Shown piece by piece: positions 1 through 64,000 of a stretch of 64,000 nucleotides of DNA. The stretch is from NCBI GenBank assembly GCA_019651595.1, contig BOYQ01000006.1, positions 44,044 through 108,043 on the forward strand. The letters run 5' to 3'. Positions within the stretch are counted from its first letter, which is position 1. Every line of letters starts with the position of its first letter. The DNA comes from Candidatus Poseidoniales archaeon (GTDB lineage: Archaea; Thermoplasmatota; Poseidoniia; Poseidoniales; Poseidoniaceae). Position numbers and translations under genes: made by a program. The notes beneath the pieces were generated by a model, which saw only the letters and a program-made list of their open reading frames with translations, was not told the DNA's origin and did no database searches.

Positions 1-78
1 CCTGGCTCGCTGGTCGTGCTTTACCAGTACTACAACATCACGGTGAACCCCCCTGTGTATCCTGGGCGTCTTCGATGA
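1..78 (+). CDS. 3' end of an unidentified CDS (partial at window edge)
   Basis: Frame-1 reading frame is open from the window edge and ends at TGA 76-78 (...LVVLYQYYNITVNPPVYPGRLR*). No family recognised. Confidence 0.2.
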   Translation, partial: PGSLVVLYQYYNITVNPPVYPGRLR

Positions 79-79
79 T

Positions 80-274
80 ATGTGTGAGCCGCGGCCTCGC
101 GAACATTGGTATCCAGCGATTCTCTTGATTTACGGCGGAGGTTTTGCGCTTCTGTACGCTGCGTACCAGTTCGTGCGTCGGCGGCGAGCCTACGCTCTGG
201 GTGTTGTGCTCGGCGTCGTTCTTTCTGTTGTGATGTTTTACATGGCGACCATGATTCATTGGTTCCTTGAATGA
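80..274 (+). CDS. small hypothetical membrane protein (64 aa)
   Basis: ATG lies 2 nt after the upstream stop. Two hydrophobic helices are separated by an RRRR stretch. No homology recognised. Confidence 0.3.
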   Translation: MCEPRPREHWYPAILLIYGGGFALLYAAYQFVRRRRAYALGVVLGVVLSVVMFYMATMIHWFLE

Positions 275-369
275 TGGCGGTTTATCTCAGGAGGTTGGTC
301 GACCTCCTCAGCGGCCACGAATTCATCGCTTGGTTGAAGTGTGAGTAGCCGATGTCGGTGTGAAGCAGC

Positions 370-1189
370 ATGGCCGCAAGCCCCCTCCAACTCCCCGCGT
401 TTCCCCCGGCCGGTCCGTGGGAAGCCTACGTGGTGTTCGTGCTCTGGCTGCCGTTCATCTTCCGCTTGCTCATCCTCGCCAAACCGATGCGTGAAACCAT
501 CAACAAGCTCTCGCCTCACGCCGGATGGGCCCTCAAGCAACTCCGCACGCTTCCTGTCAAAGGCATGGGCCTCTTGGTGTTCAACGAAATCTTCGCCTTC
601 CTGATGCCGCCGCTGCTGGTCTTGTTGCTTCGGATGTTCATCGACCCGATCGGCTGGCAAACCTGGTCGGAAGTGACCAACACGGGCGGCGCCCTGCTGA
701 TGCTGGCGCTCTTCTTCTGGGTCGTCGCCGACCTGTTCCGTGTCGCTCGGGTAAGCCGCATGTTGACGGCCGTGCTGCGCCAAGACGTGAACAAACTCCG
801 CAAGGTGGCAGATGCCGGCCTGCGTGCCCGCAAGTGGTTCGCAAGATTTCCGGCGTGAGAAAGACAAGCCGGTCACCAAGAAAGAAATCAACGACGCCAG
901 CAAGGAAGCGGCCAAGAATTCCCTCAAGGTCTGGGCCGGGCGAGCGTTGCTCGCTCGCAAACTGAGCCCGGCAGGCTTGGTGAGCAGCGTGGCCCTCGGG
1001 GCAGCGGTGGAGGTCGGCAAAATCGGAGCGGGGAAATTCTCCGACGTGGTGGACAAGAAACTGCAGAAGGAATTCGAGGAGCGCACCAACACGCAATCCA
1101 AAACCCTCGTCCTGCTCTTCATTCGCGACATGGCGATGGGCGTCTTCCCGCTGCTGGTGCTGGCCATCGTTCCGTGGCTGCTGGGCTGA
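370..1189 (+). CDS. hypothetical multi-pass membrane protein, frame broken near 840-855
   Basis: ORFs 370-858 and 812-1189 overlap in different frames and both contain TM-like helices. They read as one protein of about 270 aa if a 1-nt indel is assumed. Confidence 0.4.
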
Positions 1190-1237
1190 GCGCCACCTTC
1201 ATGCCCTGCCTTCTTGTGGACGGTTTGAGGCACCTGC

Positions 1238-1972
1238 ATGTCCCTGCTCATCCTGATGCGCCACGGCCAATCGATGTGGAACGCAGCGAAACTCTTCACC
1301 GGCTGGGTGGACGTTCCCCTGACCCCCAAAGGCATTGACGAAGCCCGAGACGGCGGTCGTGCCATCGCCCACCTCCCATTGACGAAGTCCACGTCTCCAC
1401 CCTCATCCGAGCCCAAATGACGGCGATGATCGCCCTTTCCGAACACGGCAGCGGCAAAACGCCGGTCTTCCAGTACCCCACCGAGGTGGAGGAGGGAATG
1501 TCGGAGAACGAGGCCCGCATGCGAGAATGGGCCCAAATCCGTGGTGATGCGGGCCAGGACAACCTGCTCCCGGTTCACGTCGCCTGGCAGCTCAACGAAC
1601 GCATGTACGGCGACCTTCAGGGCCTGAACAAGGACGCGACCCGTGAGAAGTACGGCGCCGAACAGGTCCACATCTGGCGACGCTCCTACGACGTGCCACC
1701 ACCCAACGGTGAATCCCTCGAACTGACGGCCGCACGAACGATTCCCTACCTCGAGTCCACGCTGATTCCCGCCATCGACGAGGGCAAGAACGTCTTCGTC
1801 GCTGCCCACGGCAACTCGCTGCGCAGCATCATCATGCACCTTGACGGGCTCTCGAAAGAAGAGGTGCTCGGCTTGGAAGTCCACGGGCGTGCCCATCGTC
1901 TACGAGCGCACCGAGAGCCGGCTGGCAGCGAAAGGACGACCTCTGAGGTCAACGGGGCCGCCAAACCCATAA
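1238..1972 (+). CDS. gpmA: 2,3-bisphosphoglycerate-dependent phosphoglycerate mutase, two frame changes in this sequence
   Basis: His-phosphatase motif [12 protein letters not shown], then [24 protein letters not shown] and EV(P)TGVPIVYE. It is only continuous after shifts at C-runs near 1377 and 1878. The missing bases sum to 3 nt, so the frame is restored. Confidence 0.8.
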
Positions 1973-1995
1973 CCGGTCCTTACAGAACGGTGTTC

Positions 1996-2388
1996 ATGGA
2001 CAACATGCGAATCGGCACGCTCGCCATGCAGGTGAACCTCTGGGCTTCGCTGGGCTACGGCCTCATGCTGCTGCTCGTGCCCGACGTGTTCTGCGACCTG
2101 CTCGAGGCCGAAGCCGTCAACACGGCCTGGCTGCGCACCATCGGAGCGGCGCTCATCGGGACCAACGTCGTGGGCTCGTGGCTCTGGCTCAAATCGCCTG
2201 GCGTTGACATGGGCAAGGTCCAGTTTGCGACCGCTGCCCTTGAGGCGGCGGCCATGGCGACCTCGCTGATGCTCGACGAATTCACCGCCCAGAACCTCTG
2301 GATGGTTCAGGCTTCGGTCGTGCTGGCCGTCATGGTGGCGGCAGGTCTCTACCCCACCACCCAAGTGACCGCCTACGAAACGGCCTGA
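1996..2388 (+). CDS. hypothetical membrane protein (about 130 aa)
   Basis: ATG at 1996 lies downstream of the reconstructed gpmA stop. Four hydrophobic segments are present. The ORF track fuses it to the gpmA middle fragment. Confidence 0.45.
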
Positions 2389-2429
2389 GGCTGCGGTGCC
2401 TTTTTCGTGGTCCTCGTCAACCGCCTCCC

Positions 2430-4482
2430 ATGACCCACCCGTGGCGCTTTGACGGCTTCCCCGGAAGGGTGCTGTGGGTGGATTTGACCGCAGGTACTTG
2501 CGAGGCTCGGGACATTCCTCACGAGTGGTGCATTCAGCACATGGGCGGCAAAGCCCTCGCCACCAAACTCCTCGTCGAGTGGGACACGACGGACTACGAA
2601 GCGGCCACGGCCAATCAGCATCCCATCACCGGACGCATGGACGCTGCCTCGCATCCGAGCACGCCGCTGTTGTTCATGACCGGCCCCTATCAGGGCACGA
2701 AGGTGGGCTCTTCGGGGCGCGCCGTCGTGGTGACCCGCTCGCCGCTCACCGAGTGCTACATCGACACCTACATCGGCGGGAACATCGGCCACGACCTGCG
2801 AAAAGCGGGCTGGGACGGTCTCTTCATCACCGGCGCCAGCGAATCCTGGGTCCGCCTCGAGATCAACGACGCCTCAGCCACCCTCCACCCCGCCGACGAC
2901 CTCGTGGGCAAGACGACATGGGAGGTCGAGCAGGCGCTTGACGACCTGGGCGAGTGCCTGTCCATCGGACCCGCCGGCGAGAACGGCATTCGCATCGCCT
3001 CCCCGCTCACGGCCGGACGCCGGGCGGCCGGTCGCGGCGGCACCGGGGCCTCGTTTGGGTTCAAGCGCCTCAAGGCGTTCACCGTCAAGGCCAGCAAAGA
3101 GGCGGCCGCCGCCATGCGCTACGCCGAAGAATTCTCCATGGCCGACGCCATCAAAGAACAGCGCAAGGAAATGGGGAAGCGACGAAAGTACGGCGACCCG
3201 TTCTACGCGTTTGGCACCAGCCGAGGCCCGATTTACGCCGCCGAAAACGGCCGCATGCCCACGGCGAACTACACCTCCACGGACGCCCAAATTCCGGACC
3301 TGTCGGCCCTCAAAGTCGGCGGCGGTGCGGGCGGTCAAACGGCGGAAGCCGTCGCTGGAGGAGCCTCCGCCGTCACCGTTGTTTCGGCCATGGACACCCA
3401 CGAACTCTCGGGAGAACACTGGCATGAATCCCTGCCCGATGCCAAGCAGTCCGGCTGTTGCGCTCCCTGCCCCATCGCTTGTGAGGCGGCCGACCGACCG
3501 ACGGTGGACGGCGTGAAAATGCGAGGACGCCCGGTTCACGTGAACCGCGTCGACCGTCCCGAGTACGAAACCCTCGCCATGCTCGGGGCCAACCTCGGCA
3601 TCGGCTCAAGCCTTGATGTGATGGACGGCAACGACGCCGCCAACCGTTTGGGCATCGACACCATTTCCGGCGGCGCTGCGCTGTCGTTCATGTGCGAGGC
3701 GGCCCAGCGAGGCTGGCTGCCCGAGGGCTGGGCCGACCACTTCCACGCCCGTTTGACTTCGGGTCCTACCGAGAGGGCGACGTCGTGCCGTGGGCGTTTG
3801 GCATTCCCGAATTGCCGCCGCTCTCCCCTTCACCTGCTCGCTCACGCCACCCCGGGGACGGCACTCTGTTTGGCACCCTGACGGCCGGTGCCGTGGCTGC
3901 CAGCGAACACATCGAAGCTCTGACCGGCCACCCCACCACTCGCCTGACGGCGCACTGCAAGGGCCTCGACCTGCCGGCGTGGGACCGCGCGGCAAGCGGC
4001 AACGCCATGGCCTACATGACGGCCAACGTGGGGGCGTCCCACATGCGGGCCGGCTACAAAGCGCCCACCGGGCTGCCCAACCGCTCGGCCGTGGATTTGA
4101 TGGAGGAGCTGGTGGACAGCCAGCACAGCATCGTCATTCGCGATTCGATGATCCTCTGCGCCTTCGCCAAGGGGCCACGCCCGACGACGTGATGGTTCAG
4201 GCCTGGAAGGCCACGACCGGTGATGATTGCACCTGGGACGACTGATGGAACGTGCTCGAGTGCAGTGGGACCAAGCCCGTCAGTGGAACGTGGAGCATTG
4301 GGCCCGGCAAGGCAAAACAGCGGCTCAGGAAGACCTCCTTTCCTGGCGCTTCGAAGGGAGCCCATTCCACCGGCGTGGCGGCCGGGATGGTCTCGTTCAT
4401 GGACGACGACGACGAGGCGGCCTGCATGGCGGCCTACTACCAGCACCGCGGTTGGAACAGCGAGGGCGTTCCGGCCGAGTGA
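2430..4482 (+). CDS. aor: aldehyde:ferredoxin oxidoreductase (tungsten/molybdopterin AOR family), at least 4 frame changes in the 3' third
   Basis: AOR N-domain motifs are present (GGKALATKLL, MTGPYQGT..SSGR, IGPAGEN). The C-terminal part includes MAYMTANVGASHMRAGY and ends YYQHRGWNSEGVP. Fragments are 2430-3881, 3692-4192, 3790-4245, 4227- and 4252-4482. Confidence 0.8.
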
Positions 4483-4542
4483 AAGAAATCGCCCGTCAAA
4501 GCGAGCAACAAGGCTTATGCTCACGAAGCCATAGGTGGCCAC

Positions 4543-5988
4543 ATGAACCCACGTCGTGCGGTCTTGCTGGCGGCGCTCATGGTCTCCATGTCCCTTTCGG
4601 GTTGCTTCGGTGAGGCCGAAGTGGAAGAGGAAACGGTGGTCTCCAGCGTCTGGACGTTTGAGCGTCCTGAACTCACCTGGTACCACTTCCCCGACGCCGT
4701 TGACGTGTGGGGCGACGATACGGTTGACTTGAGCGGACGCAACCTGCCTTACCCTGCAGAGGGCACCTACTACAGCATCGGCATGTCGACCTTCGAGCCA
4801 ACCATGGGCATCACGCAGAGCGACACGCTGTTCATGTCCTCCTACGGCAACGGTCCAGCCGGTTCCACCGCCGTGGTGGCCTGCGACCTCATCGGCATGA
4901 CGGGCACGCTCGATTATTCCTGCGAGAACGTCTACGACCCGTTCTTCCCCATCGCCAACTCCAACGACCCCTACATCTACGTCGACCCGTGGACCAGCCG
5001 CATCATGAAGTTCGACATGCACGCATTGCTCGGCATGACGGTGGAGTGGTCCGACGACGATGGAGCGTCGTGGAACGGCCCGAGCGTGGCCACCCAGATC
5101 TACTCCGTTCAGGACCACCAGACCATCGCCAGCAGCAACATGCCCGCCATGTTCCACCCCACGACGTGGATGTTCTGCATCAACGGCAACGCGCCTCATC
5201 CGCTCTGCTCTTCGAGCCAAGACGGCGGCGCCACGTGGGGCCCGGAAACGTCCGGTGCGCCGGTCACCTGTTCATCGGGCGGTCTTTCCGCTCACCTCGT
5301 GGGCAGCATTGACGGGAACTTCTACCGCGGCAACAAGGGTTGCACGGGCGAAGGCTACTCCGTGTTCCGCACCACCAACGCCGGTATCTCGTGGACGGAG
5401 CACCCTCTACCCACCGAAATTACCGGAACGGCCGACACCTGGAACGCCGAGGAAGCACAGGTCGAGGTGGACTCGGCGGGCAACGTCCACGCCATGTGGA
5501 ACGGGCTGGACAACAAGCCCTACTGGTCGTACTCCCGAGACCAAGGTGAGACGTGGTCCAACGCCACCATGATCGCTCCGCCCATCAACCTCTCCGGCAC
5601 CGGTTTCCCGGTCGTCGTCGCCGGTGACGAGGGCACCGTGGCCTTCGGCTACGTCGGCGAAACAGCCGGCGAGGACGAGGTCTGGAACGCCTACCTCACC
5701 TACACGACCGACGCCTTCAACGAAACACCGCTGTTGACCACCGTTCAACTCAACGGCATCGACGACCCCATCGACACCGAACCGGATTGCGGCTACAACC
5801 GATGCGGCGGTCTCGGCGATTTCCTCGACATCCGCGTGGACGCTTACGGCCGGACCTGGTTCTCCCTGTCCCACAACATTGGCGACCAGGGCATTTTCGG
5901 CACCTTCCACATCGGGCCGAGCCTCCGAGGCGAAACGGTGACCATGCTGGACGAGATGCCACCGGGCGGAACCGCCAGCCTCCTGTGA
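4543..5988 (+). CDS. secreted lipoprotein with BNR/Asp-box (sialidase-like beta-propeller) repeats
   Basis: Signal peptide with lipobox LSLSGC. Asp-boxes are SDDDGASW, SQDGGATW, TNAGISW and SRDQGETW. It is a paralogue of 29800-31281. Confidence 0.8.
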   Translation: MNPRRAVLLAALMVSMSLSGCFGEAEVEEETVVSSVWTFERPELTWYHFPDAVDVWGDDTVDLSGRNLPYPAEGTYYSIGMSTFEPTMGITQSDTLFMSSYGNGPAGSTAVVACDLIGMTGTLDYSCENVYDPFFPIANSNDPYIYVDPWTSRIMKFDMHALLGMTVEWSDDDGASWNGPSVATQIYSVQDHQTIASSNMPAMFHPTTWMFCINGNAPHPLCSSSQDGGATWGPETSGAPVTCSSGGLSAHLVGSIDGNFYRGNKGCTGEGYSVFRTTNAGISWTEHPLPTEITGTADTWNAEEAQVEVDSAGNVHAMWNGLDNKPYWSYSRDQGETWSNATMIAPPINLSGTGFPVVVAGDEGTVAFGYVGETAGEDEVWNAYLTYTTDAFNETPLLTTVQLNGIDDPIDTEPDCGYNRCGGLGDFLDIRVDAYGRTWFSLSHNIGDQGIFGTFHIGPSLRGETVTMLDEMPPGGTASLL

Positions 5989-6031
5989 ATGCGTAGCGCA
6001 TCCTCAAGAAGCAGAACGACCACCTCAACTC

Positions 6032-6532
6032 ATGGAGGGCAAGAACCGCTGGCGGTCGGTGGCCCTCACCCTCCTGCTGGTTGCCTCACCCTGGCTGGCC
6101 GTCCAAGGCTGGATTGTCGCCGCCGCCCACGACCCCGAGCACACCACCATGCCGACCTGTCCGGACCCCACTGCCAATTGCGCTTCGCTCTCGTCGCAAT
6201 CCGTCGTTCGAATGGACGCCGGATTGACCACGCTGATTCAAGCCAACGTGAGCGAGGTGTGGGACGCTTGGGTCGAGTGGTCGGAGGACAACAAGTTGCG
6301 AAAGGGGCATTCAGCGCTGGGTGATGGAGGCGAACGGTTCGCTCACGGAGTTGCCATCACGCCGTTTTGGCGTTTTCCCGACGACGTCGTGGTTCAGTTC
6401 ACGCCGCAGGGCGAGGCCACCGCCATCGCCCTGTATTCCGCCTCCCGCTTGGGCGTTGGCGACCTCGGGGTCAACCCCGACCGACTGGAAAGCCTTCATG
6501 ATGCGCTCGTCGCTGTTCAGGCCACCAGCTGA
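6032..6532 (+). CDS. DUF1499-like protein with N-terminal hydrophobic anchor
   Basis: CPDPTANCAS motif and FPDDVVVQF...SRLGVGDLGVNPDRLE resemble DUF1499 as I recall it. Confidence 0.5.
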   Translation: MEGKNRWRSVALTLLLVASPWLAVQGWIVAAAHDPEHTTMPTCPDPTANCASLSSQSVVRMDAGLTTLIQANVSEVWDAWVEWSEDNKLRKGHSALGDGGERFAHGVAITPFWRFPDDVVVQFTPQGEATAIALYSASRLGVGDLGVNPDRLESLHDALVAVQATS

Positions 6533-7278
6533 GCCGTGGTCGTGTCCCAACCGTACGGGTAGCCGTGGTCGTCAACGAACACGATGTTGACCCCAACCCC
6601 CGACTTGTGAAAACCGATGAGTTGAATCTCATGAATCGCATGACCGCTCGGGGCACGACCAAGCACGGGAAGGGCATGTCGAGCAAAGAACGACCGTTTT
6701 CTGGGCTTTTTCTCCTCGGTTGACTTGAGGGTGCGCCGCGTTCCTTCCACGTCGTCGAACCAGGGCAAGGGGCCCTCGGGTGAGAAGCGAAGACCGAGGA
6801 TCATGTCGATGCCTTGGGTTTCCTGAGCCGCATCCGCATCGGCCCCGCTGGGGATGGCCGGTGCGTTGGGGTGCGTGTGGAGCCAGTGCGTGAATCGGCC
6901 GGCCCTTGAACCGCGGTCGGCCGAGAACATGTCGTCGGTCCAGTCCTCAGGCAGGTGATGGACGGAGTACGAATCCCCGCGGTTGACAATGTGGGCTTCC
7001 TTGATGACGTAGCCTTGCCCCTGGAACAGCCGGTCGTGAACTTCGTCGCCCTCGAAATAAGCGTCCACTTCGCTGCGATGGGGACGGTCGCCGTCGATGT
7101 CAATGCCGACCAGAATTTCATCGGGCAGGGCTTGAAGCGCCCACCAAACGAGGGACTGAAACACATCACCCGGCATGTGAACTTGGGCGAGGTAACCGCC
7201 ACGCTGGGCGTACGAATCCCGGTTGTAGGAGGTCATGAGGTCCTCCAACCACGCCTCCACCATGAAATTCCCAAACAT
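6517..7278 (-). CDS. JAMM/MPN+ metalloprotease-domain protein with about 100-aa C-terminal extension
   Basis: Complete JAMM signature: upstream E in LPDEILVG, plus HTHPNAPAIPSGAD (H-x-H-x7-S-x2-D). Start chosen at ATG 7278, because the longer ORF to 7386 would overlap the divergent gene. Confidence 0.7.
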   Translation of the reverse strand: MFGNFMVEAWLEDLMTSYNRDSYAQRGGYLAQVHMPGDVFQSLVWWALQALPDEILVGIDIDGDRPHRSEVDAYFEGDEVHDRLFQGQGYVIKEAHIVNRGDSYSVHHLPEDWTDDMFSADRGSRAGRFTHWLHTHPNAPAIPSGADADAAQETQGIDMILGLRFSPEGPLPWFDDVEGTRRTLKSTEEKKPRKRSFFARHALPVLGRAPSGHAIHEIQLIGFHKSGVGVNIVFVDDHGYPYGWDTTTAQLVA

Positions 7279-7339
7279 CCGTCCGTCAAAAGACCCGCGA
7301 AGGACAATCTTTGAAGAAGGGTCGGTCCAACCACACCTC

Positions 7340-8065
7340 ATGGCGAAGAAGAAAGGCGGGTTCGGTCGGTTCCTCGGCGCCATCACTGGAACGCCCTACG
7401 AGCGTCTGCTGAAGCAAATCGACAAGCTCGTCGACCAGTTTGACGACGACGATGAGGAACTCGCCAACCAACTCGAGGCGATGGTCGACCAGGCCGGCGA
7501 TGCCTACGAGGAAGAGAGCATTGACGAGGAAGAACACGATCTCATCATCGAAGCCATCGAAGAGGCCGACCCTGAGGGACGTGTGTTCGGTAAACTCGGC
7601 TCCGAAGAGGACGCCTTCTACGCCGGTGACGTCCCCGACGCCCCGGAACTCAAGCGCGAAAAGCGTGCCAACCTTGACGATTTGATGCGCGCCAAGGGCG
7701 ACGAATTCACCGGCAGTTTTGGCCGTGAAGAATTCGAAGAGTTCCGTGAGCGCATGACCGATGAATTCTACCAGGAATCGGACAACGCCATTCGTCAGGG
7801 CGACCACGAAGCCGAGATCCGCACCACCAACCGTGTGTTCGGCGGTGCAGAGGACGATGTCGACGACGCCAAGCGCCGCATCGTTGAGGAGACCGGCATG
7901 GCCGACCCAGCTGCCCAACCCGAGCCCGAACCCGAGGAAGAGGAAGAGTATGATGACAACTATTCCATTGACGAAGACGGCGTGGAATGGTTCGAAGACG
8001 AGGACGGCTACTGGTGGTATCGAGAGGAAGGTCAAACCGAGTGGCAGCCTTACGATGAGGAGTAG
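7340..8065 (+). CDS. highly acidic cytoplasmic protein ending in a Trp-rich WW/DUF2510-like module
   Basis: Start MAKKKGGFGRF. The sequence is long and D/E-rich. The C-terminus is DGVEWFEDEDGYWWYREEGQTEWQPYDEE. Confidence 0.65.
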   Translation: MAKKKGGFGRFLGAITGTPYERLLKQIDKLVDQFDDDDEELANQLEAMVDQAGDAYEEESIDEEEHDLIIEAIEEADPEGRVFGKLGSEEDAFYAGDVPDAPELKREKRANLDDLMRAKGDEFTGSFGREEFEEFRERMTDEFYQESDNAIRQGDHEAEIRTTNRVFGGAEDDVDDAKRRIVEETGMADPAAQPEPEPEEEEEYDDNYSIDEDGVEWFEDEDGYWWYREEGQTEWQPYDEE

Positions 8066-8067
8066 GG

Positions 8068-9471
8068 ATGAATTCCGCCGAGCATGAAGTCAACCAAAAA
8101 CGTCAATTTTGGGGCTTGTTGCTGGTTCCTTGCCTCGTTTTCTCCAACGTGCTTATTGCTCTAAACTGGGAGATTGATGACATCACTTGTTCATCGGATG
8201 GCGACTTCACCGCCTCCGGCTCAATCACCCTGGAAGGTGTTGAGTACGACGTTTACACCTTCAGCTACGACGCCCTTGATTCGGGTGGGAATTACAGGTC
8301 TGGAGATGGGGAATGCGAATTAAGCGACTGGGACGTTCGCACGGCCGATGAAATCGACCTTTTGATTCGAATAGGCGGATACAACGCAAGAGATGCATGT
8401 TCCTTAGAGGGCGACAGCGAGTGCGACGGCGCCGTCGATCAAGATGATACAAGGTGGATTCCCATGGGCTATGGGAGCCAACGGGAGAGTCTTGCCCTTG
8501 CGGGATACCTTGCCTTTGACGACGGCGGGTGGTTTGGCGACGGTTCTTTTTTGGCCGCAGTGGAGCCTGGCATTGAGATCACCGATTTCGAGGTTGATAT
8601 TCGCCCGTTCGATGATATCCTCTCCCCACTCGTTTACTCCGTCTTCCTCACGCCCGTTGCTCTCTGGTTTGTTAACCGGTGGGCGAAGACCAACCGCCAG
8701 CCTCACCCTCGACCGAGCGCCATTGTGTTTGGTAAAAACGTCCTCAAGGTCGCTGTCGTGCACGGATTATCGTTCACCAGCCTCATCCTTCTCGATGAGA
8801 CTCTTTCCGGTGTTGCGCTTTTCGCCCTCGTACCTCTCATATTGCTGACGCCCTCTCTGTTGGTGTATGCCGAGCGAAAGCGCCGCCTCTCCAGAGTGTG
8901 GACCTCGATTTTTGTTTTCCTTCTCGTCCCGATCCAAGTGGTGCTGCTCTTTATTGCGGGTCAGGGCGGCCCCCTTGGCTGCCATGCTTTCCTTACTGCA
9001 CCCGAGGTGAACCCTCTTGACACGCATCCGTCAATGGTCTACTACCTCTGGCTCGGCAGCCATGTGCCTCTGCTCTGGCACTACTTGACGGCTCGCCGCC
9101 TGCAACACCCACTGCTATACACCATCGTCATCCCTGTGCTCTTCGTTTTCCTCATTGACATGAGCATCAGTCACACAGCGATGCTCGCGGGCTACGGAGA
9201 ACCTGATGATTGTTCGGAGTACCAAAGTGCGTCCATTCGATACACCATTGGAACGGTGAGCCTCCTTCTCCTCGCCTGCACCATGACGCTGGCACGCCGC
9301 TACCACAGGGCACGCCGCACGGATTCGGATTCAGACGCTGAGGCCTCGGTTGTCCATGCGCCCTTGAGTCGCGAGGAAACGCTGCGGCAGGCTCAAGCGA
9401 TGGGACTTGAACTAAGCGATGATGGGTTGTCTTGGGTTCCTATGAACACGAAACGCCCTCCCTATCCGTAG
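8068..9471 (+). CDS. hypothetical multi-pass membrane protein with Cys-rich extracellular N-domain; tail ends KRPPYP
   Basis: ATG lies 2 nt after the upstream stop. About 8 hydrophobic helices. Lower GC than neighbours: about 45% in the first 100 nt by hand count, against about 62% at 2430-2529. Confidence 0.65.
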   Translation: MNSAEHEVNQKRQFWGLLLVPCLVFSNVLIALNWEIDDITCSSDGDFTASGSITLEGVEYDVYTFSYDALDSGGNYRSGDGECELSDWDVRTADEIDLLIRIGGYNARDACSLEGDSECDGAVDQDDTRWIPMGYGSQRESLALAGYLAFDDGGWFGDGSFLAAVEPGIEITDFEVDIRPFDDILSPLVYSVFLTPVALWFVNRWAKTNRQPHPRPSAIVFGKNVLKVAVVHGLSFTSLILLDETLSGVALFALVPLILLTPSLLVYAERKRRLSRVWTSIFVFLLVPIQVVLLFIAGQGGPLGCHAFLTAPEVNPLDTHPSMVYYLWLGSHVPLLWHYLTARRLQHPLLYTIVIPVLFVFLIDMSISHTAMLAGYGEPDDCSEYQSASIRYTIGTVSLLLLACTMTLARRYHRARRTDSDSDAEASVVHAPLSREETLRQAQAMGLELSDDGLSWVPMNTKRPPYP

Positions 9472-9473
9472 CG

Positions 9474-10409
9474 TCACGATGTGGACTGAAACGCGTAGGG
9501 GTTGTCCTTCACATGGCGGCGGAACAGGACGATTCGGCTGACCCAGAACGCCAAGGCCAGTCCGCCCAGCAGCGCATTCCACTGGATGAGCAGGCTCATG
9601 CCCCACAGTCCGAAGTAAAAGAGGCAGCAGGCCAACAGCAGTATCACGAGGTACACCGGTGCCATGTTGATGCGCGGGTCAAGGAAGGAGTAGATGTAGT
9701 ACCCCTGCGGCAACCGTGCGTATGCGTAGGAAAACAACACGTACACGATTCCAAAGAAGATGGGAAAGATGCCGAACTGCCACTGGAGTTCTGCCTGCAC
9801 CAGGAATAAATCAAGGGCCAGAAAAATTGCCGTGTAGTTGTGCATGACCAATTCATAATTCTTGAAGAACGTCCCAAACGGGCGCTCTTGCGCAATCTCG
9901 TCGGGGATGATGACGTAGCGAACCACGGTGGCCGTGATGAACGCAGCGCCGTAAGCGGCGGGCATCAACATCACCGTGAGCGTGTTCATGACCGGAGGGA
10001 CATCAAGGTTGAACACGGCCATCCACGTCGCCGTCCCTGCGATGAAAAACGCCACCCCGAAGACCATCAGCGTCCAACTGCTGAAGGTCCCGATTCGTTC
10101 AAACCCCGTGGTTCGAATCATGGTCTCTTCCCCTGTTTCATGCAGGATCGCGAACATGCGTCCCGGCTCAGGACTTCGAATCATCCAGAACACCACGGTG
10201 TGGAACGCGAGGTAGGCACAGGCGTAGCGGAACACGCCGATGAAGACCATGGGCACCGCTGAGGTTTGGTACGAACGACCCGAATCACCCAGCATGTCAT
10301 TGATTCCAACCACGACGTAGAACACCACGGCGAGCACGGTGGTGGTCATGCGCACACGCAACGTGACGAGGGTTCGGTCCTGCCCCTCGGCCGTCGATGC
10401 GGTGTCCAT
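9474..10409 (-). CDS. integral membrane protein (possibly AIG1/FAR-17a 'Pr6Pr'-like)
   Basis: Start MDTASTAEGQ at 10409. The upstream part of ORF 9474-10844 overlaps the receiver gene and looks non-coding. About 8 TM helices. The tail ...QGYYIYSFLDP weakly recalls the Pr6Pr family. Confidence 0.6.
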   Translation of the reverse strand: MDTASTAEGQDRTLVTLRVRMTTTVLAVVFYVVVGINDMLGDSGRSYQTSAVPMVFIGVFRYACAYLAFHTVVFWMIRSPEPGRMFAILHETGEETMIRTTGFERIGTFSSWTLMVFGVAFFIAGTATWMAVFNLDVPPVMNTLTVMLMPAAYGAAFITATVVRYVIIPDEIAQERPFGTFFKNYELVMHNYTAIFLALDLFLVQAELQWQFGIFPIFFGIVYVLFSYAYARLPQGYYIYSFLDPRINMAPVYLVILLLACCLFYFGLWGMSLLIQWNALLGGLALAFWVSRIVLFRRHVKDNPYAFQSTS

Positions 10410-10449
10410 GATTGTCCTTTCCAGTCCTGACCTTAAGTGCGTTCCGGGC

Positions 10450-10803
10450 TCATGGAGGGGTTTGTTTGGGCCAAAAGTCGAGGGACGCCAGGTCAAATTT
10501 AACCACGCCTCGGTCAGCACCGAGCACCACCATGGCGTCGTTTTTTTCCGAGGCGCTTGACATGGCGACGACGGTGGGCGGTCGTCGAACTTCCGATGAA
10601 AGAAGGGTTCGCAGCACCTCGTGTCCGCTGATGGGCGGCATGTAGTGGTCCAGCAGCAGCACGTCGGGTGCAAAGCGTCGGACGTGGTCGAGGGCGTCGG
10701 ACGAATTCCACCGCTGTTCAAGCACCAGTTGGTCGACGTCAACGCCGCCGGCCAGAAGCAGGGCTTCGATGTCGTAGTGATCCTCAAAGGCCAGCACCCG
10801 CAT
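10450..10803 (-). CDS. stand-alone response-regulator receiver (CheY-like) domain protein
   Basis: MRVLAFEDH..., acceptor Asp in VLLLDHYMP, S in VVAMSS, K in VVKFD. No output domain. Confidence 0.8.
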   Translation of the reverse strand: MRVLAFEDHYDIEALLLAGGVDVDQLVLEQRWNSSDALDHVRRFAPDVLLLDHYMPPISGHEVLRTLLSSEVRRPPTVVAMSSASEKNDAMVVLGADRGVVKFDLASLDFWPKQTPP

Positions 10804-10813
10804 GAACGAGGCC

Positions 10814-12706
10814 TCAGGACGGAATGGGCTGCTGCTCCCACCAAGGCGGCGCGAGGAACCAGCGGTCGTCGTTGTCTGGCCGGTCGATCAGCGGTAAACT
10901 CAGCGTGGAGGAAGCGTCGAAATTGACGTTCATACCGACCGCAGCGCAGGGGCTCGGCAGGTAGTCCTCGCCCGATTCGGTGAGCACCACTTCGATCACG
11001 GCCCCGGCGTTCAGGTCAACGTCCATGGGGTTGAATTCCATCAGCATCGTGTAGGCAGAGAACGGTGCTGCTGGGTTGGCGTCGTAGCCCCCGTCTCGGT
11101 AGCGAACGTCCATGGTCGCGTGGCCAACTCGAAGCCCGTCTGCGTACATGGTGGCGAAGATTTGACCCCCGTTACACGCCAGCGTGTTCACCGAGAGGTG
11201 AAGGGTGGGCATGCCCGAAATGTGCGTGTCTTGCTCGAGCGCGGGCAGGGTGAACGAGCGTTGGTTTTGCGAGTTGACCGTACCGCCCGTGCCCTCCGCA
11301 CCGTCAAGCGGGACGGACCACCATTCCATGTCGGCGGGCGGCCAGGTTTCCTCCACGTGCCATTTCCCGTCGTGGGTTTGCATTTGCACCATCGGCTCGG
11401 GCTCTTCCCCGATGTCCTTGAGGTAGTAGTTGAACCAGCCGTAGAGTTCCACGGCCCAGTCCATTCGGCTCATGTTGGGATAGGCCTCGGCACCGTAGCC
11501 GCTGCCCATTTCGCTGTGGCGGTCCGGTTGGTCGGGGTAGTTGTGCGCCCACTGGCCGGCGATGGCCCGAGCGTTGATGCCGGCGTCCCGCATCAATTGG
11601 TAGGTGGGGAAGGCGTGGTAGGGGTCAACGTTCCAGTCTTGCATCCCCCACACAAGGTAGACGCTGCCCTTGTAGTTCGCCAGCACGTCCGGAAGGTGGC
11701 GACGCTCGTCCCAATAGTCGTTCCATTCGGCACCACCGAATTCGGCGCCCGCCCAGGTGGTCAGGGGGTTGAGCGGACCGATGAGGTCGTCGGTGCACAT
11801 CCGCATGTCGTCGGTGCCAGCATCGGTGGTGGCGCCTTCGTAGAGCGCATCGTACAGCATGGCTCTTGCTTCAGAGGAACCGTTTCTATAGAACATTTCT
11901 TGGACGCCGATCGAGCCTGAAATCGGGACGATGGTCTTGAGGTAGGGCGAGGGTTGCTGCGCAGCTTCCCAGTTGGTGGTGCCGGCGTAGGACTTCCCCA
12001 TCAGTCCGACGTTGCCGTTGGACCATTCTTGCTCACCCAACCAGTCAACGACAGCCTGAATGCCGGTTTGCTCTCCGAGGCCCTTGACGTCCTGGCAGTG
12101 GGTGGACTGTCCCGTGCCGAAGGTCGAAGCCTGAGCGAGGGCGTAGCCGTGAGGGACGAAGGTGTCGTAGACCCACTTCCCCACGCCACCGTCGGGGACG
12201 GTGTTTGGAGCGGAATCGTCGCCGGCCACGCCTTCCCCACCGAAGTCGTAGTAGGGATGGATGGTCATGATGACGGGGATTTTCGTGCCGTCGGGCACGT
12301 CCGGCAACCACAACGCAACGTGCATCAAGGCGGGTCCGGGGAACCCAGCGTCCTGCTCGCTGGCGGGCAGGTCCACCTCAACAAAGTGTTCCTCGTAGGG
12401 CAGGGCCTGGTAGGTGCCGTTGACGGGAAGCTGAGCCCGGAGGGTGTCCATGGGCAGGTCCATCAGATGGCGTTCGTCCAGCGGTGTGTTCCACCATTCG
12501 ACCGACGACGGTCCGGCTTCGCTGGCGAGGTTGGCGGCAGGAGACGTGATCACCATGGCCAACATCAGGAAGGTGAAAGCAAAGGCCACGGTGGCGGCAG
12601 CGGAGAAGTTCAACTGGCGCTGTGTGTTGTTTTCCGAGACCTTGAGTTCCACCTCGATGGGCGTGGAGTCCTCGGCCATGTTGCTGGGACGCTGCTCCCC
12701 CATCAA
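10814..12706 (-). CDS. membrane-anchored X-Pro dipeptidyl-peptidase / CocE-NonD family serine hydrolase (S15)
   Basis: N-terminal TM anchor. Nucleophile elbow LMGKSYAGT. 630 aa, uninterrupted. Confidence 0.85.
   Translation of the reverse strand: MMGEQRPSNMAEDSTPIEVELKVSENNTQRQLNFSAAATVAFAFTFLMLAMVITSPAANLASEAGPSSVEWWNTPLDERHLMDLPMDTLRAQLPVNGTYQALPYEEHFVEVDLPASEQDAGFPGPALMHVALWLPDVPDGTKIPVIMTIHPYYDFGGEGVAGDDSAPNTVPDGGVGKWVYDTFVPHGYALAQASTFGTGQSTHCQDVKGLGEQTGIQAVVDWLGEQEWSNGNVGLMGKSYAGTTNWEAAQQPSPYLKTIVPISGSIGVQEMFYRNGSSEARAMLYDALYEGATTDAGTDDMRMCTDDLIGPLNPLTTWAGAEFGGAEWNDYWDERRHLPDVLANYKGSVYLVWGMQDWNVDPYHAFPTYQLMRDAGINARAIAGQWAHNYPDQPDRHSEMGSGYGAEAYPNMSRMDWAVELYGWFNYYLKDIGEEPEPMVQMQTHDGKWHVEETWPPADMEWWSVPLDGAEGTGGTVNSQNQRSFTLPALEQDTHISGMPTLHLSVNTLACNGGQIFATMYADGLRVGHATMDVRYRDGGYDANPAAPFSAYTMLMEFNPMDVDLNAGAVIEVVLTESGEDYLPSPCAAVGMNVNFDASSTLSLPLIDRPDNDDRWFLAPPWWEQQPIPS
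11884..11893. repeat. palindrome TTCTATAGAA (copy 1, inside S15 peptidase CDS)
   Basis: Exact 10-mer. Read on the coding strand as ATG TTC TAT AGA AAC (MFYRN). Confidence 0.9.
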
Positions 12707-12718
12707 GAGGATGACGCT

Positions 12719-13030
12719 TTACTCGCTTGCTTTGCGGGCTTGGATGAAGGAGCGAACGCACAAGGCCGTGTAGGCCGAGCCGGTCAAGAACAACATCAGC
12801 ATGGAGCCGCTGGCGTAGTCGATTCCGTCGCCCATGACCATGAAAAAGCGGGTGCCCAGAAGGGCGCTGAGCAGACCGAGGACGACGGCCACGTGCATCC
12901 AGAGTTTTCGTTGCTCGGGGTTGCTTTTGGCAAGAACACCGCTGACCACCAGCCCTGCACCGGGCACGCACGGTATGAAACGTGTCAGGGAATCGGTGGT
13001 CGAGAGCAAGCCAACAGCGATGCCCCACAC
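12719..13030 (-). CDS. small hypothetical membrane protein; 5' end may be lost in the low-quality block
   Basis: 103-aa ORF with three hydrophobic segments, 13 nt upstream of the S15 peptidase gene. Confidence 0.4.
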   Translation of the reverse strand: MWGIAVGLLSTTDSLTRFIPCVPGAGLVVSGVLAKSNPEQRKLWMHVAVVLGLLSALLGTRFFMVMGDGIDYASGSMLMLFLTGSAYTALCVRSFIQARKASE

Positions 13031-13039
13031 AACGAAAAC

Positions 13040-13505
13040 CCGTAGCCGAAAACGGAGGGTTTGGGGATGAAATCAGATGGCTTGTCCATGAATTGCGGGG
13101 GGTTCCTTTTGGGGGATGTTTCCTTGGGCGACGGCCGGCCCCTTTTTTTTTCAAAAAAAGGGGGGGAAGGGCCAAAAACCCCCATAGGAGCCGCCACCGG
13201 GGTTCCCGGAAAAAGCTCTTCTTGGGGGCCCCCTGGGTGTAAGTGGGGCAAGGAAGAGCCCCGCTTTTTTTGGGAAGTTTTGGGGCTTCCCGACCCCGGG
13301 TTTTAATTTGGGCCGACCCGCTCCCGGAAACGGGGTTAAAACCCCCGAGGAAAAAATTTAAGGAAACGCCGAAAAAAATTTTGAGGAAAACTTCCCTTAA
13401 ACCGTTGGGTTTACCTTTGGGAAAGGGAGGAAATTATATAAATTTTAGCTTGGGGGGCCCTACCCCGGAAAAAATGATTGCCCCACGTTTAATCGGGGCT
13501 CTACG
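13040..13505. other. low-quality sequence block (over-called homopolymers)
   Basis: Nearly every base is run-extended (cctttttttttt caaaaaaa ggggggg aagggcc...). 13383-13402 gaggaaaacttcccttaaac collapses to GAG AAC TTC CTT AAA = ENFLK, a cyclophilin N-terminal signature. Confidence 0.75.
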
Positions 13506-13511
13506 ACAGCG

Positions 13512-14207
13512 TGTTTTTTCCCTCGTGTCATCAACGATTTTGTGACCCAATCGGGCGACCCGACGTGCAAGACCATCGGCGTCTACCCCAGCACCAGCCC
13601 CACCTGTGGCAGCGGGGGAACGGGCGAAACCATCCCGCTCGAGCACAACGAGAACCTGTCCCACGTGGACGGCGCCATCGGGATGGCGCGCAGTGCCGAC
13701 CCCGATTCCGCAGATTCCCAATGGTACATCGCTGAAACCGAAGCGCACGGCTTGGACCCCGAAAATCGGGACGATGAGGGCTACGCCACCTTCGGCATCG
13801 TACGCCACGGCATGACCCACATTCGCGCCATTGCCGACGTGCCCACCAGCGACGAACCCACGGGCACCGCCCTTGACAATCCGTTCGCGTCCGCTGGAAG
13901 GCCGCTGCTTGAAGTTCGCATCGTTTCCATGGACATGATCGGCGTGGCCGACCCGGACGGAACGATTCGAAACCCCGTGGTGAAGGCCCAAAGCGACGGG
14001 TCGTTTCTTGAAGACGCCGTGCTGATCGTCGGCGTACCGCTGGCGGTCGTCCTGGTCGGTGTCGGCATCACGCTGGCGGTGTACGGCCGGACCGCTCCCG
14101 GCAGCAAAACCGCGTCCGAAGTCGATGACGGCGAACCCGTTCTCGAGGCAGAAGCGCTCATCGTGGCCGAACTTGTCAACGAGGATTCAGCGACGGACGA
14201 AGGCTGA
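13512..14207 (+). CDS. cyclophilin-type peptidyl-prolyl isomerase with C-terminal TM anchor (5' part lies in the low-quality block)
   Basis: FPRVINDFVTQSGDPT...GSGGTGETIPLE...GAIGMARSADPDSADSQWYI. A hydrophobic helix AVLIVGVPLAVVLVGVGITLAVYG and an acidic tail follow. Confidence 0.8.
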   Translation, partial: CFFPRVINDFVTQSGDPTCKTIGVYPSTSPTCGSGGTGETIPLEHNENLSHVDGAIGMARSADPDSADSQWYIAETEAHGLDPENRDDEGYATFGIVRHGMTHIRAIADVPTSDEPTGTALDNPFASAGRPLLEVRIVSMDMIGVADPDGTIRNPVVKAQSDGSFLEDAVLIVGVPLAVVLVGVGITLAVYGRTAPGSKTASEVDDGEPVLEAEALIVAELVNEDSATDEG

Positions 14208-15142
14208 GGTCGAGCACCACGTGCCGCACCCGTGGGGCGAACCATTTGACGCGTTCAAGGTGCAGCGCCTCGACTTCAAAGCCGAGTTGATGCACCTCCA
14301 CCATGTTGCGGAACCGGTCCACCGTTTGGTTGGTCCACGCCTCAATGCGCTCTTCCTCAACGTTCATGTGGACGTGGAGAACACCCCCCGTGGGTTTCAA
14401 CGCCAAGAGGCAGGCCTCCCACACCGGTTCGCTTGAGGGCAAAAGGCCGAGATGACATCGGTCGGCTTGGGCTCGAAGGTTGGCCAACGTCTTGCGGTTA
14501 TCGCCTTCGTGAACGGTCAAGCGGTCCTCGATGGCGTTGGCCGCTGCACCCGCCCGGAGGCCGGCGAGGGAGGCGGGGTTGATTTCACACGCATGCACGT
14601 GAGCCGCCCCGGCGTGAACGAGCATCGGGAAGGTGTAGTAGCCCACGCCGGCGTAAGCGTCGACGACCACTTCGCCCTGCATGTTCATGGCGCCGATGCG
14701 TCGTCGTTCGGTGACGTTGCCCGACGAGAACATCACCTTTGCCGCATCAAAGGTGTAGGTCATGCCGTGGTCGGTGAACTGAACCTCGGACGAACCCAGC
14801 AGCATCTCCACCTGCGATGAGCGGAAGGTGTCGTTGGCGATGGGTGCCTGAACGCCGAGGGCGGACACCTTGAGGGCCTCGGCCATGGCGGACCACAGGC
14901 TCGCTGCTTCGGGGTGGCCCCTCAAGGCGTCCCCACGTGTCCGAAGAGCAGTGGTCGTAAGGGAGGAGGGCCAAGTCGCCCAAGCGCTCCCACTTTGTCG
15001 GGACGACGTCAGCGAGATGAGCCTCCATACCCGTGGCCGTCAGCCAGCCTTCCGTGGTGGCGTTGAGGCGCTGAAAGTCGACGGACGCCCGTTTGGTGGC
15101 CTGCGGCTGCGGTTTGTCCGTGGATGTTGAGTTCTTGGCCAC
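14176..15142 (-). CDS. Trm5/Taw2-family tRNA(Phe) G37 / wyosine-pathway SAM methyltransferase, one frame change near 14925
   Basis: FDAAKVMFSSGNVTERRR, VVVDAYAGVGYYTFP, HACEINP. The N-part (...VPTKWERLGDLALLP) is in another frame. The 5' end is uncertain and may continue towards 15320. Confidence 0.75.
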
Positions 15143-15319
15143 GACGCCCTCAACGGTGGACGCCAGCGAGGTGCTTGGACCAGCGGAAACTCCGACCAGT
15201 CACCATCGGTCCGCAGCGGTTCAACGTGGAGCTCCGCCATCCCTGTGCTTTTTGACAGGGCGTGAACCCGCTCCCCTTGGCTTTGCATCCACGAGCAGAA
15301 ACGTCGTGGTCCCTCCAAG

Positions 15320-16350
15320 GTCCATGCCGAGGGGGAGAGGGTAACCCTTTCTCCCCGACCTTAGGGGGGAAAACTTCGCACCTTTGGGGAACCCGGTTGT
15401 AAAGCACGCCTTTTTCGATGCGTTGGGGCCATTTCCCCCCCCTTCGTCCCCGCGTGGCGCCAGGGGGATGCAGCCTGCATTGGTGGGGGGACTTTGGACA
15501 TACGACCACAGCGATGACGCGCCTACCGTCAGGACTGGGGGAAGGGAAACTTTGTTTTGCCCCGATCCCCGACCTCCTCCATCGAACTGGAGTTGACGGG
15601 CCGTTCGGGAATTCGAGCGGACTCCTGGGTTTTGGGGGCTTGGCCGACCATGGACACCCTGAGGACACCAGGTTTTGAGCCAACGACGGCCCTAGCGGCC
15701 CTTACCGCCACAGCCCAAAGGGGGCGGGCTCACCAACCGTTGGCGAAACTCAAAACGGGGTCCACAAGCCCCCAAGCCCCCCGGAGTCGGGCTTTGGCCC
15801 GCCCAAACCTCTCCCCCCAAAACATCACCTTTCACCAGTGGCGGTCAACCGACGTTTTCCCGGTTTCAACCAACGTCAGGCTGAAAGGGCGCCGGGGCAC
15901 AACGGTTTTAGCCACCCCTTTGCCCAAGCCCCGGCTTTGGTTTACCTGCTGGCCAGCAATTTCAACTTGGGCTCGGAGAAACTCGACTCGACAACCTATG
16001 GGGCTGCTCACGATGGGGGTAGATCAACCCAGCTTGACCTGACCACCAAACCCGGGGACCCGGGGGTTTTTTTCATCAACCCTCGTCTACGAGGTGCTGG
16101 GCACCACGTCAACGGACCTTGTGCCCGTTTCGGGCCACCCGCCCCTGGCGGCGGGTGGTCAATGAACCATTTTTTGGCGCCCAACCGACGGTGATAAGGT
16201 CCAGCGGGTGGATTTGGGCCCCCGGGGGACCCAAATTCCCCACGGTCTTCACGGGGGGTTTCCCCTCGATTCAACCTCGTCATCGATTTGAGCAAGAAAA
16301 GGGCCACCATTTATTTCGCTGCCGGAGTGTACTACCCCGACACCCCCAAC
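15320..16350. other. low-quality sequence block (over-called homopolymers)
   Basis: Same stutter texture (gggggggaaaacttcgc, ccccccccttcg, gggggtttttttc...). No ORF here is interpretable. Confidence 0.7.
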
Positions 16351-16364
16351 CGTGGGGCATCAAC

Positions 16365-18352
16365 ATGTTCGAAGTTTCCTCGGCGGCATCCATTCCCGTC
16401 ATCACGTCGGACGGAATCCGTTTAGCGTACCACAACGGGATCGTTGACCTGACACAGTTCACCGACCAGTTCCCTGTTGGCGACATCGTTGAAAGCCTTG
16501 GTAACACCATCGCCGGCGTGGGCGACATCGAGATGAGCGATCTTCTGTGGGTTTCCCAAGCCGAGGCTGGCGGCGTGTTCGACGTTGCCGGTGGACTCAA
16601 TTTTTCTCACTCAGCAGGGTGCACTGAGCCGGTTGCCGCCGGGCAGGTGCTCCACTATTGCCTCCAAGGACCCAACGCCATGGACGAAACATACCCCGTT
16701 TACCTCCAAACGACCAGTCAACCCTTCTCAATGCGGTTCATCGACATCATCATCGCTCAGGGGGACGATGATGAATTCAAAGCCCTGAACGGTTTCCTCG
16801 AGAACGTTCAGAGCAGCGACCTTGAGCGACTGATGAACGCCGGTTTTTCTCTTGAGGCCGTTGTTGGTGAGTCCTTCCTCAACGCAGGTCGACCTGAGCG
16901 GGTTGCCTCCTGCGGACTTGACCGTCGAGATCATCCTTCCCGACTGGGTTACTCACCGTGGACGGTACCTCAACCATCACCTTGACCAAATCGCTTGAGG
17001 CCGCCATTTCCCCTCGACCTTTCCTGACGGGGCTTGACCCCTACGATTGGGAGCACGAGATCACCGACGAAGACGGGCGGGTTCTCTGCTATGCCAATCA
17101 GAGCACGTGTGTGGAGTCGGATGTGGCGCTTGACCTGTCCTCGGTGAACTTCAACGAATGGAGCGGTTCTTTCAGCGTCACGATGGCGCTCGACGCCGAG
17201 CTGAGCATCTACCGTATCGGTTTCGTGAACGGCGAGCGCTGCATCAACGAGCCTGACATCCAAGCTTGTGGTCAGATGGAGGCGTTCCCGTCCGACCTCT
17301 TGCGACTCATCATCGACCTCTCCAGCCGGATGGACGACCCTCTCGACGGCAGCGTTCCGATTCCGTGGTGCGAAAACGATGAAATCAAGTCCAACTTCGA
17401 TGACTGCGACGACCTGCAGCTTGAAGCGACACGCCAAGGCATGAAGGACCTCGCCAACCGACTCGGAGTACTCGCCACCGACGCTATACACGGGTTTGGG
17501 ACGCTGGCCGCTGAGGACGACGACAATCCGTTTGGTGTGGTCGACCTTTCGGCGTTTGAACTCATCACCGGCATCTCAGGCATTGAGGCACCCGATGAAA
17601 TCGTGAGCGACGACGAACCCATCGTTCTCTCGCTTCGTATACCGAAGGTGCGATTCACCATTGGAACGGCCGACGGATGGAGCGGTTTGTCAGACGGCAA
17701 CCCCGAGGACATTCAGTTGAGCATCGTCACCAGCAGCATTCAGTCCGTGTTCCATCAGCCCCTCCAAACGTTGAGCGACGTGATGACCCGAGCCCTGCGG
17801 TCCTCCATCATCGGCGGCGACGGGCTGACCTATCCGCCCACCAACGAGGAAACCATCACCCTCTCCACCGGTCCCGTTGACACCAACTTACCGACCGAAT
17901 ACGAGGGGGTTGAATCCCCCATTGACGGTGCGGCCTACACCGGTCCGATCACGTTCACGCTTCCGCGTGGCGTGACGCTCGTGGACGCTTCCTCTTCAGC
18001 GGGCAACCTGATCATCACCGAGGACGGCGGACGTCAAACGATCACCTACATCGTTCCGCCGGGTGAATTTGAGGACGACCTGACCTTCCGAATTCAAGTT
18101 GGTTGGCTGTACTTCCTGATTCAGTTCTGGGTCTATCCAACCATCGTGCTGCTGCTTGTGGTGATGTTCGTCCGTCGCCGTCGCCTCAAGAAGAAGAAAA
18201 AGAAGGCGGCCATGGCCAACCGGCAGGCGGCGGTCACCAAAGCCCAACTCGGCGACCACGAGTTCGCCGACCTCGCAGGGTTCGCCAGTCCGGCCCTTCG
18301 GCACGGTGAGACGATAGAAGACATGGCTTACATCGATGAATTGTCCCGTTAG
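16365..18352 (+). CDS. large surface protein with C-terminal TM anchor and poly-basic stop-transfer; two frame changes near 16880 and 16955
   Basis: Fragments are 16119/16365-16985 and 16958-18352, bridged by ...QVDLSGLPPADLTVEIILPDWVT in the third frame. The C-terminus is WLYFLIQFWVYPTIVLLLVVMFVRRRRLKKKKKK plus a 55-aa tail. The N-terminus is probably lost in block 15320-16350. Confidence 0.55.
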
Positions 18353-20073
18353 CGCAGGGCTTCGTGGATGCGTTCGGCCAGCGCCGGGCCGATGCCGGGC
18401 ACGGTGACGAGTTCCGAGACAGCGGCGTGCTCGATGCCTTTGCGTCCACCGAAATGTCGGAGCAAGGTTTGGAGTTTCTTGGCGCCGAGCCCCTCCACGC
18501 CCTCCAGCGGGTCGGCCAGACGAGTTCGACTGCGTCGTTTGCGGTGGAAGGTGTTGACGAAGCGGTGGGCTTCGTCGCGAGCGTGAACCAGCACGCGGCC
18601 TGCACGGTCGAGCACGAGCGGGTCGTGGCCGTAGCGGAAGACGGTCTCCTCGCGCTTGGCAAGGGCCGCCAGCGGGAATCGGTCAGCCCAACCGTGCTCC
18701 TCAAGGGCCTGCTGAATGGTGCTCAGGTGGGTTTCACCGCCGTCGATGAGCAGCAGGTCCGGCCATTCTTCCTGGCGCTTCGCCCACCGAACGACGACTT
18801 CCTTCATCATTCGTAAATCGTCAAGAGCATCGCCTTTGACGATGTACTTCCTGTACTCGCTCTTGGCCGGTCGGCCGTTGCGCATCACCACGCTTGCTCC
18901 GACGCGTTCGTCGCCCTGGAGTTGCGCCATGTCGAAACAGACGATGTGGTCGAGTTGGTTCATGCCCAGGGTCTTGGCGCCCTCATCAGCGGCCCGTTGC
19001 TCGAGCGAGCCGCTGGATTTGTTGGCCATGCGTTGCAGTTGAATCTCGGCGTTTTGGCGAGCCAAGGTCGCCAGGTTTTCCAAATCGCCGCGCTGCGGCG
19101 TTCGAACCTCGACGGACGAGCCTCGTCGCTCGTCCAACCACGACTGGAGGCCGTCAAAAACGGGCACGGGCGAGAGCAGTAATCGAGGCGGCGTGCGGTG
19201 GGCGTAGTGTTCGGCGATGAACATCGAGACGGTTTCACCCAGGTCGCCGCGATGAACCGCCGGCCAGGCTTCCTGACCTTGCACGACGCCTTCGTCGGCG
19301 TGGAGGACGACCAGGGCTGCCAAGTCCCCTTCATGGGCAATGCCGATGGCGTCGCAGTCCCGGTAGACCTTGCTGGACACGACGTGTTGGCTCGTCGTCG
19401 CACGAACGGCTCGAATCATGTCGCGGTGTTGGGCGGCCACCTCGTAGGCTTGCGTCTCCGAGGCCGCTTCCATCTCGGCGACCAATTCTTCGAGCAGGGG
19501 TGCAGCGTCGCCGTTGAGCACCCGGCGGACGGTTTTCACCCGTTCGTCGTACCCCGTCCCGTCAATGCACGGCCCGGCGCACAGGCCGATGTGCATGGAC
19601 AGACAGCCTTGGGGAAGCAATTCCTTGCAGTCGCGGATGCCAAACTGCCGTCGAAGGAGCTGCATCACCTGCTTGGCGGCGCCGGCGTTGGGGAAGGGCC
19701 CCCATTGTTGAGCGGATTTTGGCGGCCGCCGCGTGTACATGATGCGGGGGTATTCTTCGTTCGTCATGGCGAGGTAGGGGAAGGATTTCCCGTCCTTGAG
19801 CATGGAATTGAACCGCGGCATGTGCTCGCGAATCAACTGTCGCTCGAGGATGAGGGCGGCTTGGGGGGTTTGGGTGACGATGCACTCGATGTCGTCGGCG
19901 CGCTCCACCAGTTCGGGGATCATGTGGCGGTCGGGGTTGCTGGCAAAGTAAGAGCGGATGCGCTCGTTGAGGCGCGTGGCTTTTCCAACGTAGAGCACCC
20001 GTCCTTGTGCGTTTTTGAACAGGTAGACGCCCGGTTCGTGTGGGAGGTCGGCCGAAGCCAAATCCACGGGCAT
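18349..20073 (-). CDS. uvrC: excinuclease ABC subunit C
   Basis: GIY-YIG motif (GVYLFKNAQGRVLYVGKATRLNERIRSYF), UvrC middle domain and C-terminal (HhH)2 (VPGIGPALAERI). Start chosen at MPVDLAS (20073). Confidence 0.9.
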   Translation of the reverse strand: MPVDLASADLPHEPGVYLFKNAQGRVLYVGKATRLNERIRSYFASNPDRHMIPELVERADDIECIVTQTPQAALILERQLIREHMPRFNSMLKDGKSFPYLAMTNEEYPRIMYTRRPPKSAQQWGPFPNAGAAKQVMQLLRRQFGIRDCKELLPQGCLSMHIGLCAGPCIDGTGYDERVKTVRRVLNGDAAPLLEELVAEMEAASETQAYEVAAQHRDMIRAVRATTSQHVVSSKVYRDCDAIGIAHEGDLAALVVLHADEGVVQGQEAWPAVHRGDLGETVSMFIAEHYAHRTPPRLLLSPVPVFDGLQSWLDERRGSSVEVRTPQRGDLENLATLARQNAEIQLQRMANKSSGSLEQRAADEGAKTLGMNQLDHIVCFDMAQLQGDERVGASVVMRNGRPAKSEYRKYIVKGDALDDLRMMKEVVVRWAKRQEEWPDLLLIDGGETHLSTIQQALEEHGWADRFPLAALAKREETVFRYGHDPLVLDRAGRVLVHARDEAHRFVNTFHRKRRSRTRLADPLEGVEGLGAKKLQTLLRHFGGRKGIEHAAVSELVTVPGIGPALAERIHEALR

Positions 20074-20180
20074 GCCGACACCACGCCTGCCATGACTCAA
20101 AAGGGCAACCCTGTCTCCCCGCAGGCACAACCTTGGGGATGATTGATGAAGGAGGCGGCCGAGCGTTTCCTGTCGTTCCC

Positions 20181-22352
20181 ATGCTGAGCCGAAGCCAGGA
20201 GAAACTCTTGCGCTACCTCGGGGGATTCCCCGATGCTCTTTCCCAGGCATGGGACGTTCCTCGGGAGGTCTCTTTGCCGGGGTTATCGGACGCCATGGGC
20301 GTCGTTCGTTCCGGCCTCAACCAGCCGCTGAAGGCCCTCTTGGACGCTGCATACATCTCGGTTCGCGTGGCGCACGTCATCGGTGGTGGCGCTCGCCGCA
20401 GGCAGGTGTATCACATCACTGAATCCGGTCGTCGATGGCTGCATGAACACCCTGAGGAAGCCACCAAAGCCAGCACGGCGACCGCATCCAAGGCGCCGCC
20501 GACCACGGCTCTCGTGGGCCGTCAAGCGGAACTTGAGACCCTAACGAACCTGCTCGAAGAGCACGGCCACGCGCTGGTGGGGGGTCTTTCGGGTGTCGGA
20601 AAGACGACGCTTCTGCGAGCGTGGGCGGCTCGGCAAGAAATGGATGTTCGATGGGCAACCGTGGACCAACTCAGCGACGCTGTCGCTCTTGTTGCTCAGT
20701 GGACAAACGGAGCCGAACCGATTCCCGAGGATCTCGAGGCCATGGTGGAGCACCTTGACGTCAGCGGCCCGACCGTGTTGGTGGTGGACGACGTTCATCG
20801 CGTGGACCCACGGCATCAATCGACGGTGGCCGACCTCCTCGATGGGTTACTGGGACGAGGGCATCGTCTGCTGTTGGGCGGCCGGTTACCGGTCCCCGAC
20901 CGGTTTGACTGGCCGTTGCTCCGACTTGGAACACTTCCGGCAGAGGAAGCCGCGACCCTCCTCGGTGAGCACCTCGACGAGGTCACCCGCCTTGACGTGG
21001 CCAAAGCCCTTGACGGTCATCCGATGGCCCTGAATCTCTACCGAGAGGGCGACCCCCTCCCTGAGGCAGGTGCCGACATTCAAGCCTTTGTCGAACAGAC
21101 CATGCTCGACGGTCTGAGCGACGATGCGCTCGAATCGCTTGATGACATGGTGCTTTTTCCACGCCCTCTCCCTTCCGATGAAATCCGTGGAGGGGATCAC
21201 ATCGGTGAACTTGACGAACGTGCTTTGCTCCGCTGGTCGACCAACAACGAGGCGGTCGAAGTGCAACATCTCATCCGCAACGTACGCCGAACGATGCTCG
21301 ACGAGGGGCGACTCTTGGCCCTCCATCGTCGAGCAGCCGACCACTGGGAAGCCCACCTTGCGACCCCTGCCTATGCCGTGCTTCACCTCTATCATCGACT
21401 TGCCCTCGAAGAGGAGGGCCTCGAGGAGATTCTGGCGACCCAGTTTGATCGGTTGATGGTCGACCAAGGCGGTGCTTTGGCCGTCATCTTCGACCGTGCG
21501 ACCCAGCAGCGGCCCGAGGATGAGCAGTTGCACTACTGGGCCGGGCGTATCGCCCTCCACCGTCAAGAAACGCCCAACGTTCGCGAACACCTGGCGTCCG
21601 TCCGCTCCGAGGGGTTGCGTCGAGAACTGGCACACGGGCTCGCCGTGCTGGAGGGCGACACCGATGAAGCGGACCGTTTACTCAACCTCCAACTCGACCA
21701 AGGCGGTGCCGAGGACGGTGCGCGTTGGCTGCTGAAGGCCGCTGTTCAACGCTTGGAAGACCGTCTGTTTGACGAAAAGAACCTACCTGACCTGGCCGCC
21801 GTCCAACGGATGCTTCAACAAATTCAGCTCCCTGAACGTCTCGAACTTCGCTCCTCGATGACCGTGAGCATGAGCCTCGTGCAGCACACGATGGCGCTTC
21901 TCGACGGTGACCGCGAGCGTGCAGAAGCCTTGGTGGAAGGCCTCGAGTCGCTGTCGCATCCCCTCGACCCGATTGTGCTTCGTGCCCGATTCAAAGCCAT
22001 GTTGGCGTTCAACGAAGCTCCTGATACGCATCAGGCAACCTACGAGAAAACGCTGGCTGCGCAGCCGAGTGCGTTCCATCGTGGCGCCGTGGGCTTGACG
22101 TACGCCGAACACCTTGTCCTGCATCAACGCCCTGAGGCACGAGCCCTGTTCGCCTCGCTTCCATCGCCCGACACGTGGTCTGAAACGGGCACGCCTCAAC
22201 ATCGGTACGCCGCACGGTGGTGGTACCTCAAAGGCCACGTTGACCCGTCCTCCGCTGCGGCAGCGCTTCGAGAGTCAGCCCGTTGGTTCCGTCAAGCGGG
22301 CTGCGTGGAGGCAGCAAAAGCGGCGGCTCGTCGGTTGCACCGCGTTCTGTAG
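20181..22352 (+). CDS. wHTH - NB-ARC/STAND P-loop ATPase - TPR-like helical repeat regulator
   Basis: N-terminal winged helix (RRRQVYHITESGRRWL). Walker A GGLSGVGKTTLL, Walker B VLVVDDVH, LGTLPAEEAATLL, and a GxP-like motif DGHPMALNL. A long alpha-helical repeat region follows. Confidence 0.75.
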   Translation: MLSRSQEKLLRYLGGFPDALSQAWDVPREVSLPGLSDAMGVVRSGLNQPLKALLDAAYISVRVAHVIGGGARRRQVYHITESGRRWLHEHPEEATKASTATASKAPPTTALVGRQAELETLTNLLEEHGHALVGGLSGVGKTTLLRAWAARQEMDVRWATVDQLSDAVALVAQWTNGAEPIPEDLEAMVEHLDVSGPTVLVVDDVHRVDPRHQSTVADLLDGLLGRGHRLLLGGRLPVPDRFDWPLLRLGTLPAEEAATLLGEHLDEVTRLDVAKALDGHPMALNLYREGDPLPEAGADIQAFVEQTMLDGLSDDALESLDDMVLFPRPLPSDEIRGGDHIGELDERALLRWSTNNEAVEVQHLIRNVRRTMLDEGRLLALHRRAADHWEAHLATPAYAVLHLYHRLALEEEGLEEILATQFDRLMVDQGGALAVIFDRATQQRPEDEQLHYWAGRIALHRQETPNVREHLASVRSEGLRRELAHGLAVLEGDTDEADRLLNLQLDQGGAEDGARWLLKAAVQRLEDRLFDEKNLPDLAAVQRMLQQIQLPERLELRSSMTVSMSLVQHTMALLDGDRERAEALVEGLESLSHPLDPIVLRARFKAMLAFNEAPDTHQATYEKTLAAQPSAFHRGAVGLTYAEHLVLHQRPEARALFASLPSPDTWSETGTPQHRYAARWWYLKGHVDPSSAAAALRESARWFRQAGCVEAAKAAARRLHRVL

Positions 22353-22356
22353 GCTC

Positions 22357-22590
22357 TCAGAGTTCTGCCCCGATGAGGGTCTTCGTGTCCTTGATGCCCG
22401 GAAGTTGCCGAATTTCTTCCACGATGCACTGCGTGAGGGCGAACTCCTCGTCCGCCTGCACTCGCGCGATGAGGTCGTATTCCCCGAACAGCATCCAGTG
22501 GTCGGTCACCAAACTGACACCGGAAAGGGCTTCTCGAACGGCGGCTTCCTGCCCCGGAAGCGTGGTCATCAGGACAAATCCAATCGCCAT
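22357..22590 (-). CDS. stand-alone Lrp/AsnC ligand-binding (RAM) domain protein, no HTH
   Basis: 77 aa. The pattern ...VTDHWMLFGEYDLIARVQA...IRQLPGIKDTKTLI is typical of a RAM domain. Confidence 0.7.
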   Translation of the reverse strand: MAIGFVLMTTLPGQEAAVREALSGVSLVTDHWMLFGEYDLIARVQADEEFALTQCIVEEIRQLPGIKDTKTLIGAEL

Positions 22591-22594
22591 GATG

Positions 22595-22831
22595 TCAGGC
22601 CTCCACGGCGATCAGCGTCTGGGTTTCCTTCACGCCATCGATGCGGCGGAAGGATTCCATCAAGAGGTGAGAGAGTTCTTTCGAAGTGGGTGAGCTGATG
22701 CGGACCAGCAAGTCAAATTCCCCGTACAGGGCGTGCACTTCGGCCACACCCTCGTGGTCGCTGAGGGTGAGGTAAACCTCCCGCTCATGCGTTGGTTCGG
22801 TCTTGAACAGCACAAACGCTTCGGGCATCAA
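22595..22831 (-). CDS. stand-alone Lrp/AsnC ligand-binding (RAM) domain protein, no HTH
   Basis: 78 aa. ...VAEVHALYGEFDLLVRISS...FRRIDGVKETQTLI. It lies 4 nt upstream of its paralogue. Confidence 0.7.
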   Translation of the reverse strand: MMPEAFVLFKTEPTHEREVYLTLSDHEGVAEVHALYGEFDLLVRISSPTSKELSHLLMESFRRIDGVKETQTLIAVEA

Positions 22832-22928
22832 TCGCTGGATTCCAAATCGGGTCTTATGGGTTCCTGCACAATTTCAACGGTCACATCGGGGGGGACCTTT
22901 GAAGAAGGACAGCGGTTTGCTTTGGCGT

Positions 22929-25900
22929 ATGAACCAAGGAGCCACGGTGAGGACGGCCTTGTGCCTTGTCCTGCTGTTTCTCCTTCCGCTGGCCATGCAC
23001 ACCGTCCCCCCAACACAACTTGGAGGGGAGTCAAAGCAACCGGTTGAGGAAGCGCAGGGTCGCGCCCAAACCACCTGGTCGGGCACGCAAACCCTCACCG
23101 GCACCTACACCATCGGCGTGGCCGATGAGGTCATCATACAACCTTGCACGGTGGTCCGTCTTCCTGCCAACGAGCGAATCGTCGTTGACGGTCGCTTGAC
23201 CGTGCTGGGCACGCAGTCCTGCCCTGTGGTCCTCGAGGCCTCGGGACTTGGCGATCACGAGGGAATTCAATTCAATGCCTCCTCGTCGGGTCGCGGCTCA
23301 CTCGTGCAAAACCTCACCATTGAGGACGCCATCTACGGGGTCACCGTCTACGGGTCAAACCCCGTGATGGAGAACCTGACCGTGGTCAACCCCGACCGCG
23401 TGGCCGTGGACCTGTTTTCATCGGCTGCGCCGCGCATCACCGACTTGTTCGTTGACCAGGCAGGGCGCGACCTTGGTTTTCAAGCAGACTGGCGCTACGG
23501 CCTCGGTCTCTCGGTGGGCGCCGGCTCAACCCCCATCGTAAAGCGGGCCGTCTTTTCCGATATCCTGACGCGTGCGGTCAACATCTGGGGTGGCTCGGGT
23601 GGACTGATTCAGGGCATCACCATTGACAACTGCACGGGGTCTTCGTGGGCCATGGTGGCCGGTATTTGGGTGGAGGACAGCCAGCCCTTGCTCACCAACA
23701 TTTCGATTTCATCGTCCGATACGGGCATCGTGATTCGCCACATCGACGACGGTGGCTACACCCATGCCGTCGTTCGCAATGCGCACATCAGCGATTCCAT
23801 GTACCGTGGCGTGTACGTGGACAAAAACAACCACACGAACTACACGAATTACGAAACCGCCGACTTCACCAACTTGACCATCACCGGCACCGGCGGGCCG
23901 GACGCCAAGACGCCCAACATCGGCTACGCTGCCTTGGAGGTCAACGCCACCGGTGCGTGGTTCGACGACACCCTCATCGAAGATTCCACGACCGTGGGTG
24001 TTCGTCTTTACTTCGTGGATTCCAGCACCACCTTCCGCAACTTGACCGTGCGAAATTCCGGCGACCCAGGTCAAGGTCCGCACGAAGCAGGCGTCGCGAT
24101 TCGCTCGTCCTTCTTCGCCCCGACCTTTGACGGGCTTGAAGTCTCAGGATCGGTCGGGCCCGGCGTCCACTCCACCTCGGGTGGTGCCATGCAGGGCAGC
24201 GATTGGGTGCTGCACAACAACACCAAGCAGGGCGTCATCGTTGACCGAGCCACCGTGGTCGTCGAGGGTATGCATTTGGCCAACAACGGCTATTCGGCGG
24301 CCCACGTGCTCGACGCAAGGCGCATTGATTTCTGGAACCTGACCGCTGAAAACAACGGCGCTTCACCTTCGGCAACGGTTGAGGAACAAGCGGGCCTGTA
24401 TTACTTTGAATCGAACAACGTTGAGTCCGCTTCCGGTGATGTCCGATGCCGTAACTGCAGCATCAGCGGCTCGACGGGGCAGGGCCTCTTGGCCGTCAAC
24501 TCGGTTGACCTCTGGCTGGAAGGACTTCATCTCGAGGACAACAACCCGACCATGCCCGCCTTCGAAGTTGACAACGGCGATACCATGCCGGGCGGAGCGA
24601 GCGGCCGAGTGCAGGTGACCAACGCTCACGTCGAGGCGGAAACCCCCGGTCAGCCAGCGGTGAAATTTCATCGAGCAGCGGTCGAAGTCAACGGCTTGAC
24701 CATGGCCGGAAACCACAGCGGACTGGAATGGCGAGGCGACAACAACGGCCAGTTCCCCTCCTACCTCAACAATTCGGTGTTGTCTGGGACGCAATGCGTG
24801 TTGCTCGAGGGACACCCCTCGCTCAACGGCCACGGCAATCGAATTTCATCAGCGTGCACCGGCAGCATCACCCTCACCGACAGTCAAGTGAACTGGTCGG
24901 GGCTTATCGACGACCGTGCCGGTTCAGGCAGCCCAACGGTGCTGAATTTGGACGCCACCTCCAACCTGCACCTTCACCAACCCGTCAACGTTTCAGCCGC
25001 TTCAGCAACCTTGGCCAACGGGGCCACCCTCGACGTGGCTTGGGACTTGTCGGTGTGGGTCGTCAACAACTACTCCAACGGCATACCGGGGGCTTCGGTG
25101 AACGTCACGTTCACGTCCTTTGAACCGTCCATCACCGTGCCAACCGGAAACGATGGGAACCTGTTCCTGCCCGACTTCATCAGCCAGCGTTGGACCGCCT
25201 CGGGGGCCAGCGCTCTCAACACGGTGCAGGTGGATTGCGGTTATTTCAGCGTGGAGAACACCACCACGGCGACGTTTGGTGGCGACCTGGTGGTCTACTG
25301 CCACCTTCCACTGTCGAATCAAGCCCCGTTTATCTACTGGACATCCCCCGAGGACGGAGCGGTCTTCCCGTCGGGGGGAGAGGTGTTCTTCAACGCCAGC
25401 GATTCGTGGGATTTGGACAACGATGCCTTGACCTTCAAATGGCGAAGTTCGCTTGACGACGACATCGTTGCAGGGTGTTCAGGTGTCTTCAGCAGCAACG
25501 ACGATCCCGCCGGAGGCGCCCCCTTCTTCGTCAACGGGGATGCCTCCACACAGAACCCACCGTACTGCCAACTCTCCGACGGCATTCACGAAATCAGTCT
25601 CCAAGTGTGCGACATCGCTCATTGCGTGGAGGAAATACGAACCATTGAACTGGTCAATTTCGCACCGGTGCTGGTGGTTGACTTCGAACCTGCCCTCAAC
25701 CCGTGGAGCGAACTCATCATGCCGCAAACGGGCACCGTCACCATCAACACCACAGGCACCTACGACCCAGAGGGCGACAACTTCGCTTGCATCATCAAGT
25801 TCAGCGGATACAACCGTCAGGGCTCCGGCTGGGGCAACCAGTGGGGATGTCCCGAGGAACTCATCTACACCTTCGACCACGTCGACGACGATCCCCCCAC

Positions 25901-26492
25901 TTCCTTCACCATGACCGTATCGGCTTGGGACGAGGTCGGCAACAACGCCACCTACAGCGTCCCCGTGATGCTCTACAACGAAATTCCCGACCCGGTCTTC
26001 ACGGTGAACCGTTCGTCCACTGCGAGCGAGGCCCTCGTGACCCTCGACGGAAGTGCCACCGTGGACCCCGAGGGCGATGCGCTCTCGGTCACCTACACTT
26101 CATCGCTTGACGGGGTGCTTCAGGTCGGTTCGGACTTGGTCTGGGAAGGCCACCTTTCTCGCGGCGTCCACACCATCACGATGGAGGTCACCGACGACCG
26201 TGCTGAGCACGCCAACCAAAGCAAATCCAATTCCATCCTGCTCACGGTCGACAACGCCGAGCCCGTGGCGGTCATTGCTTCACCGCCGGCCCCACCTTCG
26301 ACGCCCCGGGAATTGTTTCCTTCTCTCCCACGGTTCAGGCGACTACGATGCCGCCTGTTCCCCCTTCCCCAGGGAAAGGTGTGGGTCTGCCCCAGGGCTG
26401 AACCGGCCACCTTGGGAAATTTCCCTCGTATTCCTGGACGAGCAACCTGGAGGGCCCGATTGACGCCTGAAGGCGAAGCTGGTTTTTTTTGA
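22929..26492 (+). CDS. very large secreted right-handed beta-helix (PbH1) + PKD/Ig-like repeat protein; 3' end runs into the low-quality block
   Basis: Signal peptide MNQGATVRTALCLVLLFLLPLA. Repeated NLT[IV]...V..Y/G..V beta-helix rungs. At least 3 PKD-like modules (DxDxDALTFKW, DPEGDALSVTY, GVHTITMEVTD). N-x-S/T sequons are numerous. Interpretable only to about 26285. Confidence 0.8.
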   Translation: MNQGATVRTALCLVLLFLLPLAMHTVPPTQLGGESKQPVEEAQGRAQTTWSGTQTLTGTYTIGVADEVIIQPCTVVRLPANERIVVDGRLTVLGTQSCPVVLEASGLGDHEGIQFNASSSGRGSLVQNLTIEDAIYGVTVYGSNPVMENLTVVNPDRVAVDLFSSAAPRITDLFVDQAGRDLGFQADWRYGLGLSVGAGSTPIVKRAVFSDILTRAVNIWGGSGGLIQGITIDNCTGSSWAMVAGIWVEDSQPLLTNISISSSDTGIVIRHIDDGGYTHAVVRNAHISDSMYRGVYVDKNNHTNYTNYETADFTNLTITGTGGPDAKTPNIGYAALEVNATGAWFDDTLIEDSTTVGVRLYFVDSSTTFRNLTVRNSGDPGQGPHEAGVAIRSSFFAPTFDGLEVSGSVGPGVHSTSGGAMQGSDWVLHNNTKQGVIVDRATVVVEGMHLANNGYSAAHVLDARRIDFWNLTAENNGASPSATVEEQAGLYYFESNNVESASGDVRCRNCSISGSTGQGLLAVNSVDLWLEGLHLEDNNPTMPAFEVDNGDTMPGGASGRVQVTNAHVEAETPGQPAVKFHRAAVEVNGLTMAGNHSGLEWRGDNNGQFPSYLNNSVLSGTQCVLLEGHPSLNGHGNRISSACTGSITLTDSQVNWSGLIDDRAGSGSPTVLNLDATSNLHLHQPVNVSAASATLANGATLDVAWDLSVWVVNNYSNGIPGASVNVTFTSFEPSITVPTGNDGNLFLPDFISQRWTASGASALNTVQVDCGYFSVENTTTATFGGDLVVYCHLPLSNQAPFIYWTSPEDGAVFPSGGEVFFNASDSWDLDNDALTFKWRSSLDDDIVAGCSGVFSSNDDPAGGAPFFVNGDASTQNPPYCQLSDGIHEISLQVCDIAHCVEEIRTIELVNFAPVLVVDFEPALNPWSELIMPQTGTVTINTTGTYDPEGDNFACIIKFSGYNRQGSGWGNQWGCPEELIYTFDHVDDDPPTSFTMTVSAWDEVGNNATYSVPVMLYNEIPDPVFTVNRSSTASEALVTLDGSATVDPEGDALSVTYTSSLDGVLQVGSDLVWEGHLSRGVHTITMEVTDDRAEHANQSKSNSILLTVDNAEPVAVIASPPAPPSTPRELFPSLPRFRRLRCRLFPLPQGKVWVCPRAEPATLGNFPRIPGRATWRARLTPEGEAGFF

Positions 26493-28450
26493 AGGTGATT
26501 GAGCGCCGGGAACCGAGATCCCCTGAGCGTTGACGACGGCATCCACGAGCCCCCCGGCCACCCCAGCATCACGGTGCCATCCCCCCGGTGCTCGGTTTGG
26601 TCGGTCCCCCGGTACCGTTCACCTTTCTTCGACCCTTCATCTCGATGCTTCCGAAGGGCGTCGTTCGACGGCGACGACTTCACCATCCGTTGCGCTCATC
26701 ACAAACAAGCGGGGCCCGCTGCTGGTGGGCGCAAGAAACACGCCTTCACGCTGAACGCCGGCGAGCATCAGATGACCGTCACCTGACCGACAAACCGGTG
26801 CTTCGAGAGGGGGCTTTCCCCCGTGGTGGAATCGCGCCGGTTTTGGGTGTTGCCCCCCGGAAAACCGAAACCCATCGTTCCCGGTGGCCCCCTGGTGCTC
26901 GAGGAACCTCTACGACGCGAAACGTTTGACCGTGCGTGAATGGCGACGGTACGCTCCTGAACTCAGGGGCCCCGGGTGTTGCCGCTCAAAGGACGAACTC
27001 ACGGGTTTGTTGCCGGGAATCCCCCTCCCGCCTCGGGGAAAGACGCTCGGGAAACTCGGTTGAACACCGTAAAATACCATTCAATCGAGCCCCCCGTCAC
27101 TCGACCGAAATTCACTGGCCCGAACGCGGGGCTTTCCGGAAGAGCAAACTTCTGACCGTTGCATCGCCCTCCGACCCCGATGGCACCCGGATGACGTTCG
27201 GGTCAGCATCCCCTCGGCGTGCGCGGTGGGGGGCCAACCTCACCGATGAGGACGGCGACGGTGTGGGGGGAGGTTGCGAATGGCGCCCTAACCCCGGGCG
27301 TCCGCTGCTGGGGGGTGGCCAAAGGGCGGTGAGGGCGACCAAGCCAACATCGACTTCATGTCCGCCTGGTGGTCGAAGCACCCGAAGTGAAGGGGGCCTG
27401 CTCTGCCCGGGGGAGCGCTCGGCCCTGGTTCCCGCGGGGCTCGTGGCCTTCGTGGCAGCACGCCGCCGCCAGCACTCGAAATCGATTTGCTGACCTCTTG
27501 GGGGCCCCTTTAAGGCGCCACAAAAACGACCCGAAACCGACCAAAAGCCGGTCCCCCCCTCGAGAACGCCCTGGATGGAACCGAAGAGGGGCAGGGGGTG
27601 AACTGAGACGGGCTCGACCTTGATTTGGGTGAGATTTCACTTCGTTTGTTCAGGCAAGTCGCCGTTGTCGGGTCGGGTTGCTGTCCCAAACCCCCCCACG
27701 GCGTGCGGGGGCGGGGAAGGCCAAAACGGCGAGCAAAGAGGAATTTCAGGTTCTTCCATCCGTCGCCCCCCCGGGGAATCTGCTTCACCAACCCGAGGCC
27801 GGGAGGGGGCGGAGATTTCGATGGCTTTCTTTTTGCCAAGATGGCGGCGGGCGAGGGTTTTTGATCTCCTCCCGGCGGCATGCCGTCGTTGGTCGGGGGC
27901 ATTTTTTTGTTCTCAAAGACGGACTTGCGAAACACCCACATCCCTTTTGAGAATCTTTGTCCGTACCCAAACAGCATGCGAGCGGTGAAGGGGGACCCAG
28001 TTCCCAAAACCGTGGAGGCCCCACATGGACCGTCCTCGGCCAGTGAAAGACGGGCGGGTGATGAAATCCAAATCTTCCAGCAGCCGCTTTACGAGTTCGG
28101 GCACCAACTCGGCAGGGTAAAAGGGGCAGTCGGCGTCCATCGGAGTGATGTCGTTCTTGGCCCGTCAAAAAGGGGTTTGGTAAACGACCGTAGCCCTTTT
28201 GTGGTTCAGATGGGCGGAAATCCCTTCTCGGGGGGTTTCTGGTGGGTCGGACGAGTTGCCGTCAACAAACATGATCTCAAAGGGCTTGCCCCGCCACGGG
28301 GGCGTGATGGTCGGTCCCAAAGGGCCCTCCTCCTCGTTTCGCGTGGCAAAATACCGTGAAGGGGCGGGGAAAACATCGCCCATGCTGTGCGCCCAAGGTT
28401 GCCCCTTTAAAGGTTTGGCTGGAAGCGTGCTCGTCAACCGACGGCGGTCA
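26285..28450. other. low-quality sequence block (over-called homopolymers, with short cleaner islands)
   Basis: Stutter texture throughout. PKD-like remnants are visible on the + strand (...DGIHEPP..., HAFTLNAGEHQMTVT). A TM + RRRQ-like remnant lies near 27400-27480. GT2 remnants are visible on the - strand. Confidence 0.7.
27640..28383 (-). CDS. family-2 glycosyltransferase (Dpm1/AglJ-like), badly degraded by sequence errors; 3' end uncertain
   Basis: On the minus strand: ...RNEEEGPL..., KPFEIMFVDGNSSD (about 28245-28285) and MDADCPFYPAELVPELVKRLLEDLDF (starting 28140). These resemble the GT2 'VDDGSxD' and 'DADxxxxP' regions. Confidence 0.4.
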
Positions 28451-28486
28451 ATGACATTCAAATGGAGGTCCTTCGTGGTGCTTTCA

Positions 28487-29752
28487 ATGCACATCGCCAT
28501 GGTCTCGGGCGAGTATCCTCCTCGATGGGGCGGCATCGGCTCCGTGGTTTTCCATCTGGCGGGTCATTTGGCTCAACGCGGCCACGACGTGACCATCATC
28601 ACGCGGACGCACAAACAGCCCACGCCGCAACAACCCGGCGTGAGTGTGCTCCAAGTCCCCTGGCTCAAAGCACCCATGGCGTTCACGCGGTCCTACGGAA
28701 AGCACGCCCTCACCGAACTTCGTCGCCTTCACAAGGTCAAACCGGTGGACGTCGTTCACACGCTTTTACCGCTCGTGAGCTGGACGGCCAAGGAATACCT
28801 GTGGGTGGAAGAGCACATCGCCCCCGTGGTTTCGGCGCTCAACGGCAGCTGGATCGGGGAGCGAGAGGGGATGAAACTTGCAGCCCGCCACAACGAGGCG
28901 GCCACGTGGAAGAACCCCAACGACCTCGCCATTTTGCTCACCGGAGGCTACTACGCCAAGTACGAACAAGCGGGCGTGGAACACTCGAGCGTTTCCGTTG
29001 CCATTTCAGATTCAACACGCCGTGAATTTGAGCAGTGGTATCGACCACCGGAGGAATGGCACTGTGAAACCGTGCTCTACGGCGTGGACCACAAGGTGTT
29101 CCGTCCGATGAACCACGACCACGAAGAGGAGCAACTGGCTTACGAAGCCCTTCGCAAGTCCTACGATGCGGCCGACGAAGCGGCCTTGTGCGGCCGTCCG
29201 GACACGGCCACCCCACTCTTGTTGGCCGTGGGGCGCTTGGTGGCGCGGAAAGGCCACCGAACCCTGCTCCGTTCCATGCCGTCCATCCTCAAACAGCATC
29301 CGGGCGCCCGACTGGTCATCATCGGGCGAGGCCACATGCGGAAAACGCTGATGCGCCAGGCGAAACGCTTGGGCATCGCTCACGCCGTTCACATTCAGCC
29401 CGGCATGAGTTTTGAGCAGTTGGCGCTCCATTTCCGCGCGGCCGATTTGGTCGTCTACCCGTCCTACTACGAAGGTCAGGGCCTGATTCCACTGGAAGCC
29501 CTGGCCAGCGGGACGCCGGTGGTGACGGTGGACCAACCACCGCTCACAGAGATGATCGACGAATCGGTGGGCGGTCTGTTTGCCTGCGGCGACCATGAGG
29601 ATTTAGCCCGAGCCGTGAACCACTGCCTTGACCATCCCGAGGAGCGGACCCAACAAATGCAACGCGGACGCCAACGCGTGCTTGAACGCTTCACGTACGA
29701 GCACAACGCCGAAGCCTACGAGGCCATCTACGCTTCGCTGTTCGACGAGTGA
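28487..29752 (+). CDS. family-4 (GT-B) glycosyltransferase
   Basis: MHIAMVSGEYPPRWGGIGSVV..., and a C-terminal E-x7-E region (PSYYEGQGLIPLEALASGTPVV). Confidence 0.85.
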   Translation: MHIAMVSGEYPPRWGGIGSVVFHLAGHLAQRGHDVTIITRTHKQPTPQQPGVSVLQVPWLKAPMAFTRSYGKHALTELRRLHKVKPVDVVHTLLPLVSWTAKEYLWVEEHIAPVVSALNGSWIGEREGMKLAARHNEAATWKNPNDLAILLTGGYYAKYEQAGVEHSSVSVAISDSTRREFEQWYRPPEEWHCETVLYGVDHKVFRPMNHDHEEEQLAYEALRKSYDAADEAALCGRPDTATPLLLAVGRLVARKGHRTLLRSMPSILKQHPGARLVIIGRGHMRKTLMRQAKRLGIAHAVHIQPGMSFEQLALHFRAADLVVYPSYYEGQGLIPLEALASGTPVVTVDQPPLTEMIDESVGGLFACGDHEDLARAVNHCLDHPEERTQQMQRGRQRVLERFTYEHNAEAYEAIYASLFDE

Positions 29753-29799
29753 AAGCGCTCGTCCGTAAGGTTCTCATTGGTGAGCACCGACCAACCACC

Positions 29800-31281
29800 A
29801 TGCGAGCACGCGCTGTGTTTCTCTCCCTTTTGGTCGCCACCCTCTCCCTCTCCGGCTGTTTCGGCGAAGAAGAGGTCATGACGGTGGTTGAACCTGAGGT
29901 TGAAGAACAACCTCGCGTGTTTGTGACCGACAAGAACGGTGTCTCCATCGACACGATGCCGCTGGAGATGACCTTCCAGTTCAGCGACGTTGGTGAAACG
30001 GGCAAAGAGCCCAGCATTGGCATCACCTCCAGCGGGTGCATCTTTTTCATCGCCATGGAGAAGGTCATGCGGTCGTGCGACGGTGGCCTGACATGGGAGG
30101 AGACCCAAGACCCCGTGATGTGTTCTCCGACCACCAGCGACCCCTACGGCTGGGTTGACCCGATCACCGACCGCGTGTTTGGCGTCCAGATGATCGGCCT
30201 CGAAACCTCGTGGATCTGCTGGAGCGACGATGACGGCCAGACGTGGATGGGCAACCCCCACGATTCGGGGACCACGCCCCTCAACGACCACATCAAACTC
30301 GCCAGCGGCCCGTGGACGTCCAGCGGCTACGGCGCCCTGGGCCAGTTCACCGGCAGTTTCTACGAAACCGCGGTGTACTACTGCTACAACAAACTCGCCG
30401 GTATTTTCTGCTTCACCAGCTTTGACGGCGGTGCGAGCTTTGAGGCGGGCGGCCAAATTGTCGGCCTCGCCACCACCAACGGTGGCTTGCACGGGGCGAT
30501 TTCCACAGCGCCCGACGGCACGGTCTACGTCACGCCTCGCGTGGCCACGCCCACGGTCATCGTTTCCAAAGACAACGGCTTCTCGTGGTTCGAACGCTAC
30601 ATGGGCGAAGACGTGGGGACCCCCAACCCTCGCAAGAACTCCGAAGTCTCGACCGACAGCGCCTCGAACGCCTACCACGTGTGGACGGGCGCAGACGAAG
30701 GCATCTACATGTCCCGTTCCATGGATTCGGGCGAGACATGGGAGCAGGAGAGCATCCGCATCTCCCCTGTCGAAGTCATCTCCTCGGTCTTCCCGCAAAC
30801 CGATGCGGGCGACCCGGGGCGCATTGCCATCACCTACCTCGGCAGCGAGAACGCCGAGATGCTCAACCAGTCGGACATTGACGGCAACCCGTGGGACGGC
30901 AACGCTCACTACGCTCCCAACAACGCCACCTACCACCTCTACATCACGTACAGCCTCAACGCTTTGGACGAAGATCCGGTTTTCCACACCTACCGTGTCA
31001 CCGACGACCCCGTTCAGGTCGGCTCCATCTGCTTGAACTCGGGCGATTGCCGAGACATCGGCGGATCAAACCGAAACCTGCTGGATTTCAACGACCTTCA
31101 CATCGACCGTGAAGGCCGAGTTTACGTTGCGTTTGCTGACGGGTGCACCGGCGACTGTGCGACGAATGAAAACGCCACGGCCGCTGATTCTCGAGACGGG
31201 CGCGGGTCGGTCTACTACCTAGCCAGCGGCCCGAGCCTCATCGAAGAATTCGGTCTCATGATGCCCCTCATCGACGAGTGA
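29800..31281 (+). CDS. secreted lipoprotein with BNR/Asp-box repeats (paralogue of 4543-5988)
   Basis: Lipobox LSLSGCFGEEE. Asp-boxes are SCDGGLTW, SDDDGQTW, SFDGGASF, SKDNGFSW and SMDSGETW. Confidence 0.8.
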   Translation: MRARAVFLSLLVATLSLSGCFGEEEVMTVVEPEVEEQPRVFVTDKNGVSIDTMPLEMTFQFSDVGETGKEPSIGITSSGCIFFIAMEKVMRSCDGGLTWEETQDPVMCSPTTSDPYGWVDPITDRVFGVQMIGLETSWICWSDDDGQTWMGNPHDSGTTPLNDHIKLASGPWTSSGYGALGQFTGSFYETAVYYCYNKLAGIFCFTSFDGGASFEAGGQIVGLATTNGGLHGAISTAPDGTVYVTPRVATPTVIVSKDNGFSWFERYMGEDVGTPNPRKNSEVSTDSASNAYHVWTGADEGIYMSRSMDSGETWEQESIRISPVEVISSVFPQTDAGDPGRIAITYLGSENAEMLNQSDIDGNPWDGNAHYAPNNATYHLYITYSLNALDEDPVFHTYRVTDDPVQVGSICLNSGDCRDIGGSNRNLLDFNDLHIDREGRVYVAFADGCTGDCATNENATAADSRDGRGSVYYLASGPSLIEEFGLMMPLIDE

Positions 31282-31286
31282 GAGCA

Positions 31287-32288
31287 TCAAGCGAACAAGC
31301 GGGCTCGAATCTTGCGCAGGCTGAGCCTGAGGCCCAGAAGCCCCTTTCGCAAGGTGGACAACTTCACCGGTTGCGTGAACACATCGCCGGATCGGCGAAC
31401 GATTTCGTTGAGAATGGAGGTGTAAGCATCGGCCATGATCTCCGGTTGCACCCTTGCTCGACCGTCGAGGTAGCCAAAGAGGTGGTTAGCGGAAGTTTGG
31501 TGACGCTTGATCACGTCAACGTATTCGACGACGAAGCCCTTCCATGCAAGGGTTTCAGCGATGGTCTCGGTGCTCAACATTTCGAGGGAGATGTTGTGCG
31601 TTGCAAGCACCTCAAGCGGGAGGTAAATTCGGCCCCGTTCGAGGTCTTCATTGATGTCGCGAAGCACGTTGATGAGTTGCATTTGGATGCCCAAATCGAT
31701 GGCGTGAAGACGGGCCGCACGGTCCTCGTAGCCGTAGATTTCAATCAGAATGAGGCCCACGGCAGAGGCGACTTTGTAGCAGTAGGATCGAAGTTCGTCC
31801 CACGTTTGGTTTCGGACGGGATAAAGGTCGTCTTCCATGCCTTCAATGACGGTTTCGAAATCGGCGAGTTTGATGGGGTAGCGGTTGAAGACGTCCTGAA
31901 GCGCGATGAAAATCGGGTGATCATCATCCGACAGGGTTTGGTCGGCCGCCTCCTCGAGTTTGAGACGAATGTCCACCAGCGCCATCATTCGTCGTCGGTG
32001 CTCATCGGGCGCCAACGAGGGCGTGGCCCCTGCGTGGAGTTCGTTCACGACGGCTTGGCGGCGTTCGGTCGCTTCTCGCAGGGCCTCGGTTTCCAGGATG
32101 GTGGGCTCTTCATCGCCGTCAACGATGTCGTCAACCCATCGGCACAAGGCGTAAACGGCGTGAACCGCACGGCGTTTGTCGAGCTGGAGAGCACTGAACG
32201 AGGAATAGAACGTGGTGGACGCGTTTCGACACACGGCCTCGCAAAACGCATAGGCCTCGTCAAGACGGTGCTGTTCCATGGTGACCAC
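31287..32288 (-). CDS. crtB: phytoene synthase
   Basis: Squalene/phytoene synthase motifs: YAFCEAVCRNASTTFYSSF, YALCRWVDDIVDG, DINEDLERGRIYLP. Confidence 0.9.
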   Translation of the reverse strand: MVTMEQHRLDEAYAFCEAVCRNASTTFYSSFSALQLDKRRAVHAVYALCRWVDDIVDGDEEPTILETEALREATERRQAVVNELHAGATPSLAPDEHRRRMMALVDIRLKLEEAADQTLSDDDHPIFIALQDVFNRYPIKLADFETVIEGMEDDLYPVRNQTWDELRSYCYKVASAVGLILIEIYGYEDRAARLHAIDLGIQMQLINVLRDINEDLERGRIYLPLEVLATHNISLEMLSTETIAETLAWKGFVVEYVDVIKRHQTSANHLFGYLDGRARVQPEIMADAYTSILNEIVRRSGDVFTQPVKLSTLRKGLLGLRLSLRKIRARLFA

Positions 32289-33926
32289 TCAAGCAGATGT
32301 TGGGGTGCCGCTTGACGGTTCTTTTGAGGTTTTGTTGAGGGCAGCCCGCCCTTGCTTGGAGCGCTTACGACTCTCAAACCACGTGTCAACGCCGTTCCAG
32401 TCAGGGATGATGCCCAAGCTGTCGAGCAGCAACTTGCTGCTGATGCGGGCGGATTCGTAAATCACGGGCAGGCCGCTGCCGGGGTGGGTGCCGCCGCCGA
32501 CAAGGTAGAGGTTGTTGATCTCGTCAAACTGGTTCTTTGGTCGTCGCCAGAGCATCTGGTCGAGCCCGTGAGCCAAGTTGAACACGGCCCCTCGGTAGCA
32601 GTGGTCGCCCCAGTCTTCGGGCGTGATGATCATCTCGGTCACGATGTGGTCTCGCAGGCCTTCAAAGCCAAGTTTCTCTTCAATCTGGTCGAGCACACGG
32701 TCCCTGTAGGCGTCCTTTTCCTTTGACCAGTCGATGTTTTCATGGATGTGGGAAACGGGAACGAGGGCGTAAACGGTAGAGCAGCCCTCGGGGGCCAGAC
32801 TCGGGTCGACCACGCATGCGTTTTGAACGTAGACCGACGGATCGTCCCACGTCAGTTTGTGGTTCTTTTCGATGTCTTCGAGGTTCTTCTGATAGTTGGC
32901 AGAAGCGTAGATTTGGTGGTGCGGGAGGTCTTCGTAGGTTTTGTCAATGCCCAGGTAAATCATGAAGGTCGAGCAGGAATATTTCTTGCCGTCGAGCTTT
33001 TTGTTGCTCCACTTCTTGCGGACGTTGTCGGGGAAGAGTTGGGTCATCCCCTGGGCAAAGTCAGCGTTCATGACGACTTTGTCAGCAAAGAATTCGCCTT
33101 GCTTGGTGCGAACACCCTTGATGGTCTTGCCGTCCATGATGACCGATTCAACGGCTTCGTTCATGCGGAACGTGACGCCGAGGTCCTTGGCGATGCTCGC
33201 CATGCGTTCACTGACGCTGCCCAGTCCACCGATCGGGTGGAAAATGCCGTATTCGTATTCGAGGAAGGCGAGCATGGTGAACAGGCTGGGGCAATTAAAC
33301 GGGGACATGCCGAGGTACTTGGTTTGGAACGACATGGCCAACATCAACCGGTCGTCGTCAAAGAGTTTCATCAAATCGCCAGCGACCGAGCGCTGAGGGC
33401 GGAGGACGCCGGCCACGCGCATGGCTCGCTTGGAGAGAAGGTCGGTGGGGCCGTACCAGGGCTCCTGGAGGCAGGCCTTTGACTTGTGGAGTTTCACACG
33501 GTTGTCCGCCACGTACCGTCGGAAGGCGTTGGCGTTGTGGTCGCCGGAGAGCTCACGGATGCGTTCGGTCATTTCGTCGAGGTCGCTGGTGCAGTCGAGT
33601 TGACCGCCCTGACCGAAGATAAGTCGGTAGTTGAGGTCCAACTTGTGCAGGTTAAGTTCCTCGTGAGCATCCATGCCAATGGCCTTGAAAATGTCCTCAA
33701 TGACTTCGGGGTAGTGGAAGAACGTCGGTCCGAGGTCGAACTTGAACCCGTCTCGGTCAAACACTTTGTTTCGACCGCCAACGGCGCTGGAGCGCTCGAA
33801 AACCGTGACGTCAACGCCCGATTTTGCCAGCAACAGAGCGGATGCGAGACCGCCCGGGCCTGCCCCGATGATGGCCACTTTTGGTTGAGAACTTCCAGTC
33901 ATGGTTCCCGCTGAGCGCTTAGGCAT
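32289..33926 (-). CDS. crtI: phytoene desaturase (CrtI family FAD-dependent oxidoreductase)
   Basis: Rossmann motif KVAIIGAGPGGLASALLLAKSG...ERSSAVGGR and C-terminal LYLVGGGTHPGSGLP. Its stop abuts the crtB start. Confidence 0.9.
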   Translation of the reverse strand: MPKRSAGTMTGSSQPKVAIIGAGPGGLASALLLAKSGVDVTVFERSSAVGGRNKVFDRDGFKFDLGPTFFHYPEVIEDIFKAIGMDAHEELNLHKLDLNYRLIFGQGGQLDCTSDLDEMTERIRELSGDHNANAFRRYVADNRVKLHKSKACLQEPWYGPTDLLSKRAMRVAGVLRPQRSVAGDLMKLFDDDRLMLAMSFQTKYLGMSPFNCPSLFTMLAFLEYEYGIFHPIGGLGSVSERMASIAKDLGVTFRMNEAVESVIMDGKTIKGVRTKQGEFFADKVVMNADFAQGMTQLFPDNVRKKWSNKKLDGKKYSCSTFMIYLGIDKTYEDLPHHQIYASANYQKNLEDIEKNHKLTWDDPSVYVQNACVVDPSLAPEGCSTVYALVPVSHIHENIDWSKEKDAYRDRVLDQIEEKLGFEGLRDHIVTEMIITPEDWGDHCYRGAVFNLAHGLDQMLWRRPKNQFDEINNLYLVGGGTHPGSGLPVIYESARISSKLLLDSLGIIPDWNGVDTWFESRKRSKQGRAALNKTSKEPSSGTPTSA

Positions 33927-33972
33927 ATAAATGGCGGTTTTTGTTCATAAAAAATTTATGAAAAATAACACT
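33927..33972 (-). promoter_or_regulatory. AT-rich spacer with TATA-like box upstream of crtI
   Basis: A 46-nt, strongly AT-rich gap in a GC-rich genome. The minus strand reads ...cataaattttttatgaacaaaaaccgccatttatATG. The T/A box lies about 20-30 nt before the ATG. Confidence 0.4.
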
Positions 33973-35241
33973 TCATTCGCTGGTCGGAAGGATGTTGTTC
34001 GGGTCGATGAGAACCGAGAATTCGTCGAGGTAAGGGCCCATGGAACTGATGAGATCCACGTTGGGGTGACCTTTGAGCACCATGCCGTCCATGTACATCA
34101 ACGAACGGATGATGGGAAACGCCTCCTCGCCGAAGGCACACCCCGCCAGCACGGCAGCTTTGACCGTCTTCATCATCTGCTCCGTCAGTGAAACCTCGCT
34201 GACGGACGTGCCAACGAACCCGTCGTAGAGTTCGTTCATTGAGTCGTAGTAGGTTTGCAGGGTGCTGCCGGTCGGACGGACCGCTGCCATCGTCAGCATG
34301 GCATCGAAGGCGTTTTTGAGTTCACCCTTGGCGAGGAAATAGAAGAAACCGAACAGGGCGTTTCGAACATGCTCAGGTGCGTTACAAATGGCACCGGTGT
34401 CGATGAAAAAGAAGTTACCTTGGTCGTCCATCATGGCGTTGCCCGGGTGCAAATCACCGTGGAAGGTGCCAAGCCCGAACATGAACGCCCCGTGGATGCG
34501 AAAGAGTTCAAGCATGTCGGGCCAGGTCAAGGTGCCCGCTTCGAGGTGGTCTTCGAGGGTCGGGTGGGTGATTTCCTCCATGACCAGCACGCGCTCGTTG
34601 GAGAGGTTCTCCCACATGGTGGGGAATTTCAATTTCGGCATGGGAAAGTGCTCCTCGATGTTGTTGGCTCTTGCGATGAGCTGACGGCGGCCATCGATTT
34701 CGTTGAGGAGGTTCAGTTCTCGAACGGTGTAGTCTTCGATGTGGGCCAACAGGCCGAGAGGGTTGCCGACCTTCCGAAGCTTTGGACGGAAGAACAGACC
34801 CATTCGAATCCAACGTTTCATTCGTTGGACGTCCTGCTTGAAGTTGTCTTCAAAATCGGATTTGATGACTTTCACCACCACCTTGGTGCCGTCCTTGAGG
34901 ACGCCGCGGTGGATTTGGCCAATGCTGGCCGCTGCAAACGGCTTCATGTCGAGGTGCTCGAAATGGTCGAGAAACCCTTCAGGGGCAAATCGGTTCAGCA
35001 GGCGTTGTGAGTCTTCCTCGGGAATGGTGGCGGCTCTGCTGTAGAGCTGCTGGAGTTCAATGCAGCGTTGGGGTTCGATCAAATCCGGTCGGAGCGCGAA
35101 GATTTGCCCCAGTTTAACGGCCAGCAGACCCATCGATTGAATGGCGTCGATGTCGACCGGTTTCTTTCCCTTGATTTGTCGAAAGAACCGGATGAACGTC
35201 GCGAGTTTCATGGGGCTCACCCGCTTAATCGACCAGTTCAA
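33973..35241 (-). CDS. ubiB: ABC1/UbiB-family atypical protein kinase
   Basis: LGQIFALRPDLI, AAASIGQIHRGVLKDGTKVVVKV, FHGDLHPGNAMMD. Confidence 0.85.
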   Translation of the reverse strand: MNWSIKRVSPMKLATFIRFFRQIKGKKPVDIDAIQSMGLLAVKLGQIFALRPDLIEPQRCIELQQLYSRAATIPEEDSQRLLNRFAPEGFLDHFEHLDMKPFAAASIGQIHRGVLKDGTKVVVKVIKSDFEDNFKQDVQRMKRWIRMGLFFRPKLRKVGNPLGLLAHIEDYTVRELNLLNEIDGRRQLIARANNIEEHFPMPKLKFPTMWENLSNERVLVMEEITHPTLEDHLEAGTLTWPDMLELFRIHGAFMFGLGTFHGDLHPGNAMMDDQGNFFFIDTGAICNAPEHVRNALFGFFYFLAKGELKNAFDAMLTMAAVRPTGSTLQTYYDSMNELYDGFVGTSVSEVSLTEQMMKTVKAAVLAGCAFGEEAFPIIRSLMYMDGMVLKGHPNVDLISSMGPYLDEFSVLIDPNNILPTSE

Positions 35242-36626
35242 TCGTGTTCAATTCGTGCCGGTGAATGAGGTAGCGCCAGAGGTCGTCCTTGTCCCCGTTC
35301 CCTTCCACACGCTGAATCACCACGTTGGCTTCTTTCGCAAATCGGGTTGAGAGGGCGCCTTCGATGATTCCGTCGTCCATCTCCCACATCGGGAGGGCGT
35401 CCGGGTCGTCAACCGGTGGGTGGTTGAGGCCGACAACGACGTGGAATTGCGGGTCGACGTCGTACTGCAGCAAGCCCAGTCCAGCGTGTTCCCACCAGTC
35501 CATCATTTCGTCGAGGAATTCGATATCGTTTTCTATAGAACGCAGGGAGAAGGCGATTTCTTGCCCCACACGGTTGCCGATTTGACGCAGCATACGACTG
35601 ATGTCAATGCCCAGCACCTTGAGGTTGGACAGCTTTCCTTCCGTGAGGCGGCTGCGGGCTTCGTTCACCTCGTGGCCAGCGGCGAAAAAACGCCTCAGGG
35701 TCAAACGGTGTGTCTTCCTCCGGAAGCTGACCGTCAAAGCCGAGGGCGACAGAGACGTTCTTCAGGAATGAACCTTCACCGATGGTCAATCGAAGCGGGT
35801 CGTTGATCTGGTTTTCCGTGAAACGAGCACGGGCGGTCGCCAGCGGAACGGCGCCTTCCCAAATGGCATCGATCAGGTGAAGATGCGCTTGGGAGAACGG
35901 TCCTGACTCGATGATGAGGGCGGCGTCTTCTTTTCCTCGGCCAACCGGGTTGTCCTCGATGTTGAGGTACTGGATGACTTCGGCTTGGTCTTGGACAAAG
36001 CCCAGTGAATCCAATTCGTCCGAGTGTCGAACATCGATGCTCTTCTCCAACTGGTCAAAGAAGCGCAAGGTGCGGCCGTCCAAGTGGGTGATGATTTGGA
36101 CCACGACGCCCCGCACGGCTGCGGTGTTGACCGCCTCCAGCGCATCGGGGCTTCGGCAAAGATGGAGAATACCAAACTGACCCAAGAGTAAGATGAGCCG
36201 TTCCTCGGCATCGTTGGCCATCTTTTGCAGGCGGTTGTAAATGTGGCTGCGCTCCTTGAGCACGGCGAACCTTGGGTCATCGATGTCGCGACGTTGTTTC
36301 TCGTACGAAGCGTCGGTTTCCGTGATGCCTTTGGACAGCTCTTCAAACCCCTCCACCAAGCGGTCAAGTTGTTGTTTTCGAGACTGAATGATGTGCTCCA
36401 TGGCCTCGTTGATGCGGAGGCTGGAAAACAGCATCGGCCGGTCGGCCGTGGCGGTGACGATGCCCATCTCTTGGAGCCGTGAGAGGCTGTTGTAGGCGTC
36501 AAGACGGGTGGTGTTCAGTTCCTTGGCGAGTTCGGAAGCCTTCATTTTCGGTCGGGAACCAAGGATCATGATGGAACGAACCTCTCGTTCGTTCAGCCCG
36601 GCCTCCAGGAGTAACTCGTCCCACAT
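35225..36626 (-). CDS. TrmB-family transcriptional regulator with V4R-like C-terminal domain; one frame change at the T6/A6 run 35685-35690
   Basis: N-terminal TrmB wHTH (MKASELAKELNTTRLDAYNSLSRLQEMGIV). Fragments 35604-36626 and 35225-35737 join as ...DTPFDPEAFF|AAGHEVNEARS. The tail resembles a 4-vinyl-reductase (V4R) fold. Confidence 0.7.
35531..35540. repeat. palindrome TTCTATAGAA (copy 2, inside TrmB-like CDS)
   Basis: Exact 10-mer. Read as CGT TCT ATA GAA AAC (RSIEN). Confidence 0.9.
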
Positions 36627-37099
36627 CAGCCGTCACCTCGGACTTGTGAGATGTCGGCCAGGATTTTGGCCACGTGCCGTCGAGGCCGGAAGAGCCAGTC
36701 GTACACGTACTGGATGGTGTTGTCAGGCCCGATAAGGAAGGAGGATTTTGCGGGGAACTGGCCGAGGTGAACGGGGACGTTAAACATCTTCCCGACGATG
36801 CGTTCGGGGTCGGCCAGCAACGGGAACGGGAGGTCGCCGAGTGTGTTTTTGAACCCGGCCAGCTCTTCCGTGGTGCCCGGGCCGATGCCGACGATGGAGC
36901 AACCCACAGAGGCAAACAAGTCATGTTGCTCCTTGAACGTCAAGCACCCGCGCTTGCAAGTTGGTGAGTTGTTTCTTGAATAGAAGAAAACGATGCGCCA
37001 GGTGCCGTCCAACGACGTGCTGTCAAAGACTTCGCCATGCTCGTTCTCAAGGGAGAATCGAGGAGCATCTTGTCCGACGATGTTGGTTCGCATGGTCAT
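36626..37099 (-). CDS. bcp: peroxiredoxin (Bcp/PrxQ-type, AhpC/TSA family)
   Basis: ...WRIVFFYSRNNSPTCKRGC...; thioredoxin fold. ATGA overlap with the downstream trmB-like gene. Confidence 0.8.
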   Translation of the reverse strand: MTMRTNIVGQDAPRFSLENEHGEVFDSTSLDGTWRIVFFYSRNNSPTCKRGCLTFKEQHDLFASVGCSIVGIGPGTTEELAGFKNTLGDLPFPLLADPERIVGKMFNVPVHLGQFPAKSSFLIGPDNTIQYVYDWLFRPRRHVAKILADISQVRGDG

Positions 37100-37102
37100 T
37101 CC

Positions 37103-37714
37103 TCAGTTTGGAAGCAGATGACCCATCCTCGCGCCTTTGGTTTTCATGTACGACCGATTCTGGGCGCACTGGCCCACGATGATCGGCACTCGATTGGTAA
37201 CCTCGATGCCGTGGTCGAGGAGTTGGTCCCGCTTGTCGGGGTTGTTGGTGACCAGCTCGACGGAGGTGATGCCCATTGAGTACAACATTTCTGCTGCGAA
37301 ATCGTACTTTCGGGCGTCAGCGGGGAGGCCCAGAGCAAGGTTAGCGTCGAGGGTGTCGAGTCCGGTGTCTTGAAGGGCATAGGCCTGCATTTTCGAGTAC
37401 AGGCCGATGCCTCGACCTTCCTGACGCATGTAGGCGATAGCGCCTTGGCCACGTTCCTGAATCGCCTTCATTGAGGCATGGAGTTGTGGTCCGCAATCAC
37501 AGCGAAGAGAATGGAAGGCGTCGCCCGTGAGGCATTCGGAGTGGACCCGGACCAAGGGCGAGCCGCTTGTAAGATCGCCAACGTAAAGGACGGCGTGTTC
37601 CTTACCGTCGACCGGATCTCGGAAGGCTCGGATTCGAAAATCTCCGAATTCAGTGGGGAGCAGAGCGTCCGCTTCGGGGACGCTGTTAATGCGACGAATA
37701 CCAGCGCCTTCCAT
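37103..37714 (-). CDS. ribA: GTP cyclohydrolase II (monofunctional, bacterial type)
   Basis: VRVHSECLTGDAFHSLRCDCGPQL, YMRQEGRGIGL. Start chosen at MEGAGIR (37714), because a TATA box lies 23-30 nt upstream. Confidence 0.9.
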   Translation of the reverse strand: MEGAGIRRINSVPEADALLPTEFGDFRIRAFRDPVDGKEHAVLYVGDLTSGSPLVRVHSECLTGDAFHSLRCDCGPQLHASMKAIQERGQGAIAYMRQEGRGIGLYSKMQAYALQDTGLDTLDANLALGLPADARKYDFAAEMLYSMGITSVELVTNNPDKRDQLLDHGIEVTNRVPIIVGQCAQNRSYMKTKGARMGHLLPN

Positions 37715-37810
37715 GTTACAAAATCTACTGAGTTTGTATATAAACACTCGTCTTTTTCTTACAGGGACTCAAACTGCGTTTGATATACTGGGCTGATGAA
37801 ATATTGAGTG
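37715..37810. promoter_or_regulatory. bidirectional AT-rich promoter region (ribA operon <-> nudix-phr operon)
   Basis: tatataaa at 37737-37744 (TTTATATA on the minus strand) lies 23 nt from the ribA ATG. gatatact at 37782-37789 lies 22 nt from ATG 37811. No SD motif is present, consistent with leaderless archaeal mRNAs. Confidence 0.5.
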
Positions 37811-38314
37811 ATGGTCAGCCTGCTTTGTGATTTGGGCGTGGCCGCAAGGGTGGTCCGGGACGGGCAAATTCTTCTCGTCCAAGAGGCCTCAGGTCCCCAT
37901 CAAGGAAAGTGGGGCTTTCCCAAAGGACGGGTCGACCCGGGTGAAAGCCCCGAGGCCGCATCGCTGCGGGAACTCTTCGAGGAATCCGGTCATGAAGGGC
38001 GCGTCATGGGGCTGGCAGGGGTCCGTACGGCCCTCCGAAAAGGCCAACCCGCCGTGTTTCTCTGCTACGACGTGCACGTTGACACCGATGTTGAGCATCA
38101 CACGAACGAAGAAATTTCGAGCACTGCGTGGTTCACGCTGGGCCAGTGTGCGGCCCTTGATTGGGTTTCAGAAACCATGCATCAATTGGCCGTCGACGGG
38201 TTGACTCGACGAAGTTTGATGCGAAACCAAGCCGGTCTTACTCCCCGAACCAACCCGTACGCCGTGTATCGAACAAGCAAAACAGAGAACGTTCAGCGAG
38301 GTGGCTTGTCGTGA
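37811..38314 (+). CDS. NUDIX hydrolase
   Basis: Nudix box GKWGFPKGRVDPGESPEAASLRELFEESG. Confidence 0.85.
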   Translation: MVSLLCDLGVAARVVRDGQILLVQEASGPHQGKWGFPKGRVDPGESPEAASLRELFEESGHEGRVMGLAGVRTALRKGQPAVFLCYDVHVDTDVEHHTNEEISSTAWFTLGQCAALDWVSETMHQLAVDGLTRRSLMRNQAGLTPRTNPYAVYRTSKTENVQRGGLS

Positions 38315-39855
38315 TTCCCAGCAGCCGTCTGAAGATTCACGGCGTTCCCAACGATGCCGGTGAAGTCGTCGTGTATTGGATGACGGCAGCTCGAAGAGCA
38401 CAGTGGAACCACGCCCTTCAGCACGCTGTGGACCTGGCCAAGCAACACAACGTCCCGCTGGTTGTCATCGAGTGTCTGGCCCTTCAACATCGCTGGGCGA
38501 ACGATCGCATCTCCACCTTCGTTCTTCAGGGCATGGTGGACAACCGCGCCGCCTTTGATGGGACCACCGTGACCTACATCCCCTACGTCGAAACCAAGCG
38601 AAAACAAGCCTCTGGCCTTCTCAAGGGTTGGCTTGAGCACGCACGAGCTTGCGTCATTGACGACTACCCAACCTACTACCCCAAGCACGTGTTGAACGTG
38701 GCCCTGTCCGTTATCCCCTGCGAGATTCACGTCGTGGATTCCAACGGGTTCATGGCCATGCGGGCTCAGGGAAGGGATTTCTCGACCGCTTATTCCCTTC
38801 GCCGTCATCTCCACAAAACGATTCGGGAGCACATGCACGAGTTTCCACAGCGCCGCCCGCTCGAGGCTGCCACCGATCTCCCTCCGGCAGACCCCGCTCT
38901 GGTCAAAGCGATTTTTGCTCAAACCAACACCCCCATCACGCCCTACGAATTCCTCTGGCGCGTTTCGGAGGGTGGCGACATCGGAAGGGAAGCCCTCTCA
39001 ACCCTCAGCATTGACCACGAGGTCCAGCCCGTGATGGGCAAGAAAGGCGGTTTTGTTGAGGGCCGTCGCCGCTGGAAAGAATTCTTTGCCGACCGCCTCC
39101 AGACCTACCATGAAAAGCGGAACGAGCCCCAGGAACGGGGGGCCAGCGGCCTCTCGCCTTGGTTGCATTACGGGCACGTGAGTGTTCACGGGATTCTTCA
39201 CGACATCTTCACCCACCATCGATGGGACGTCAGCATGGTCAATGCACCCAACGACGGACGACGTCAAGGTTGGTGGGGCCTGCCCGAACCCGTTGAAGCC
39301 TTCCTCGACCAAATCATCACCTGGCGGGACATTGGCTTCATCCACTGCGCCATGGTGGAAAACCACACGGAATACGAATCCTTGCCCGAGTGGGCGAAAA
39401 CCACGCTGGCGGAACACGAAGCTGACGTGCGACCTTACCTCTACACCCTCGAGGAACTTGAAAATGCTCAGACGCACGACCCGTTGTGGAACGCTGCACA
39501 ACAGCAACTCCGTCAGGAAGGCATCATTCACAACTACCTCCGCATGCTTTGGGGGAAGAAAATCCTCGAGTGGTCTCCCGACCCTCAGACGGCCATGGAC
39601 CACATGATCGCCCTCAACGACCGATGGGCGTTGGACGGTCGCGACCCCAACTCCTACACCGGGATTGGCTGGGTGATGGGGAAGTTCGACCGGGGGTGGA
39701 CCGAGCGCGCCGTGTACGGCAAGGTTCGATGCATGACCAGTGCTTCGACGGCCCGGAAATTCAAAACCAAAGGCTACGTCGAAAAATACACGGCTCCCAC
39801 GGATTCCTCAAAGGTGCTCGGCTCTGGGCCATCGTTTTATTCCGCTCATCAATGA
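38311..39855 (+). CDS. phr: class II CPD deoxyribodipyrimidine photolyase
   Basis: VVYWMTAARRAQWNHAL...; C-terminal IHNYLRMLWGKKILEW...NDRWALDGRDPNSYTGIGW...GKVRCMT. GTG start overlaps the nudix stop (GTGA). Confidence 0.85.
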   Translation: MIPSSRLKIHGVPNDAGEVVVYWMTAARRAQWNHALQHAVDLAKQHNVPLVVIECLALQHRWANDRISTFVLQGMVDNRAAFDGTTVTYIPYVETKRKQASGLLKGWLEHARACVIDDYPTYYPKHVLNVALSVIPCEIHVVDSNGFMAMRAQGRDFSTAYSLRRHLHKTIREHMHEFPQRRPLEAATDLPPADPALVKAIFAQTNTPITPYEFLWRVSEGGDIGREALSTLSIDHEVQPVMGKKGGFVEGRRRWKEFFADRLQTYHEKRNEPQERGASGLSPWLHYGHVSVHGILHDIFTHHRWDVSMVNAPNDGRRQGWWGLPEPVEAFLDQIITWRDIGFIHCAMVENHTEYESLPEWAKTTLAEHEADVRPYLYTLEELENAQTHDPLWNAAQQQLRQEGIIHNYLRMLWGKKILEWSPDPQTAMDHMIALNDRWALDGRDPNSYTGIGWVMGKFDRGWTERAVYGKVRCMTSASTARKFKTKGYVEKYTAPTDSSKVLGSGPSFYSAHQ

Positions 39856-39864
39856 GGCCGTTCC

Positions 39865-41262
39865 ATGCCAACGTACACTCACGTCGCAACCTACGATGCA
39901 CCCGTTGAAGACGTCTGGGCATGGTACGACAGCCCCGGTGCCTTCCGACGCATCATGCCGGAATGGGAGGGGATTAAACCGCTGGAGGCGGGCCGCTTGG
40001 TCAACGATGCCACCACCCGATTTCGTGTGTCCCTCGGGCCGCTTCGCCCGATGTGGGTGGCTCGTCACTACGACGTCGTGGCTGGAGAAGTCTTCAACGA
40101 CGTGATGGAAAAAGGTCCCTTCGGTGCTTGGGACCACGAACATCGCTTTGTTCCAACGGGCGACAACACCAGCGAAATTCGCGACACCATCCAGTGGAAA
40201 CTGCCGTTCCATCCGCTGACGTTCTGGACGGCTCCCTTCACCGTCAAGGGCCGAATGAACCAAATGTTTGCCTACCGAACCCATCGGGTCCAGGAGGACC
40301 TCCGACGGATTTCACAGTACGCCGACCTTCCCAAACAGCGGGTGCTCGTGAGCGGTTCAACTGGACTGATCGGCCTTCAACTCTGCGCGTTCCTTCAAGC
40401 CGCCGGGCACGAAGTCGTTCGATTGACTCGTCCCTCGACCGTTCTTCCTCCCGATGTCACCGACCAACCTTGTGTGGTGTGGGACGACCAAACCGGCGAG
40501 GTCCTCGAGGGAAGTCTGGAAGGCTTTGACACGGTGATTCACCTCGCCGGTGCCGGCATCGGCGACAAGCGCTGGAACGCCGAGCGAAAGGCGCTCATCC
40601 GTTCGAGCCGAACCGTGCCGACCGAGAACTTGGTTCGGCTTTTCTCAACCCTCGAAACGCCACCGAAAACCTTCCTCTCCGGTTCCGCCGTGGGCTACTA
40701 CGGCAACCGAGGCGACGAGCAGTTGACCGAATCATCGCCCGCCGGCGACGGGTTCTTGTCGCAACTGGCCCAAGACTGGGAAGCGGCCGCTGCGCCGGCA
40801 CAAGACCTTGGCATCCGCACCGTCTGGATGCGCACCGGCATCATCACCACGCCCATGGGCGGGGCCCTCCAACCCATGCTCCTCCCGACCCTGCTCGGTG
40901 CAGGCGGGCCGCTGGGCGGCGGCCGTCAGTACCAATCGTGGATTTCGCTCCACGACCACGTTTACGCCACCTACCACCTGATGATGACCGAAACATGCGA
41001 AGGAGCCTACAACCTCACGGCGCCCGAGCCGGTCATGCAGAAGCACTATGCGAAAACGCTTGGAAAGGTCCTGCTCCGACCATGGTTTGCTCCTGCACCC
41101 GGTTTTGTCCTCAGGGTCATGTTTGGAGAACTGGCTCAAGCGCTCATTTTGGACGGCCAACGCGTGCTCCCCCAGCGCTTGCTGGACAGCGGGTTCGTCT
41201 TTTCTCACGAAGGTCTTGAGTCGTGCCTGCGTGAATGCCTCGGCAAGCAAAAATCGGCTTGA
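39865..41262 (+). CDS. SRPBCC (START/cyclase-like) domain fused to YfcH-type NAD-dependent epimerase (TIGR01777 + DUF1731)
   Basis: N-terminal about 150 aa resemble an SRPBCC fold. Then VLVSGSTGLIGLQL (Rossmann) and C-terminal ...QRVLPQRLLDSGFVF. Confidence 0.8.
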   Translation: MPTYTHVATYDAPVEDVWAWYDSPGAFRRIMPEWEGIKPLEAGRLVNDATTRFRVSLGPLRPMWVARHYDVVAGEVFNDVMEKGPFGAWDHEHRFVPTGDNTSEIRDTIQWKLPFHPLTFWTAPFTVKGRMNQMFAYRTHRVQEDLRRISQYADLPKQRVLVSGSTGLIGLQLCAFLQAAGHEVVRLTRPSTVLPPDVTDQPCVVWDDQTGEVLEGSLEGFDTVIHLAGAGIGDKRWNAERKALIRSSRTVPTENLVRLFSTLETPPKTFLSGSAVGYYGNRGDEQLTESSPAGDGFLSQLAQDWEAAAAPAQDLGIRTVWMRTGIITTPMGGALQPMLLPTLLGAGGPLGGGRQYQSWISLHDHVYATYHLMMTETCEGAYNLTAPEPVMQKHYAKTLGKVLLRPWFAPAPGFVLRVMFGELAQALILDGQRVLPQRLLDSGFVFSHEGLESCLRECLGKQKSA

Positions 41263-41271
41263 TGGCACCTT

Positions 41272-41291
41272 CACCCCGTAGGGGTGCTTTT
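41272..41291 (+). terminator. GC hairpin plus T-run after the yfcH-like gene
   Basis: caccccGTAggggtg (6-bp stem, 3-nt loop) followed by cttttg, 10 nt after the stop. Confidence 0.35.
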
Positions 41292-41317
41292 GATAATCCG
41301 GTCGCCCATCCCCCGAC

Positions 41318-43834
41318 ATGGCCGGTCGAGTTGCCATCCTGCTCGTCCTCGCCCTCGCGCTGATTCATCTGCCGTTGGTGAGCGCCGACGATGCCCCCGC
41401 CAGCGCCAACGGGCTGACGGACGGTGTGTCGTCAAGCGGGTACGTTTGCGACCCTGACGGGTGCTCTCCAAACGACAAGCGCGACTACTGGAAAATTCAA
41501 GGGAAAATGGGCGATATCGTCCAAGTCACCTTTTCGGGCAGCATGAGCAACGCTGCGTGGTGGTGCCCCGGCGACGGTTGGGAAGGGACCTTCACCATGG
41601 GTTCGGTTTCCCAGAACGTCGATGACGGTTCCCCAACCGCCACCCTGTCCACGACGCTTTCCACGGCGGGTGAGATTCTGATCAAGGTTGAAGGCAAAAA
41701 TTCGTGGTGTAACGACGGTTTTGATTACACCCTCACGCCCTCGATTGACAAAACCAACCGCGACTCTGATGAGGACGGCTTCGTTGACACCGAAGACGAC
41801 TGCACCCTCCTGGTCGGTGCGTCCACCAACGACCGAAAAGGATGCACCGACTCCGACGGCGACGGTTGGTCGGACCCCGACAGCGGATGGGGCGTACAAA
41901 ACGGCGCTGATGCTTTTGCAAGTGAATCCTCACAATGGTTGGACTCGGACAACGACGGCTACGGGGACAACCTCGACGGCTACCAGGGCGACCACTGTCA
42001 ATTCAGCCGAGGCTACTCCACGTCCGACCGGTACGGATGCGTGGATTCCGATGGCGACTCTTATTCCGACCCGGACCCGGGAGGACTGAACGGCTACGAA
42101 GCGTGGTTCGCCCACCCTGTCGGCAAAGCCGATGCCTTTGCTTACGACGCCTCTCAGTGGAACGACACCGACGAGGACGGCTACGGCGACAACTGGGACG
42201 ACCCTTCGCTGAACGCCACGCGGCAGGTCTGGGACATCGGTCAGTTTGTCGACAACGCCACACAGCCGGATGCTTGCCCGTTCATCCGAGGAGGTTCCTC
42301 CTCTGACCGGTTTGGATGCATTGACAGCGACTTGGACACGTACTCCGACGGGGATGAAAACTGGACCATCGACAACGGTTCGGACGCCTTCCCGCTCGAA
42401 CCAACGCAATGGCTCGATTCGGACCGGGACGGATGGGGTGACAATCAAACGCTGGGAGCTCAGCGCATCGACGATTTCCCCTTCAACCCGACCCAGTGGC
42501 GAGACACGGACCGAGACGGGTGGGGCGACAACCAAACCTACGGCGCCACCCAGGTCGACGATTTCCCCTTTGTACCCTCCCAATACAGGGACACGGACGG
42601 TGACGGGTACGGTGACAATCTTACCGGATTCGAGGGCGATGTTTGCATGCAATCCACGCCCGAGGAAGTGGACTCAGGCTGGATCAGTCGCTACGACCGT
42701 CTGGGGTGCCGGGACGTCGACAAGGACGGGTTTTCGGACCCCACCGACCTGTGGTCGGCTCACCCGGCTGGGTTTGCCGATGCTTTCCCTGACGATCCTT
42801 CCCAGTGGCACGACACGGACGACGACGGTTACGGCGACAACCTCGAGTATTTCGACGGACAAACGTGGCGGTCCTCCTACCGTCCCGACGGCTGCCGCAC
42901 CACGCAGGGCCAATCGACGTTCGACCGCTGGGGTTGCCCCGACGGGGACGGAGATGGTTGGTCCGACCCGACCTCCATTTGGCTGGCCAGCCCGGGCGGT
43001 TCGGGGGATGCATGGCCTGAGGACCCCACCCAGTGGCACGACACCGACGGTGATGGCCGTGGCGATAATCCACGAGGGAACACAGCCGACGTTTGTCCTT
43101 CTATAGCAGGAACCTCGGTTGGACCTTCCTTCGGTGGCGATCGCTGGGGGTGCAAGGACACCGACGGTGACGGCTGGTCCGACCTCGGTGATGCCTTCAT
43201 TCACGAACCCACGCAATGGCGAGATTCCGATGGAGACGGTTATGGCGACCGCATCGACGGTCATCAGGGCGATGCGTGCCCCGAGACCCGCGGGACCTCC
43301 CTCCTCGACCGATTGGGATGCCGGGACACCGACGGCGATGGTTGGTCCGACCCCAGCGAATCGTGGCCGGCTCATCCGTTTGGCACCGGGGATGCCTTCC
43401 CCACCGAAGCGCTGCAGTGGAAGGACACCGACCAAGACGGCTTTGGGGACCTCCCGCTGGGGGCGTTCCGGGATGACTGCCCCACCCAAGCTGGGTCCTC
43501 CGAGCGCGACCTCCAAGGTTGTCCGGACGACAACGGGGACGGTTGGTCAAACCAATACGGTGAATTTGCCGCTGCCATTGCTATCATGGGCGAGGACCCT
43601 GCGGCTTCCTGGCTCACGTACGCCGTGATGGGCGCTGGTTTCCTGCTGGGGGCATTGGGAGCGTTGCTGGTCAAAGGCACTCGTCGCCGCCGAGAACTCC
43701 TCGAACAACTCATTCACGACAAGGAAACGGAACTGATGAATTCGCCCGGCATTGGCGAACCCGTTCCGACCTTGATCCCGCTCGACCAACTGCCGCCCTT
43801 GCCCGCATCCGAAGGAGGTGAGCAAGATGGGTGA
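41318..43834 (+). CDS. secreted thrombospondin type-3-like Ca-binding repeat protein with C-terminal TM anchor and PPLP-containing tail
   Basis: Signal peptide and a PPC-like N-module. About 8 bipartite units GC.D.DGDGWSDP...ADAFP.DP.QW.D.D.DGYGDN. A TM helix follows, then KGTRRRR... and a tail ending ...DQLPPLPASEGGEQDG. Confidence 0.85.
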   Translation: MAGRVAILLVLALALIHLPLVSADDAPASANGLTDGVSSSGYVCDPDGCSPNDKRDYWKIQGKMGDIVQVTFSGSMSNAAWWCPGDGWEGTFTMGSVSQNVDDGSPTATLSTTLSTAGEILIKVEGKNSWCNDGFDYTLTPSIDKTNRDSDEDGFVDTEDDCTLLVGASTNDRKGCTDSDGDGWSDPDSGWGVQNGADAFASESSQWLDSDNDGYGDNLDGYQGDHCQFSRGYSTSDRYGCVDSDGDSYSDPDPGGLNGYEAWFAHPVGKADAFAYDASQWNDTDEDGYGDNWDDPSLNATRQVWDIGQFVDNATQPDACPFIRGGSSSDRFGCIDSDLDTYSDGDENWTIDNGSDAFPLEPTQWLDSDRDGWGDNQTLGAQRIDDFPFNPTQWRDTDRDGWGDNQTYGATQVDDFPFVPSQYRDTDGDGYGDNLTGFEGDVCMQSTPEEVDSGWISRYDRLGCRDVDKDGFSDPTDLWSAHPAGFADAFPDDPSQWHDTDDDGYGDNLEYFDGQTWRSSYRPDGCRTTQGQSTFDRWGCPDGDGDGWSDPTSIWLASPGGSGDAWPEDPTQWHDTDGDGRGDNPRGNTADVCPSIAGTSVGPSFGGDRWGCKDTDGDGWSDLGDAFIHEPTQWRDSDGDGYGDRIDGHQGDACPETRGTSLLDRLGCRDTDGDGWSDPSESWPAHPFGTGDAFPTEALQWKDTDQDGFGDLPLGAFRDDCPTQAGSSERDLQGCPDDNGDGWSNQYGEFAAAIAIMGEDPAASWLTYAVMGAGFLLGALGALLVKGTRRRRELLEQLIHDKETELMNSPGIGEPVPTLIPLDQLPPLPASEGGEQDG
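41830..43560 (+). repeat. coding tandem repeats (TSP3-like bipartite units, about 60 aa each)
   Basis: Recurrent gacggcgacgg / cagtgg...gacaccgac DNA strings encode DxDxDGxxDxxD loops. Confidence 0.7.
43099..43108. repeat. near-copy TTCTATAGCA (9/10) inside the TSP3 CDS
   Basis: Read as CCT TCT ATA GCA (PSIA). Confidence 0.6.
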
Positions 43835-45118
43835 GGGTCGCTGGCGTGCCGTGCTGCTGGCGCTGATGATGACCGTGCTGCTCCTCCCGCTGGGCTCCGT
43901 GAGCGCTGAGGAAACCATGGAGGAGCGACTGGCGGCTGAGGGGTTGACCTTGCTCGCTTTGCGCAACGACACCATCGACACCGACCAAGACGGCGACATC
44001 GATGCGGTGCGCGTGGTCATCGTTCTGAATTCTACCGCCACCTCCAACGAACTCATCGTCAAACTTCGGGGCTTGCACAAGGAGCGAGAAGTGCTTGAAA
44101 CGCAGGAGGTTGCCTTCGTTGGTCAAACCAACATCACCGTCGTTTACGATGCGTGGTCCAAAGGAGAACACAACCTGCGACTGGATTTCTTTGATGCCAA
44201 CGGTGACTTCATCGCCTCCAACCCGCTTCCAACGTTCATGCTGACGCCCGCTCTCCGGGTGCCGCAGGTGCTGCTTGCCTTGAACGCAGGCGACATGCTC
44301 CAGACCGGTGAGGCGTGTGAGATCACCCGTACTTTTGCTGACGAAACGGGTCCACGATACGGCGAAACGGGGGTTCGAACGTTCACCGGCGCTCCCTTCA
44401 GCGTGCTTGACTCACAGGAGACCCTCGATCAGGCATCATGGCCGCCGGCGATTACGAGCTGAAGGAAACCTACCGAAAGGGCCCTTGGGTCAAACCGCAG
44501 AAAGCACCTGAATTTCACCATCGAGAACCGCCCTGCCCCCGCCTTCAGGCTGATTGCCTCCGGCCATGAAACACCACGGAAACCCCTGCAGCGTCGCATG
44601 GAGCTGACGGACGGTCGACCGCTGGACGGCTTGACGATGGTGTGGCGGGTCAAGGGAGGCGGAAAGCATCAACGCCACCGTTTACGACTGCTCCAACCTC
44701 CGGCCGGCGCTTATCTGATCCGCTGGAGGTCATCACGGACAAACTCATTTCCTCAACCGAGGCCATCAACCTGATTCGTCCCCCCGCCGAGGATTTGAGC
44801 GAGGACGAGCGTGCTGCTCTCCCTTCCATCTCGTTGGGTCCCGAGACGAGCACCGAGTCGGTTGGGTGGATGTCCATCGGTGTGCTCGCCCTTATCGTCT
44901 CCCTGTTGGTGTTCATCCTGCTGATTCGCAATCCTGATCCTGAACCCTTGGAACTGCCATCCCTCGGACCTACCCCGCAGGTGTTGCCGGACGGCTCACC
45001 CGACGCAGAGGGGTTGCCGACCACCGTGGACGACCAAGGGGTCTTGTGGCGGCAGCACCCCGACGGGGCGGTGGATTGGTGGGACCGTGACTGGAGCATC
45101 TGGCACAGGTGGGAGTGA
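43827..45118 (+). CDS. secreted/membrane-anchored accessory protein ending in a Trp-rich WW/DUF2510-like module; at least 4 frame changes between 44430 and 44720
   Basis: ATG 43827 overlaps the TSP3 gene stop (ATGGGTGA). Signal peptide. Fragments 43818-44462 and 44642-45118 are bridged by short stretches in other frames. TM helix WMSIGVLALIVSLLVFILLI. The tail ends ...DDQGVLWRQHPDGAVDWWDRDWSIWHRWE. Confidence 0.5.
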
Positions 45119-46017
45119 ATGAACGCTGTTGAAGCCATCCTCATCGGTGTTGTCAGCCTTGTTGCGGCGGTTGTCCTTCGTTTGATTTACGTCTGGTACA
45201 CCCGAATACGACCCCTTCAACCCTCGCTTGATTTGGAGTGGGCTGCGGACTGCAAACATTTGACGACCGCCACGGTCAACGGGTCGGCGTTGACCTTTCA
45301 CATGGTTCGAAATTTCACATGGCGCACGACCAAAGACCGGGACGAGGATTGGGAGGACGAAATCAGCGTGGATGCCGAGGACCTGAAAGACGTCTGGTTC
45401 ATCGTTGACCATTTCCACTCCATCAAGGGCTTGGCTCACACCTACCTCACGTTCGAATTTGGTTGTGGAACGTGCCTCTCGTTTTCGTTTGAATCGCGCC
45501 GAGAAAAGGGTGAACGCTACCATCCCTGGGACGGCCTCTGGCGCGCCTATGAGCTCTACCTCTTGGTTGGAACAGAGCGGGACGTGACGGGACTCAGAAC
45601 CCACGGAAGGGGCAACAAGGACTACATGTTTCGTGCCAACACCCCGCCCGAAAAAAACAGGGAACTTCTCTTCGCCATGGTCAAGAAACTCAACGACCTT
45701 GCCGTGAACCCCGAGTGGTACCATTCCCTTTGACGACATGCAACACGTCCATCGTCAACATTGTCAACGAAGTGACGCCGGGAAGGATTCCGTTTTTGTG
45801 GCGCAATTTCCTCCCGGGCTACACCCCAAAGGCAGCGTTTAATCTGAAACTCATCGAAGATTGGGGCGGCCTTGAGGAGACCCTTCGCAAGGCGAGGATC
45901 GACGAGAAAGCCCAAGCCTGGGACGGCGTTGAAGACTATTCGGCTATGCTTCGTTCGTTCCTGCCGCCTTCCAAGGCAGGTGGAGGGGATGAATCATCAT
46001 CAGGCGCCCGTGCTTGA
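45119..46017 (+). CDS. DUF4105 (Lnb N-terminal-like) domain membrane protein, one frame change near 45730
   Basis: ATG lies immediately after the upstream stop. N-terminal TM helix. ...PEWYHSL|(L)TTCNTSIVNIVNEVTPGRIPFLWRNFLPGYTP matches the YH.L..NC.T...N..P signature of DUF4105 as I recall it. Confidence 0.6.
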
Positions 46018-46609
46018 ACGAGAGTTGAACCTTGGGTCCAACGCTGGTGTTGTGAAGTCCACGTGATCCCATGGGCAGCGTCTCACCGCTGAGGCTGAAG
46101 GCTGCGCCTTCCAGCACCACCTCTTCTGCAACAGGCAGCGCAAACAGCGAGAATTCATCGCCAAGCTCAATTTCTATAGAATAAGTGACTCCGGGTGAAA
46201 AGAACCGGTACACGTGGGTGTGGCTGATGCACGTGATCCTCAGTGAAGAGGCGCCGCACGTGAGAAGGTTGGCCCATTCATGTTGCGGGTCCCCGCCGGT
46301 CGCTCCGACCACCCAGCACGCCGTGAACCCCTGCTCGTGAACCCAATCAATCGCCTTGCTCAAGTCATTGGCGTTTTGCTGAGGGCGCTCGACCACGGCA
46401 CCGCCTCTCGCCACGTGTTCGTCCAGCTGGTCCTGTTCGACGCTGTCCATGTCGCCCACCACGGCATCGGGCCTGAGACCATGCTCCAGGCACGTTGTCA
46501 GCGCTCCATCGCAAGCGATGATGGCAGCTGCTTCATCCGCCAACGCCAGCACCACCGCATCGGGGGCTCGCTCACCGCAGGCAAAGATGAGCGCCGTTTT
46601 GCCTGCCAC
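45944..46609 (-). CDS. thiamine pyrophosphokinase
   Basis: ACDGAL...RPDAVVGDMDSV, NDLSKAIDW, VVGATGGDPQHEWANL. Confidence 0.8.
   Translation of the reverse strand: MAGKTALIFACGERAPDAVVLALADEAAAIIACDGALTTCLEHGLRPDAVVGDMDSVEQDQLDEHVARGGAVVERPQQNANDLSKAIDWVHEQGFTACWVVGATGGDPQHEWANLLTCGASSLRITCISHTHVYRFFSPGVTYSIEIELGDEFSLFALPVAEEVVLEGAAFSLSGETLPMGSRGLHNTSVGPKVQLSFKHGRLMMIHPLHLPWKAAGTNEA
46172..46181. repeat. palindrome TTCTATAGAA (copy 3, inside thiamine pyrophosphokinase CDS)
   Basis: Exact 10-mer. Read as TAT TCT ATA GAA ATT (YSIEI). Confidence 0.9.
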
Positions 46610-46731
46610 GGTGGGAGGTGGGGCCCCTCCCTTCTGAACTCAACGGTGGTGGGAAACGGCGGAAATGACCCCCTACGGGGGTCAAGCGAAAGTCAACAAT
46701 GATTTTCAAGGTCGCCGGGTGTGCTTAACCC

Positions 46732-49700
46732 ATGGCGACCGGTGATTTTCAAAACAATGGAATGAAAAGCATCGGCTTGGTTGTGCTGTTTCTTCTGTCC
46801 CTTCTCTCGCCCCTGTTGATGACGCCCACGTCATCGCCATCGCTGGATGAGGCTGACGCACCTGGGTTCACCGGTCCGTTCACGCAGGCCTCAGGTTACG
46901 GCCACGACTTCGCCGGAACGACCCTTGATGTCGACGGCCTCGTTCAGGTTTCGGTCCGTGAAGAGTCGATGCTCGACTTGTGGAGCACCGAGGTGTTGAA
47001 CCTCTCTTTTGGTGAGCATCACGGCACGCCCGACATGAAACTGACTCGGCACGACAAGGCACACTTTTGCTGGAGCACGCAGGAAGGCACGGTTCGAACC
47101 GCCGTTCATCGCCCCACCGGGCTTTGGACCACCACCCTCGTCGACTCCGTAGCGACCGCTACCGCAACGACGCTGGTGGACTGCGCCGTCGGCATCACCG
47201 CCAACGAACGACCGCGTGTGTTGTACGCTGACGGGGACGACCTCAAGATGGGGCGATACGCCGAGCAAAGCCAAACCTACTACGACGGCCCCCGATGGCA
47301 CACACGGACCATCATGGAAGACGTCGCTCCGACGCACCTCGCTCTTGACATCACGCCCGACGGCTTGGAGTGGGGCTTGATGCGCACCGATGCTGGTGCG
47401 CTGCATCAGGTGAATTTCAGCGGCGCCTACTGGACCGAGTACCTTCTGGACGCTGGTCCCGTCGGCGAGCGGTTCGAGTTGAAGGTGGACGACGATGGGG
47501 TCGCCCACGTGCTGTACTCCCGGACCGCCACCAATGAGGTGGTTCTTCTCCGCATTGATGGCATGGAGCGCGACCAGCGCATCCTGCTTCAGGACAACGA
47601 CCTCACGGACGTGCTCGGCATGGACTTGGACGCCAACAACATCGAACAGGTCGCCACGGCCACGCAAGACGGCTCATCGTTCTCAATCAACCTGATCCGC
47701 TCGCTGGCAGGCCAAGACACCGGGCGAGTCAACCCCGTGCCATCAACGGCCATCGAAGATGCCGATGACGAAACGGAAGGCCTCATGCTCATGGGCGACC
47801 TGAACGACGACGGTTTCGATGATTTCGTGGTTTCAACTCCCGAGGCCGACCTTGTCTCGATGACCGACAACGGGCGTGTTGCGGTCTATTACGGCTCGAG
47901 CAGCGGCCTTTCCGAACTTCCTGACATGATTTACGCCGGGGCATCCGACGGTGCACAGTTTGGCTTCGGCATGGACCTCGGGGATTTCAACAACGATGGC
48001 GTTCTCGACCTGGCCGTCGGTTCACCGGGCTGGGCTCCAGCGGATGACCCAACGACTCGCCACGGGATGGTCCACGTCTACCTCGGCAACGCCTCCGGTG
48101 TGTCAGCCTCGCCGTGGTCGAACCTGACGGGCGTTGCCAACGAATCCCTTGGCAGTGCCGTTGCGGCGCTTCACCACGCCAACAGCGGTGATGGCCTCGC
48201 CGCCACCGCTCGAAACCACACCGTGCAGGTCAGTCCTACGCAGGTCGACGACGGGAAAGTGAACCTCTACACGGGGAATGAGAGCGGCCTCCATCCGATG
48301 CGAAACCTCACGCAAACCGAAAACGGGGGCTTGTTCGGTCGGTCGCTCGAAGCGTGCGATGTGAACAACGATGGCTTTGACGAACTGATCGTGGGCAACA
48401 CCGGGACGTACGACGCCCCTGCCACCTACTCCTCCGTGGAGTACTTTTTCGGTTCAACGTCAGGCTACAACGGCACGGCCGACCACACCGTGGCGTCCAT
48501 CACCCAAGGACGGCTGTTTGGGTTGAACATCGCTTGTGTGGGCGACTTGAACGGCGACGGGTTCGACGAACACATTGTTTCGGAACCGTTCAACTCAACG
48601 CAGAGCTTTGGCGCAGGCACGCTCTGGCTCTTCGAAGGCACCGACGGGGCTCTGCCAGGTGACGCCGACTGGCAGTATTTCCCACCGCCCAACAGCCGCA
48701 TCGGTGAAGCGATGGCAGGCGCGGGCGACATCAACGAAGACGGCTACGGGGACGTTTACATCTCCAGCCGAATGGGGAACGCTGCGGGACGGATTGAGAT
48801 TTTCCTCGGTTCACCCAACGGCATCAGCACGGACCGCCAGTTGCTCGCCGAAGGCAACACGAGCGAACGCCTTGGTTTCCGAATGGCCGGCGACGGCGAC
48901 GTTGACGGCGACGGCCTCAGCGACCTCTTCTACTCCATGCGTTCCGGCGAGCGAGGCACATCGTACGGCCTGACGTACCTGATGTTGAGTGAGCAGGATT
49001 GGGAATCGATCTCCTTTGAACGACAAGGCACCATCACCGACGTCAAGTTGGGGACAGCCGGTCGTGGAGAGACCAGCATCGTCTACACACACGCCGATGC
49101 TCTTCGCCTTCACGTTTCCAAACTTGAACACATGAACGATGGAACGCCCGGTGGGCAATGGGTTGACCAAACGGTCGTGCGCCTCAACACCACGCATCTC
49201 GGCGTGGCGTTCGCCGTCCGCTCATCCGGTCAACCGATGGTGCTGGTGGAGAACACCTCGGCCATGATGCTGTCCTCCACGTCTTCCATGACGGCCCTCC
49301 AACAGGCCGTCGCAACGACGGGAACCATGGGGCAGTGGTTGGGCTCCACCATCACGCATGACAACAAACAAGTGCTTGCTTACACATCAGGTCTCGGCAA
49401 CCAAATCTTCGCAGCGACGCAATCAGCAACCGGATGGTCGAGTGAACTGGTCCGAACCAGCGCCGTGTTGGCCTCGCCAATCGAGGTTCTCATCGACCAG
49501 GGCAACAACCCGGTTTTGTTGTACAGGCACAACGCCACTGACCAACTGGAAATGGCGATAGGCGGAGCAAGTTGGGTCTTGGAAGCCCTCGGTGATGAGG
49601 GGGATGCCCGCTCTTTGCAGCACCCCGCAGTGATGCTGGCAAACCAATCGATAGCCGTTGGTTTGGTCGCTTCAAACGGTACCGGGACCAACCTCGCTGT

Positions 49701-52700
49701 GTGGATTCACGACGGCAATGAACTCTCGAAGCACGAAGTGGCAAACCACACCGACCTCAACAGCGAGCTGGGGCTTGTTACGCTCGCTAACGGTTCCATC
49801 CTGTTGGCGGCGCTAACGTCAGACGGTGCCCTAACCGTTTACGAACAGTGGCCCGCCAGCACCGGTTGGGTTGAACACACCCTGCCTCAACCCAGCGGTG
49901 TCGCCAACGAGTACCGACTCGACCTCAAGGGCGGTGATTCACCCTTGCTGGCCGTTCGCGGCAACGCCATCTCCTCTATTTACGGCCTGAACGAAAGCGG
50001 GGCGTGGGTCTCCCTTGCTGAGCGACCGGCTGCCGCCGTTGATGGCGCATGGGACGTGTTGCACGCCGGCGATCATCTGGTCTTGATGACCAGCGACCCC
50101 GTCTCGCAACACCTCACGTTCAACAGTCTTGAACTCAACACCACCACGGGTGAGCCCAACCAGTGGATGTCGACAACGTTTGGTGATGTTCGAACGAATC
50201 ACCCCGTTCACGCCAAACTCGATTCGAACGGGACCGTCCACATGGCTTACTGGGACGAGGTCAACGACGACGTCATCATGCTCCGCCTCTACGGCGATGC
50301 AGACCGCGACCTCGTCTTCGACCTCATCGACGCCATGCCGAGCGTCGGTGACCAGTGGATGAACAGCGACGGCGACAACTACGGTGACAACCCACTCGGA
50401 CCGTTGCCCGATGCTTGCCCCACGGATGCGGGCCCGTCGTCGTTCATCTTCCAAGGCTGCGATGATTACGACACCGACGGCTACAGGGACACCATTGACG
50501 GATGTGACGACCAGGGCGGCACGTCGTGGATCGACCGATTCGGGTGCGAGGACCTCGACCAGGACGGCTGGTCCGACAACGGTGCTTCCTACTTCGACGG
50601 TGACGTCTTCAAGAGCAACTGGAAACAGGCTCTGGACACCGACGGCGACGGCTTCGGCGACAATCACGGCGTGGACTGCTGTGCGGTTCCCGTTTACGAC
50701 CCCAACGCCGGTCCGGGCGATTTGTTCCCCTACCTCGCCTCACAATACAGCGACTATGACGGTGATGGCTACGGCGACAACGACACCGACACCGTTCACG
50801 GTGATTACTGCCCGTGGGACTTTGGGACGTCCTTCCGAGACCGAAATGGATGCCTTGACACCGACGGTGATGGCGCCAGCGACCCGTCGGGCGAGGGGAC
50901 GATTTTCGAATGGAACGCCACCGAGCACGGCGCCGATGTGTGGCCCTTTGACCCCACGCAGTGGCAAGACACCGACGGCGACGGCTTTGGCGACAATCAA
51001 TCCGAGAACGCCACCAACCCGGACCGCTTCCCCATGCGAATCGCCGCCGCCAACGACACCGATGACGACGGCTACGCCGACAATTGGACCGAGTTTTACA
51101 ACGGCACCAACGCCCAAGGCATCTTCATTGACGCCTGCCCCACCGAATGGGGCAACTCCACTCGACGGAACCTCACCGTCTACGCCTACGGCTGCCCCGA
51201 TGCCGACGGGGACGGCTACACCGACGCGTACGTGTTTGACGTCGATCCTGACACGGGCCTGCGCATCAACGAACTCGGCGACGCCTTCCCGGACGAGCGA
51301 ACCCAGTCCAAGGACCGGGACGGCGATGGGTTTGGCGACAATCCAGTGGGCGCCAACGGCGATCAGTGCCCTGAGGTCCCCGGCGTGCTGAACGGCACCG
51401 ACGGCGTGGGTTGTCGGGTTATCGATCTCAACGATGATGACGGCGACGGCCTGATCAACGAACTGGATTTGATTTGCCCCAACACGCCCTTGGGTGAGCA
51501 GGTCAACGCCGACGGTTGTTCCCAATCCGAACTCGACGACGACGAGGACGGGGTCAACAACAACCTTGACCTCTGCCCCGACACGCCCGCAGGGCTTGCC
51601 GTTGACGCTGAAGGTTGCAGCGAAGCGCAGCGAACATCGGACACCGACGGTGACGGATTGAACGACCCTGAGGACACGTGCCCGGACACCGAACCCGACG
51701 CTGAGGTCGATGAGAACGGCTGTTCTCAAGCGCAACGCGACACCGACGGCGACGGCCTGTCCGACCTTGACGATGCGTGCGACGACACCCCTCCTGGGTT
51801 CCCCATTCTCGCCAACGGTTGCACCGATGAAAGCGCCCTTGACACCGATCTTGACGGTGACGGGTACAGTGGCGCTTACGCCTACGACATCGACCCCGTC
51901 ACGGGGCTCCATGTCAATCAAACGGGGGACGCCTTCCCCAGCGATGCGACGCAGTGGTTTGACCAGGACGGCGACGGCTACGGTGACAACCCCTCGCCGG
52001 CCAACAACGCCGACGATTGCCCCGCTGAAACCGGCACGTCCTACATCGATTTCCTGGGTTGTTATGACGACGGCGACGGTTATCGCGACGAAAACGAGCC
52101 TGAAGCCCTCCGTGGTGATCCCACCCAGTGGCGAGATTCAGATTTCGACGGGTTTGGTGACAACTGGGGCAATCCGTCATGGAACGCCACGCGGGACCCC
52201 TCGTGGCCCGGCCAGTTCGTGGAGGGTGCAACCAACGCCGATTTCTGTCCGAAGACCACGCCCGGCTTGAGCGTCGACGAGGAAGGGTGCCACATCTCCC
52301 AACGAGACAGCGACGCCGACGGCGTGATGGACGATGCTGACAACTGCCCCAACGAACCGAAGGGCGTTGACGGATACGATGACGGTTGTCCATACGTACC
52401 GCTGTCCGGCGACGGCGAGGAAGGCCTGTTCGGCGTGGACGCCGGCATCATCATGTTGGCTCTTGGCGGCCTCGGTGGCTTGGCCATCGTCAGCCTGCTG
52501 GTCGTGCGACTTCTGCGGAGGGAGGACGACGACGAGGACGACGAGTACGATGATTTCTACGACGACGAGGATGAGGAGGAAAGTTTCCTTGACCGACTCG
52601 ACCGGACGACCTCCGTTCAGCCTCAACGCTCCCGTTCCGTGCCTGAACGTCGCTCCAACCCAGGTCCTTCCAGCGGTCCAAGTGGCCCTGCCCCAAGTCG

Positions 52701-53064
52701 AACCGCTCCGGTGCGCAAGCGAGGTCCCCCCGGTGGTCCTGCCAAAACCGGCGGCCCCCCGGGTCGCAGCCCGAGCAAGAAACCCGCGCCCAAAGCGGCA
52801 CCTGAACCTCAAAAGGCGGGCAAGAAGAAGGTGGTCGCCGACGAGGACCCTGGAAAGAAAGTCCGCAAGGCCAAGATCAACGTTGATTTGTCCATCTTTG
52901 AGGACTGGCAAACCGACGACCGCGAAGCCGCCGTGGAATGGGTGGTCGGTGCGTTTGCTGACGGCGACGAAGAGCGAACGGTGTTGATGCAACTTCAGGA
53001 AACGGGATGGACGGCGAAGCAATCCCGTGCGATTTGCGACCTGGCAAAGAACCATCGAGGTTGA
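46732..53064 (+). CDS. 2110-aa surface protein: beta-propeller-like region, seven FG-GAP (integrin-alpha-like) blades, second propeller-like region, long TSP3-like array, TM helix, 180-aa cytoplasmic tail
   Basis: Uninterrupted ORF with signal/anchor at the N-terminus. FG-GAP blades are GDLNDDGFDDFVV, GDFNNDGVLDLAV, CDVNNDGFDELIV, GDLNGDGFDEHIV, GDINEDGYGDVYI and GDVDGDGLSDLFY, plus one degenerate blade. Many DxDxDGxxDxxD loops. TM helix GIIMLALGGLGGLAIVSLLVV followed by RLLRRE. Confidence 0.9.
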   Translation: MATGDFQNNGMKSIGLVVLFLLSLLSPLLMTPTSSPSLDEADAPGFTGPFTQASGYGHDFAGTTLDVDGLVQVSVREESMLDLWSTEVLNLSFGEHHGTPDMKLTRHDKAHFCWSTQEGTVRTAVHRPTGLWTTTLVDSVATATATTLVDCAVGITANERPRVLYADGDDLKMGRYAEQSQTYYDGPRWHTRTIMEDVAPTHLALDITPDGLEWGLMRTDAGALHQVNFSGAYWTEYLLDAGPVGERFELKVDDDGVAHVLYSRTATNEVVLLRIDGMERDQRILLQDNDLTDVLGMDLDANNIEQVATATQDGSSFSINLIRSLAGQDTGRVNPVPSTAIEDADDETEGLMLMGDLNDDGFDDFVVSTPEADLVSMTDNGRVAVYYGSSSGLSELPDMIYAGASDGAQFGFGMDLGDFNNDGVLDLAVGSPGWAPADDPTTRHGMVHVYLGNASGVSASPWSNLTGVANESLGSAVAALHHANSGDGLAATARNHTVQVSPTQVDDGKVNLYTGNESGLHPMRNLTQTENGGLFGRSLEACDVNNDGFDELIVGNTGTYDAPATYSSVEYFFGSTSGYNGTADHTVASITQGRLFGLNIACVGDLNGDGFDEHIVSEPFNSTQSFGAGTLWLFEGTDGALPGDADWQYFPPPNSRIGEAMAGAGDINEDGYGDVYISSRMGNAAGRIEIFLGSPNGISTDRQLLAEGNTSERLGFRMAGDGDVDGDGLSDLFYSMRSGERGTSYGLTYLMLSEQDWESISFERQGTITDVKLGTAGRGETSIVYTHADALRLHVSKLEHMNDGTPGGQWVDQTVVRLNTTHLGVAFAVRSSGQPMVLVENTSAMMLSSTSSMTALQQAVATTGTMGQWLGSTITHDNKQVLAYTSGLGNQIFAATQSATGWSSELVRTSAVLASPIEVLIDQGNNPVLLYRHNATDQLEMAIGGASWVLEALGDEGDARSLQHPAVMLANQSIAVGLVASNGTGTNLAVWIHDGNELSKHEVANHTDLNSELGLVTLANGSILLAALTSDGALTVYEQWPASTGWVEHTLPQPSGVANEYRLDLKGGDSPLLAVRGNAISSIYGLNESGAWVSLAERPAAAVDGAWDVLHAGDHLVLMTSDPVSQHLTFNSLELNTTTGEPNQWMSTTFGDVRTNHPVHAKLDSNGTVHMAYWDEVNDDVIMLRLYGDADRDLVFDLIDAMPSVGDQWMNSDGDNYGDNPLGPLPDACPTDAGPSSFIFQGCDDYDTDGYRDTIDGCDDQGGTSWIDRFGCEDLDQDGWSDNGASYFDGDVFKSNWKQALDTDGDGFGDNHGVDCCAVPVYDPNAGPGDLFPYLASQYSDYDGDGYGDNDTDTVHGDYCPWDFGTSFRDRNGCLDTDGDGASDPSGEGTIFEWNATEHGADVWPFDPTQWQDTDGDGFGDNQSENATNPDRFPMRIAAANDTDDDGYADNWTEFYNGTNAQGIFIDACPTEWGNSTRRNLTVYAYGCPDADGDGYTDAYVFDVDPDTGLRINELGDAFPDERTQSKDRDGDGFGDNPVGANGDQCPEVPGVLNGTDGVGCRVIDLNDDDGDGLINELDLICPNTPLGEQVNADGCSQSELDDDEDGVNNNLDLCPDTPAGLAVDAEGCSEAQRTSDTDGDGLNDPEDTCPDTEPDAEVDENGCSQAQRDTDGDGLSDLDDACDDTPPGFPILANGCTDESALDTDLDGDGYSGAYAYDIDPVTGLHVNQTGDAFPSDATQWFDQDGDGYGDNPSPANNADDCPAETGTSYIDFLGCYDDGDGYRDENEPEALRGDPTQWRDSDFDGFGDNWGNPSWNATRDPSWPGQFVEGATNADFCPKTTPGLSVDEEGCHISQRDSDADGVMDDADNCPNEPKGVDGYDDGCPYVPLSGDGEEGLFGVDAGIIMLALGGLGGLAIVSLLVVRLLRREDDDEDDEYDDFYDDEDEEESFLDRLDRTTSVQPQRSRSVPERRSNPGPSSGPSGPAPSRTAPVRKRGPPGGPAKTGGPPGRSPSKKPAPKAAPEPQKAGKKKVVADEDPGKKVRKAKINVDLSIFEDWQTDDREAAVEWVVGAFADGDEERTVLMQLQETGWTAKQSRAICDLAKNHRG
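50330..52430 (+). repeat. coding tandem repeats (TSP3-like Ca-binding loops)
   Basis: Dozens of D-x-D-x-D-G-x-x-D-x-x-D motifs, with recurring QW.D.D.DG.GDN and CP.T units. Confidence 0.7.
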
Positions 53065-53066
53065 AC

Positions 53067-53080
53067 GCCCTCATGAGGGC
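53067..53080 (+). terminator. perfect 14-nt palindrome just after the giant gene
   Basis: gccctcatgagggc lies 2 nt after stop 53064 and is followed by ttaaat. Confidence 0.3.
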
Positions 53081-53109
53081 TTAAATGGAGAGCGACGGTC
53101 GCCGGGAAA

Positions 53110-53114
53110 GGAGG
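53110..53114 (+). promoter_or_regulatory. Shine-Dalgarno-like GGAGG
   Basis: aaaGGAGGaagactgATG. GGAGG lies 7 nt upstream of ATG 53122. Confidence 0.4.
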
Positions 53115-53121
53115 AAGACTG

Positions 53122-54587
53122 ATGTCGGATGAATTGACGGTTTCCGCCTCCGATATCGAGGTTGACGAGGCGGCGGCGTATTTCGGCGCCACCGAGTCCA
53201 GCGATGTTCTCCACGCCATGATGGCCATGCCTCGTGAACAAGCGATGATTCAATTTTTTGAGTTGCTTTCGGACATTGTTCTACGGCCGGGCGACTTTGA
53301 TTTTGAGGCCGCCAGCGAACGAATGCAATGCGAGGGTGGTGAAATCTACTACCTCGTGGCAGGCCACCTCGGCCTCATGAGCATGCCGGACCCGCTGCTG
53401 CAGGCCGGGTTTGCCCGATTCCTCTGGGAAACGACCGCAGCCGATGCCGGTATTGCCGATGGGGATCGAGCTGCGTTGGAACGCCTCGCTGACCCGATGC
53501 GTATGATGAAACTCTTTGCCGTGGCCCACCAAACCGGCTCGAAAGATGAAGTGGTCAACTACATCAACGGATTTGAAGGGTTCCTCAAGAACGTCGGCGG
53601 CTCGGTCCCGGCGCTGGTCAGCATCAGCACCGAATGGATGCAGCCCTCGACGTGGCAGGCCACGTGCTTCCCATCGCCACCCTTGCCAGTGGCTCGGCTG
53701 CGGCCGCCACGGTCGACGTTCCCGAAACGACCAGCCTCCCGGCGCCCGTGGAAACGGCGCCGCCCGCTGCTGCGCCTCCGGAACCGGTGGTTGCCTCCGA
53801 CCTCGAACCTGCGACCGTCCCTCTTCCGACGACGCCCGCACCTGAACCCGCACCCGCCCCGGCGACACCAAGCACGGTGGCCCTCCCCGCCAGCACGGTG
53901 GCGCTCCCGGAGGTTGCACCCGTCCCCGAGGAAGAGGTGTCGATCAACATCGAGAGCGAGAAGCAGGTTGCGAAAGCGACGCAAGATGCTTTTTCTGGAG
54001 CGTTCAGTTCTGAACTGGTCCCCGAACCTGAGCCGGTTCCTGCGTCGGAAACCGCCCCTGAAGAAACCGAGTTCGTGAGCGCTGCTGAACACTTCATCGC
54101 CGCCGATGAGGACGGGAGCGGCGCCCTTGACGTTGAGGAACTTGCGCAAGCCACCGGGACGAGCCTCGAGGAAGCCAGTGCCCTCCATGCGGAAGCGGAC
54201 ACCGACGGCGACGGTGTGGTCACCCTCTCGGAATTCATCGCTTCACCGGCCGCAGAGAAGACGGCCTCGCTTCCCAAACCCGTCGCCCCGGTTCGCCGTC
54301 CGCTCGCTCAACGCCCCGCACCGACTCAGCCCCAAGCACAGCCGGCTCAACCACCTCCTCAACCTCAACCCTGGCAGCAACAGCCCCCTCAGCAAGGTTG
54401 GCCACAACAGCGTCCTCAACAGCAAGGCTGGCAGCAACCGCCTCAACAGCAGGGGTGGCCTCGTCCTCAAGCGCCGCTGGTCCAACCGACCATACGCTCG
54501 GGCGTGCACTGCCGCGGTTGCGGCATTGGATTGGACCCTTACTGGCGTTTCTGCCCGGTGTGCGGTCAGCAAAACTTGGGCTACTGA
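53122..54587 (+). CDS. EF-hand pair + P/Q-rich QQGW repeats + C-terminal zinc-ribbon protein; one frame change near 53630-53640
   Basis: Fragments 53122-54078 and 53634-54587 join as ...ALVSISTE|MDAALDVAG. EF-hand loops DEDGSGALDVEEL and DTDGDGVVTLSEF. The C-terminus is CRGCGIGLDPYWRFCPVCG. Confidence 0.6.
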
Positions 54588-54594
54588 TGCGGCT

Positions 54595-55757
54595 TCAATG
54601 GGCGACGAACGTCCCGTTTTCGAAGAGCACGGTTTCGTCAAGCCACACGCTGGGGCCCGCATAACACCCGGCACCTGGATACCGACCGCAGCTGAACCGC
54701 CCAAGGTGGTGTTGTCCCCGATTGAGAAATAGGCCGTGCCGAGTTTCTTCTCGTCTTCGAGCACGTTTCCAGCGAGGCGAGCGTTGGGGTTCATACCGAA
54801 ACCGAACTCAGCGATGGTCCATACGTTTTCTTGGTCCTTGGCTTTCAACCGCTTGGCGGCCTCACCAAAGGTTTGGCGAATTTGCGCCGCCACGGTGCCA
54901 CCTTTGACGTCGACGACCAATCCGTTTTCGATTTGGAGCACCACGGGTTCGTCAACCAAGGCAGAATCCCATGAGCCATCGATGACGATGGTGCCGTTCA
55001 TCGTTCCCTCTCGCGGAAGGGTGAAAATTTTGCCAGCGGGGAGGTTGGTCAACATGCGCGGGCGGTTACAGATGCCGTTGTCATCCAACTTCCATTCACG
55101 CCAGTTCACTTCGAAGGTCACGTTGGTGCCTGAATCCGATTTGACGTTCACGATTCGTTTCCGGCGAAGCAAGTTGTTCATCTCGCCGATGTTTTTCTTG
55201 ATGATGTTGAAGTCAGCCGACATACCGCCTTCAGTGAACATTTCCACCGTCATGCCCGGCATGGTCGCCACGCGGGAACCGTCCTTGATGGCTTGACGAA
55301 CGGCGCGGGTGTGGGTCAGCGAATAACGCGTTGGTGCGATGACGACCTGCTGTTGTCGCATGAGGTTGGCCACCGGCGTGGGAGGCTCCTCGCCGTGATG
55401 GCGCCCTTTGGGCATCACGACCAGCAGGACGCGGTCCGACCTCAGGCTGGCAGCATCGTGAAGCGCTTGTCCGACCTCTGTCGTGGTTGAATCGCACACG
55501 ATCAGAATGTTTTCACCCCGGCGGAGGTCCATGCAGGTGTCAATGACGGTCCGGGCGCTCTTGGCCATTTTTTCCTTGAGGTCAAGTTCGTCACCTGTCT
55601 CCTCTTCCACCGGTTCTTGAACCACAGGTTCCTCCTCTTCCGAGAGGCCCTCAGCCTCGTTCATGATGTCCTCAATGTCTTGGTCGACCGGTTCATCATC
55701 GTCCTTGCCCGAACCCTTTCGGCGAAACGGGAGGACCATGCCGCGGGTACCGTTCAA
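54595..55757 (-). CDS. M29-family (aminopeptidase T/PepS-like) metallopeptidase with acidic N-extension; one frame change near 54652-54658
   Basis: ...GENILIVCDS..., EFGFGMNPNARLAGNVLEDEKKLGTAY. The true C-terminus ...VWLDETVLFENGTFVAH* is in another frame. The ORF-track tail to 54243 runs antisense over the EF-hand gene. Confidence 0.7.
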
Positions 55758-55856
55758 ATGTTCTTGAATGTGTGCATTTTTTTATCGCTTTGACCCTCCA
55801 AACGAACCGTTTTCACCGGGGGGAGTGTTGAAGAAGCACGGGGCCTTGAAGCCGCC

Positions 55857-57350
55857 ATGGAAGCCTACGAGGAGTTCATTCAACGCGTTCAAGACATTCA
55901 CCGCCTCGGTGCGCTTCAGGGCCACTTGGGCTGGGACCAAGAGGTCCTGATGCCGGCCAAAGGCGCTGCTTCACGCGGCGAGATGATGGCCTGGCTCGCC
56001 GGTAAGCGCCACGAGCAATTGACGGATGCCCGGATGGGAGCACTGCTGACCGAGCTGGAAGCCGAAGACCTCGACGTCGACCAGGCCGCCAACGTTCGTG
56101 AGATGCGACGAAGCCACGATCAGGCCGTTCGGCTGCCGAAATCCTTCGTTGAAGCCTTTGCGCAGGCACGGTCCGAGGCGTTGGTGGCGTGGCAGTCCGC
56201 CCGTGAGGCTTCTGATTTTTCGGCGTTCAAGCCGGCGCTCTCAAACCTCATTGACATGACCAAAGAGAAAATTCAGCTTCTCGGCGTTTCGTCGACGCCG
56301 TACGATGTGCTTCTGGACGAATATGAAGTGGGCATGACCGTGGAGGACTACGACCCGCTCTTTGCGGGCCTGCGTGAGCGCTTCGTGCCCCTCCTTCAGG
56401 CCATCACCAAGGCCCAGGACGGCACCGATGAACCGTCCATCCCCGAAGGCGTGGTGTTTTCCGTTGAGGCTCAGAAGGCCTTCTGCGAGGCGGTGTCCAA
56501 TCACATGGGCTTTGACTTTGAAGCCGGCCGAATGGACGCCTCCACCCACCCGTTTTCCGCAGGTCTGTGGCCGGGCGACACGCGTTTCACCACACGTTTT
56601 GACGAGAAGGACCCGTTCTCTTGCCTCTACGCCGTCATGCACGAAACCGGCCACGCCCTGTACGAACAGGGGCTTGACCACGCCCATCGATTCACCCCTC
56701 GTGGAGCAGCCGTTTCGCTTGGCGTGCATGAATCCCAGAGCCGGTTTTGGGAAAATCAGATCGGTCGAACGCCGGCGTTTTGGAAAGTCGTGCTTCCTTG
56801 GTTCCGTTCTGCGTTTCCCGATGCACCCGAGTTCGACGAGCACAACCTGAACCGCTTGGCCAACCGGGTTGAGAAAGGCTTCATTCGCGTCGAGGCTGAC
56901 GAAGTTACGTACAACTTACATGTGATGCTCCGCTATGAAATTGAGAAGCAATTGTTCAACGGCGATCTCGATGTGGACGACCTTCCATCGGCTTGGAACA
57001 CCATGTTCAAAGCGTGGTTTGACGTTGATGTTCCCGAAGACCGGCTGGGGTGCCTGCAAGACATTCACTGGTCGATGGGCGCGTTCGGCTACTTCCCAAC
57101 CTACACGCTTGGAAACCTGTACGCTGCTCAACTGCTCGAGGCAATGGCGGCAGACCTGGGCGACATCGACGAGTTGGTCGCTTCCGGCGACTGGGAGCCG
57201 ATGTTGGCTTGGTTGCGCCCCCGAATTCACGAGCGGGGCAGCCAGGTCTCGCCGGCTCAACTCATCGAGGACGCTACGGGTTCTCCGCCCAGTCCCGAAC
57301 CGTTCCTGCGCTACGTTGAACGAAAGTACGGCGAACTCTACCAGCTCTAA
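55857..57350 (+). CDS. carboxypeptidase Taq-type (M32) metallopeptidase
   Basis: HETGHALYEQG (HExxH), HESQSRFWEN, DIHWSMGAFGYFPTYTLGN. Confidence 0.9.
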   Translation: MEAYEEFIQRVQDIHRLGALQGHLGWDQEVLMPAKGAASRGEMMAWLAGKRHEQLTDARMGALLTELEAEDLDVDQAANVREMRRSHDQAVRLPKSFVEAFAQARSEALVAWQSAREASDFSAFKPALSNLIDMTKEKIQLLGVSSTPYDVLLDEYEVGMTVEDYDPLFAGLRERFVPLLQAITKAQDGTDEPSIPEGVVFSVEAQKAFCEAVSNHMGFDFEAGRMDASTHPFSAGLWPGDTRFTTRFDEKDPFSCLYAVMHETGHALYEQGLDHAHRFTPRGAAVSLGVHESQSRFWENQIGRTPAFWKVVLPWFRSAFPDAPEFDEHNLNRLANRVEKGFIRVEADEVTYNLHVMLRYEIEKQLFNGDLDVDDLPSAWNTMFKAWFDVDVPEDRLGCLQDIHWSMGAFGYFPTYTLGNLYAAQLLEAMAADLGDIDELVASGDWEPMLAWLRPRIHERGSQVSPAQLIEDATGSPPSPEPFLRYVERKYGELYQL

Positions 57351-58759
57351 GACCACGGGGTCATGACCAGGGGGCTGCCCACCGAACCGGGTTCCACCAA
57401 CAAGCGCCCTTTCGGTCCCGTTTCGGGTGAGCGCTCAAAGACCGGCGTCCCGGCCACGACCGTCACTTGTGTCCAACCAACGAGTTCACGCCCGTTGAAG
57501 GGGCTCCATCCCACACGAGTCCACGTGTGCTCGTCGGCGACCGCATGGCGTTGGTCCATGTCGACCAAGATGACATCGCCGTCCATCCCCTCCTCAAGGC
57601 GGCCTTTCCCGACCATGTTGAAACAGTCTGCAACGTTGGTTGACATCCACTTCACCACGTCCTCAATGCTGCACGTGCCGTCCTTGGCATGCGTCAACAT
57701 CACGGCGAGGGAGGTTTCCACGCCCGGCATGCCGCTCGGCGCAGCGGGGAACCCGAGCGCTTTGGCCTCCAGCGTGTGCGGTGCGTGGTCGGTGGCGATG
57801 CACTGGACGGTTCCCTGTTTGAGTTGTTTCCACAAGGTCGCCCGGTCCTTTGCGTAGCGAATGGGTGGGTTCATTTTCAGCCGCGTCCCTTCTCGCTCAA
57901 CATCGGTTTCGTCGAACGTGAGGTGCTGGGGAAGCGTCTCGGTGGTGATGATGGCTCCCTCACCGGCAGCGCTTGAAGGGAGAACCGTGATGCCTTCCAG
58001 CCAGTCGGCTTCAATGCCGCTGGTGAGGTGAAGCACGTGCAATCGATGGCCTGAGGCTTGGGCGAGTTCAACCGCCAGTTGGGTGGCGATGAGCGCCGTA
58101 ACGTCGTCGCGCCATTCAGCGTGAGCGGCCATGTCGGTTCGGCCCTCGATCATCACCGCCCGCTCATCCATTCGCTTCTCGTCTTCAGCATGGACGGCAA
58201 TCAGGCCGCCCGTCCCGTTGAAAATCCGCTCGAGCGCGTCGCGTTCGTTGACCAGCAGCGTGCCCGTCGACGAGCCCATGAAGATCTTGATGCCGCAAAT
58301 ACCCGGAATGGCAAGGGGTGCATCGGGCGTTCCGACGGCCTCTTGGAGGTCGCTCACGTTGTCGGGCGTTGCGCCGATGAAGAAGCCGTAGTTGTTCACG
58401 CACTTTTCCGAGGCGGTCTGGAGTTTGGACATCATGCCCTCCAAGGTCGTGATGGAGGGTTTGTTGTTGGGCATGTCCAGGAACGAGGTTATGCCGCCGC
58501 TCACGGCCGCCGCAGAGCCCGAACCGAGGTCTTCCTTCTCAGGCTGGCCGGGGTCCCTGAAGTGGACCTGTGGGTCGATCACACCGGGCATCAAGATGAA
58601 GCCCCGTGCCGTCGATGAACAACTCGTCATCCAGTGGGAGCGAGGGTTCTACCGAGGGCGATGGTTTCGATGATGCCGTTTCGAATTCTCAAGTCACCGA
58701 CGCCCGTTTCATTGGGGCAGGACCATCGTTGCGCCGTGAATCAGGATGTTGCCGTTCAT
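57347..58759 (-). CDS. pyrC: dihydroorotase (amidohydrolase superfamily), about 3 frame changes in the first 60 codons
   Basis: MPGVIDPQVHFRDPG, ...DHAPH.... The N-terminus MNGNILIHGATMVLP... / ...IRNGIIETI... / ...DDELFIDGTG is only readable by switching frames at G/C runs (about 58714, 58630, 58602). Confidence 0.8.
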
Positions 58760-58824
58760 GTTGCTCTCTCAGAGGTCTGGAGCCGAATTCAGCACATGAA
58801 CATGATGCGAGGCAAGCACGGTGG

Positions 58825-59407
58825 TCATCGTCGTGCGGCAGGCGGACGGAAGGCATCGCACACGGCGGCGTCCATGTCCATGTAGGGACCGTTCATGAGG
58901 TCAATACAGTAGGGCACCGCCTTCCACAATTCATCGATGGTTTCCCGGATGGACTTCGGGCGACCGGGGAGGTTGAAGATGAGGCTTTGTCCTCGCAACC
59001 CACCGACCTGTCGGGAGAGGATGGCGGTGGGTACGTACTTCAGCGAAATGGCCCGCATTTGTTCGCCAAAACCCGGCATCATTCGATCGCACACCGCCTC
59101 GGTGGCCTCGGGCGTAATGTCCCTCGGGGCTGGTCCGGTGCCGCCCGTGGTGACGACCACGCTGCATTGCTCTTGGTCGGCGAGTTCGATGAGCGCTGCT
59201 TCCACGGCGTCTCGTTCGTCCGGCACGCAACGATAGATGGCCGTCCACGGACTCTTGATGGCGTCCTGGAAAAAAAGCAAGGATGGCAGGTCCTCCCTCG
59301 TCGACGTATTCGCCACGGCTGGCACGGTCGCTGACCGTGACAATGCCGAGTCGGACGGGGTCACCGACGTGGCCCTCGCGACCGGGAAACGACGTGGTGG
59401 TCTCCAT
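58825..59407 (-). CDS. mogA: molybdopterin adenylyltransferase MogA/MoaB family, one frame change at the A7/T7 run 59270-59276
   Basis: VRLGIVTVSDRASRGEYVDEGGPAILAFF|QDAIKSPW..., VVVTTGGTGPAPRDITPEAT, MPGFGEQMRAISLKYVPTAILSRQ, NLPGRPKSI. It aligns with E. coli MogA as I recall it. Confidence 0.8.
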
Positions 59408-59415
59408 GACATCAC

Positions 59416-60948
59416 CTACTGATCGCCGTACTTGGCGATGATGTCAGCGTGGAAGTTGTCCAGCAGGGTGTCCTCAAACAATTCGGTTTGACGACGCATC
59501 TTGGTCGAACGAATGTGAAGAACGGCCATCAAGATGAACACACCGATGACCAGAGGAATGAAGACTTCAAGCTTGTACTGGTGCATGAATTTCACAATGC
59601 CCTCTGCGGTGTAGGCCCAGGTGACCGAAGCGATGGAGCCGCCGATGAGGGTGGCAAGAAGCACACGCATGAACTGCATGCGGGACAGAAGGCCGAGCAT
59701 GGCACCGACCAACACGCCGGAGGCCATGAACGGAATCCAAACGAAGAAGATCAGGCCCCAGAATCCCCACTTGTTGATCATTTCACGCTTCTCGTTGGCC
59801 ATGTATTCCACGGTTGAGAGCGTGTCGCCGAGGAATTTTGTCTGCAAAACGCGGCCGCCAAGGCCGTCCTGCTTGGCAACGGCCACGATGCGCTCGTCGT
59901 CGGTTTGCGAACGGCGTTCAACACGGCCGGCACCGGAGCGGTCGGCCAGTGTTGACACTTCGTTCCGCGTCTTGACGACCAGTTCCTGTGCACCGAGGAG
60001 GTCTTCGTTTCGCTCGTGGATGAAACGGTAGAGTTCGTCCTTGATCTGCGTCGAGGTTTTGTTGAATCGCAACCACGCAAAGCGCTGCGTCGGCCGGAAA
60101 AGAACGGAAACGAAGACCACACGGTCGTCGCTGGTGACGACGGCGCCTGTCATTTCAACGTCGGACCGTCGGGTGAAAAACAAGTCAAGGCTGTCCCGAA
60201 CATCGTCTTCGATGCGGGAAAGCGAGTGAAGTTCGGAGAAGAAACTGGAGTAGTCCTGTTGCTCAACGCTGAGGTCGGCTTCCTCTCCGCGGGCACCGAT
60301 GCCAACGCCCGAGTCAAAGTCAATGTTCGCACCGTCGCCGATCGCTCTCACGTTGAGTTGAACCGGTTTGTAGACACGGAAGATGGCGAACTCCTCCAGC
60401 AGGTTGCGCAGGAGTTCAGCGCGAACTTCTGCACCGTCAGACAGCGTGTTTTCGGTGTTTTTGTAGGCGACCATGATGTCGATGGAGAGCTCCCGAACTT
60501 CGGTTTTGAACAGGTCGGGGTCCACGTCGATGGAGAGCTGTTCGCTCACCTTGTAGACGGTGTCCTCGACCAGTCGGTTGATGTGGGCGCGGGACAGAAT
60601 GTCGTCCGCTTCTTGGTGGTAGATTTTGTACATCACGGGGTAGATGATGAGGAGCGTGATGAGGGAGAGCGAGAGCGAGATGAACGCCATCCACCAAGCA
60701 GGAATGCCTGCGGCACCACCGGTGAGCATGGCCGTTTCACGTCCGCCACCCAATTCTGCTCCCATCAAGATGTAGCCCCAATCGCCGAGGTCTTGCACCG
60801 TCCAGCACGATCGAGGACCAGCATCTTCGATGCGAACATCGGAGTGCTCGTCATCGTTCACGAACGGCAGGAAGGCCAAGGCTTCCTGCGTGATTTCATG
60901 CTCAAATTCAACGCTCTTCGACATGGTGTCCATGACCACGGTCGACAA
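59416..60948 (-). CDS. membrane protein: unknown about 300-aa domain fused to a C-terminal 'small multidrug export'-like (COG2426/PF06695-like) 4-TM module
   Basis: The C-terminal WGFWGLIFFVWIPFMASGVLVGAMLGLL... resembles Sm_multidrug_ex. Lower GC: about 51% over 59420-59619 by hand count. Confidence 0.55.
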   Translation of the reverse strand: MSTVVMDTMSKSVEFEHEITQEALAFLPFVNDDEHSDVRIEDAGPRSCWTVQDLGDWGYILMGAELGGGRETAMLTGGAAGIPAWWMAFISLSLSLITLLIIYPVMYKIYHQEADDILSRAHINRLVEDTVYKVSEQLSIDVDPDLFKTEVRELSIDIMVAYKNTENTLSDGAEVRAELLRNLLEEFAIFRVYKPVQLNVRAIGDGANIDFDSGVGIGARGEEADLSVEQQDYSSFFSELHSLSRIEDDVRDSLDLFFTRRSDVEMTGAVVTSDDRVVFVSVLFRPTQRFAWLRFNKTSTQIKDELYRFIHERNEDLLGAQELVVKTRNEVSTLADRSGAGRVERRSQTDDERIVAVAKQDGLGGRVLQTKFLGDTLSTVEYMANEKREMINKWGFWGLIFFVWIPFMASGVLVGAMLGLLSRMQFMRVLLATLIGGSIASVTWAYTAEGIVKFMHQYKLEVFIPLVIGVFILMAVLHIRSTKMRRQTELFEDTLLDNFHADIIAKYGDQ

Positions 60949-61537
60949 GGTGGTCGCGCTCTTCGTACACGGTCACCTTGAACTCAAGTTCGTAGTGGCC
61001 TTCCGGCAGTTCAGAATACGGGGCCTTGAAGAACGCTCGCCCGTTACTCCGGTCGGCTTTGTTGATGGTGCGTACCGTTTCGTTCGAACCGTAGGCTTCC
61101 TCCACCACGCCTTTCGTTTCTTCGTTGACGTGGGAGAAGAACGTGTAGTTGAGGTAGGCTTCACCGTTGGGCAGGTTGTGCCCCGCGATGGAAAACAACT
61201 CTTGGTCGGGGTCGGGGAAAATGTTGAGCCAGGGCTCATCGGTGATCTCGGTGCATTCATCGCCGATGTCGAGGAAGGTGGTGGAGGCGGTGTGGTCGAG
61301 CGTGGTGGAGTTGCCCAGCATGCCCGCTGACATGGAAAACAGCAGCAGGGCGAACAGGATGCCGTAAGCAACGCCGCCCAAGAGGACGAAATCCTCAATT
61401 TTTGAGAGGAACATGCGTCCACCGCCTTGGCGACGTTGCCGAATTTCCTGCAGTTCCTTGCTCTCACGGTCCTTGGCTTTGGCGTGCTCGTCATGCGAGT
61501 CGTTGGCGTCGGATGCGGAGCCCTCGTCCTTCGCCAT
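60908..61537 (-). CDS. hypothetical N-terminally anchored protein
   Basis: Charged N-terminus, one TM helix (FVLLGGVAYGILFALLLFSM) and an extracytoplasmic domain of about 130 aa. Its 3' end overlaps the downstream ORF by about 40 nt. Confidence 0.5.
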   Translation of the reverse strand: MAKDEGSASDANDSHDEHAKAKDRESKELQEIRQRRQGGGRMFLSKIEDFVLLGGVAYGILFALLLFSMSAGMLGNSTTLDHTASTTFLDIGDECTEITDEPWLNIFPDPDQELFSIAGHNLPNGEAYLNYTFFSHVNEETKGVVEEAYGSNETVRTINKADRSNGRAFFKAPYSELPEGHYELEFKVTVYEERDHLVDRGHGHHVEER

Positions 61538-61610
61538 GAAGTTCCATACCCGCTCCAGTTCAAGAATCCTTTTCCGAAGTAGATTGACGACTCACGAGCC
61601 ATGCTACCCA

Positions 61611-61620
61611 TTCTATAGAA
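61611..61620. repeat. palindrome TTCTATAGAA (copy 4, intergenic; 12-nt palindrome ATTCTATAGAAT)
   Basis: Exact 10-mer, 43 nt beyond the tRNA-Phe 3' end and about 75 nt upstream of the 61537 start. Confidence 0.9.
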
Positions 61621-61662
61621 TCTTTTCGCGACCGGCTGCTTCGCTGTTTTGGCGCACACGGT

Positions 61663-61738
61663 TGGTGGGTCAGGCCGGACTTGAACCAGCGACCTCGGCA
61701 TCTTCAGTGCCGCGCTCTCCCAACTAAGCTACTGACCC
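61663..61738 (-). tRNA. tRNA-Phe: tRNA-Phe (anticodon GAA), CCA encoded
   Basis: Minus strand: GGGTCAG-TA-GCTT-AGTTGGGA-GAGC-G-CGGCA-CTGAAGA-TGCCG-AGGTC-GCTGG-TTCAAGT-CCGGC-CTGACCC-A-CCA. Clean cloverleaf, 76 nt. The D-loop/anticodon arm closely resembles eukaryal/archaeal tRNA-Phe. Confidence 0.9.
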
Positions 61739-61827
61739 GTGCAAGGTTGGCCAACGCCCTCGCCATATCAAGCCTTCCGCTCACGAAGCCAGCGCGACCG
61801 AATCGGCCGGTTTGGACGACCGGTGCC

Positions 61828-62652
61828 TCACTCAGCGCCATTGAGGGCTTCCTTTTGGAAGGCAAACAGAACGTCCAGACCGACGTCGGCGCCCTTCAGC
61901 AAGGCCGCCAACTCGTCAGCGGAGAAGGTGGATTCTTCGCCGGTTCCCTGAACTTCGACGTACTTGCCGTCGCTGGTCTTGATCACGTTCATGTCCACGT
62001 CAGCGTTGGAATCGAGCACGTAATCAAGGTCGAGGTAGACCTCTCCGTCGATCAGGCCGACGGAAACGGCCGCCAAATCGTGCGGTATGACCGTGTTTTC
62101 GTGGTTCTCACGCTCGAGGGCGTCCAAGGTTGGCGGCGTCCAACCCTCCTTTCGCTCCTCAGGGGTTGGTCGCAGGTCAACGGGCAGGCACACGCCTTGA
62201 GCGATGAGTCGGCGGACGGCGAGACGCAAGGCGATGTTGGCCGCCGTGATGGAGGCGCAGCGGGTGCCGCCGTCGGCGTTGAGGATGTCGCAGTCCACGT
62301 TGAGGGCAATGGGGCCGAGCGCTTCCAAGTCAACGGCGGCACGGAGCGAACGGGCAATGAGGCGCTCAATTTCCTGCGTTCGACCTTTCGCACCACGGCG
62401 CTCACGGCGGAAGCGAGAATCGGTGGAGCCGGGAAGCAGGGAGTACTCTGCGTGAACCCATCCCTTGGTGGCGTCGCGTGGGAACCAGCCGGGGAGGCGT
62501 GCTTCCTTGGTGCAACAGGCTAGAACCACGGTATCGCCTTGCTTGTAGAGCACGGAAGCGAGGGCGTTGGGCGTAAAGTCCAGCGTCACTTCGGGCGTTC
62601 GCATTTCGTCGTTGGCTCGAGAGACGTTCAGGTCGGTTTTGAATTTCGCCAT
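61828..62652 (-). CDS. rph: ribonuclease PH (bacterial type) with an insertion of about 30 aa
   Basis: GRTQEIERLIARSLRAAVDLEALG, DCDILNADGGTRCASIT, DMNVIKTSDGKYVEVQGTGEE. Start chosen at MAKFKTD (62652). Confidence 0.85.
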   Translation of the reverse strand: MAKFKTDLNVSRANDEMRTPEVTLDFTPNALASVLYKQGDTVVLACCTKEARLPGWFPRDATKGWVHAEYSLLPGSTDSRFRRERRGAKGRTQEIERLIARSLRAAVDLEALGPIALNVDCDILNADGGTRCASITAANIALRLAVRRLIAQGVCLPVDLRPTPEERKEGWTPPTLDALERENHENTVIPHDLAAVSVGLIDGEVYLDLDYVLDSNADVDMNVIKTSDGKYVEVQGTGEESTFSADELAALLKGADVGLDVLFAFQKEALNGAE

Positions 62653-62745
62653 GGCCCGGGCTACGGTGCGGGCTTCATCAAGCCTTCTCAAGCGCCAAAC
62701 GGCGGCACGGGCAGGTTGAAAGTGTGGCTTCCGTTACATGCCATC

Positions 62746-63937
62746 ATGGCTCAACCCCAAGCCGTGATTTGTGCCGTCGCACGGACCCCCATCGGGAAGT
62801 TCATGGGGGCCTATTCGTCCATGACGGCGGTTGATTTGGGCGTGGCCACCGTCAAGGAATTGCTCAATCGAGCAAAGATTGACCCCGCCTCTGGCCTCGT
62901 CGACGAGGTGCTGTTCGGCCAGGTTCTCCAGGCGGGGTTGGTCAAACCCAGCGCGCCAAGTTGCGCTTGGAGCCGGCCTTCCGGTCTCGACGCCTTGTGC
63001 CACCGTCAACAAGGTCTGCGGCTCGTCCCTCAAAGCCGCCATGATGGCGGCCAACAGCATCCGGGCGGGCGAATACAAGGTGATCGTTGCCGGTGGTATG
63101 GAAAGCATGACCAACGCCCCGCAATTGCTGATGGGCCAGCGAAAAGGTGCCAAGATGGGCGATTCAAAGCTGGTTGATTCGATGATTCACGACGGGCTTT
63201 GGGACGTCTACAACGACGTTCACATGGGCACCACCGGCGAGACCGTTGCACAGGAGTGCAACATCGACCGCAAACCATGGACGCTTTCGCAGCTCGAAGT
63301 CAACAACGCCGCTGAGGCATGGGCCAACGGCTGGTTTGACTGGGAAACCTTCCCCGTTGCCATCCCGCAGCGACGGGGCGCTGACTTGGTGTTGACCACC
63401 GATGAAGGCGTTCGAGGCGAAACCACGGCTGAGTCGTTGGCCGGTCTGCGCCCGGTGTTTGACCGTGAAGGAACCGTGACCGCTGGAAACGCCAGCACGC
63501 TCAACGACGGCGCCAGCGCCGTCCTCGTTGCTGAGGCTGAATTCGCGAAGGCTCAGGGGTGGGACATCCTCGCCACCATCGTGGATTATTGCACTTCGGG
63601 CGTCGAGCCCGCCCGCGTCATGAGCGCTCCCATCCCCGCCGTCAAATCGCTTCTCGAGCGAAACAACCTCGATGTGCTCGACGTTGATGTTTACGAACAC
63701 AACGAGGCTTTTGCCTCCGCCTCATGCGCCGTTGCGCAAGAAGTCGGGATACCCGAAGACCGGTTCAACCTGCACGGCGGTGCCGTGAGCATGGGTCATC
63801 CTCTTGGTGCCAGCGGCACGCGGTGCCTGATCACCATGTTAGGGGTCATGCGACGCCTTGAGGCCAACTCCGGCATCGTCACCCTGTGCCTCGGCGGTGG
63901 AAACGCCGTCGCCATGTACGTCCGGCGCGAAGTGTAA
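62746..63937 (+). CDS. acetyl-CoA C-acetyltransferase (thiolase II), frame change near 62935-62950
   Basis: MAQPQAVICAVARTPIGKF..., VNKVCGSSLKAAMMAANSI, NEAFA, GGAVSMGHPLGASGTR, CLGGGNAVAM. The expected QAGLGQNPARQ junction is disrupted at G/A runs. Confidence 0.85.
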
Positions 63938-63945
63938 GTTCTTCT

Positions 63946-64000
63946 TTACTCAAGCAGCTTGAGGACGTTTTCAGGTGGTCGACCGATGACAGCTTGACCG
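63946..64000 (-). CDS. 3' end of an unidentified CDS (partial at window edge)
   Basis: The minus strand reads ...GQAVIGRPPENVLKLLE* with the stop at 63946-63948. Too short to assign. Confidence 0.2.
   Translation of the reverse strand, partial: GQAVIGRPPENVLKLLE

Follow-up and report, generated by a model that had tools for sequence, protein, structure and literature searches.

A palindromic DNA word under nucleotide-level selection in unrelated genes of Poseidoniaceae, a candidate docking site for a dimeric DNA-binding protein

Why does the ten-base palindrome TTCTATAGAA recur, letter for letter, inside genes that share no function? The question is raised by a stretch of 64,000 nucleotides (hereafter the window) from a Poseidonia species, which belongs to the Marine Group IIa archaea. 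Marine Group II as a whole (Poseidoniales) is uncultured and ranks among the most abundant archaea of the surface ocean. A first-pass annotation, made from the window alone, had listed four exact copies and one 9/10 copy of the palindrome, and all five positions were confirmed (Table 1). Sites 1 to 4 lie deep inside genes, ~430-1780 nt from the ORF starts and without a consistent position, and the host genes (peptidase, regulator, unknown protein, thiamine kinase and EF-hand-like protein) are functionally unrelated. The annotation had placed site 3 in the TSP3 protein, which is wrong: its host is the 838-aa ORF, and the FG-GAP/TSP3 protein is encoded elsewhere. As for site 2, its assignment to the TrmB-like gene holds for the intact ORF of the relatives, but in the window it falls downstream of the TrmB ORF, which is split by a frameshift.

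Table 1. Coordinates of the motif copies, their host genes and neighbouring features in the window
Feature	Position	Strand	Remarks
Site 1, exact TTCTATAGAA	11884..11893	.	within S15 (X-Pro dipeptidyl) peptidase gene
Site 2, exact TTCTATAGAA	35531..35540	.	C-terminal part, TrmB-like regulator gene
Site 3, 9/10 copy TTCTATAGCA	43099..43108	.	within 838-aa ORF
Site 4, exact TTCTATAGAA	46172..46181	.	within thiamine pyrophosphokinase gene
Site 5, exact TTCTATAGAA	61611..61620	.	intergenic, near tRNA-Phe
S15 (X-Pro dipeptidyl) peptidase gene	10814-12706	minus	hosts site 1
TrmB-like regulator gene	ORFs 35604-36626 + 35225-35737	minus	split by frameshift; one intact 466-aa ORF in relatives
838-aa ORF	41318-43834	plus	no Pfam match; hosts site 3
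Thiamine pyrophosphokinase gene	45944-46609	minus	hosts site 4
FG-GAP/TSP3 protein gene	46732-53064		
Small acidic membrane-protein gene	60908-61537	minus	ATG at 61537
tRNA-Phe	61663-61738	minus	43 nt upstream of site 5

The copies had been judged far above chance, and the null models agree. Markov models of order 1 to 4 predict 0.0007-0.02 copies of TTCTATAGAA in 64 kb, and no exact copy appeared in any of 100 dinucleotide-preserving shuffles. Synonymous-codon shuffles, in which the proteins and the codon usage are held constant, gave a mean of 0.003 exact copies against the 3 observed in coding sequence, and none of 3000 reached 3; the 7-mer TCTATAG, observed 4 times, had a mean of 0.28 in the same shuffles (0/3000 as high). 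The five CTATAG hexamers of the window all belong to the motif, as do 5 of its 14 TATA tetramers. The count was extended to 937 kb of high-GC relatives with a set of 140 composition-matched 10-bp palindromes, consisting of the motif and 139 controls. The excess was again strong: 54 copies of TTCTATAGAA were found, and 138 of the 139 controls had between 0 and 5. The sole exception, TCAAATTTGA (21 copies), was considered as a second conserved palindrome and rejected, being driven by protein motifs (FKFD, VKFD) and missing from about half of the orthologues. The density of the motif is about 1 per 13-16 kb, with 5 copies in the 64 kb of the window (~80 kb of unique territory covered) and 1-3 copies per 20-kb locus in the relatives.

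The sites keep their positions across relatives, as seen in independent assemblies that mostly match the window at a best DNA identity of ~70-90%; positions agree in assemblies with 10-25% DNA divergence from it. Since they recur in more than 100 independent assemblies, an artefact of assembly or cloning, which the annotation had kept as an alternative, is excluded. The core TCTATAGA is fixed while adjacent third codon positions vary, and the outer positions of the motif vary freely. Two longer features that had been pointed out, the flank tTTCTATAGAAc common to the copies at 11884 and 35531 and the 12-nt palindrome at 61610-61621, are present in the window, but neither extension is conserved in the relatives. 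The coding copies consist wholly of rare codons and, as had been noticed, are read in two phases: the S15 peptidase has TTC TAT AGA, and the three remaining genes have T TCT ATA GAx/GCx. When 3534 alignment columns were scanned, those of the motif were the top real outliers. ATA is used in at least 97% of genomes at only three of 164 conserved Ile columns, namely site 2, site 4 and the ribA promoter TATA box, and the next highest use is 19%; for Ser, TCT is found in 25/25 genomes at site 4 and 26/30 at site 2, the next highest column reaching 61%. A Ser-Ile-Glu position of a Trm5-like gene, taken as negative control, has ordinary codons. Two universally conserved rare GTA codons were also encountered and discarded as readings of wrong-strand ORFs, the real genes being 31287-32288 (minus) and 45119-45733 (plus).

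The individual sites differ in their constraint. Site 1 reads TTC TAT AGA A and encodes F-Y-R-N of QEMFYRNG, an invariant protein motif. Of 80 orthologous loci from metagenomes, 27 have the site exact; among loci with GC of at least 0.54 it is exact in 20/36, and the codon usage of the window predicts ~0.4% for TAT plus AGA. Elsewhere it has been lost through synonymous changes (TAC AGA, TAC CGC, TAT CGA); it is the least constrained site and turns over quickly. Site 2 reads CGT TCT ATA GAA (R-S-I-E), and across genomes the 10-mer is exact in 22/30, the 8-mer core in 26/30 and the ATA codon in 28/29; on loss, several positions go back jointly to common codons, as in locus L005 (CGC TCC ATC GAC). 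Site 4 reads taT TCT ATA GAA (Y-S-I-E) and keeps CTATAG in 27/27 genomes and the core TCTATAGA in 25/27, despite a highly variable flanking protein, with ATA in 26/26. The look-up of the exact protein for the thiamine pyrophosphokinase ORF of the window gave no match, probably because of a different start-codon call.

Site 5, outside coding sequence, is an island of identity in a spacer that does not align. It is exact in the window and in four other loci (L117, L118, L119, L123) and 9/10 in L122; an error-prone long-read contig (L120) lacks its central TA, and the low-GC relative L121 has no site. It lies 74-83 nt upstream of the membrane-protein ATG and is separate from the conserved promoter-like block of this gene, GGAAAAGGATTCTTGAACTGGAG (61553-61575), which is found ~40-70 nt downstream of it; the BRE/TATA-like part of the block spans -37 to -22, with its TATA-like centre ~26 nt upstream of the ATG. 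An ORF that overlaps site 5 (60973-61701) was rejected as an off-frame artefact, the real gene being that of Table 1. Scans of viral contigs for relatives of flanking genes gave no match.

Sites are also gained. Site 3, which reads CCT TCT ATA GCA (P-S-I-A), is restricted to the subclade of the window (window, L001, L006-L010, L036), where it is invariant as CCT TCT ATA GCR, with its tenth match blocked by a conserved alanine. In all other relatives, V is preceded by S/T/D/E at this position, mostly in common codons (GAT ATA in L027), so that site 3 is a new site that arose by a V-to-I change and two synonymous shifts. The two independent new sites in subclades, site 3 being one of them, each combine an amino-acid change to rare ATA with several rare-codon shifts; gains amount to 4-7 changes each, amino-acid replacements included, and the lineage-specific new sites are also intragenic. 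The ten bases behave as a unit, since several positions relax jointly on loss (L005, L022). Versions with one mismatch that a synonymous change could complete (TAC AGA, TAT CGA, TCC ATA) persist in many lineages, which speaks for selection site by site and not for a general conversion drive. From the fixed rare ATA codons at orthologous positions, the conserved intergenic island and the new subclade sites, it follows that the target of selection is the DNA and not the proteins, as the annotation had proposed. Judged by these patterns of conservation, TTCTATAGAA is a palindromic element that stands on its own, has TCTATAGA as its strict core and is under purifying selection on its nucleotides in Poseidoniaceae.

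As regards function, the motif is proposed, with a probability of about 0.5, to be the place where a putative lineage-conserved, sequence-specific DNA-binding protein docks as a symmetric dimer; the binding, the identity of the protein and the effect of binding are all inferred from the sequences. The use of two reading frames, the non-coding copy and the perfect palindrome predict a dimeric binder, and explanations at the protein or RNA level do not predict them. Sites are found wherever an encoded protein tolerates Ser-Ile-Glu/Asp/Ala or Phe-Tyr-Arg, so that the split between coding and non-coding copies roughly follows coding density. This tolerance-driven scatter, together with the lack of a fixed relation between sites and gene starts and with the new sites of some lineages, suggests that the bound protein may act on the chromosome, in its organisation, its segregation or at the level of the nucleoid, as at the SegB sites of Sulfolobales or the bacterial parS and Noc sites, and not through a classical promoter operator. 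Among the three options offered by the annotation (an iterated palindrome like HIP1, a site for a dimeric DNA-binding or nucleoid protein, and a modification- or restriction-related site), the second fits best. Pfam scans of the larger ORFs of the window revealed no gene for ParA/SegA, Orc1, a methyltransferase or a ribbon-helix-helix protein. Full-text literature on TTCTATAGAA or TCTATAGA yielded only primers, unrelated sequences and one AT-rich promoter of a Picrophilus plasmid, with no mechanistic lead.

Several other explanations were weighed. It is unlikely that an ordinary transcription factor uses the motif as its operator, with the TrmB-like regulator as one candidate and the intragenic copies as roadblocks or distal sites. 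Site 5 does stand upstream of a conserved promoter-like block, the typical position of an archaeal activator; site 2, called the best-conserved copy, lies inside the TrmB-like gene itself, the TACT/AGTA-type half-sites of TrmB-family operators loosely resemble TTCT/AGAA, and intragenic binding is frequent in archaeal ChIP studies. Nevertheless, the depth and inconsistent position of four of the five sites, the lack of a common functional theme among the host genes and the appearance of new sites inside genes all speak against a regulon, and half-site centres only ~5-7 bp apart fit a winged-helix dimer poorly. Quite unlikely, too, is an internal, possibly bidirectional promoter, in which the motif would serve TBP/TFB as a TATA-like box and give rise to shortened isoforms or antisense RNAs. 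TATA tetramers are strongly avoided in the window (14 seen, ~100 expected) and almost confined to promoter-like sequences and the motif, TCTATAGA equals the ribA TATA box TTTATATA (37737-37744) at 6/8 positions, and sites 1 and 2 have a conserved in-frame ATG 23-24 nt downstream, which is the TATA-to-ATG spacing of the ribA, NUDIX, gene-B and giant-protein promoters. Those two Met codons, however, are fixed anyway by the protein motifs ARAML and DEMMDW; no start codon stands at this spacing from sites 3 to 5 or from the lineage-specific sites, and no conserved purine-rich BRE precedes the motif on either strand. Moreover, the membrane-protein gene near site 5 has its separate promoter block, and the identifiable promoters of the window use varied TATA-like elements instead of exact 10-bp palindromes.

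Another possibility is that the palindrome has no site-specific function and, like HIP1, is restored as a by-product of methylation and repair or of biased gene conversion, by which synonymous sites could be conserved without function. The same clade shows an extreme depletion of CTAG (3 seen, where base composition predicts 229 and a Markov model 41), which is 20-50 fold in high-GC Poseidonia and ~1-2 fold in the low-GC relatives, also devoid of the conserved motif; AGCT, GATC and CGCG are likewise depleted. Marine euryarchaeal genomes carry modified GATC, AGCT and CGCG (PMC8919816), and both facts point to an active sequence-specific modification or repair of DNA. In spite of this, such a bias is very unlikely to be the explanation: the motif occurs about once per 13 kb at stable positions, whereas a drive should yield thousands of copies, mismatches that a silent change would mend persist in many lineages, outer positions vary freely, and gains of 4-7 changes with amino-acid replacements exceed a last-step repair. 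A restriction target is not supported either, since such targets are depleted and not conserved, and the motif is over-represented and position-conserved; the literature on methylation in Poseidoniales contains no motif of this kind. An element acting in RNA or translation, where UUCUAUAGAA would be a site for an RNA-binding protein or RNase, or a ribosome-pausing cluster of rare codons (AUA, AGA, UCU, UAU), is highly improbable. The coding copies do consist of rare codons and, being palindromic, give an mRNA with the same ten bases from either strand; but pausing needs no identical exact palindrome in two frames, the non-coding site 5 is equally conserved, other ATA codons of the window lack the TCT-ATA-G context, ten bases are too few for a hairpin to be stable, and conservation does not extend to the flanks. 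An Rfam scan of the window found tRNA-Phe only. A decoding quirk confining ATA to the TCT-ATA-G context was rejected, as 28 ATA codons occur in varied contexts. Finally, rare codons merely inherited at conserved protein motifs, by chance or shared ancestry alone, might be suspected from site 1, which is part of an invariant protein motif and has been lost by many lineages, and from the control TCAAATTTGA, whose copies are numerous for purely protein-level reasons. This explanation is effectively refuted: chance is excluded by the null models, the columns of the motif stand out as extremes from others of the same phylogeny, the intergenic copy is a conserved island and independent gains converge on the same 10-mer.

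A DNA word held by selection in unrelated genes of many species offers a concrete and testable entry point into Marine Group II. A second informational layer lies over the coding sequences of this lineage; it fixes rare codons and even drives amino-acid replacements, and this matters for codon models and for the reading of selection in metagenomic data.

The element can be compared with several known systems. HIP1 (GCGATCGC) is found in cyanobacteria at roughly one copy per kb or more. Both HIP1 and the motif are lineage-specific palindromes far above chance, placed in unrelated genes and different frames and conserved at orthologous positions beyond codon usage; the motif, on the other hand, is AT-rich in a GC-rich genome, with few copies at stable positions. 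Thus, the positional conservation of an iterated palindrome of the HIP1 kind, as proposed in the annotation, is present but its abundance is not. The archaeal core promoter has a TATA box centred ~26-27 nt upstream of the start and a purine-rich BRE directly upstream of it; the motif has the TATA centre in common, in a genome where TATA is otherwise nearly confined to promoters, but differs in being an exact palindrome, without a conserved BRE and mostly deep in genes. TrmB-family operators are inverted repeats with TACT/AGTA-type half-sites in the promoter regions of sugar-metabolism genes, and the motif, mostly intragenic and in unrelated genes, also differs in sequence from operators such as TGM (TATCAC-N5-GTGATA). 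The parS (ParB), Noc-binding and SlmA-binding sites are palindromes bound by dimers, often within coding sequence, conserved across species and present in few to tens of copies per genome. Nevertheless, these proteins are bacterial, their sites differ in sequence from the motif and those of parS cluster near the replication origin. The 16-bp parS consensus TGTTNCACGTGAAACA has no match in the window with three or fewer mismatches.

The closest comparison is with SegB, the ribbon-helix-helix protein of the SegAB chromosome-segregation system of Sulfolobales, and it leads to a narrower and doubtful form of the docking-site reading, in which TCTATAGA would serve Marine Group II as a centromere-like element or as a box for chromosome organisation, derived from the SegB box but lacking CTAG, bound by a ribbon-helix-helix-type dimer and kept at a set regional density. 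Such a box would explain both the intragenic gains that cost amino-acid changes and the occasional relaxation of old sites and, if real, would give a first handle, readable from metagenomes, on chromosome segregation and organisation in abundant archaeal plankton. SegB binds TCTAGA-S-TCTAGA at 39-49 scattered sites, ~83% of them intragenic, each half-site being contacted by one dimer; the AGA-S-TCT core of the 13-bp consensus is nearly invariant, sites of high affinity cluster beside the segAB operon, and the scattered sites have been read as chromosome organisation and not as control of transcription (bioRxiv 10.1101/2025.02.07.637068; PMC8682754). The motif is instead a single unit of 8-10 bp with a central TATA, whereas SegB sites hold two TCTAGA units around G or C. 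In the window TCTAGA does not occur, and the 13-bp consensus has no match with fewer than three mismatches and five with three (chance mean 3.6). As neither the SegB nor the parS motif occurs in canonical form, the likeness to SegB lies only in layout and in the TCT/AGA half-sites: both elements are short palindromes made from such half-sites, a ribbon-helix-helix dimer contacts one short palindromic unit of about the size of TCTATAGA, and the motif has a SegB-like scattered layout, with four of the five sites in unrelated genes (~80 kb examined).

The AT-rich 10-bp palindrome TTCTATAGAA, with the 8-mer core TCTATAGA, is present in the window in four exact copies and one near-copy that reads TTCTATAGCA, and a recount returned all five at the positions reported by the first-pass annotation. 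The window has a GC content of ~60%; Markov models of orders 1-4 predict 0.0007-0.02 copies in it, and none of 100 dinucleotide-preserving shuffles contained a single exact one. The excess is also seen when synonymous codons are swapped among genes, which leaves the proteins and the total codon usage unchanged: the exact 10-mer occurs three times in coding DNA against a mean of 0.003, and the 7-mer TCTATAG four times against a mean of 0.28, numbers that were reached in 0/3000 shuffles in both cases. All CTATAG hexamers of the window fall within motif copies, as do 5 of its 14 TATA tetramers.

The motif was also counted together with 139 control palindromes of matched composition (140 in all) in 937 kb from high-GC relatives. 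It has 54 copies there, against 0-5 for each of 138 controls, which rules out a general property of AT-rich palindromes; the sole control above this range is accounted for by a protein motif. Assembly artefacts are ruled out as well, as the motif recurs in more than 100 independent assemblies. A quirk of codon decoding was rejected because ATA codons are found in many other contexts, and identity with a known RNA was also rejected. A useful comparator is a second 10-bp palindrome, TCAAATTTGA, found at two orthologous positions (~3871 in the relatives' loci L001-L027, corresponding to ~33735 of the window, and ~12190 in the S15 loci). Its recurrence is a protein-level effect: the sequence encodes the protein motifs FKFD and VKFD, and only about half of the genomes carry an exact copy.

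Copies of the palindrome and conserved promoter-like blocks in the window
Feature	Position	Host or location	Remarks
Site 1	11884	S15 peptidase gene	exact; reads TTC TAT AGA
Site 2	35531	C-terminal part of TrmB-like regulator gene	exact; 466-aa ORF in relatives
Site 3	43099	838-aa ORF, no Pfam match	9/10; reads T TCT ATA GCA
Site 4	46172	thiamine pyrophosphokinase gene	exact; reads T TCT ATA GAA
Site 5	61611	intergenic, between tRNA-Phe and small acidic membrane-protein gene	exact
Promoter-like block	37737-37744		conserved
Promoter-like block	37780-37787		conserved
Promoter-like block	46700-46710		conserved
Promoter-like block	61553-61575		conserved
Promoter-like block	61765-61780		conserved

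The host of site 3 had been taken for the TSP3 protein, an assignment that has to be corrected, since the ORF is not the TSP3/FG-GAP protein. An ORF apparently overlapping site 5 is an off-frame artefact. In the window the TrmB-like gene is broken up into ORFs 35604-36626 and 35225-35737, which are in different frames and overlap at 35604-35737, and the gene is intact in relatives (for instance at 5358-6758 of locus L013); the split is a frameshift in the window sequence, either real or due to assembly error. Orthologue alignments, with their stop codons and first-position variation, indicate that the longest ORFs at 31278-32315 and 44996-45739 lie on the wrong strand, the real genes there being probably 31287-32288 (minus) and 45119-45733 (plus). 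Stretches rich in short homopolymer runs (13040-13560, 15650-16140 and 26480-26960, e.g. ccctttttttttcaaaaaaagggggggaagggcc) look like low-quality or error-rich assembly rather than biology; the first two, which are those spanned by the fetched relatives, align poorly and with many gaps. Two adjacent minus-strand genes of 77-78 aa (22357-22590 and 22595-22831) have, judged by sequence alone, the appearance of stand-alone Lrp/AsnC-type ligand-binding (RAM) domains without a DNA-binding domain.

Species-representative genomes were searched with a gene from the neighbourhood, which gave 31 syntenic loci from Poseidonia/Poseidoniaceae assemblies (Marine Group IIa archaea). For all loci fetched, the best DNA identity to the window is mostly ~70-90%, so none of them is the window's own genome; the territory covered is ~80 kb of unique genomic DNA seen in many species. 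Across these loci sites 2 and 4 are kept at the same positions. Of 30 genomes, 22 have the exact 10-mer at site 2 and 26 have the core, in flanks where variation affects most third codon positions (5 to more than 10 genomes each). In the four that lost the core, 1-4 of the four codons have given way to common codons (CGC TCC ATC GAC in locus L005), which indicates that the motif positions behave as a unit. At site 4, CTATAG is found in 27/27 genomes and the 8-mer core in 25/27, despite the poorly conserved surrounding protein.

For a formal codon test, all genes of the syntenic block were aligned by tblastn and every conserved-amino-acid column was examined. The rare ATA codon makes up ~4-7% of Ile codons, and it is used in at least 97% of genomes at only 3 of 164 Ile columns. 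Two of these are site 4 (26/26) and site 2 (28/29); the third is a codon of an over-extended ORF, in truth the conserved TATA box of the ribA promoter. The column ranked next reaches 19%; these statistics count genomes in columns that share one phylogeny, rather than independent substitution events. Ser is encoded by TCT in 25/25 genomes at site 4 and in 26/30 at site 2, compared with 61% at the next-ranked column. When 3534 columns were scanned without bias, the motif columns ranked as the top real outliers; two further apparent outliers were due to ORFs taken from the wrong strand. The negative control, Ser-Ile-Glu in a Trm5-like gene, is encoded by ordinary codons that vary.

Site 1 is less constrained: the protein motif QEMFYRNG is invariant across 80 metagenome loci, and TTC TAT AGA is retained in 20/36 high-GC relatives (against ~0.4% predicted from the codon usage of the window), with synonymous variants elsewhere. 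Site 5 lies in a spacer that is unalignable on both sides of it. Of eight lineages, five have an exact copy and one a 9/10 copy; the central TA is missing from a further one (an error-prone long-read contig), and the last, a low-GC relative, has no site. The contig without TA, L120, reads ATCTAGAA at ~9905, where its close relative L122 has ATCTATAGAA (9898), and the loss generates a CTAG/TCTAGA word, of which there are very few; sequencing error may account for it, the contig being a polished long-read one with many broken genes.

Gains of the motif are also seen. Site 3 is found only in the subclade of the window, where it is invariant as CCT TCT ATA GCR; all other relatives have Ser, Thr, Asp or Glu followed by Val, mostly in common codons (GAT ATA in L027), so the site arose by a Val-to-Ile change together with synonymous shifts. 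In another clade (loci L117, L120 and L122) an EF-hand-like gene carries a perfect copy, ACT TCT ATA GAA, at a position that reads AGC CTC/CTT GAG in the window and L119 and ACC ATC GAG in L118 and L123. The convergence of two unrelated positions on one 10-mer via 4-7 changes points to selection for the DNA word itself. Such selection was the core proposal of the first-pass annotation, and it is supported both by these gains and by the conservation at orthologous positions. Just past the right end of the window, an NFACT-family gene of four relatives keeps GTCTATAGCG (L117 6216, L118 6221, L119 6853, L123 5953), which reads GTC TAT AGC and shares TCTATAG with the motif; it may be either a weak site or protein-driven.

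The alternative of internal promoters can be weighed against the promoters of this lineage. Conserved blocks lie upstream of tRNA-Phe, ribA, a NUDIX gene, the gene next to site 5 and the one for the giant FG-GAP protein. They suggest a layout in which a TATA-like 8-mer (TTTATATA, YTTGATAT, ATTCTTGA or ATTTTCAA) follows a purine-rich BRE (GGAAGG or GAAAAGG) and ends 22-26 nt before the start codon, probably of leaderless transcripts, or before the 5' end of the tRNA; 31/31 genomes have an identical ribA TATA box. The motif core matches TTTATATA at 6/8 positions, TATA is otherwise nearly restricted to promoters in this genome, and an in-frame ATG lies 23-24 nt downstream of sites 1 and 2. However, the other sites have no in-frame ATG at that distance, and no site has a conserved BRE. 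An internal-promoter role is a minority explanation. At site 5 the block at 61553-61575 is a separate one, ~40 nt downstream of the motif, which is thus not the TATA box of that gene. A repair-driven, HIP1-like origin is less likely, considering that the copies are few and stable, that silent one-step completions were left unmade in many lineages and that new sites needed amino-acid changes. A role as a restriction target was not borne out either, because restriction targets are depleted. Real depletion is seen for CTAG, which has 3 copies in the window (15692, 31219 and 62520) where base composition predicts 229 and a Markov model 41, and for AGCT, GATC and CGCG, which are at 0.34-0.41 of expectation. 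Among relatives, high-GC Poseidonia have CTAG depleted 20-50 fold, mid-GC lineages 5-10 fold and low-GC lineages ~1-2 fold. The motif itself occurs in high- and mid-GC Poseidoniaceae and is missing from the low-GC relatives.

The motif is a real palindromic element, conserved in Marine Group IIa archaea and previously undescribed. Its perfect symmetry, its independence of reading frame, its isolated conservation in a spacer and its behaviour as a unit are what would be expected under selection by a symmetric dimeric DNA-binding protein. Four of the five sites are intragenic, in functionally unrelated genes and with no consistent relation to gene starts; together with the density of ~1 per 13-16 kb and the gains within genes, this is closer to the pattern of chromosome-level binding sites than to that of an operator. 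Most probably the motif is a protein-binding site of this scattered, intragenic, chromosome-level kind. It matches neither the canonical SegB nor the canonical parS sequence. The closest described case is SegB of Sulfolobales. This ribbon-helix-helix protein has 39-49 TCTAGA-S-TCTAGA binding sites, ~83% of which lie in genes, and each half-site takes one dimer; its authors interpret it as a coupling of chromosome organisation to segregation (bioRxiv 10.1101/2025.02.07.637068; PMC8682754). The core TCT-AT-AGA has the same TCT/AGA half-sites, but it is without CTAG, a word almost completely avoided by this lineage, and the link between the motif and the SegB boxes is suggestive only.

Follow-up and report, generated by a model that had tools for sequence, protein, structure and literature searches.

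Inspection of a 64,000-nucleotide stretch of DNA (the window) from a surface-ocean archaeon of Marine Group II, genus Poseidonia, reveals a nine-gene island. The cluster is real and conserved, and its genes cover the synthesis of carotenoids, repair of UV damage, supply of flavin and removal of peroxides, together with a regulator.

Gene content and junctions of the island

Genes were identified by Pfam and NCBIfam profile searches, which agreed with the content and order of the nine genes claimed in an earlier note on this DNA. The features are as follows.

31287-32288, minus strand: SQS_PSY-family synthase (crtB-like); PF00494, 211.8 bits
32289-33926, minus strand: CrtI-family FAD desaturase (crtI_fam); TIGR02734, 491.7 bits (cut-off 238)
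33903-33972, minus strand: internal promoter region of crtI-crtB; TTTATAT at ~33927-33933, from an alignment of 11 Poseidonia species
33973-35241, minus strand: ABC1/UbiB-family atypical kinase-like ATPase; PF03109, 125 bits
35225-36626, minus strand: TrmB HTH with V4R/Bet3/H-NOX-like C-terminal ligand domain, split gene
36626-37099, minus strand: Bcp/PrxQ-type peroxiredoxin (AhpC-TSA); PF00578, 82.5 bits; PTC motif at residue 46
37103-37714, minus strand: GTP cyclohydrolase II (ribA), second copy; TIGR00505, 234.9 bits (cut-off 205.9)
37715-37810, no strand: divergent promoter spacer with two opposed TATA boxes
37808/37811-38314, plus strand: Nudix hydrolase; PF00293
38311-39855, plus strand: class II CPD photolyase (phr); full-length PDB matches
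39865-41262, plus strand: fusion of SRPBCC and a YfcH/SDR39U1-type (ThyD-like) epimerase fold; TIGR01777, 303 bits (cut-off 207)

The Nudix box, GRVDPGESPEAASLRELFEESG, begins at residue 40, but the description of this enzyme as MutT-like was not upheld, every equivalog model scoring under its cut-off (TIGR00586, 29 bits versus 98). The photolyase also falls under the TIGR00591 cut-off (349.8 bits versus 550); it matches the Methanosarcina mazei class II enzyme (2XRY/8OET) over its full length, with E values of 9e-72 to about 1e-72, and the rice enzyme 3UMV. The SRPBCC-YfcH protein matched PF08338, PF01370 and PF03364 and has the same two-domain architecture as PDB 3OH8.

Direct reading of the sequence bore out the ribA-bcp spacing of +3, the crtI-crtB spacing of 0, the GTGA overlap of nudix and phr, the 9-nt gap between phr and yfcH and the 96-nt spacer at 37715-37810 with a TATA-like box before each start. 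The uvrC gene reported nearby was found at 18349-20250. Gene content and order stood, but four details of junctions, starts and frame did not. The supposed ATGA overlap of bcp and trmB is a TGATG junction with a 1-nt overlap. The 17-nt overlap of trmB and abc1 is doubtful, as it requires a TTG start for abc1; ATG 35211 is likelier because alignments with relatives start at residues 8-11, and this codon, which leaves a 13-nt gap to the upstream trmB::V4R gene, is probably the true start. The 46-nt abc1-crtI spacer is doubtful in the same way, as it requires the first crtI ATG. A TTTATAT element kept in 11 species overlaps that codon and precedes a second ATG (33902) by 21 nt, crtI alignments with relatives start at about residue 8, and this second ATG is probably the true start. 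Alternative starts are also present for the SQS_PSY synthase (GTG 32288 or ATG 32279) and nudix (GTG 37808 or ATG 37811).

The fourth detail concerns the regulator, which had been described as one open frame. Its two ORFs (35604-36626 and 35225-35737) lie in different frames and join only with one T removed from the T6 run at 35685-35690. A T5 run stands here in the closest relative, and TTCTT(C/T) in the others; in relatives, the regulator is a single intact gene of 466 aa, and P0002 (466 aa, 434 member sequences) is 97% identical to the island protein. The frameshift is most likely an assembly error.

Carotenoid genes, proteorhodopsin and light

Lycopene had been named as the product of the carotenoid pair. 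CrtI matches the Pantoea enzyme (4DGK, E 1e-78), and the crtB-like gene follows crtI in all Poseidonia relatives. The synthase, however, is under every equivalog cut-off (best HpnD, 194.7 versus 278.6) and in the PDB it best matches CrtM (8IS6 and 5IYS), which leaves both C40 phytoene and a C30 compound as candidate products. A separate cluster on contig C3 of the same genome, comprising crtI2 and crtB2-crtY-blh, probably makes retinal, so the island carotenoid genes are not required for retinal in this genome.

That finding bears on an alternative in which crtB-crtI and abc1 mainly supply lycopene for proteorhodopsin retinal, making the locus a support for light harvesting and not a photoprotection cluster. 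Consistent with this, crtI is present in all four proteorhodopsin genomes of other families, and Damashek et al. proposed light as a regulator of retinal synthesis. Furthermore, separate crtI2 and blh genes occur in only 12 of 37 Poseidonia species, so elsewhere the island pair may be the sole desaturase route. Yet the Poseidonia species lacking crtI2 and blh have no detectable blh at all, the island encodes neither a cyclase nor a cleavage enzyme, and rhodopsin is missing from seven of the 11 genomes outside the genus that carry crtI. Together with the complete retinal cluster on C3, these observations make the alternative unlikely.

A link of the island to light is supported by co-occurrence with proteorhodopsin in genome comparisons. 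The island ribA is 59% identical to a housekeeping copy at C3:170539-171129, and in other families a second ribA was found in 4/4 proteorhodopsin genomes and in 0/14 without (counts from incomplete MAGs, uncorrected for phylogeny). Class II photolyase was present in three of these four proteorhodopsin genomes, and in other families ortholog-level copies of the regulator (>45% identical) were confined to the same four. A published dark incubation of a different family gives weak support for light regulation: island-type crtI decreased, with a log2FC of -2.4 (adjusted p 0.21), while the change in crtB did not reach significance and ribA_2 was unchanged, in a table that does not list phr, yfcH or ubiB (PMC9723583 supplement). 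The abc1-crtI-yfcH module also occurs in genomes lacking both rhodopsin and photolyase (G037, G039, G045 and G050) and is therefore not strictly light-bound. No FO synthase was demonstrated, the cofH-like matches being universal in the order and below cut-off.

Conservation, promoter geometry and the abc1-crtI pair

A synteny survey of relatives, as the earlier note had proposed, showed the order to be conserved, with the whole arrangement present in three Poseidoniaceae genera, where protein identities fall as low as about 40-53%. In ~30 of 36 Poseidonia species, phr-yfcH and trmB/V4R lie divergently on one contig; the remaining cases are interrupted by contig ends, and there were no counter-examples. 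Genera g13 and g15 have the same order, including nudix, at 40-71% protein identity; in a fourth genus (g14, G125), abc1, phr and the regulator are all absent. The nudix-photolyase pairing accordingly holds in Poseidoniaceae genera g1, g13 and g15 but not beyond the family: in Thalassarchaeaceae, phr itself occupies the divergent promoter and nudix is missing from that position.

Outside Poseidoniaceae, gene order indicates that the cluster breaks into recombining modules. The ribA-bcp-trmB/V4R module faces phr-yfcH in G042, G043 and G051, and bcp adjoins the regulator in these three as well as in G045 and G047. In other families, yfcH either adjoins phr or directly faces abc1-crtI, the latter in G037, G039 and G050. 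The G042 cluster also carries a MutY-like glycosylase, in keeping with an oxidative DNA damage theme.

The promoters were conserved in position. In the divergent spacer, TTTATATA (37737-37744) lies 22 nt before the ribA ATG and GATATACT (37782-37789) lies 21 nt before the nudix ATG; both boxes and their adjoining blocks are invariant in 12 species. The crtI promoter region contains conserved upstream blocks TGTTATTTTT and AACAAAAACC in the alignment of 11 Poseidonia species. All three TATA boxes stand 21-22 nt from an ATG, invariantly across 11-12 species. In front of nudix and crtI, the nucleotides separating box and ATG differ from species to species. This distance suggests leaderless transcripts. 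Rather than the two arrays described earlier, the conserved geometry would suggest three leaderless units: ribA-bcp-trmB/V4R-abc1, crtI-crtB and nudix-phr-yfcH.

Such conservation might simply reflect inherited order in compact genomes, with the genes separately regulated and TrmB-V4R controlling something else. Synteny inside one genus is expected from descent, the published dark-incubation changes were not significant, with ribA_2 unchanged, and no shared operator was found: no operator motif recurred elsewhere in the genome, and the blocks conserved in the spacers may be nothing more than core promoter elements. Against this, the modules re-associate differently in three families, their gains and losses coincide, and the divergent ribA/phr promoter region is retained across two families at 45-68% protein identity. 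Judged by its conservation across genera and families, the arrangement exceeds chance, which supports a unit under selection in place of accidental neighbours; mere inheritance of gene order is improbable.

The sturdiest link is the one the earlier note drew between ubiB and crtI, which are adjacent or nearly so in three families. Outside the genus, abc1 was found in nine of 11 crtI-bearing and none of seven crtI-less genomes (Fisher p = 0.002, uncorrected for phylogeny and from incomplete MAGs). The genes are adjacent in G037, G039, G043, G045, G047 and G050, and one crtB-like gene separates them in G051 and G054, as in SIMO Bin 19-2 (PMC9723583 supplement). Among 151 Thermoplasmatota genomes, this ABC1 is restricted to Poseidoniales. 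Its sequence contains the motifs KLGQ43, AAASIGQIH103, VVVKV121, HGDLHPGN261 and IDTG280, and no transmembrane segment is predicted (maximum hydropathy 1.3). The UbiB/ABC1 family is best known from quinone biosynthesis, and each genome carries two radical-SAM genes, Mqn-like or CofH-like, that could point to a futalosine pathway, but that ABC1 serves menaquinone metabolism as UbiB serves ubiquinone, a mere passenger beside crtI, is very improbable given its absence from all seven crtI-less Poseidoniales tested, where the radical-SAM genes are retained, its score far under the UbiB equivalog cut-off (158.7 bits versus 487.6) and its lack of C-terminal membrane helices.

Proposed working and known counterparts

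The reading we favor, with moderate confidence, is that Poseidonia, a genus of Marine Group II, has a conserved, modular sunlight-stress cluster organized in three leaderless units. The first and third would diverge from the 96-nt spacer, and the TATA box of the second would lie within the abc1-crtI spacer. We infer the biochemical roles, light response and regulator targets as follows. The CrtB-like synthase and CrtI would make a membrane carotenoid, and the soluble UbiB-family ATPase may help CrtI gain access to its very hydrophobic prenyl substrate. UbiB/COQ8 is thought to give such access for quinone precursors. The class II photolyase would repair cyclobutane pyrimidine dimers, and Bcp would remove peroxides. 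The second copy of GTP cyclohydrolase II would provide more flavin for photolyase and CrtI, which both use FAD, and perhaps also for a photolyase antenna. TrmB-V4R is a putative one-component regulator sensing a hydrophobic small molecule and probably acting on the cluster promoters.

By Foldseek, the regulator matches TrmBL2 (E 5e-13), and its C-terminal domain resembles BcsD, Bet3 and H-NOX folds (TM about 0.5). The MsvR model aligns with the C-terminal ORF at residues 39-150 (E 7e-9), its score of 35.8 being far under the cut-off of 220. MsvR of methanogens combines a winged helix with a redox-sensing V4R domain. Like MsvR, the island protein would be a one-component regulator of an archaeon, ends in a V4R-type domain and is encoded beside oxidative-stress genes; unlike in MsvR, its DNA-binding half is a complete TrmB/TrmBL2-type module made up of a wHTH, a coiled coil and a PLD-like domain. 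The V4R part has no conserved cysteine, so an MsvR-like thiol switch is unlikely.

With UbiB/COQ8 and plant plastoglobule ABC1K, the island ABC1 shares KxGQ, the Ala-rich loop, the catalytic Lys, HxDxHPGN and a DFG-like motif, as well as a link with prenyl-lipid or carotenoid metabolism. It differs in its length of about 412 aa, its lack of membrane helices, its score far under the UbiB equivalog cut-off and its genetic linkage to an archaeal crtI. No report of a ubiB-crtI gene cluster was found in the literature searched. The YfcH protein shares with ThyD, YfcH and SDR39U1 (TIGR01777) an epimerase-fold domain with DUF1731, but has no thylakoid context and scores under the ThyD cut-off (238.7 bits versus 400). 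In Anabaena, the YfcH homologue ThyD is both induced by high light and required under it (PMC11711299).

As a whole, the island can be read by analogy as an archaeal counterpart of bacterial light-inducible carotenoid/photolyase clusters; in this reading the regulator is of a new kind, and CrtI has a UbiB-family partner. The bacterial counterparts are controlled by CarH/LitR (Myxococcus, Thermus and Bacillus), class II LitR (Pseudomonas) or CrtR (Corynebacterium). As in those clusters, the regulator lies within or beside carotenoid or photolyase genes and promoters are divergent; the Pseudomonas light regulons include phrB, an SDR, an FAD oxidoreductase and the GTP cyclohydrolase gene folE for the chromophore (PMC9758184; PMC6739363). 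The island cyclohydrolase, by contrast, is of type II (flavin branch), not type I. Whereas the bacterial clusters are light-inducible, the island is a candidate for such induction; it includes a UbiB-family ATPase, its promoters have archaeal TATA boxes and leaderless geometry, and its regulator is of the TrmB family with a V4R-like domain in place of MerR, B12-binding, LOV or MarR domains.

Gene content and predicted transcription units

The source MAG comprises 1.79 Mb in 12 contigs and is 64% complete; the window is C6:44044-108043. Near-identical proteins, by their source names, assign the MAG to Poseidonia, a genus of Poseidoniaceae (MGIIa) within the Marine Group II archaea (MGII, order Poseidoniales). 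Gene identities were assigned by Pfam and NCBIfam profile searches (the latter at curated cut-offs), by similarity to PDB entries and by motif reading. All nine genes that an earlier note had named in the island were borne out by the Pfam and NCBIfam profiles, and uvrC was likewise found ∼11 kb away. The features of the window to which the text refers are as follows.

18349-20250: uvrC
31287-41262, both strands: the island, with ribA-bcp-trmB/V4R-abc1-crtI-crtB on the minus strand diverging from nudix-phr-yfcH on the plus strand
33902, minus strand: probable start of crtI (second ATG)
35211, minus strand: probable start of abc1, the UbiB/ABC1-family gene (ATG)
35225-35737, minus strand: V4R part of the candidate regulator
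35604-36626, minus strand: TrmB part of the candidate regulator
36626-37099, minus strand: Bcp-type peroxiredoxin gene, by profile search

The CrtI protein scored 491.7 bits with TIGR02734 (cut-off 238.1) and matched Pantoea CrtI (PDB 4DGK) over residues 17-504 with E 1e-78. RibA scored 234.9 bits with the GTP cyclohydrolase II model TIGR00505 (cut-off 205.85) and carries the zinc-binding Cys motif C-x10-C-x-C at residue 61. Matches over residues 19-496 to PDB 2XRY and 8OET (E ∼1e-72; 9e-72 for 2XRY, from M. mazei), and a further match to the rice enzyme 3UMV, place the photolyase with the class II CPD photolyases; its TIGR00591 score of 349.8 lies under the curated 550. The yfcH product is an SRPBCC-YfcH fusion with the same architecture as PDB 3OH8 and belongs to the YfcH/SDR39U1 family (TIGR01777, 303.4 bits against a cut-off of 207.35; DUF1731, PF08338, 65 bits). 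A Nudix box is present in the Nudix protein, for which the proposed MutT-like identity fell short at the equivalog level (TIGR00586, 29.4 against 97.9; NF008044, 29.5 against 148). The synthase matched PF00494 and was under the cut-off of every equivalog model (HpnD, 194.7/278.6; CrtB, 144/550, 97/500 and 90/480); its best PDB match is a CrtM, and the high scores of HpnD and CrtM do not separate a C40 from a C30 enzyme.

Several junctions were revised. What had been read as an ATGA overlap between bcp and trmB is TGATG in the sequence. Alignments of relatives to the long abc1 ORF begin at residues 8-11, which indicates that abc1 probably starts at the ATG listed, so that a 13-nt gap rather than a 17-nt overlap precedes it. 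For crtI, the first ATG is overlapped by a TTTATAT that is conserved in 11 Poseidonia species, and the second ATG follows this box at a distance of 21 nt; the stretch in between is not conserved as protein in these species, and the alignments of relatives begin near residue 8. The second ATG is therefore probably the start.

In the 96-nt spacer between the divergent arms, TTTATATA lies 22 nt ahead of the ribA ATG and GATATACT lies 21 nt ahead of the nudix ATG. Alignment of 12 species, leaving out L020 (a relative's locus, G012:C1, about 128127-128430), in which the spacer and ribA start read as N, showed that both boxes and the blocks immediately upstream are invariant; the 21-22 nt from the nudix box to its ATG are kept in length and not in sequence. 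Together with the crtI box, these are three promoters with one geometry, as leaderless archaeal transcripts would show. Given three such promoters, the two arrays described previously are better read as three predicted units, ribA-bcp-trmB/V4R-abc1, crtI-crtB and nudix-phr-yfcH. The conserved spacer blocks, with mismatches allowed, were not found elsewhere in the 1.79-Mb assembly as a shared operator would be, nor did the nudix TATA-region pattern recur there; within these blocks a putative operator is not separable from core BRE/TATA elements. The G+C content is 56-57% over the minus-strand arm (window 32001-38000) compared with 59-63% in the flanks, and GC skew flips sign at the divergent spacer, as a strand switch would give.

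Conservation of the island and the abc1-crtI linkage

Gene order was surveyed with a concatenated-protein query against 60 relatives, five candidates being scored per genome. The order yfcH, phr, nudix facing ribA, bcp, trmB/V4R, abc1, crtI, crtB was retained in ∼30 of 36 Poseidonia species among the matches listed, and in the remaining species the arrangement was cut by contig ends. The full order, including nudix, was also present in two further Poseidoniaceae genera at 40-71% identity, so that the synteny survey called for in the earlier note came out in favor of conservation. In a fourth genus of the family, abc1, phr and the regulator are all missing. The two other families have the cluster split into recombining modules.

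Arrangements of island modules in related Poseidoniales genomes (G numbers) outside Poseidoniaceae
abc1-crtI adjacent: G037, G039, G043, G045, G047, G050
abc1-crtB'-crtI: G051, G054; also genes 659-661 of SIMO Bin 19-2, a Thalassarchaeaceae MAG (PMC9723583)
abc1 6 kb from crtB-crtI: G042
ribA-bcp-trmB/V4R facing phr-yfcH, no nudix: G042, G043, G051
yfcH directly facing abc1-crtI, no photolyase: G037, G039, G050

With kinship ignored, abc1 was present in 9 of 11 crtI-bearing genomes versus 0 of 7 crtI-less genomes (p = 0.002). A query consisting of abc1 and 33 crtI residues, which bears on abc1 only, found ABC1 of the island type exclusively in Poseidoniales among 151 Thermoplasmatota genomes. 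The protein belongs to the UbiB/ABC1 atypical kinases (PF03109, 125 bits) and retains all of the UbiB-family motifs (KLGQ43, AAASIGQIH103, VVVKV121, HGDLHPGN261 and IDTG280). It is not a UbiB ortholog by profile (TIGR01982, 158.7 bits against 487.6; NF003404, 109.6 against 667), has no membrane helices (no hydrophobic segment above KD 1.3) and resembles most closely, among PDB entries, the mycobacterial ABC1 ATPases. Literature searches returned no description of a ubiB-crtI linkage or of the cluster itself.

Two further sets of neighbors were observed. In Thalassarchaeaceae (G042 and G043; loci L025:367-5045 and L026:15025-15462), a gene for an ABA4-like membrane protein (PF14108) follows crtI; no such gene was found in the 64% of the source genome represented. 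Between abc1 and crtI of G042 lie genes for a MutY-like glycosylase (HhH-GPD and NUDIX_4), a Rieske protein and a further amine oxidase. These neighbors fit a theme of carotenoid metabolism and oxidative damage.

The TrmB-V4R candidate regulator

The regulator had been described as a single open frame, and in this assembly its TrmB and V4R parts occupy different frames. The two ORFs fuse seamlessly (...PFDPEAFF, AAGHEVNEA...) only when one T of a T6 run (35685-35690) is dropped. An assembly error is the likeliest cause, because the homologous site reads T5 in the closest relative and TTCTT(C/T) in others, an intact 466-aa protein is the norm in the protein database (top match 97% identical, 434 member sequences), the junction region is conserved, and further genes of the same assembly look broken, namely crtY on contig C3 and crtI2, which has an in-frame TGA.

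The N-terminal part is a TrmB family member (PF01978, 34.7 bits against a cut-off of 25.6). A Foldseek search with the AlphaFold model of the 97%-identical intact homologue (mean pLDDT 73.7) returned TrmBL2 (5BPD, E 5e-13) and TrmB (3QPH, E 5e-10), with matches covering the winged helix, the coiled coil and the PLD-like domain.

The C-terminal part gave no Pfam V4R match at E <0.01; an MsvR model matched it at E 7e-9, under that model's cut-off, and relatives of the regulator are named "predicted hydrocarbon binding protein" by JGI. Modeled alone (pLDDT 82), the domain had BcsD, Bet3/TRAPP and H-NOX as best folds (TM 0.47-0.53, E 7e-4 to 1e-2), with no solved V4R chain among the top 50. A common fold has been proposed for V4R, Bet3 and H-NOX. 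These fold matches, together with the MsvR match, support a predicted V4R-like small-molecule pocket in this putative V4R-family domain. An MsvR-like thiol switch is unlikely, since no cysteine in the domain is conserved among the homologues compared.

Carotenoids, light and comparison with known systems

The source genome encodes a proteorhodopsin on contig C1 and, at C3:66099-70579, a second, canonical retinal cluster in which crtI2 (minus strand) diverges from crtB2-crtY-blh; the frame of crtY breaks after ∼residue 230. Given this cluster, the island crtB-crtI pair is, as judged from gene content, dispensable for retinal in this genome. Nearly all of 37 Poseidonia species have proteorhodopsin but only 12 have crtI2 and blh, leaving most without a recognizable retinal-forming enzyme; where the second cluster is absent, the island pair may contribute to retinal as well.

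A pair of SQS_PSY paralogues occurs in every Poseidoniales genome tested, with or without crtI (C4:80180-82516 in the source genome). In SIMO Bin 19-2, this pair adjoins an amine oxidase annotated crtD_1 in an HpnCDE-like layout (PMC9723583). A ∼780-aa protein encoded at C1:404884-407262 (minus strand) has a photolyase-like N-terminal half fused to an amine-oxidase-type FAD domain, and ORFs of comparable length (∼750-800 aa) are found in Poseidoniaceae and Thalassarchaeaceae alike.

The island ribA is a second copy, 59% identical to a housekeeping copy on C3. Outside Poseidoniaceae, a second ribA is found in exactly the four proteorhodopsin genomes, an ortholog-level regulator (>45% identical) is confined to the same four, and three of them have class II photolyase. 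The co-occurrence of rhodopsin and photolyase in Poseidoniales was noted previously by Rinke et al. (PMC6461757). That abc1-crtI-yfcH is found too in genomes that have no rhodopsin and no photolyase counts against a purely light-bound reading. In one of the four proteorhodopsin genomes, G047 (C4:213282-214764), an island-type second ribA directly adjoins the rhodopsin gene, and the two share a strand.

In a published dark incubation of a Thalassarchaeaceae MAG, island-type crtI changed by a log2FC of -2.4 (adjusted p 0.21) and ribA_2 was unchanged, which makes for a weak signal (PMC9723583). The significantly dark-repressed gene in that study was crtD_1 (Damashek et al. 2021, PMC9723583); it was set aside as support for the island, because island crtI is gene 661 and crtD_1 is gene 41, next to the SQS_PSY pair that all genomes have. 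An FO (deazaflavin) synthase was also considered as an explanation for ribA; the TIGR03551-like matches are uninformative here, as almost every Poseidoniales genome has two of them, with or without photolyase, and all lie below the cut-off. The two CofH-like radical-SAM genes per genome (∼265-300 bits, all below the 374-bit cut-off) probably encode MqnC/MqnE of a futalosine pathway to menaquinone, and not FO synthase.

The cluster is real and conserved. Its reading as a photoprotection and repair neighborhood is well supported by comparative genomics; that it forms a single regulon, that light controls it and that TrmB-V4R does so are hypotheses. We would hold it possible, though on balance doubtful, that TrmB-V4R represents a new archaeal class of sensor-regulator that reads a hydrophobic light- or oxidation-dependent metabolite and switches three leaderless promoters, with the UbiB-family ATPase a required partner of CrtI. 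Candidate ligands would be a carotenoid or prenyl intermediate, a flavin photoproduct or a tetrapyrrole. If so, TrmB-V4R would be an archaeal counterpart of CarH/LitR/CrtR assembled from unrelated parts, and the cluster would open, for the first time in a prokaryote, a direct genetic test of what the UbiB family does in carotenoid as opposed to quinone metabolism. What this family does at the molecular level remains a matter of debate, both for human COQ8 disease and for plant plastoglobules, and the order-wide abc1-crtI linkage is independent archaeal genetic evidence that UbiB-family proteins act on non-quinone prenyl lipids. Marine Group II archaea rank with the most abundant archaea in sunlit ocean waters; to our knowledge none is cultured, and only gene lists tell how they deal with light. 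The cluster provides concrete parts for heterologous expression, namely three short promoters, one candidate regulator and a CrtI/UbiB pair.

The closest functional analogues of the cluster are the light-inducible bacterial clusters with a built-in regulator, CarH/LitR and CrtR. None of the nine cluster proteins carries a MerR-type regulator domain, a B12-binding photosensor domain or a LOV domain, so that the Poseidonia cluster is not a member of the CarH/LitR group and at most works alike, the likeness to CarH/LitR/CrtR being one of function only. Closest in content are the Pseudomonas LitR regulons, which include phrB, an SDR, an FAD oxidoreductase and a GTP cyclohydrolase for the chromophore (PMC9758184, PMC6739363). 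With its ties to photolyase and rhodopsin, the second GTP cyclohydrolase II has a parallel in Pseudomonas folE, which light induces, and this parallel suggests a general rule that light regulons bring their own cofactor supply.

Follow-up and report, generated by a model that had tools for sequence, protein, structure and literature searches.

A conserved and tightly coupled pair of genes lies within the window, a 64,000-nt stretch of a Poseidoniales contig. The first gene encodes a TSP3-repeat membrane protein; the second, referred to here as the partner, encodes a membrane protein whose cytoplasmic tail ends in a Trp-rich segment, predicted by structure modelling to be a new small domain, belonging to no existing family and previously undescribed. 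It is quite possible, though we would stop short of calling it probable, that the pair is a coupled operon for a heteromeric surface complex, which would serve adhesion and would carry, in the Trp-rich segment, a new intracellular protein-binding domain. The features are collected in Table 1.

Table 1. Positions of the features within the window
Feature	Position	Strand	Basis or detail
Acidic cytoplasmic protein, 241 aa from MAKKK	7340..8065	+	C-terminus 7961-8062 = YSIDEDGVEWFEDEDGYWWYREEGQTEWQPYDEE
TSP3-repeat type I membrane protein, 838 aa	41318..43834	+	ORF, translation, motif count
TSP3 protein TM helix WLTYAVMGAGFLLGALGALLV	43610..43672	+	sequence; conserved in orthologues
TSP3 protein cytoplasmic tail, 53 aa	43673..43831	+	tail alignment
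Proline motif IPLDQLPPLP	43775..43804	+	LPPLP itself, 43790-43804
Coupling junction	43813..43834	+	Shine-Dalgarno GGAGGTGA and overlap ATGGGTGA
Partner gene, ~432 aa intact	43827..45118	+	intact orthologue P0061 on contig L033
Indel burst breaking partner frame	44444..44721	+	vs L033: 10 bases missing, 2 extra
Partner TM helix WMSIGVLALIVSLLVFILLI	44867..44926	+	sequence; AlphaFold2 helix, P0061 residues 350-370
Partner cytoplasmic tail, 64 aa	44924..45115	+	tail alignments
MGIIa-specific Pro-rich segment of partner tail LGPTPQVLPDGSPD	44963-45004	+	tail alignments
Trp-rich C-terminal domain GLPTTVDDQGVLWRQHPDGAVDWWDRDWSIWHRWE	45011..45115	+	AlphaFold2 tail-only model
Third gene, Lnb_N (DUF4105) membrane protein, 299 aa intact	45119..46018	+	Pfam PF13387

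The co-occurrence check suggested by the original prediction gave a TSP3-repeat gene immediately 5' of the partner gene in every one of 91 unique pairs, from both MGIIa and MGIIb; pair and Trp domain are found order-wide in Poseidoniales (Marine Group II archaea, MGII), in the two groups alike. Over 100 related loci of Poseidoniales retain LPPLP, the Trp-rich ending and the overlap of 8 nt (ATGGGTGA), all located in the window where they had been reported. At 43827 the partner gene starts with an ATG that overlaps the stop codon of the TSP3 gene (ATGGGTGA, 43827-43834), and a Shine-Dalgarno sequence, GGAGGTGA (43813-43820), lies within GGE codons of the TSP3 gene, 6 bases 5' of that ATG. This type of junction (ATGnnTGA) is the commonest, occurring in 40 of 75 unique junctions, most of which feature a GGAGG-type Shine-Dalgarno; these figures, and the conservation of the pair, bear out the proposed translational coupling. 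A third gene begins right after the partner stop and is present 3' of the pair in most related loci. Its product scores above the Pfam gathering threshold for PF13387 (E=1.3e-17, 64.4 bits vs a cut-off of 22.2); in the window a missing C before 45731 splits its reading frame, while the L033 orthologue is 299 aa long.

The TSP3 protein consists of a signal peptide (41318-41386), an N-terminal beta-rich region, a series of calcium loops with 15 DxDx[DN]G motifs, a TM helix and a cytoplasmic tail. Its assignment as a TSP3 protein is suggested by these motifs and by a weak match to NCBIfam throspo3_MtsD, well below threshold (E=4e-5, 21.9 bits; cut-off 800); Pfam searches with the whole protein and two fragments gave no match at E<=1, whether to the thrombospondin type 3 repeat (PF02412) or to any other family. 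A neighbouring 2110-aa protein matches TSP_3, below cut-off. The tail starts directly after the TM helix with the basic juxtamembrane stretch KGTRRRR (43673-43693), followed by a charged, helix-like segment, ELLEQLIHDKETELM, and by the proline motif. Both this tail and that of the partner are net acidic; the two proteins being type I membrane proteins, their conserved tails are expected inside the cell, as originally proposed.

In the window the partner appears as two ORFs (43827-44462 and 44642-45118), and the suspicion of a frame error raised by the original prediction proved right. Contig L033, 98.3% identical at the nucleotide level over a 7.2-kb alignment, differs by a burst of indels, and in every orthologous locus examined signal peptide, ectodomain, TM helix and Trp tail form a single ORF of 420-463 aa. 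Since the substitution rate within the burst is normal, and just one other gap occurs in the 7.2 kb, the split points to an artefact rather than to gene decay: the 12 indel bases are most likely a sequencing or assembly error. Left uncorrected, this local error would lead annotators to two fragments or a pseudogene.

The partner features a signal peptide (43827-43907), three Ig/FN3-like domains, the TM helix and the cytoplasmic tail. In the AlphaFold2 model of the intact orthologue P0061 (mean pLDDT 82.7), residues 40-321 are predicted to form three beta-sandwiches, with a pLDDT of about 90. No sequence match to these domains was found in Pfam, and their identity comes from Foldseek, where the best match is the SiiE BIg structure 2yn5 (E=1.8e-8), along with MpIBP (5irb) and FN3 strings at E about 1e-8; by these structural matches the ectodomain is a tandem Ig-like/BIg/FN3 stalk. 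Like the BIg domains of SiiE and the region II stalk of MpIBP, the pair would thus display tandem Ig-like domains beside calcium-binding repeats at the cell surface; it differs in having only three Ig-like domains, in being archaeal and in its C-terminal TM anchor.

The partner tail ends in DDQGVLWRQHPDGAVDWWDRDWSIWHRWE (45029-45115). AlphaFold2, run on an isolated 51-aa query, predicts here a four-stranded antiparallel beta-meander (strands TTV/LWRQ/VDWWD/IWHRW; pLDDT 89.4, pTM 0.68). The family-wide core, D..G..WR...DG..[DE]W[WYF]D.....W, is kept among homologues just 24-41% identical overall: across MGIIa and MGIIb no variation is seen in its D, G, W, G, D and W columns, and hardly any in R, D and W. 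Conservation of the Trp motif in orthologues, a point raised by the original prediction, is confirmed. In the same tail-only model the partner's own Pro-rich segment, GPTPQVLPDGSP, is packed on the sheet through beta-bridges (pLDDT 76-91), and the binding site may thus be filled in cis.

A second protein with a look-alike ending, DGVEWFEDEDGYWWYREEGQTEWQPYDEE (7976-8062), is the acidic cytoplasmic protein listed in Table 1. The pattern shared by the two C-termini, noted in the original prediction, is indeed there: a regular expression for it recovers exactly these two in the roughly 21,000 aa of window ORFs, against 0.003 matches expected per shuffled proteome, a figure to be read knowing that the pattern was defined post hoc from both sequences. 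Each ending is retained across several hundred orthologues, that of the acidic protein in about 470 Poseidoniales homologues. Homology between the two is neither significant nor demonstrable. This last result, and the frequent occurrence of Trp-rich segments at membrane interfaces, would suit a reading in which the partner ending is a mere interfacial anchor, or a chance Trp-rich sequence lacking a fold, its likeness to the acidic protein being coincidental. Such a reading is hardly credible: the Trp module is strongly acidic (11 D/E vs 4 R), hence ill-suited to a lipid surface, its fold is predicted with confidence, its turn residues (D..G, DG) are invariant order-wide, and the shared pattern is far rarer by chance than observed.

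Read strictly, the original prediction makes the Trp ending a WW/DUF2510-type module, related or nearly equivalent to those families, which would dock the PPLP-bearing TSP3 tail in a eukaryote-like adaptor pair. The small Trp-rich beta module withstood analysis, inasmuch as an independent beta-sheet fold is predicted, while its WW/DUF2510 identity did not. Pfam searches returned no WW, DUF2510 or GYF match, either with the 158-aa C-terminal ORF (E<=1) or with the isolated tails and 21 diverse tails (E<=10). No WW chain was retrieved by hmmsearch against PDB with profiles from two Trp-domain alignments (A4 and A7); a hand-written WW mini-alignment, of indicative value only, reached 4.6% probability in hhalign and at most 4.7 bits in hmmsearch with filters off; and no WW domain was among the top 50 Foldseek matches of the Trp-domain model, where nothing reached E<=0.001 and propeller blades ranked first. 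By these searches, membership of the WW, DUF2510 or GYF/GYF_2 families was rejected.

Some resemblance to WW domains (PF00397, whose class II/III ligands are PPLP and poly-Pro) is nonetheless evident: a tiny aromatic antiparallel sheet, a central strand bearing an aromatic pair, flanking Trp residues and DG turns recalling the WW/DUF2510 pattern, the last three predicted strands and their loops of WW-like length, and an LPPLP-type motif nearby, Trp module and Pro motif occurring together in most MGIIa-type pairs. The W-x-P-[FY] endings frequent in MGIIb also recall the WW signature W-x-x-P. On the other hand, four strands are predicted rather than three, the spacing of the invariant core Trp residues is 18 (alignment A7) rather than 20-23, and the MGIIa form ends in W-H-R-W-E, with no Pro and no W-x-x-P; moreover, the domain sits at the very C-terminal end of a membrane protein from an archaeon, and is conserved where the TSP3 tail lacks a Pro motif. 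DUF2510 (PF10708) is a small Trp-rich module found mostly in actinobacterial membrane proteins. It has a similar motif style, W...P.G....[RY]WWD...W, and a similar location at membrane-protein termini, but differs in taxon and host-protein architecture, besides the negative Pfam result. A WW-like element has lately been described in bacteria, the C-terminal EL4 element of the M. tuberculosis protein O-mannosyltransferase, proposed to recognise proline-rich peptides (PMC12331936). This prokaryotic beta-hairpin/aromatic element indicates that proline recognition is not exclusive to eukaryotes; EL4, however, is a periplasmic enzyme loop selecting glycosylation substrates, while the Trp domain would stand free in the cytoplasm, at the C-terminus of a surface protein, as a candidate binder. 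All considered, a genuine WW/DUF2510-type adaptor pair is very unlikely.

The structural matches raise a different possibility, that the Trp domain is a single propeller-blade-like unit which self-associates, several tails forming a ring or stack beneath the membrane and so clustering surface complexes, with the Pro motif unrelated. The best Foldseek match is the T. gondii TLAP2 blade (PDB 9ya3; rmsd 1.1 A over 32 residues, 28% identity, probability 0.98), followed by blades of Scone, tectonin 2, HIRA, Kelch and RACK1, and weak sequence matches were found to Kelch, Tcp10_C and designed propeller or trefoil repeats. With tectonin, Kelch and WD40 blades the Trp domain shares a meander of four strands (31-35 residues superposed at an rmsd of 1.1-2 A), the DG turns and a second strand that carries a Trp, and its conservation, independent of the Pro motif, fits this picture as well. 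Yet all E-values are >=0.4, hence non-significant, and any four-stranded meander looks blade-like; the monomer model is confident by itself, and each chain carries a single, C-terminal copy in place of the 4-8 tandem blades needed. Membership of the beta-propeller repeats was rejected on these grounds, and blade-like self-association is distinctly unlikely.

The proline motif of the TSP3 tail has the consensus phi-P-x3-phi-P-[PL]-[LIP]-P, with L37, L40, P41 and P44 invariant in the MGIIa-type tail alignment; LPPPP replaces LPPLP in a 98%-identical strain. All 67 matches to the motif in 1.2 Mb of related Poseidoniales DNA fall within TSP3-repeat ORFs, and there both it and the Trp-domain motif are confined to the proteins of the pair. 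Of 62 MGIIa-type TSP3 tails, 57 carry the motif; of 29 MGIIb-type tails, some with a length of just 2-24 aa, none does. Two basal MGIIa-type branches, L040 and L123, lack it too, and it was secondarily lost in L115 and L119; the Trp domain is present in all four. Judging from this distribution, the Trp domain is older than the motif proposed as its ligand. Because the domain is kept in 29 of 29 MGIIb-type pairs lacking the motif, and in the basal MGIIa branches too, PPLP docking cannot be its ancestral or general function. In addition, the motif was gained just once in the phylogeny, and its co-occurrence with a W-x-[RK]-W ending therefore carries no statistical weight.

PPLP docking onto the Trp domain is considered here as a plausible lineage-specific tail clasp. 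Specific binding of the MGIIa Trp domain to phi-P-x3-phi-P-P-L-P on the tail of the TSP3 subunit, with another ligand in MGIIb, is a tentative and rather unlikely proposal. A further reading keeps the tails apart, each recruiting its own soluble partner: the acidic protein, for instance, might read the Pro motif, and the Trp domain might bind a ligand common to all Poseidoniales. The domain must indeed bind something other than PPLP in MGIIb-type lineages, and the acidic protein has a strongly conserved ending, the sole other instance of the pattern in the window, with a more WW-like C-terminus (W-x18-W-x-P). That protein is, however, unlinked to the pair, about 36 kb off in a variable neighbourhood, and its module matches no WW profile; recruitment of separate ligands thus appears unlikely.

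In the coupled-operon model, the two type I surface proteins would most likely join in one cell-surface adhesion or envelope complex. One subunit would contribute about 15 thrombospondin-type-3-like calcium loops, the other three Ig-like stalk domains, a TM helix and a Trp-rich beta-meander of ~40 aa, predicted to fold by itself; a DUF4105/Lnb_N membrane protein would usually be next in the operon. Within this complex, the Trp domain may serve as a conserved handle on the intracellular side, possibly a protein-binding module whose ancestral ligand differed from the PPLP tail. The window belongs to the MGIIa lineage, in which the TSP3 subunit would later have gained a 50-aa tail with phi-P-x3-phi-P-[PL]-[LIP]-P, and the simplest role of this motif would be an extra intracellular clasp onto the partner's aromatic domain. 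Integrin-type heterodimers, with their cytoplasmic tail clasps, offer an analogy: in both systems there are two single-pass subunits, and the short tails of the archaeal pair could meet under the membrane. The archaeal proteins have no sequence relationship to integrins, and their heterodimer is suggested by operon structure only. If MGIIa binding is true, it would represent an independently evolved archaeal cytoplasmic module recognising proline motifs, and the tails of a surface heterodimer would be clasped much like those of integrins or like eukaryotic WW/PPLP adaptors.

Poseidoniales are the most abundant archaea of the surface ocean and are still uncultured. Their attachment to particles and algae has been deduced from gene lists alone, 'thrombospondin' genes being cited as markers of adhesion. 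Thrombospondin-repeat genes have previously been proposed as adhesion factors of MGII (PMC6461757). The present analysis indicates that one such gene is accompanied, invariably and throughout the order, by an Ig-domain partner that had lacked annotation. This partner brings a predicted, undescribed small cytoplasmic domain, and in the MGIIa branch the tail of the other subunit has acquired a conserved proline motif. The 40-aa domain and the 10-aa peptide offer a concrete target for the study of a possible under-membrane recognition of proline motifs in archaea.

The source of the window is an archaeon of Marine Group II (MGIIa) that resembles Poseidonia; with the neighbouring Lnb_N gene as query, we recovered 32 syntenic loci, nearly all in Poseidonia or Poseidoniaceae MAGs. 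What is conserved is the operon and not the two tails as a pair. Each of the 91 unique partner/upstream-gene pairs of our set has a TSP3-repeat gene directly before the partner, and 40 of the 75 unique junctions are overlaps of 8 nt, mostly accompanied by a GGAGG Shine-Dalgarno, bearing out the coupled gene pair of the original prediction. Such a junction fits the idea that the two subunits would be made in matched amounts and assembled into one complex. The Shine-Dalgarno of the partner gene is encoded by a conserved GGE near the TSP3 C-terminus, and these residues probably reflect the ribosome-binding site, not protein function. The sequence features on which the prediction was built, namely the LPPLP tail, the overlap at the stop codon and the two Trp endings (Table), were accurately described.

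Table. Features of the TSP3/partner locus and of the look-alike ending
Feature	Position	Strand	Description
Look-alike Trp ending of the acidic protein	7976-8062		
TSP3 protein, 838 aa	41318-43834		signal peptide, 15 DxDxDG calcium-loop motifs, TM helix, tail
TM helix of TSP3 protein	43610-43672		KGTRRRR directly after
Pro motif IPLDQLPPLP	43775-43804		within the TSP3 cytoplasmic tail of 53 aa
Shine-Dalgarno GGAGGTGA of partner gene	43813-43820		within final TSP3 codons
Partner start	43827		inside ATGGGTGA, overlapping TSP3 stop codon
Partner tail ending	45029-45115		DDQGVLWRQHPDGAVDWWDRDWSIWHRWE
Lnb_N/DUF4105 gene	45119-46018		directly downstream of partner; 299 aa in L033
Thiamine pyrophosphokinase gene	45944-46609	-	convergent to cluster
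Type I surface protein, 2110 aa	46732-53064		FG-GAP (integrin-alpha-like propeller) repeats, 18 TSP3-like loops

In the window the partner is represented by two ORFs, 43827-44462 and 44642-45118. Every orthologous locus has one uninterrupted ORF of 420-463 aa that ends in the Trp motif, as in P0061, the intact gene of 432 aa found on L033 (ENA k119_767234), a contig whose strain shares 98.3% identity with the window. Compared base by base with L033, the window has ten bases missing and two extra, all within 44444-44721, where substitutions occur at the normal rate of 1.5-2%. Elsewhere in the 7.2-kb alignment there is just one gap, a single C missing before 45731, which splits the Lnb_N gene into 45119-45733 and 45715-46017. 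Since the indels are local, being confined to 280 bp, and the substitution rate is normal, with the remaining gene intact, the split points to an assembly error and not to a decaying pseudogene: the partner is one gene, most likely broken in the window by a low-quality assembly stretch. Once the frame is corrected, the TM helix and the Trp tail belong, as predicted, to the same gene as the signal peptide.

The AlphaFold2 model of P0061, built on a 45-sequence alignment (mean pLDDT 82.7), features a signal helix, three beta-sandwich domains (residues 40-321, pLDDT about 90), a TM helix (residues 350-370) and four short tail strands (pLDDT 79-87). In Foldseek the modelled ectodomain resembled Ig-like adhesin stalks (SiiE, MpIBP) as well as FN3 strings, with E about 1e-8. 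The predicted cytoplasmic placement of both tails holds. Calcium-loop repeats beside an Ig-like stalk would fit an adhesion or envelope role, in agreement with adhesion having been inferred for MGII from gene content (PMC6461757).

That the partner ends in a folded Trp module is well supported by a tail-only AlphaFold2 model of window 44963-45115 over the family alignment (pLDDT 89.4, pTM 0.68), which shows a four-stranded antiparallel meander, TTV / LWRQ / VDWWD / IWHRW, with the GPTPQVLPDGSP segment, just before the strands, bridging onto the sheet. The assignment of this module to the WW or DUF2510 families, also part of the original prediction, had to be abandoned. In both Pfam and NCBIfam, WW, DUF2510 and GYF were unmatched on the C-terminal ORF and whole proteins, on isolated tails (E<=10) and on a diverse set of 21 tails from the family. 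Three tail profiles run against all PDB sequences picked up no WW chain, their only matches being weak ones to hairpin repeats (designed trefoils and propellers, a cold-shock protein, a choline-binding autolysin). Against a WW mini-alignment, to be read as a lead only, hhalign gave a probability of 4.6% and HMMER, with filters off, at most 4.7 bits. Further evidence against a strict WW homologue comes from Foldseek, where no WW domain appeared among the best 50 matches of the Trp-domain model, from the four predicted strands, and from the spacing of 18 residues between the two invariant Trp. WW and Trp domains are loosely alike, in size and composition only, and the most apt description of the latter is a new small domain, an aromatic beta-meander. 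The best Foldseek matches are single beta-propeller blades, from TLAP2 (9ya3, rmsd 1.1 A over 32 residues), Scone, tectonin 2, HIRA, Kelch and RACK1, as would suit a rival, less likely reading of the domain as a self-associating propeller blade, although no match reached E<=0.001. In the papers searched, DUF2510 goes unmentioned, and we came across no account of the gene pair or of the tail domain for MGII.

To collect the family, 1.84 billion representative sequences were searched in full with HMMER, which yielded 178 matches at E<=0.001; the full-length members whose organism is named in the source are Poseidoniales, Thalassarchaeaceae (MGIIb) included. The conservation of the Trp motif was confirmed, the tail core D..G..WR...DG..[DE]W[WYF]D.....W being recognisable in all full-length members inspected (alignment A7) and most degenerate in the P0291 fusion. 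A neighbour-joining tree separates two groups by the partner ending, W-x-[RK]-W in the MGIIa type and W-x-x-[FY] in the MGIIb type. In the former, conservation of the Pro motif holds: of 62 MGIIa-type pairs, 57 have IPLDQLPPLP, IPLAELPPIP or LPDLAIPLPPPP, and the 29 MGIIb-type pairs all lack the motif, a pattern that excludes PPLP docking as the general function of the Trp domain. The TSP3 tails of the MGIIb type come in two sizes, a short one of 2-24 aa and a longer one of 79-88 aa, the latter devoid of any PxxP. Because the domain occurs in these pairs and in two basal MGIIa-type branches (L040 and L123), all lacking the motif, it is older and more widespread than the Pro motif, which was gained once. 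In loci L115 and L119 the motif has been lost and the domain kept.

The fourth position of the motif tolerates L, I or P even between strains, since L033 carries LPPPP in place of LPPLP. The short MGIIb-type tails without the motif (L045-L055, L065, L077, L086, L097) have acidic-aromatic ends, such as EVDFFE, EVDFIEQD and GGEF. In three distant fusions of 836-1316 aa (P0279, P0283, P0291), a metalloprotease of M6 type (HExxH) and further domains lie ahead of partner-like Ig domains, a TM helix and a Trp-type tail, which holds Pro-rich stretches of its own.

The acidic protein, encoded by an unlinked gene, has a similar ending, kept in about 470 homologues. The regular expression shared by the two C-termini matches nothing else in the window, against an expectation of 0.003 matches for a shuffled proteome; across 1.2 Mb of related DNA it finds only the two orthologue sets, plus one chance match within a TSP3 ectodomain. 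Homology between the two endings could not be demonstrated: the acidic protein was not among the top matches listed when the partner-tail HMM was run on the window (E<=100), and hhalign gave 16%, rising to 72% with a diverse profile but in a shifted hairpin register, which was rejected as evidence. A distant kinship is possible, because partner tails of the MGIIb type finish with W-x-P-[FY]-[EQ], resembling the WQPY of the acidic protein. The gene just downstream of the acidic one (8068-9471) encodes a multi-pass membrane protein that ends in DDGLSWVPMNTKRPPYP, which is PPxY-like (KRPPYP); as the orthologous loci L034-L037 do not keep this neighbour, a second pair of Trp module and Pro tail is not claimed.

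The surroundings of the pair look like an island where genes for large surface proteins with complex tails lie together. The cytoplasmic tail of the 2110-aa protein is about 190 aa long; it has an acidic run, a low-complexity stretch rich in Pro, Gly and Lys, and a small C-terminal segment helical-looking by eye. In Bacteroides, Lnb is the lipoprotein N-acyltransferase (PMC11573676). The thiamine pyrophosphokinase gene is a conserved synteny marker beside both MGIIa-type and MGIIb-type pairs. The Poseidoniaceae cluster is also found on L025, L031 and L032, at 58-79% protein identity, in MAGs binned as Verrucomicrobiales or Flavobacteriales, probably by binning contamination in public MAGs.

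We propose that the Trp domain may serve as an intracellular protein-binding handle of the surface complex, with an ancestral ligand other than the Pro motif. The motif that the TSP3 tail gained in MGIIa would be an additional ligand, forming a tail clasp; we regard this as plausible, if rather unlikely. The co-occurrence of motif and domain amounts to one phylogenetic event and so carries no statistical weight, and co-variation of their variants was rejected as a line of evidence, the sequences being too conserved and the pattern tracking phylogeny. Alternatively, the TSP3 and partner tails may each have a separate cytosolic reader. The original interpretation is partly supported, its docking step being a hypothesis. 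The first claim of a WW-like proline reader in a prokaryote dates only from 2025 and concerns a mycobacterial enzyme loop (PMC12331936); an archaeal cytoplasmic proline reader, if true, would be new.
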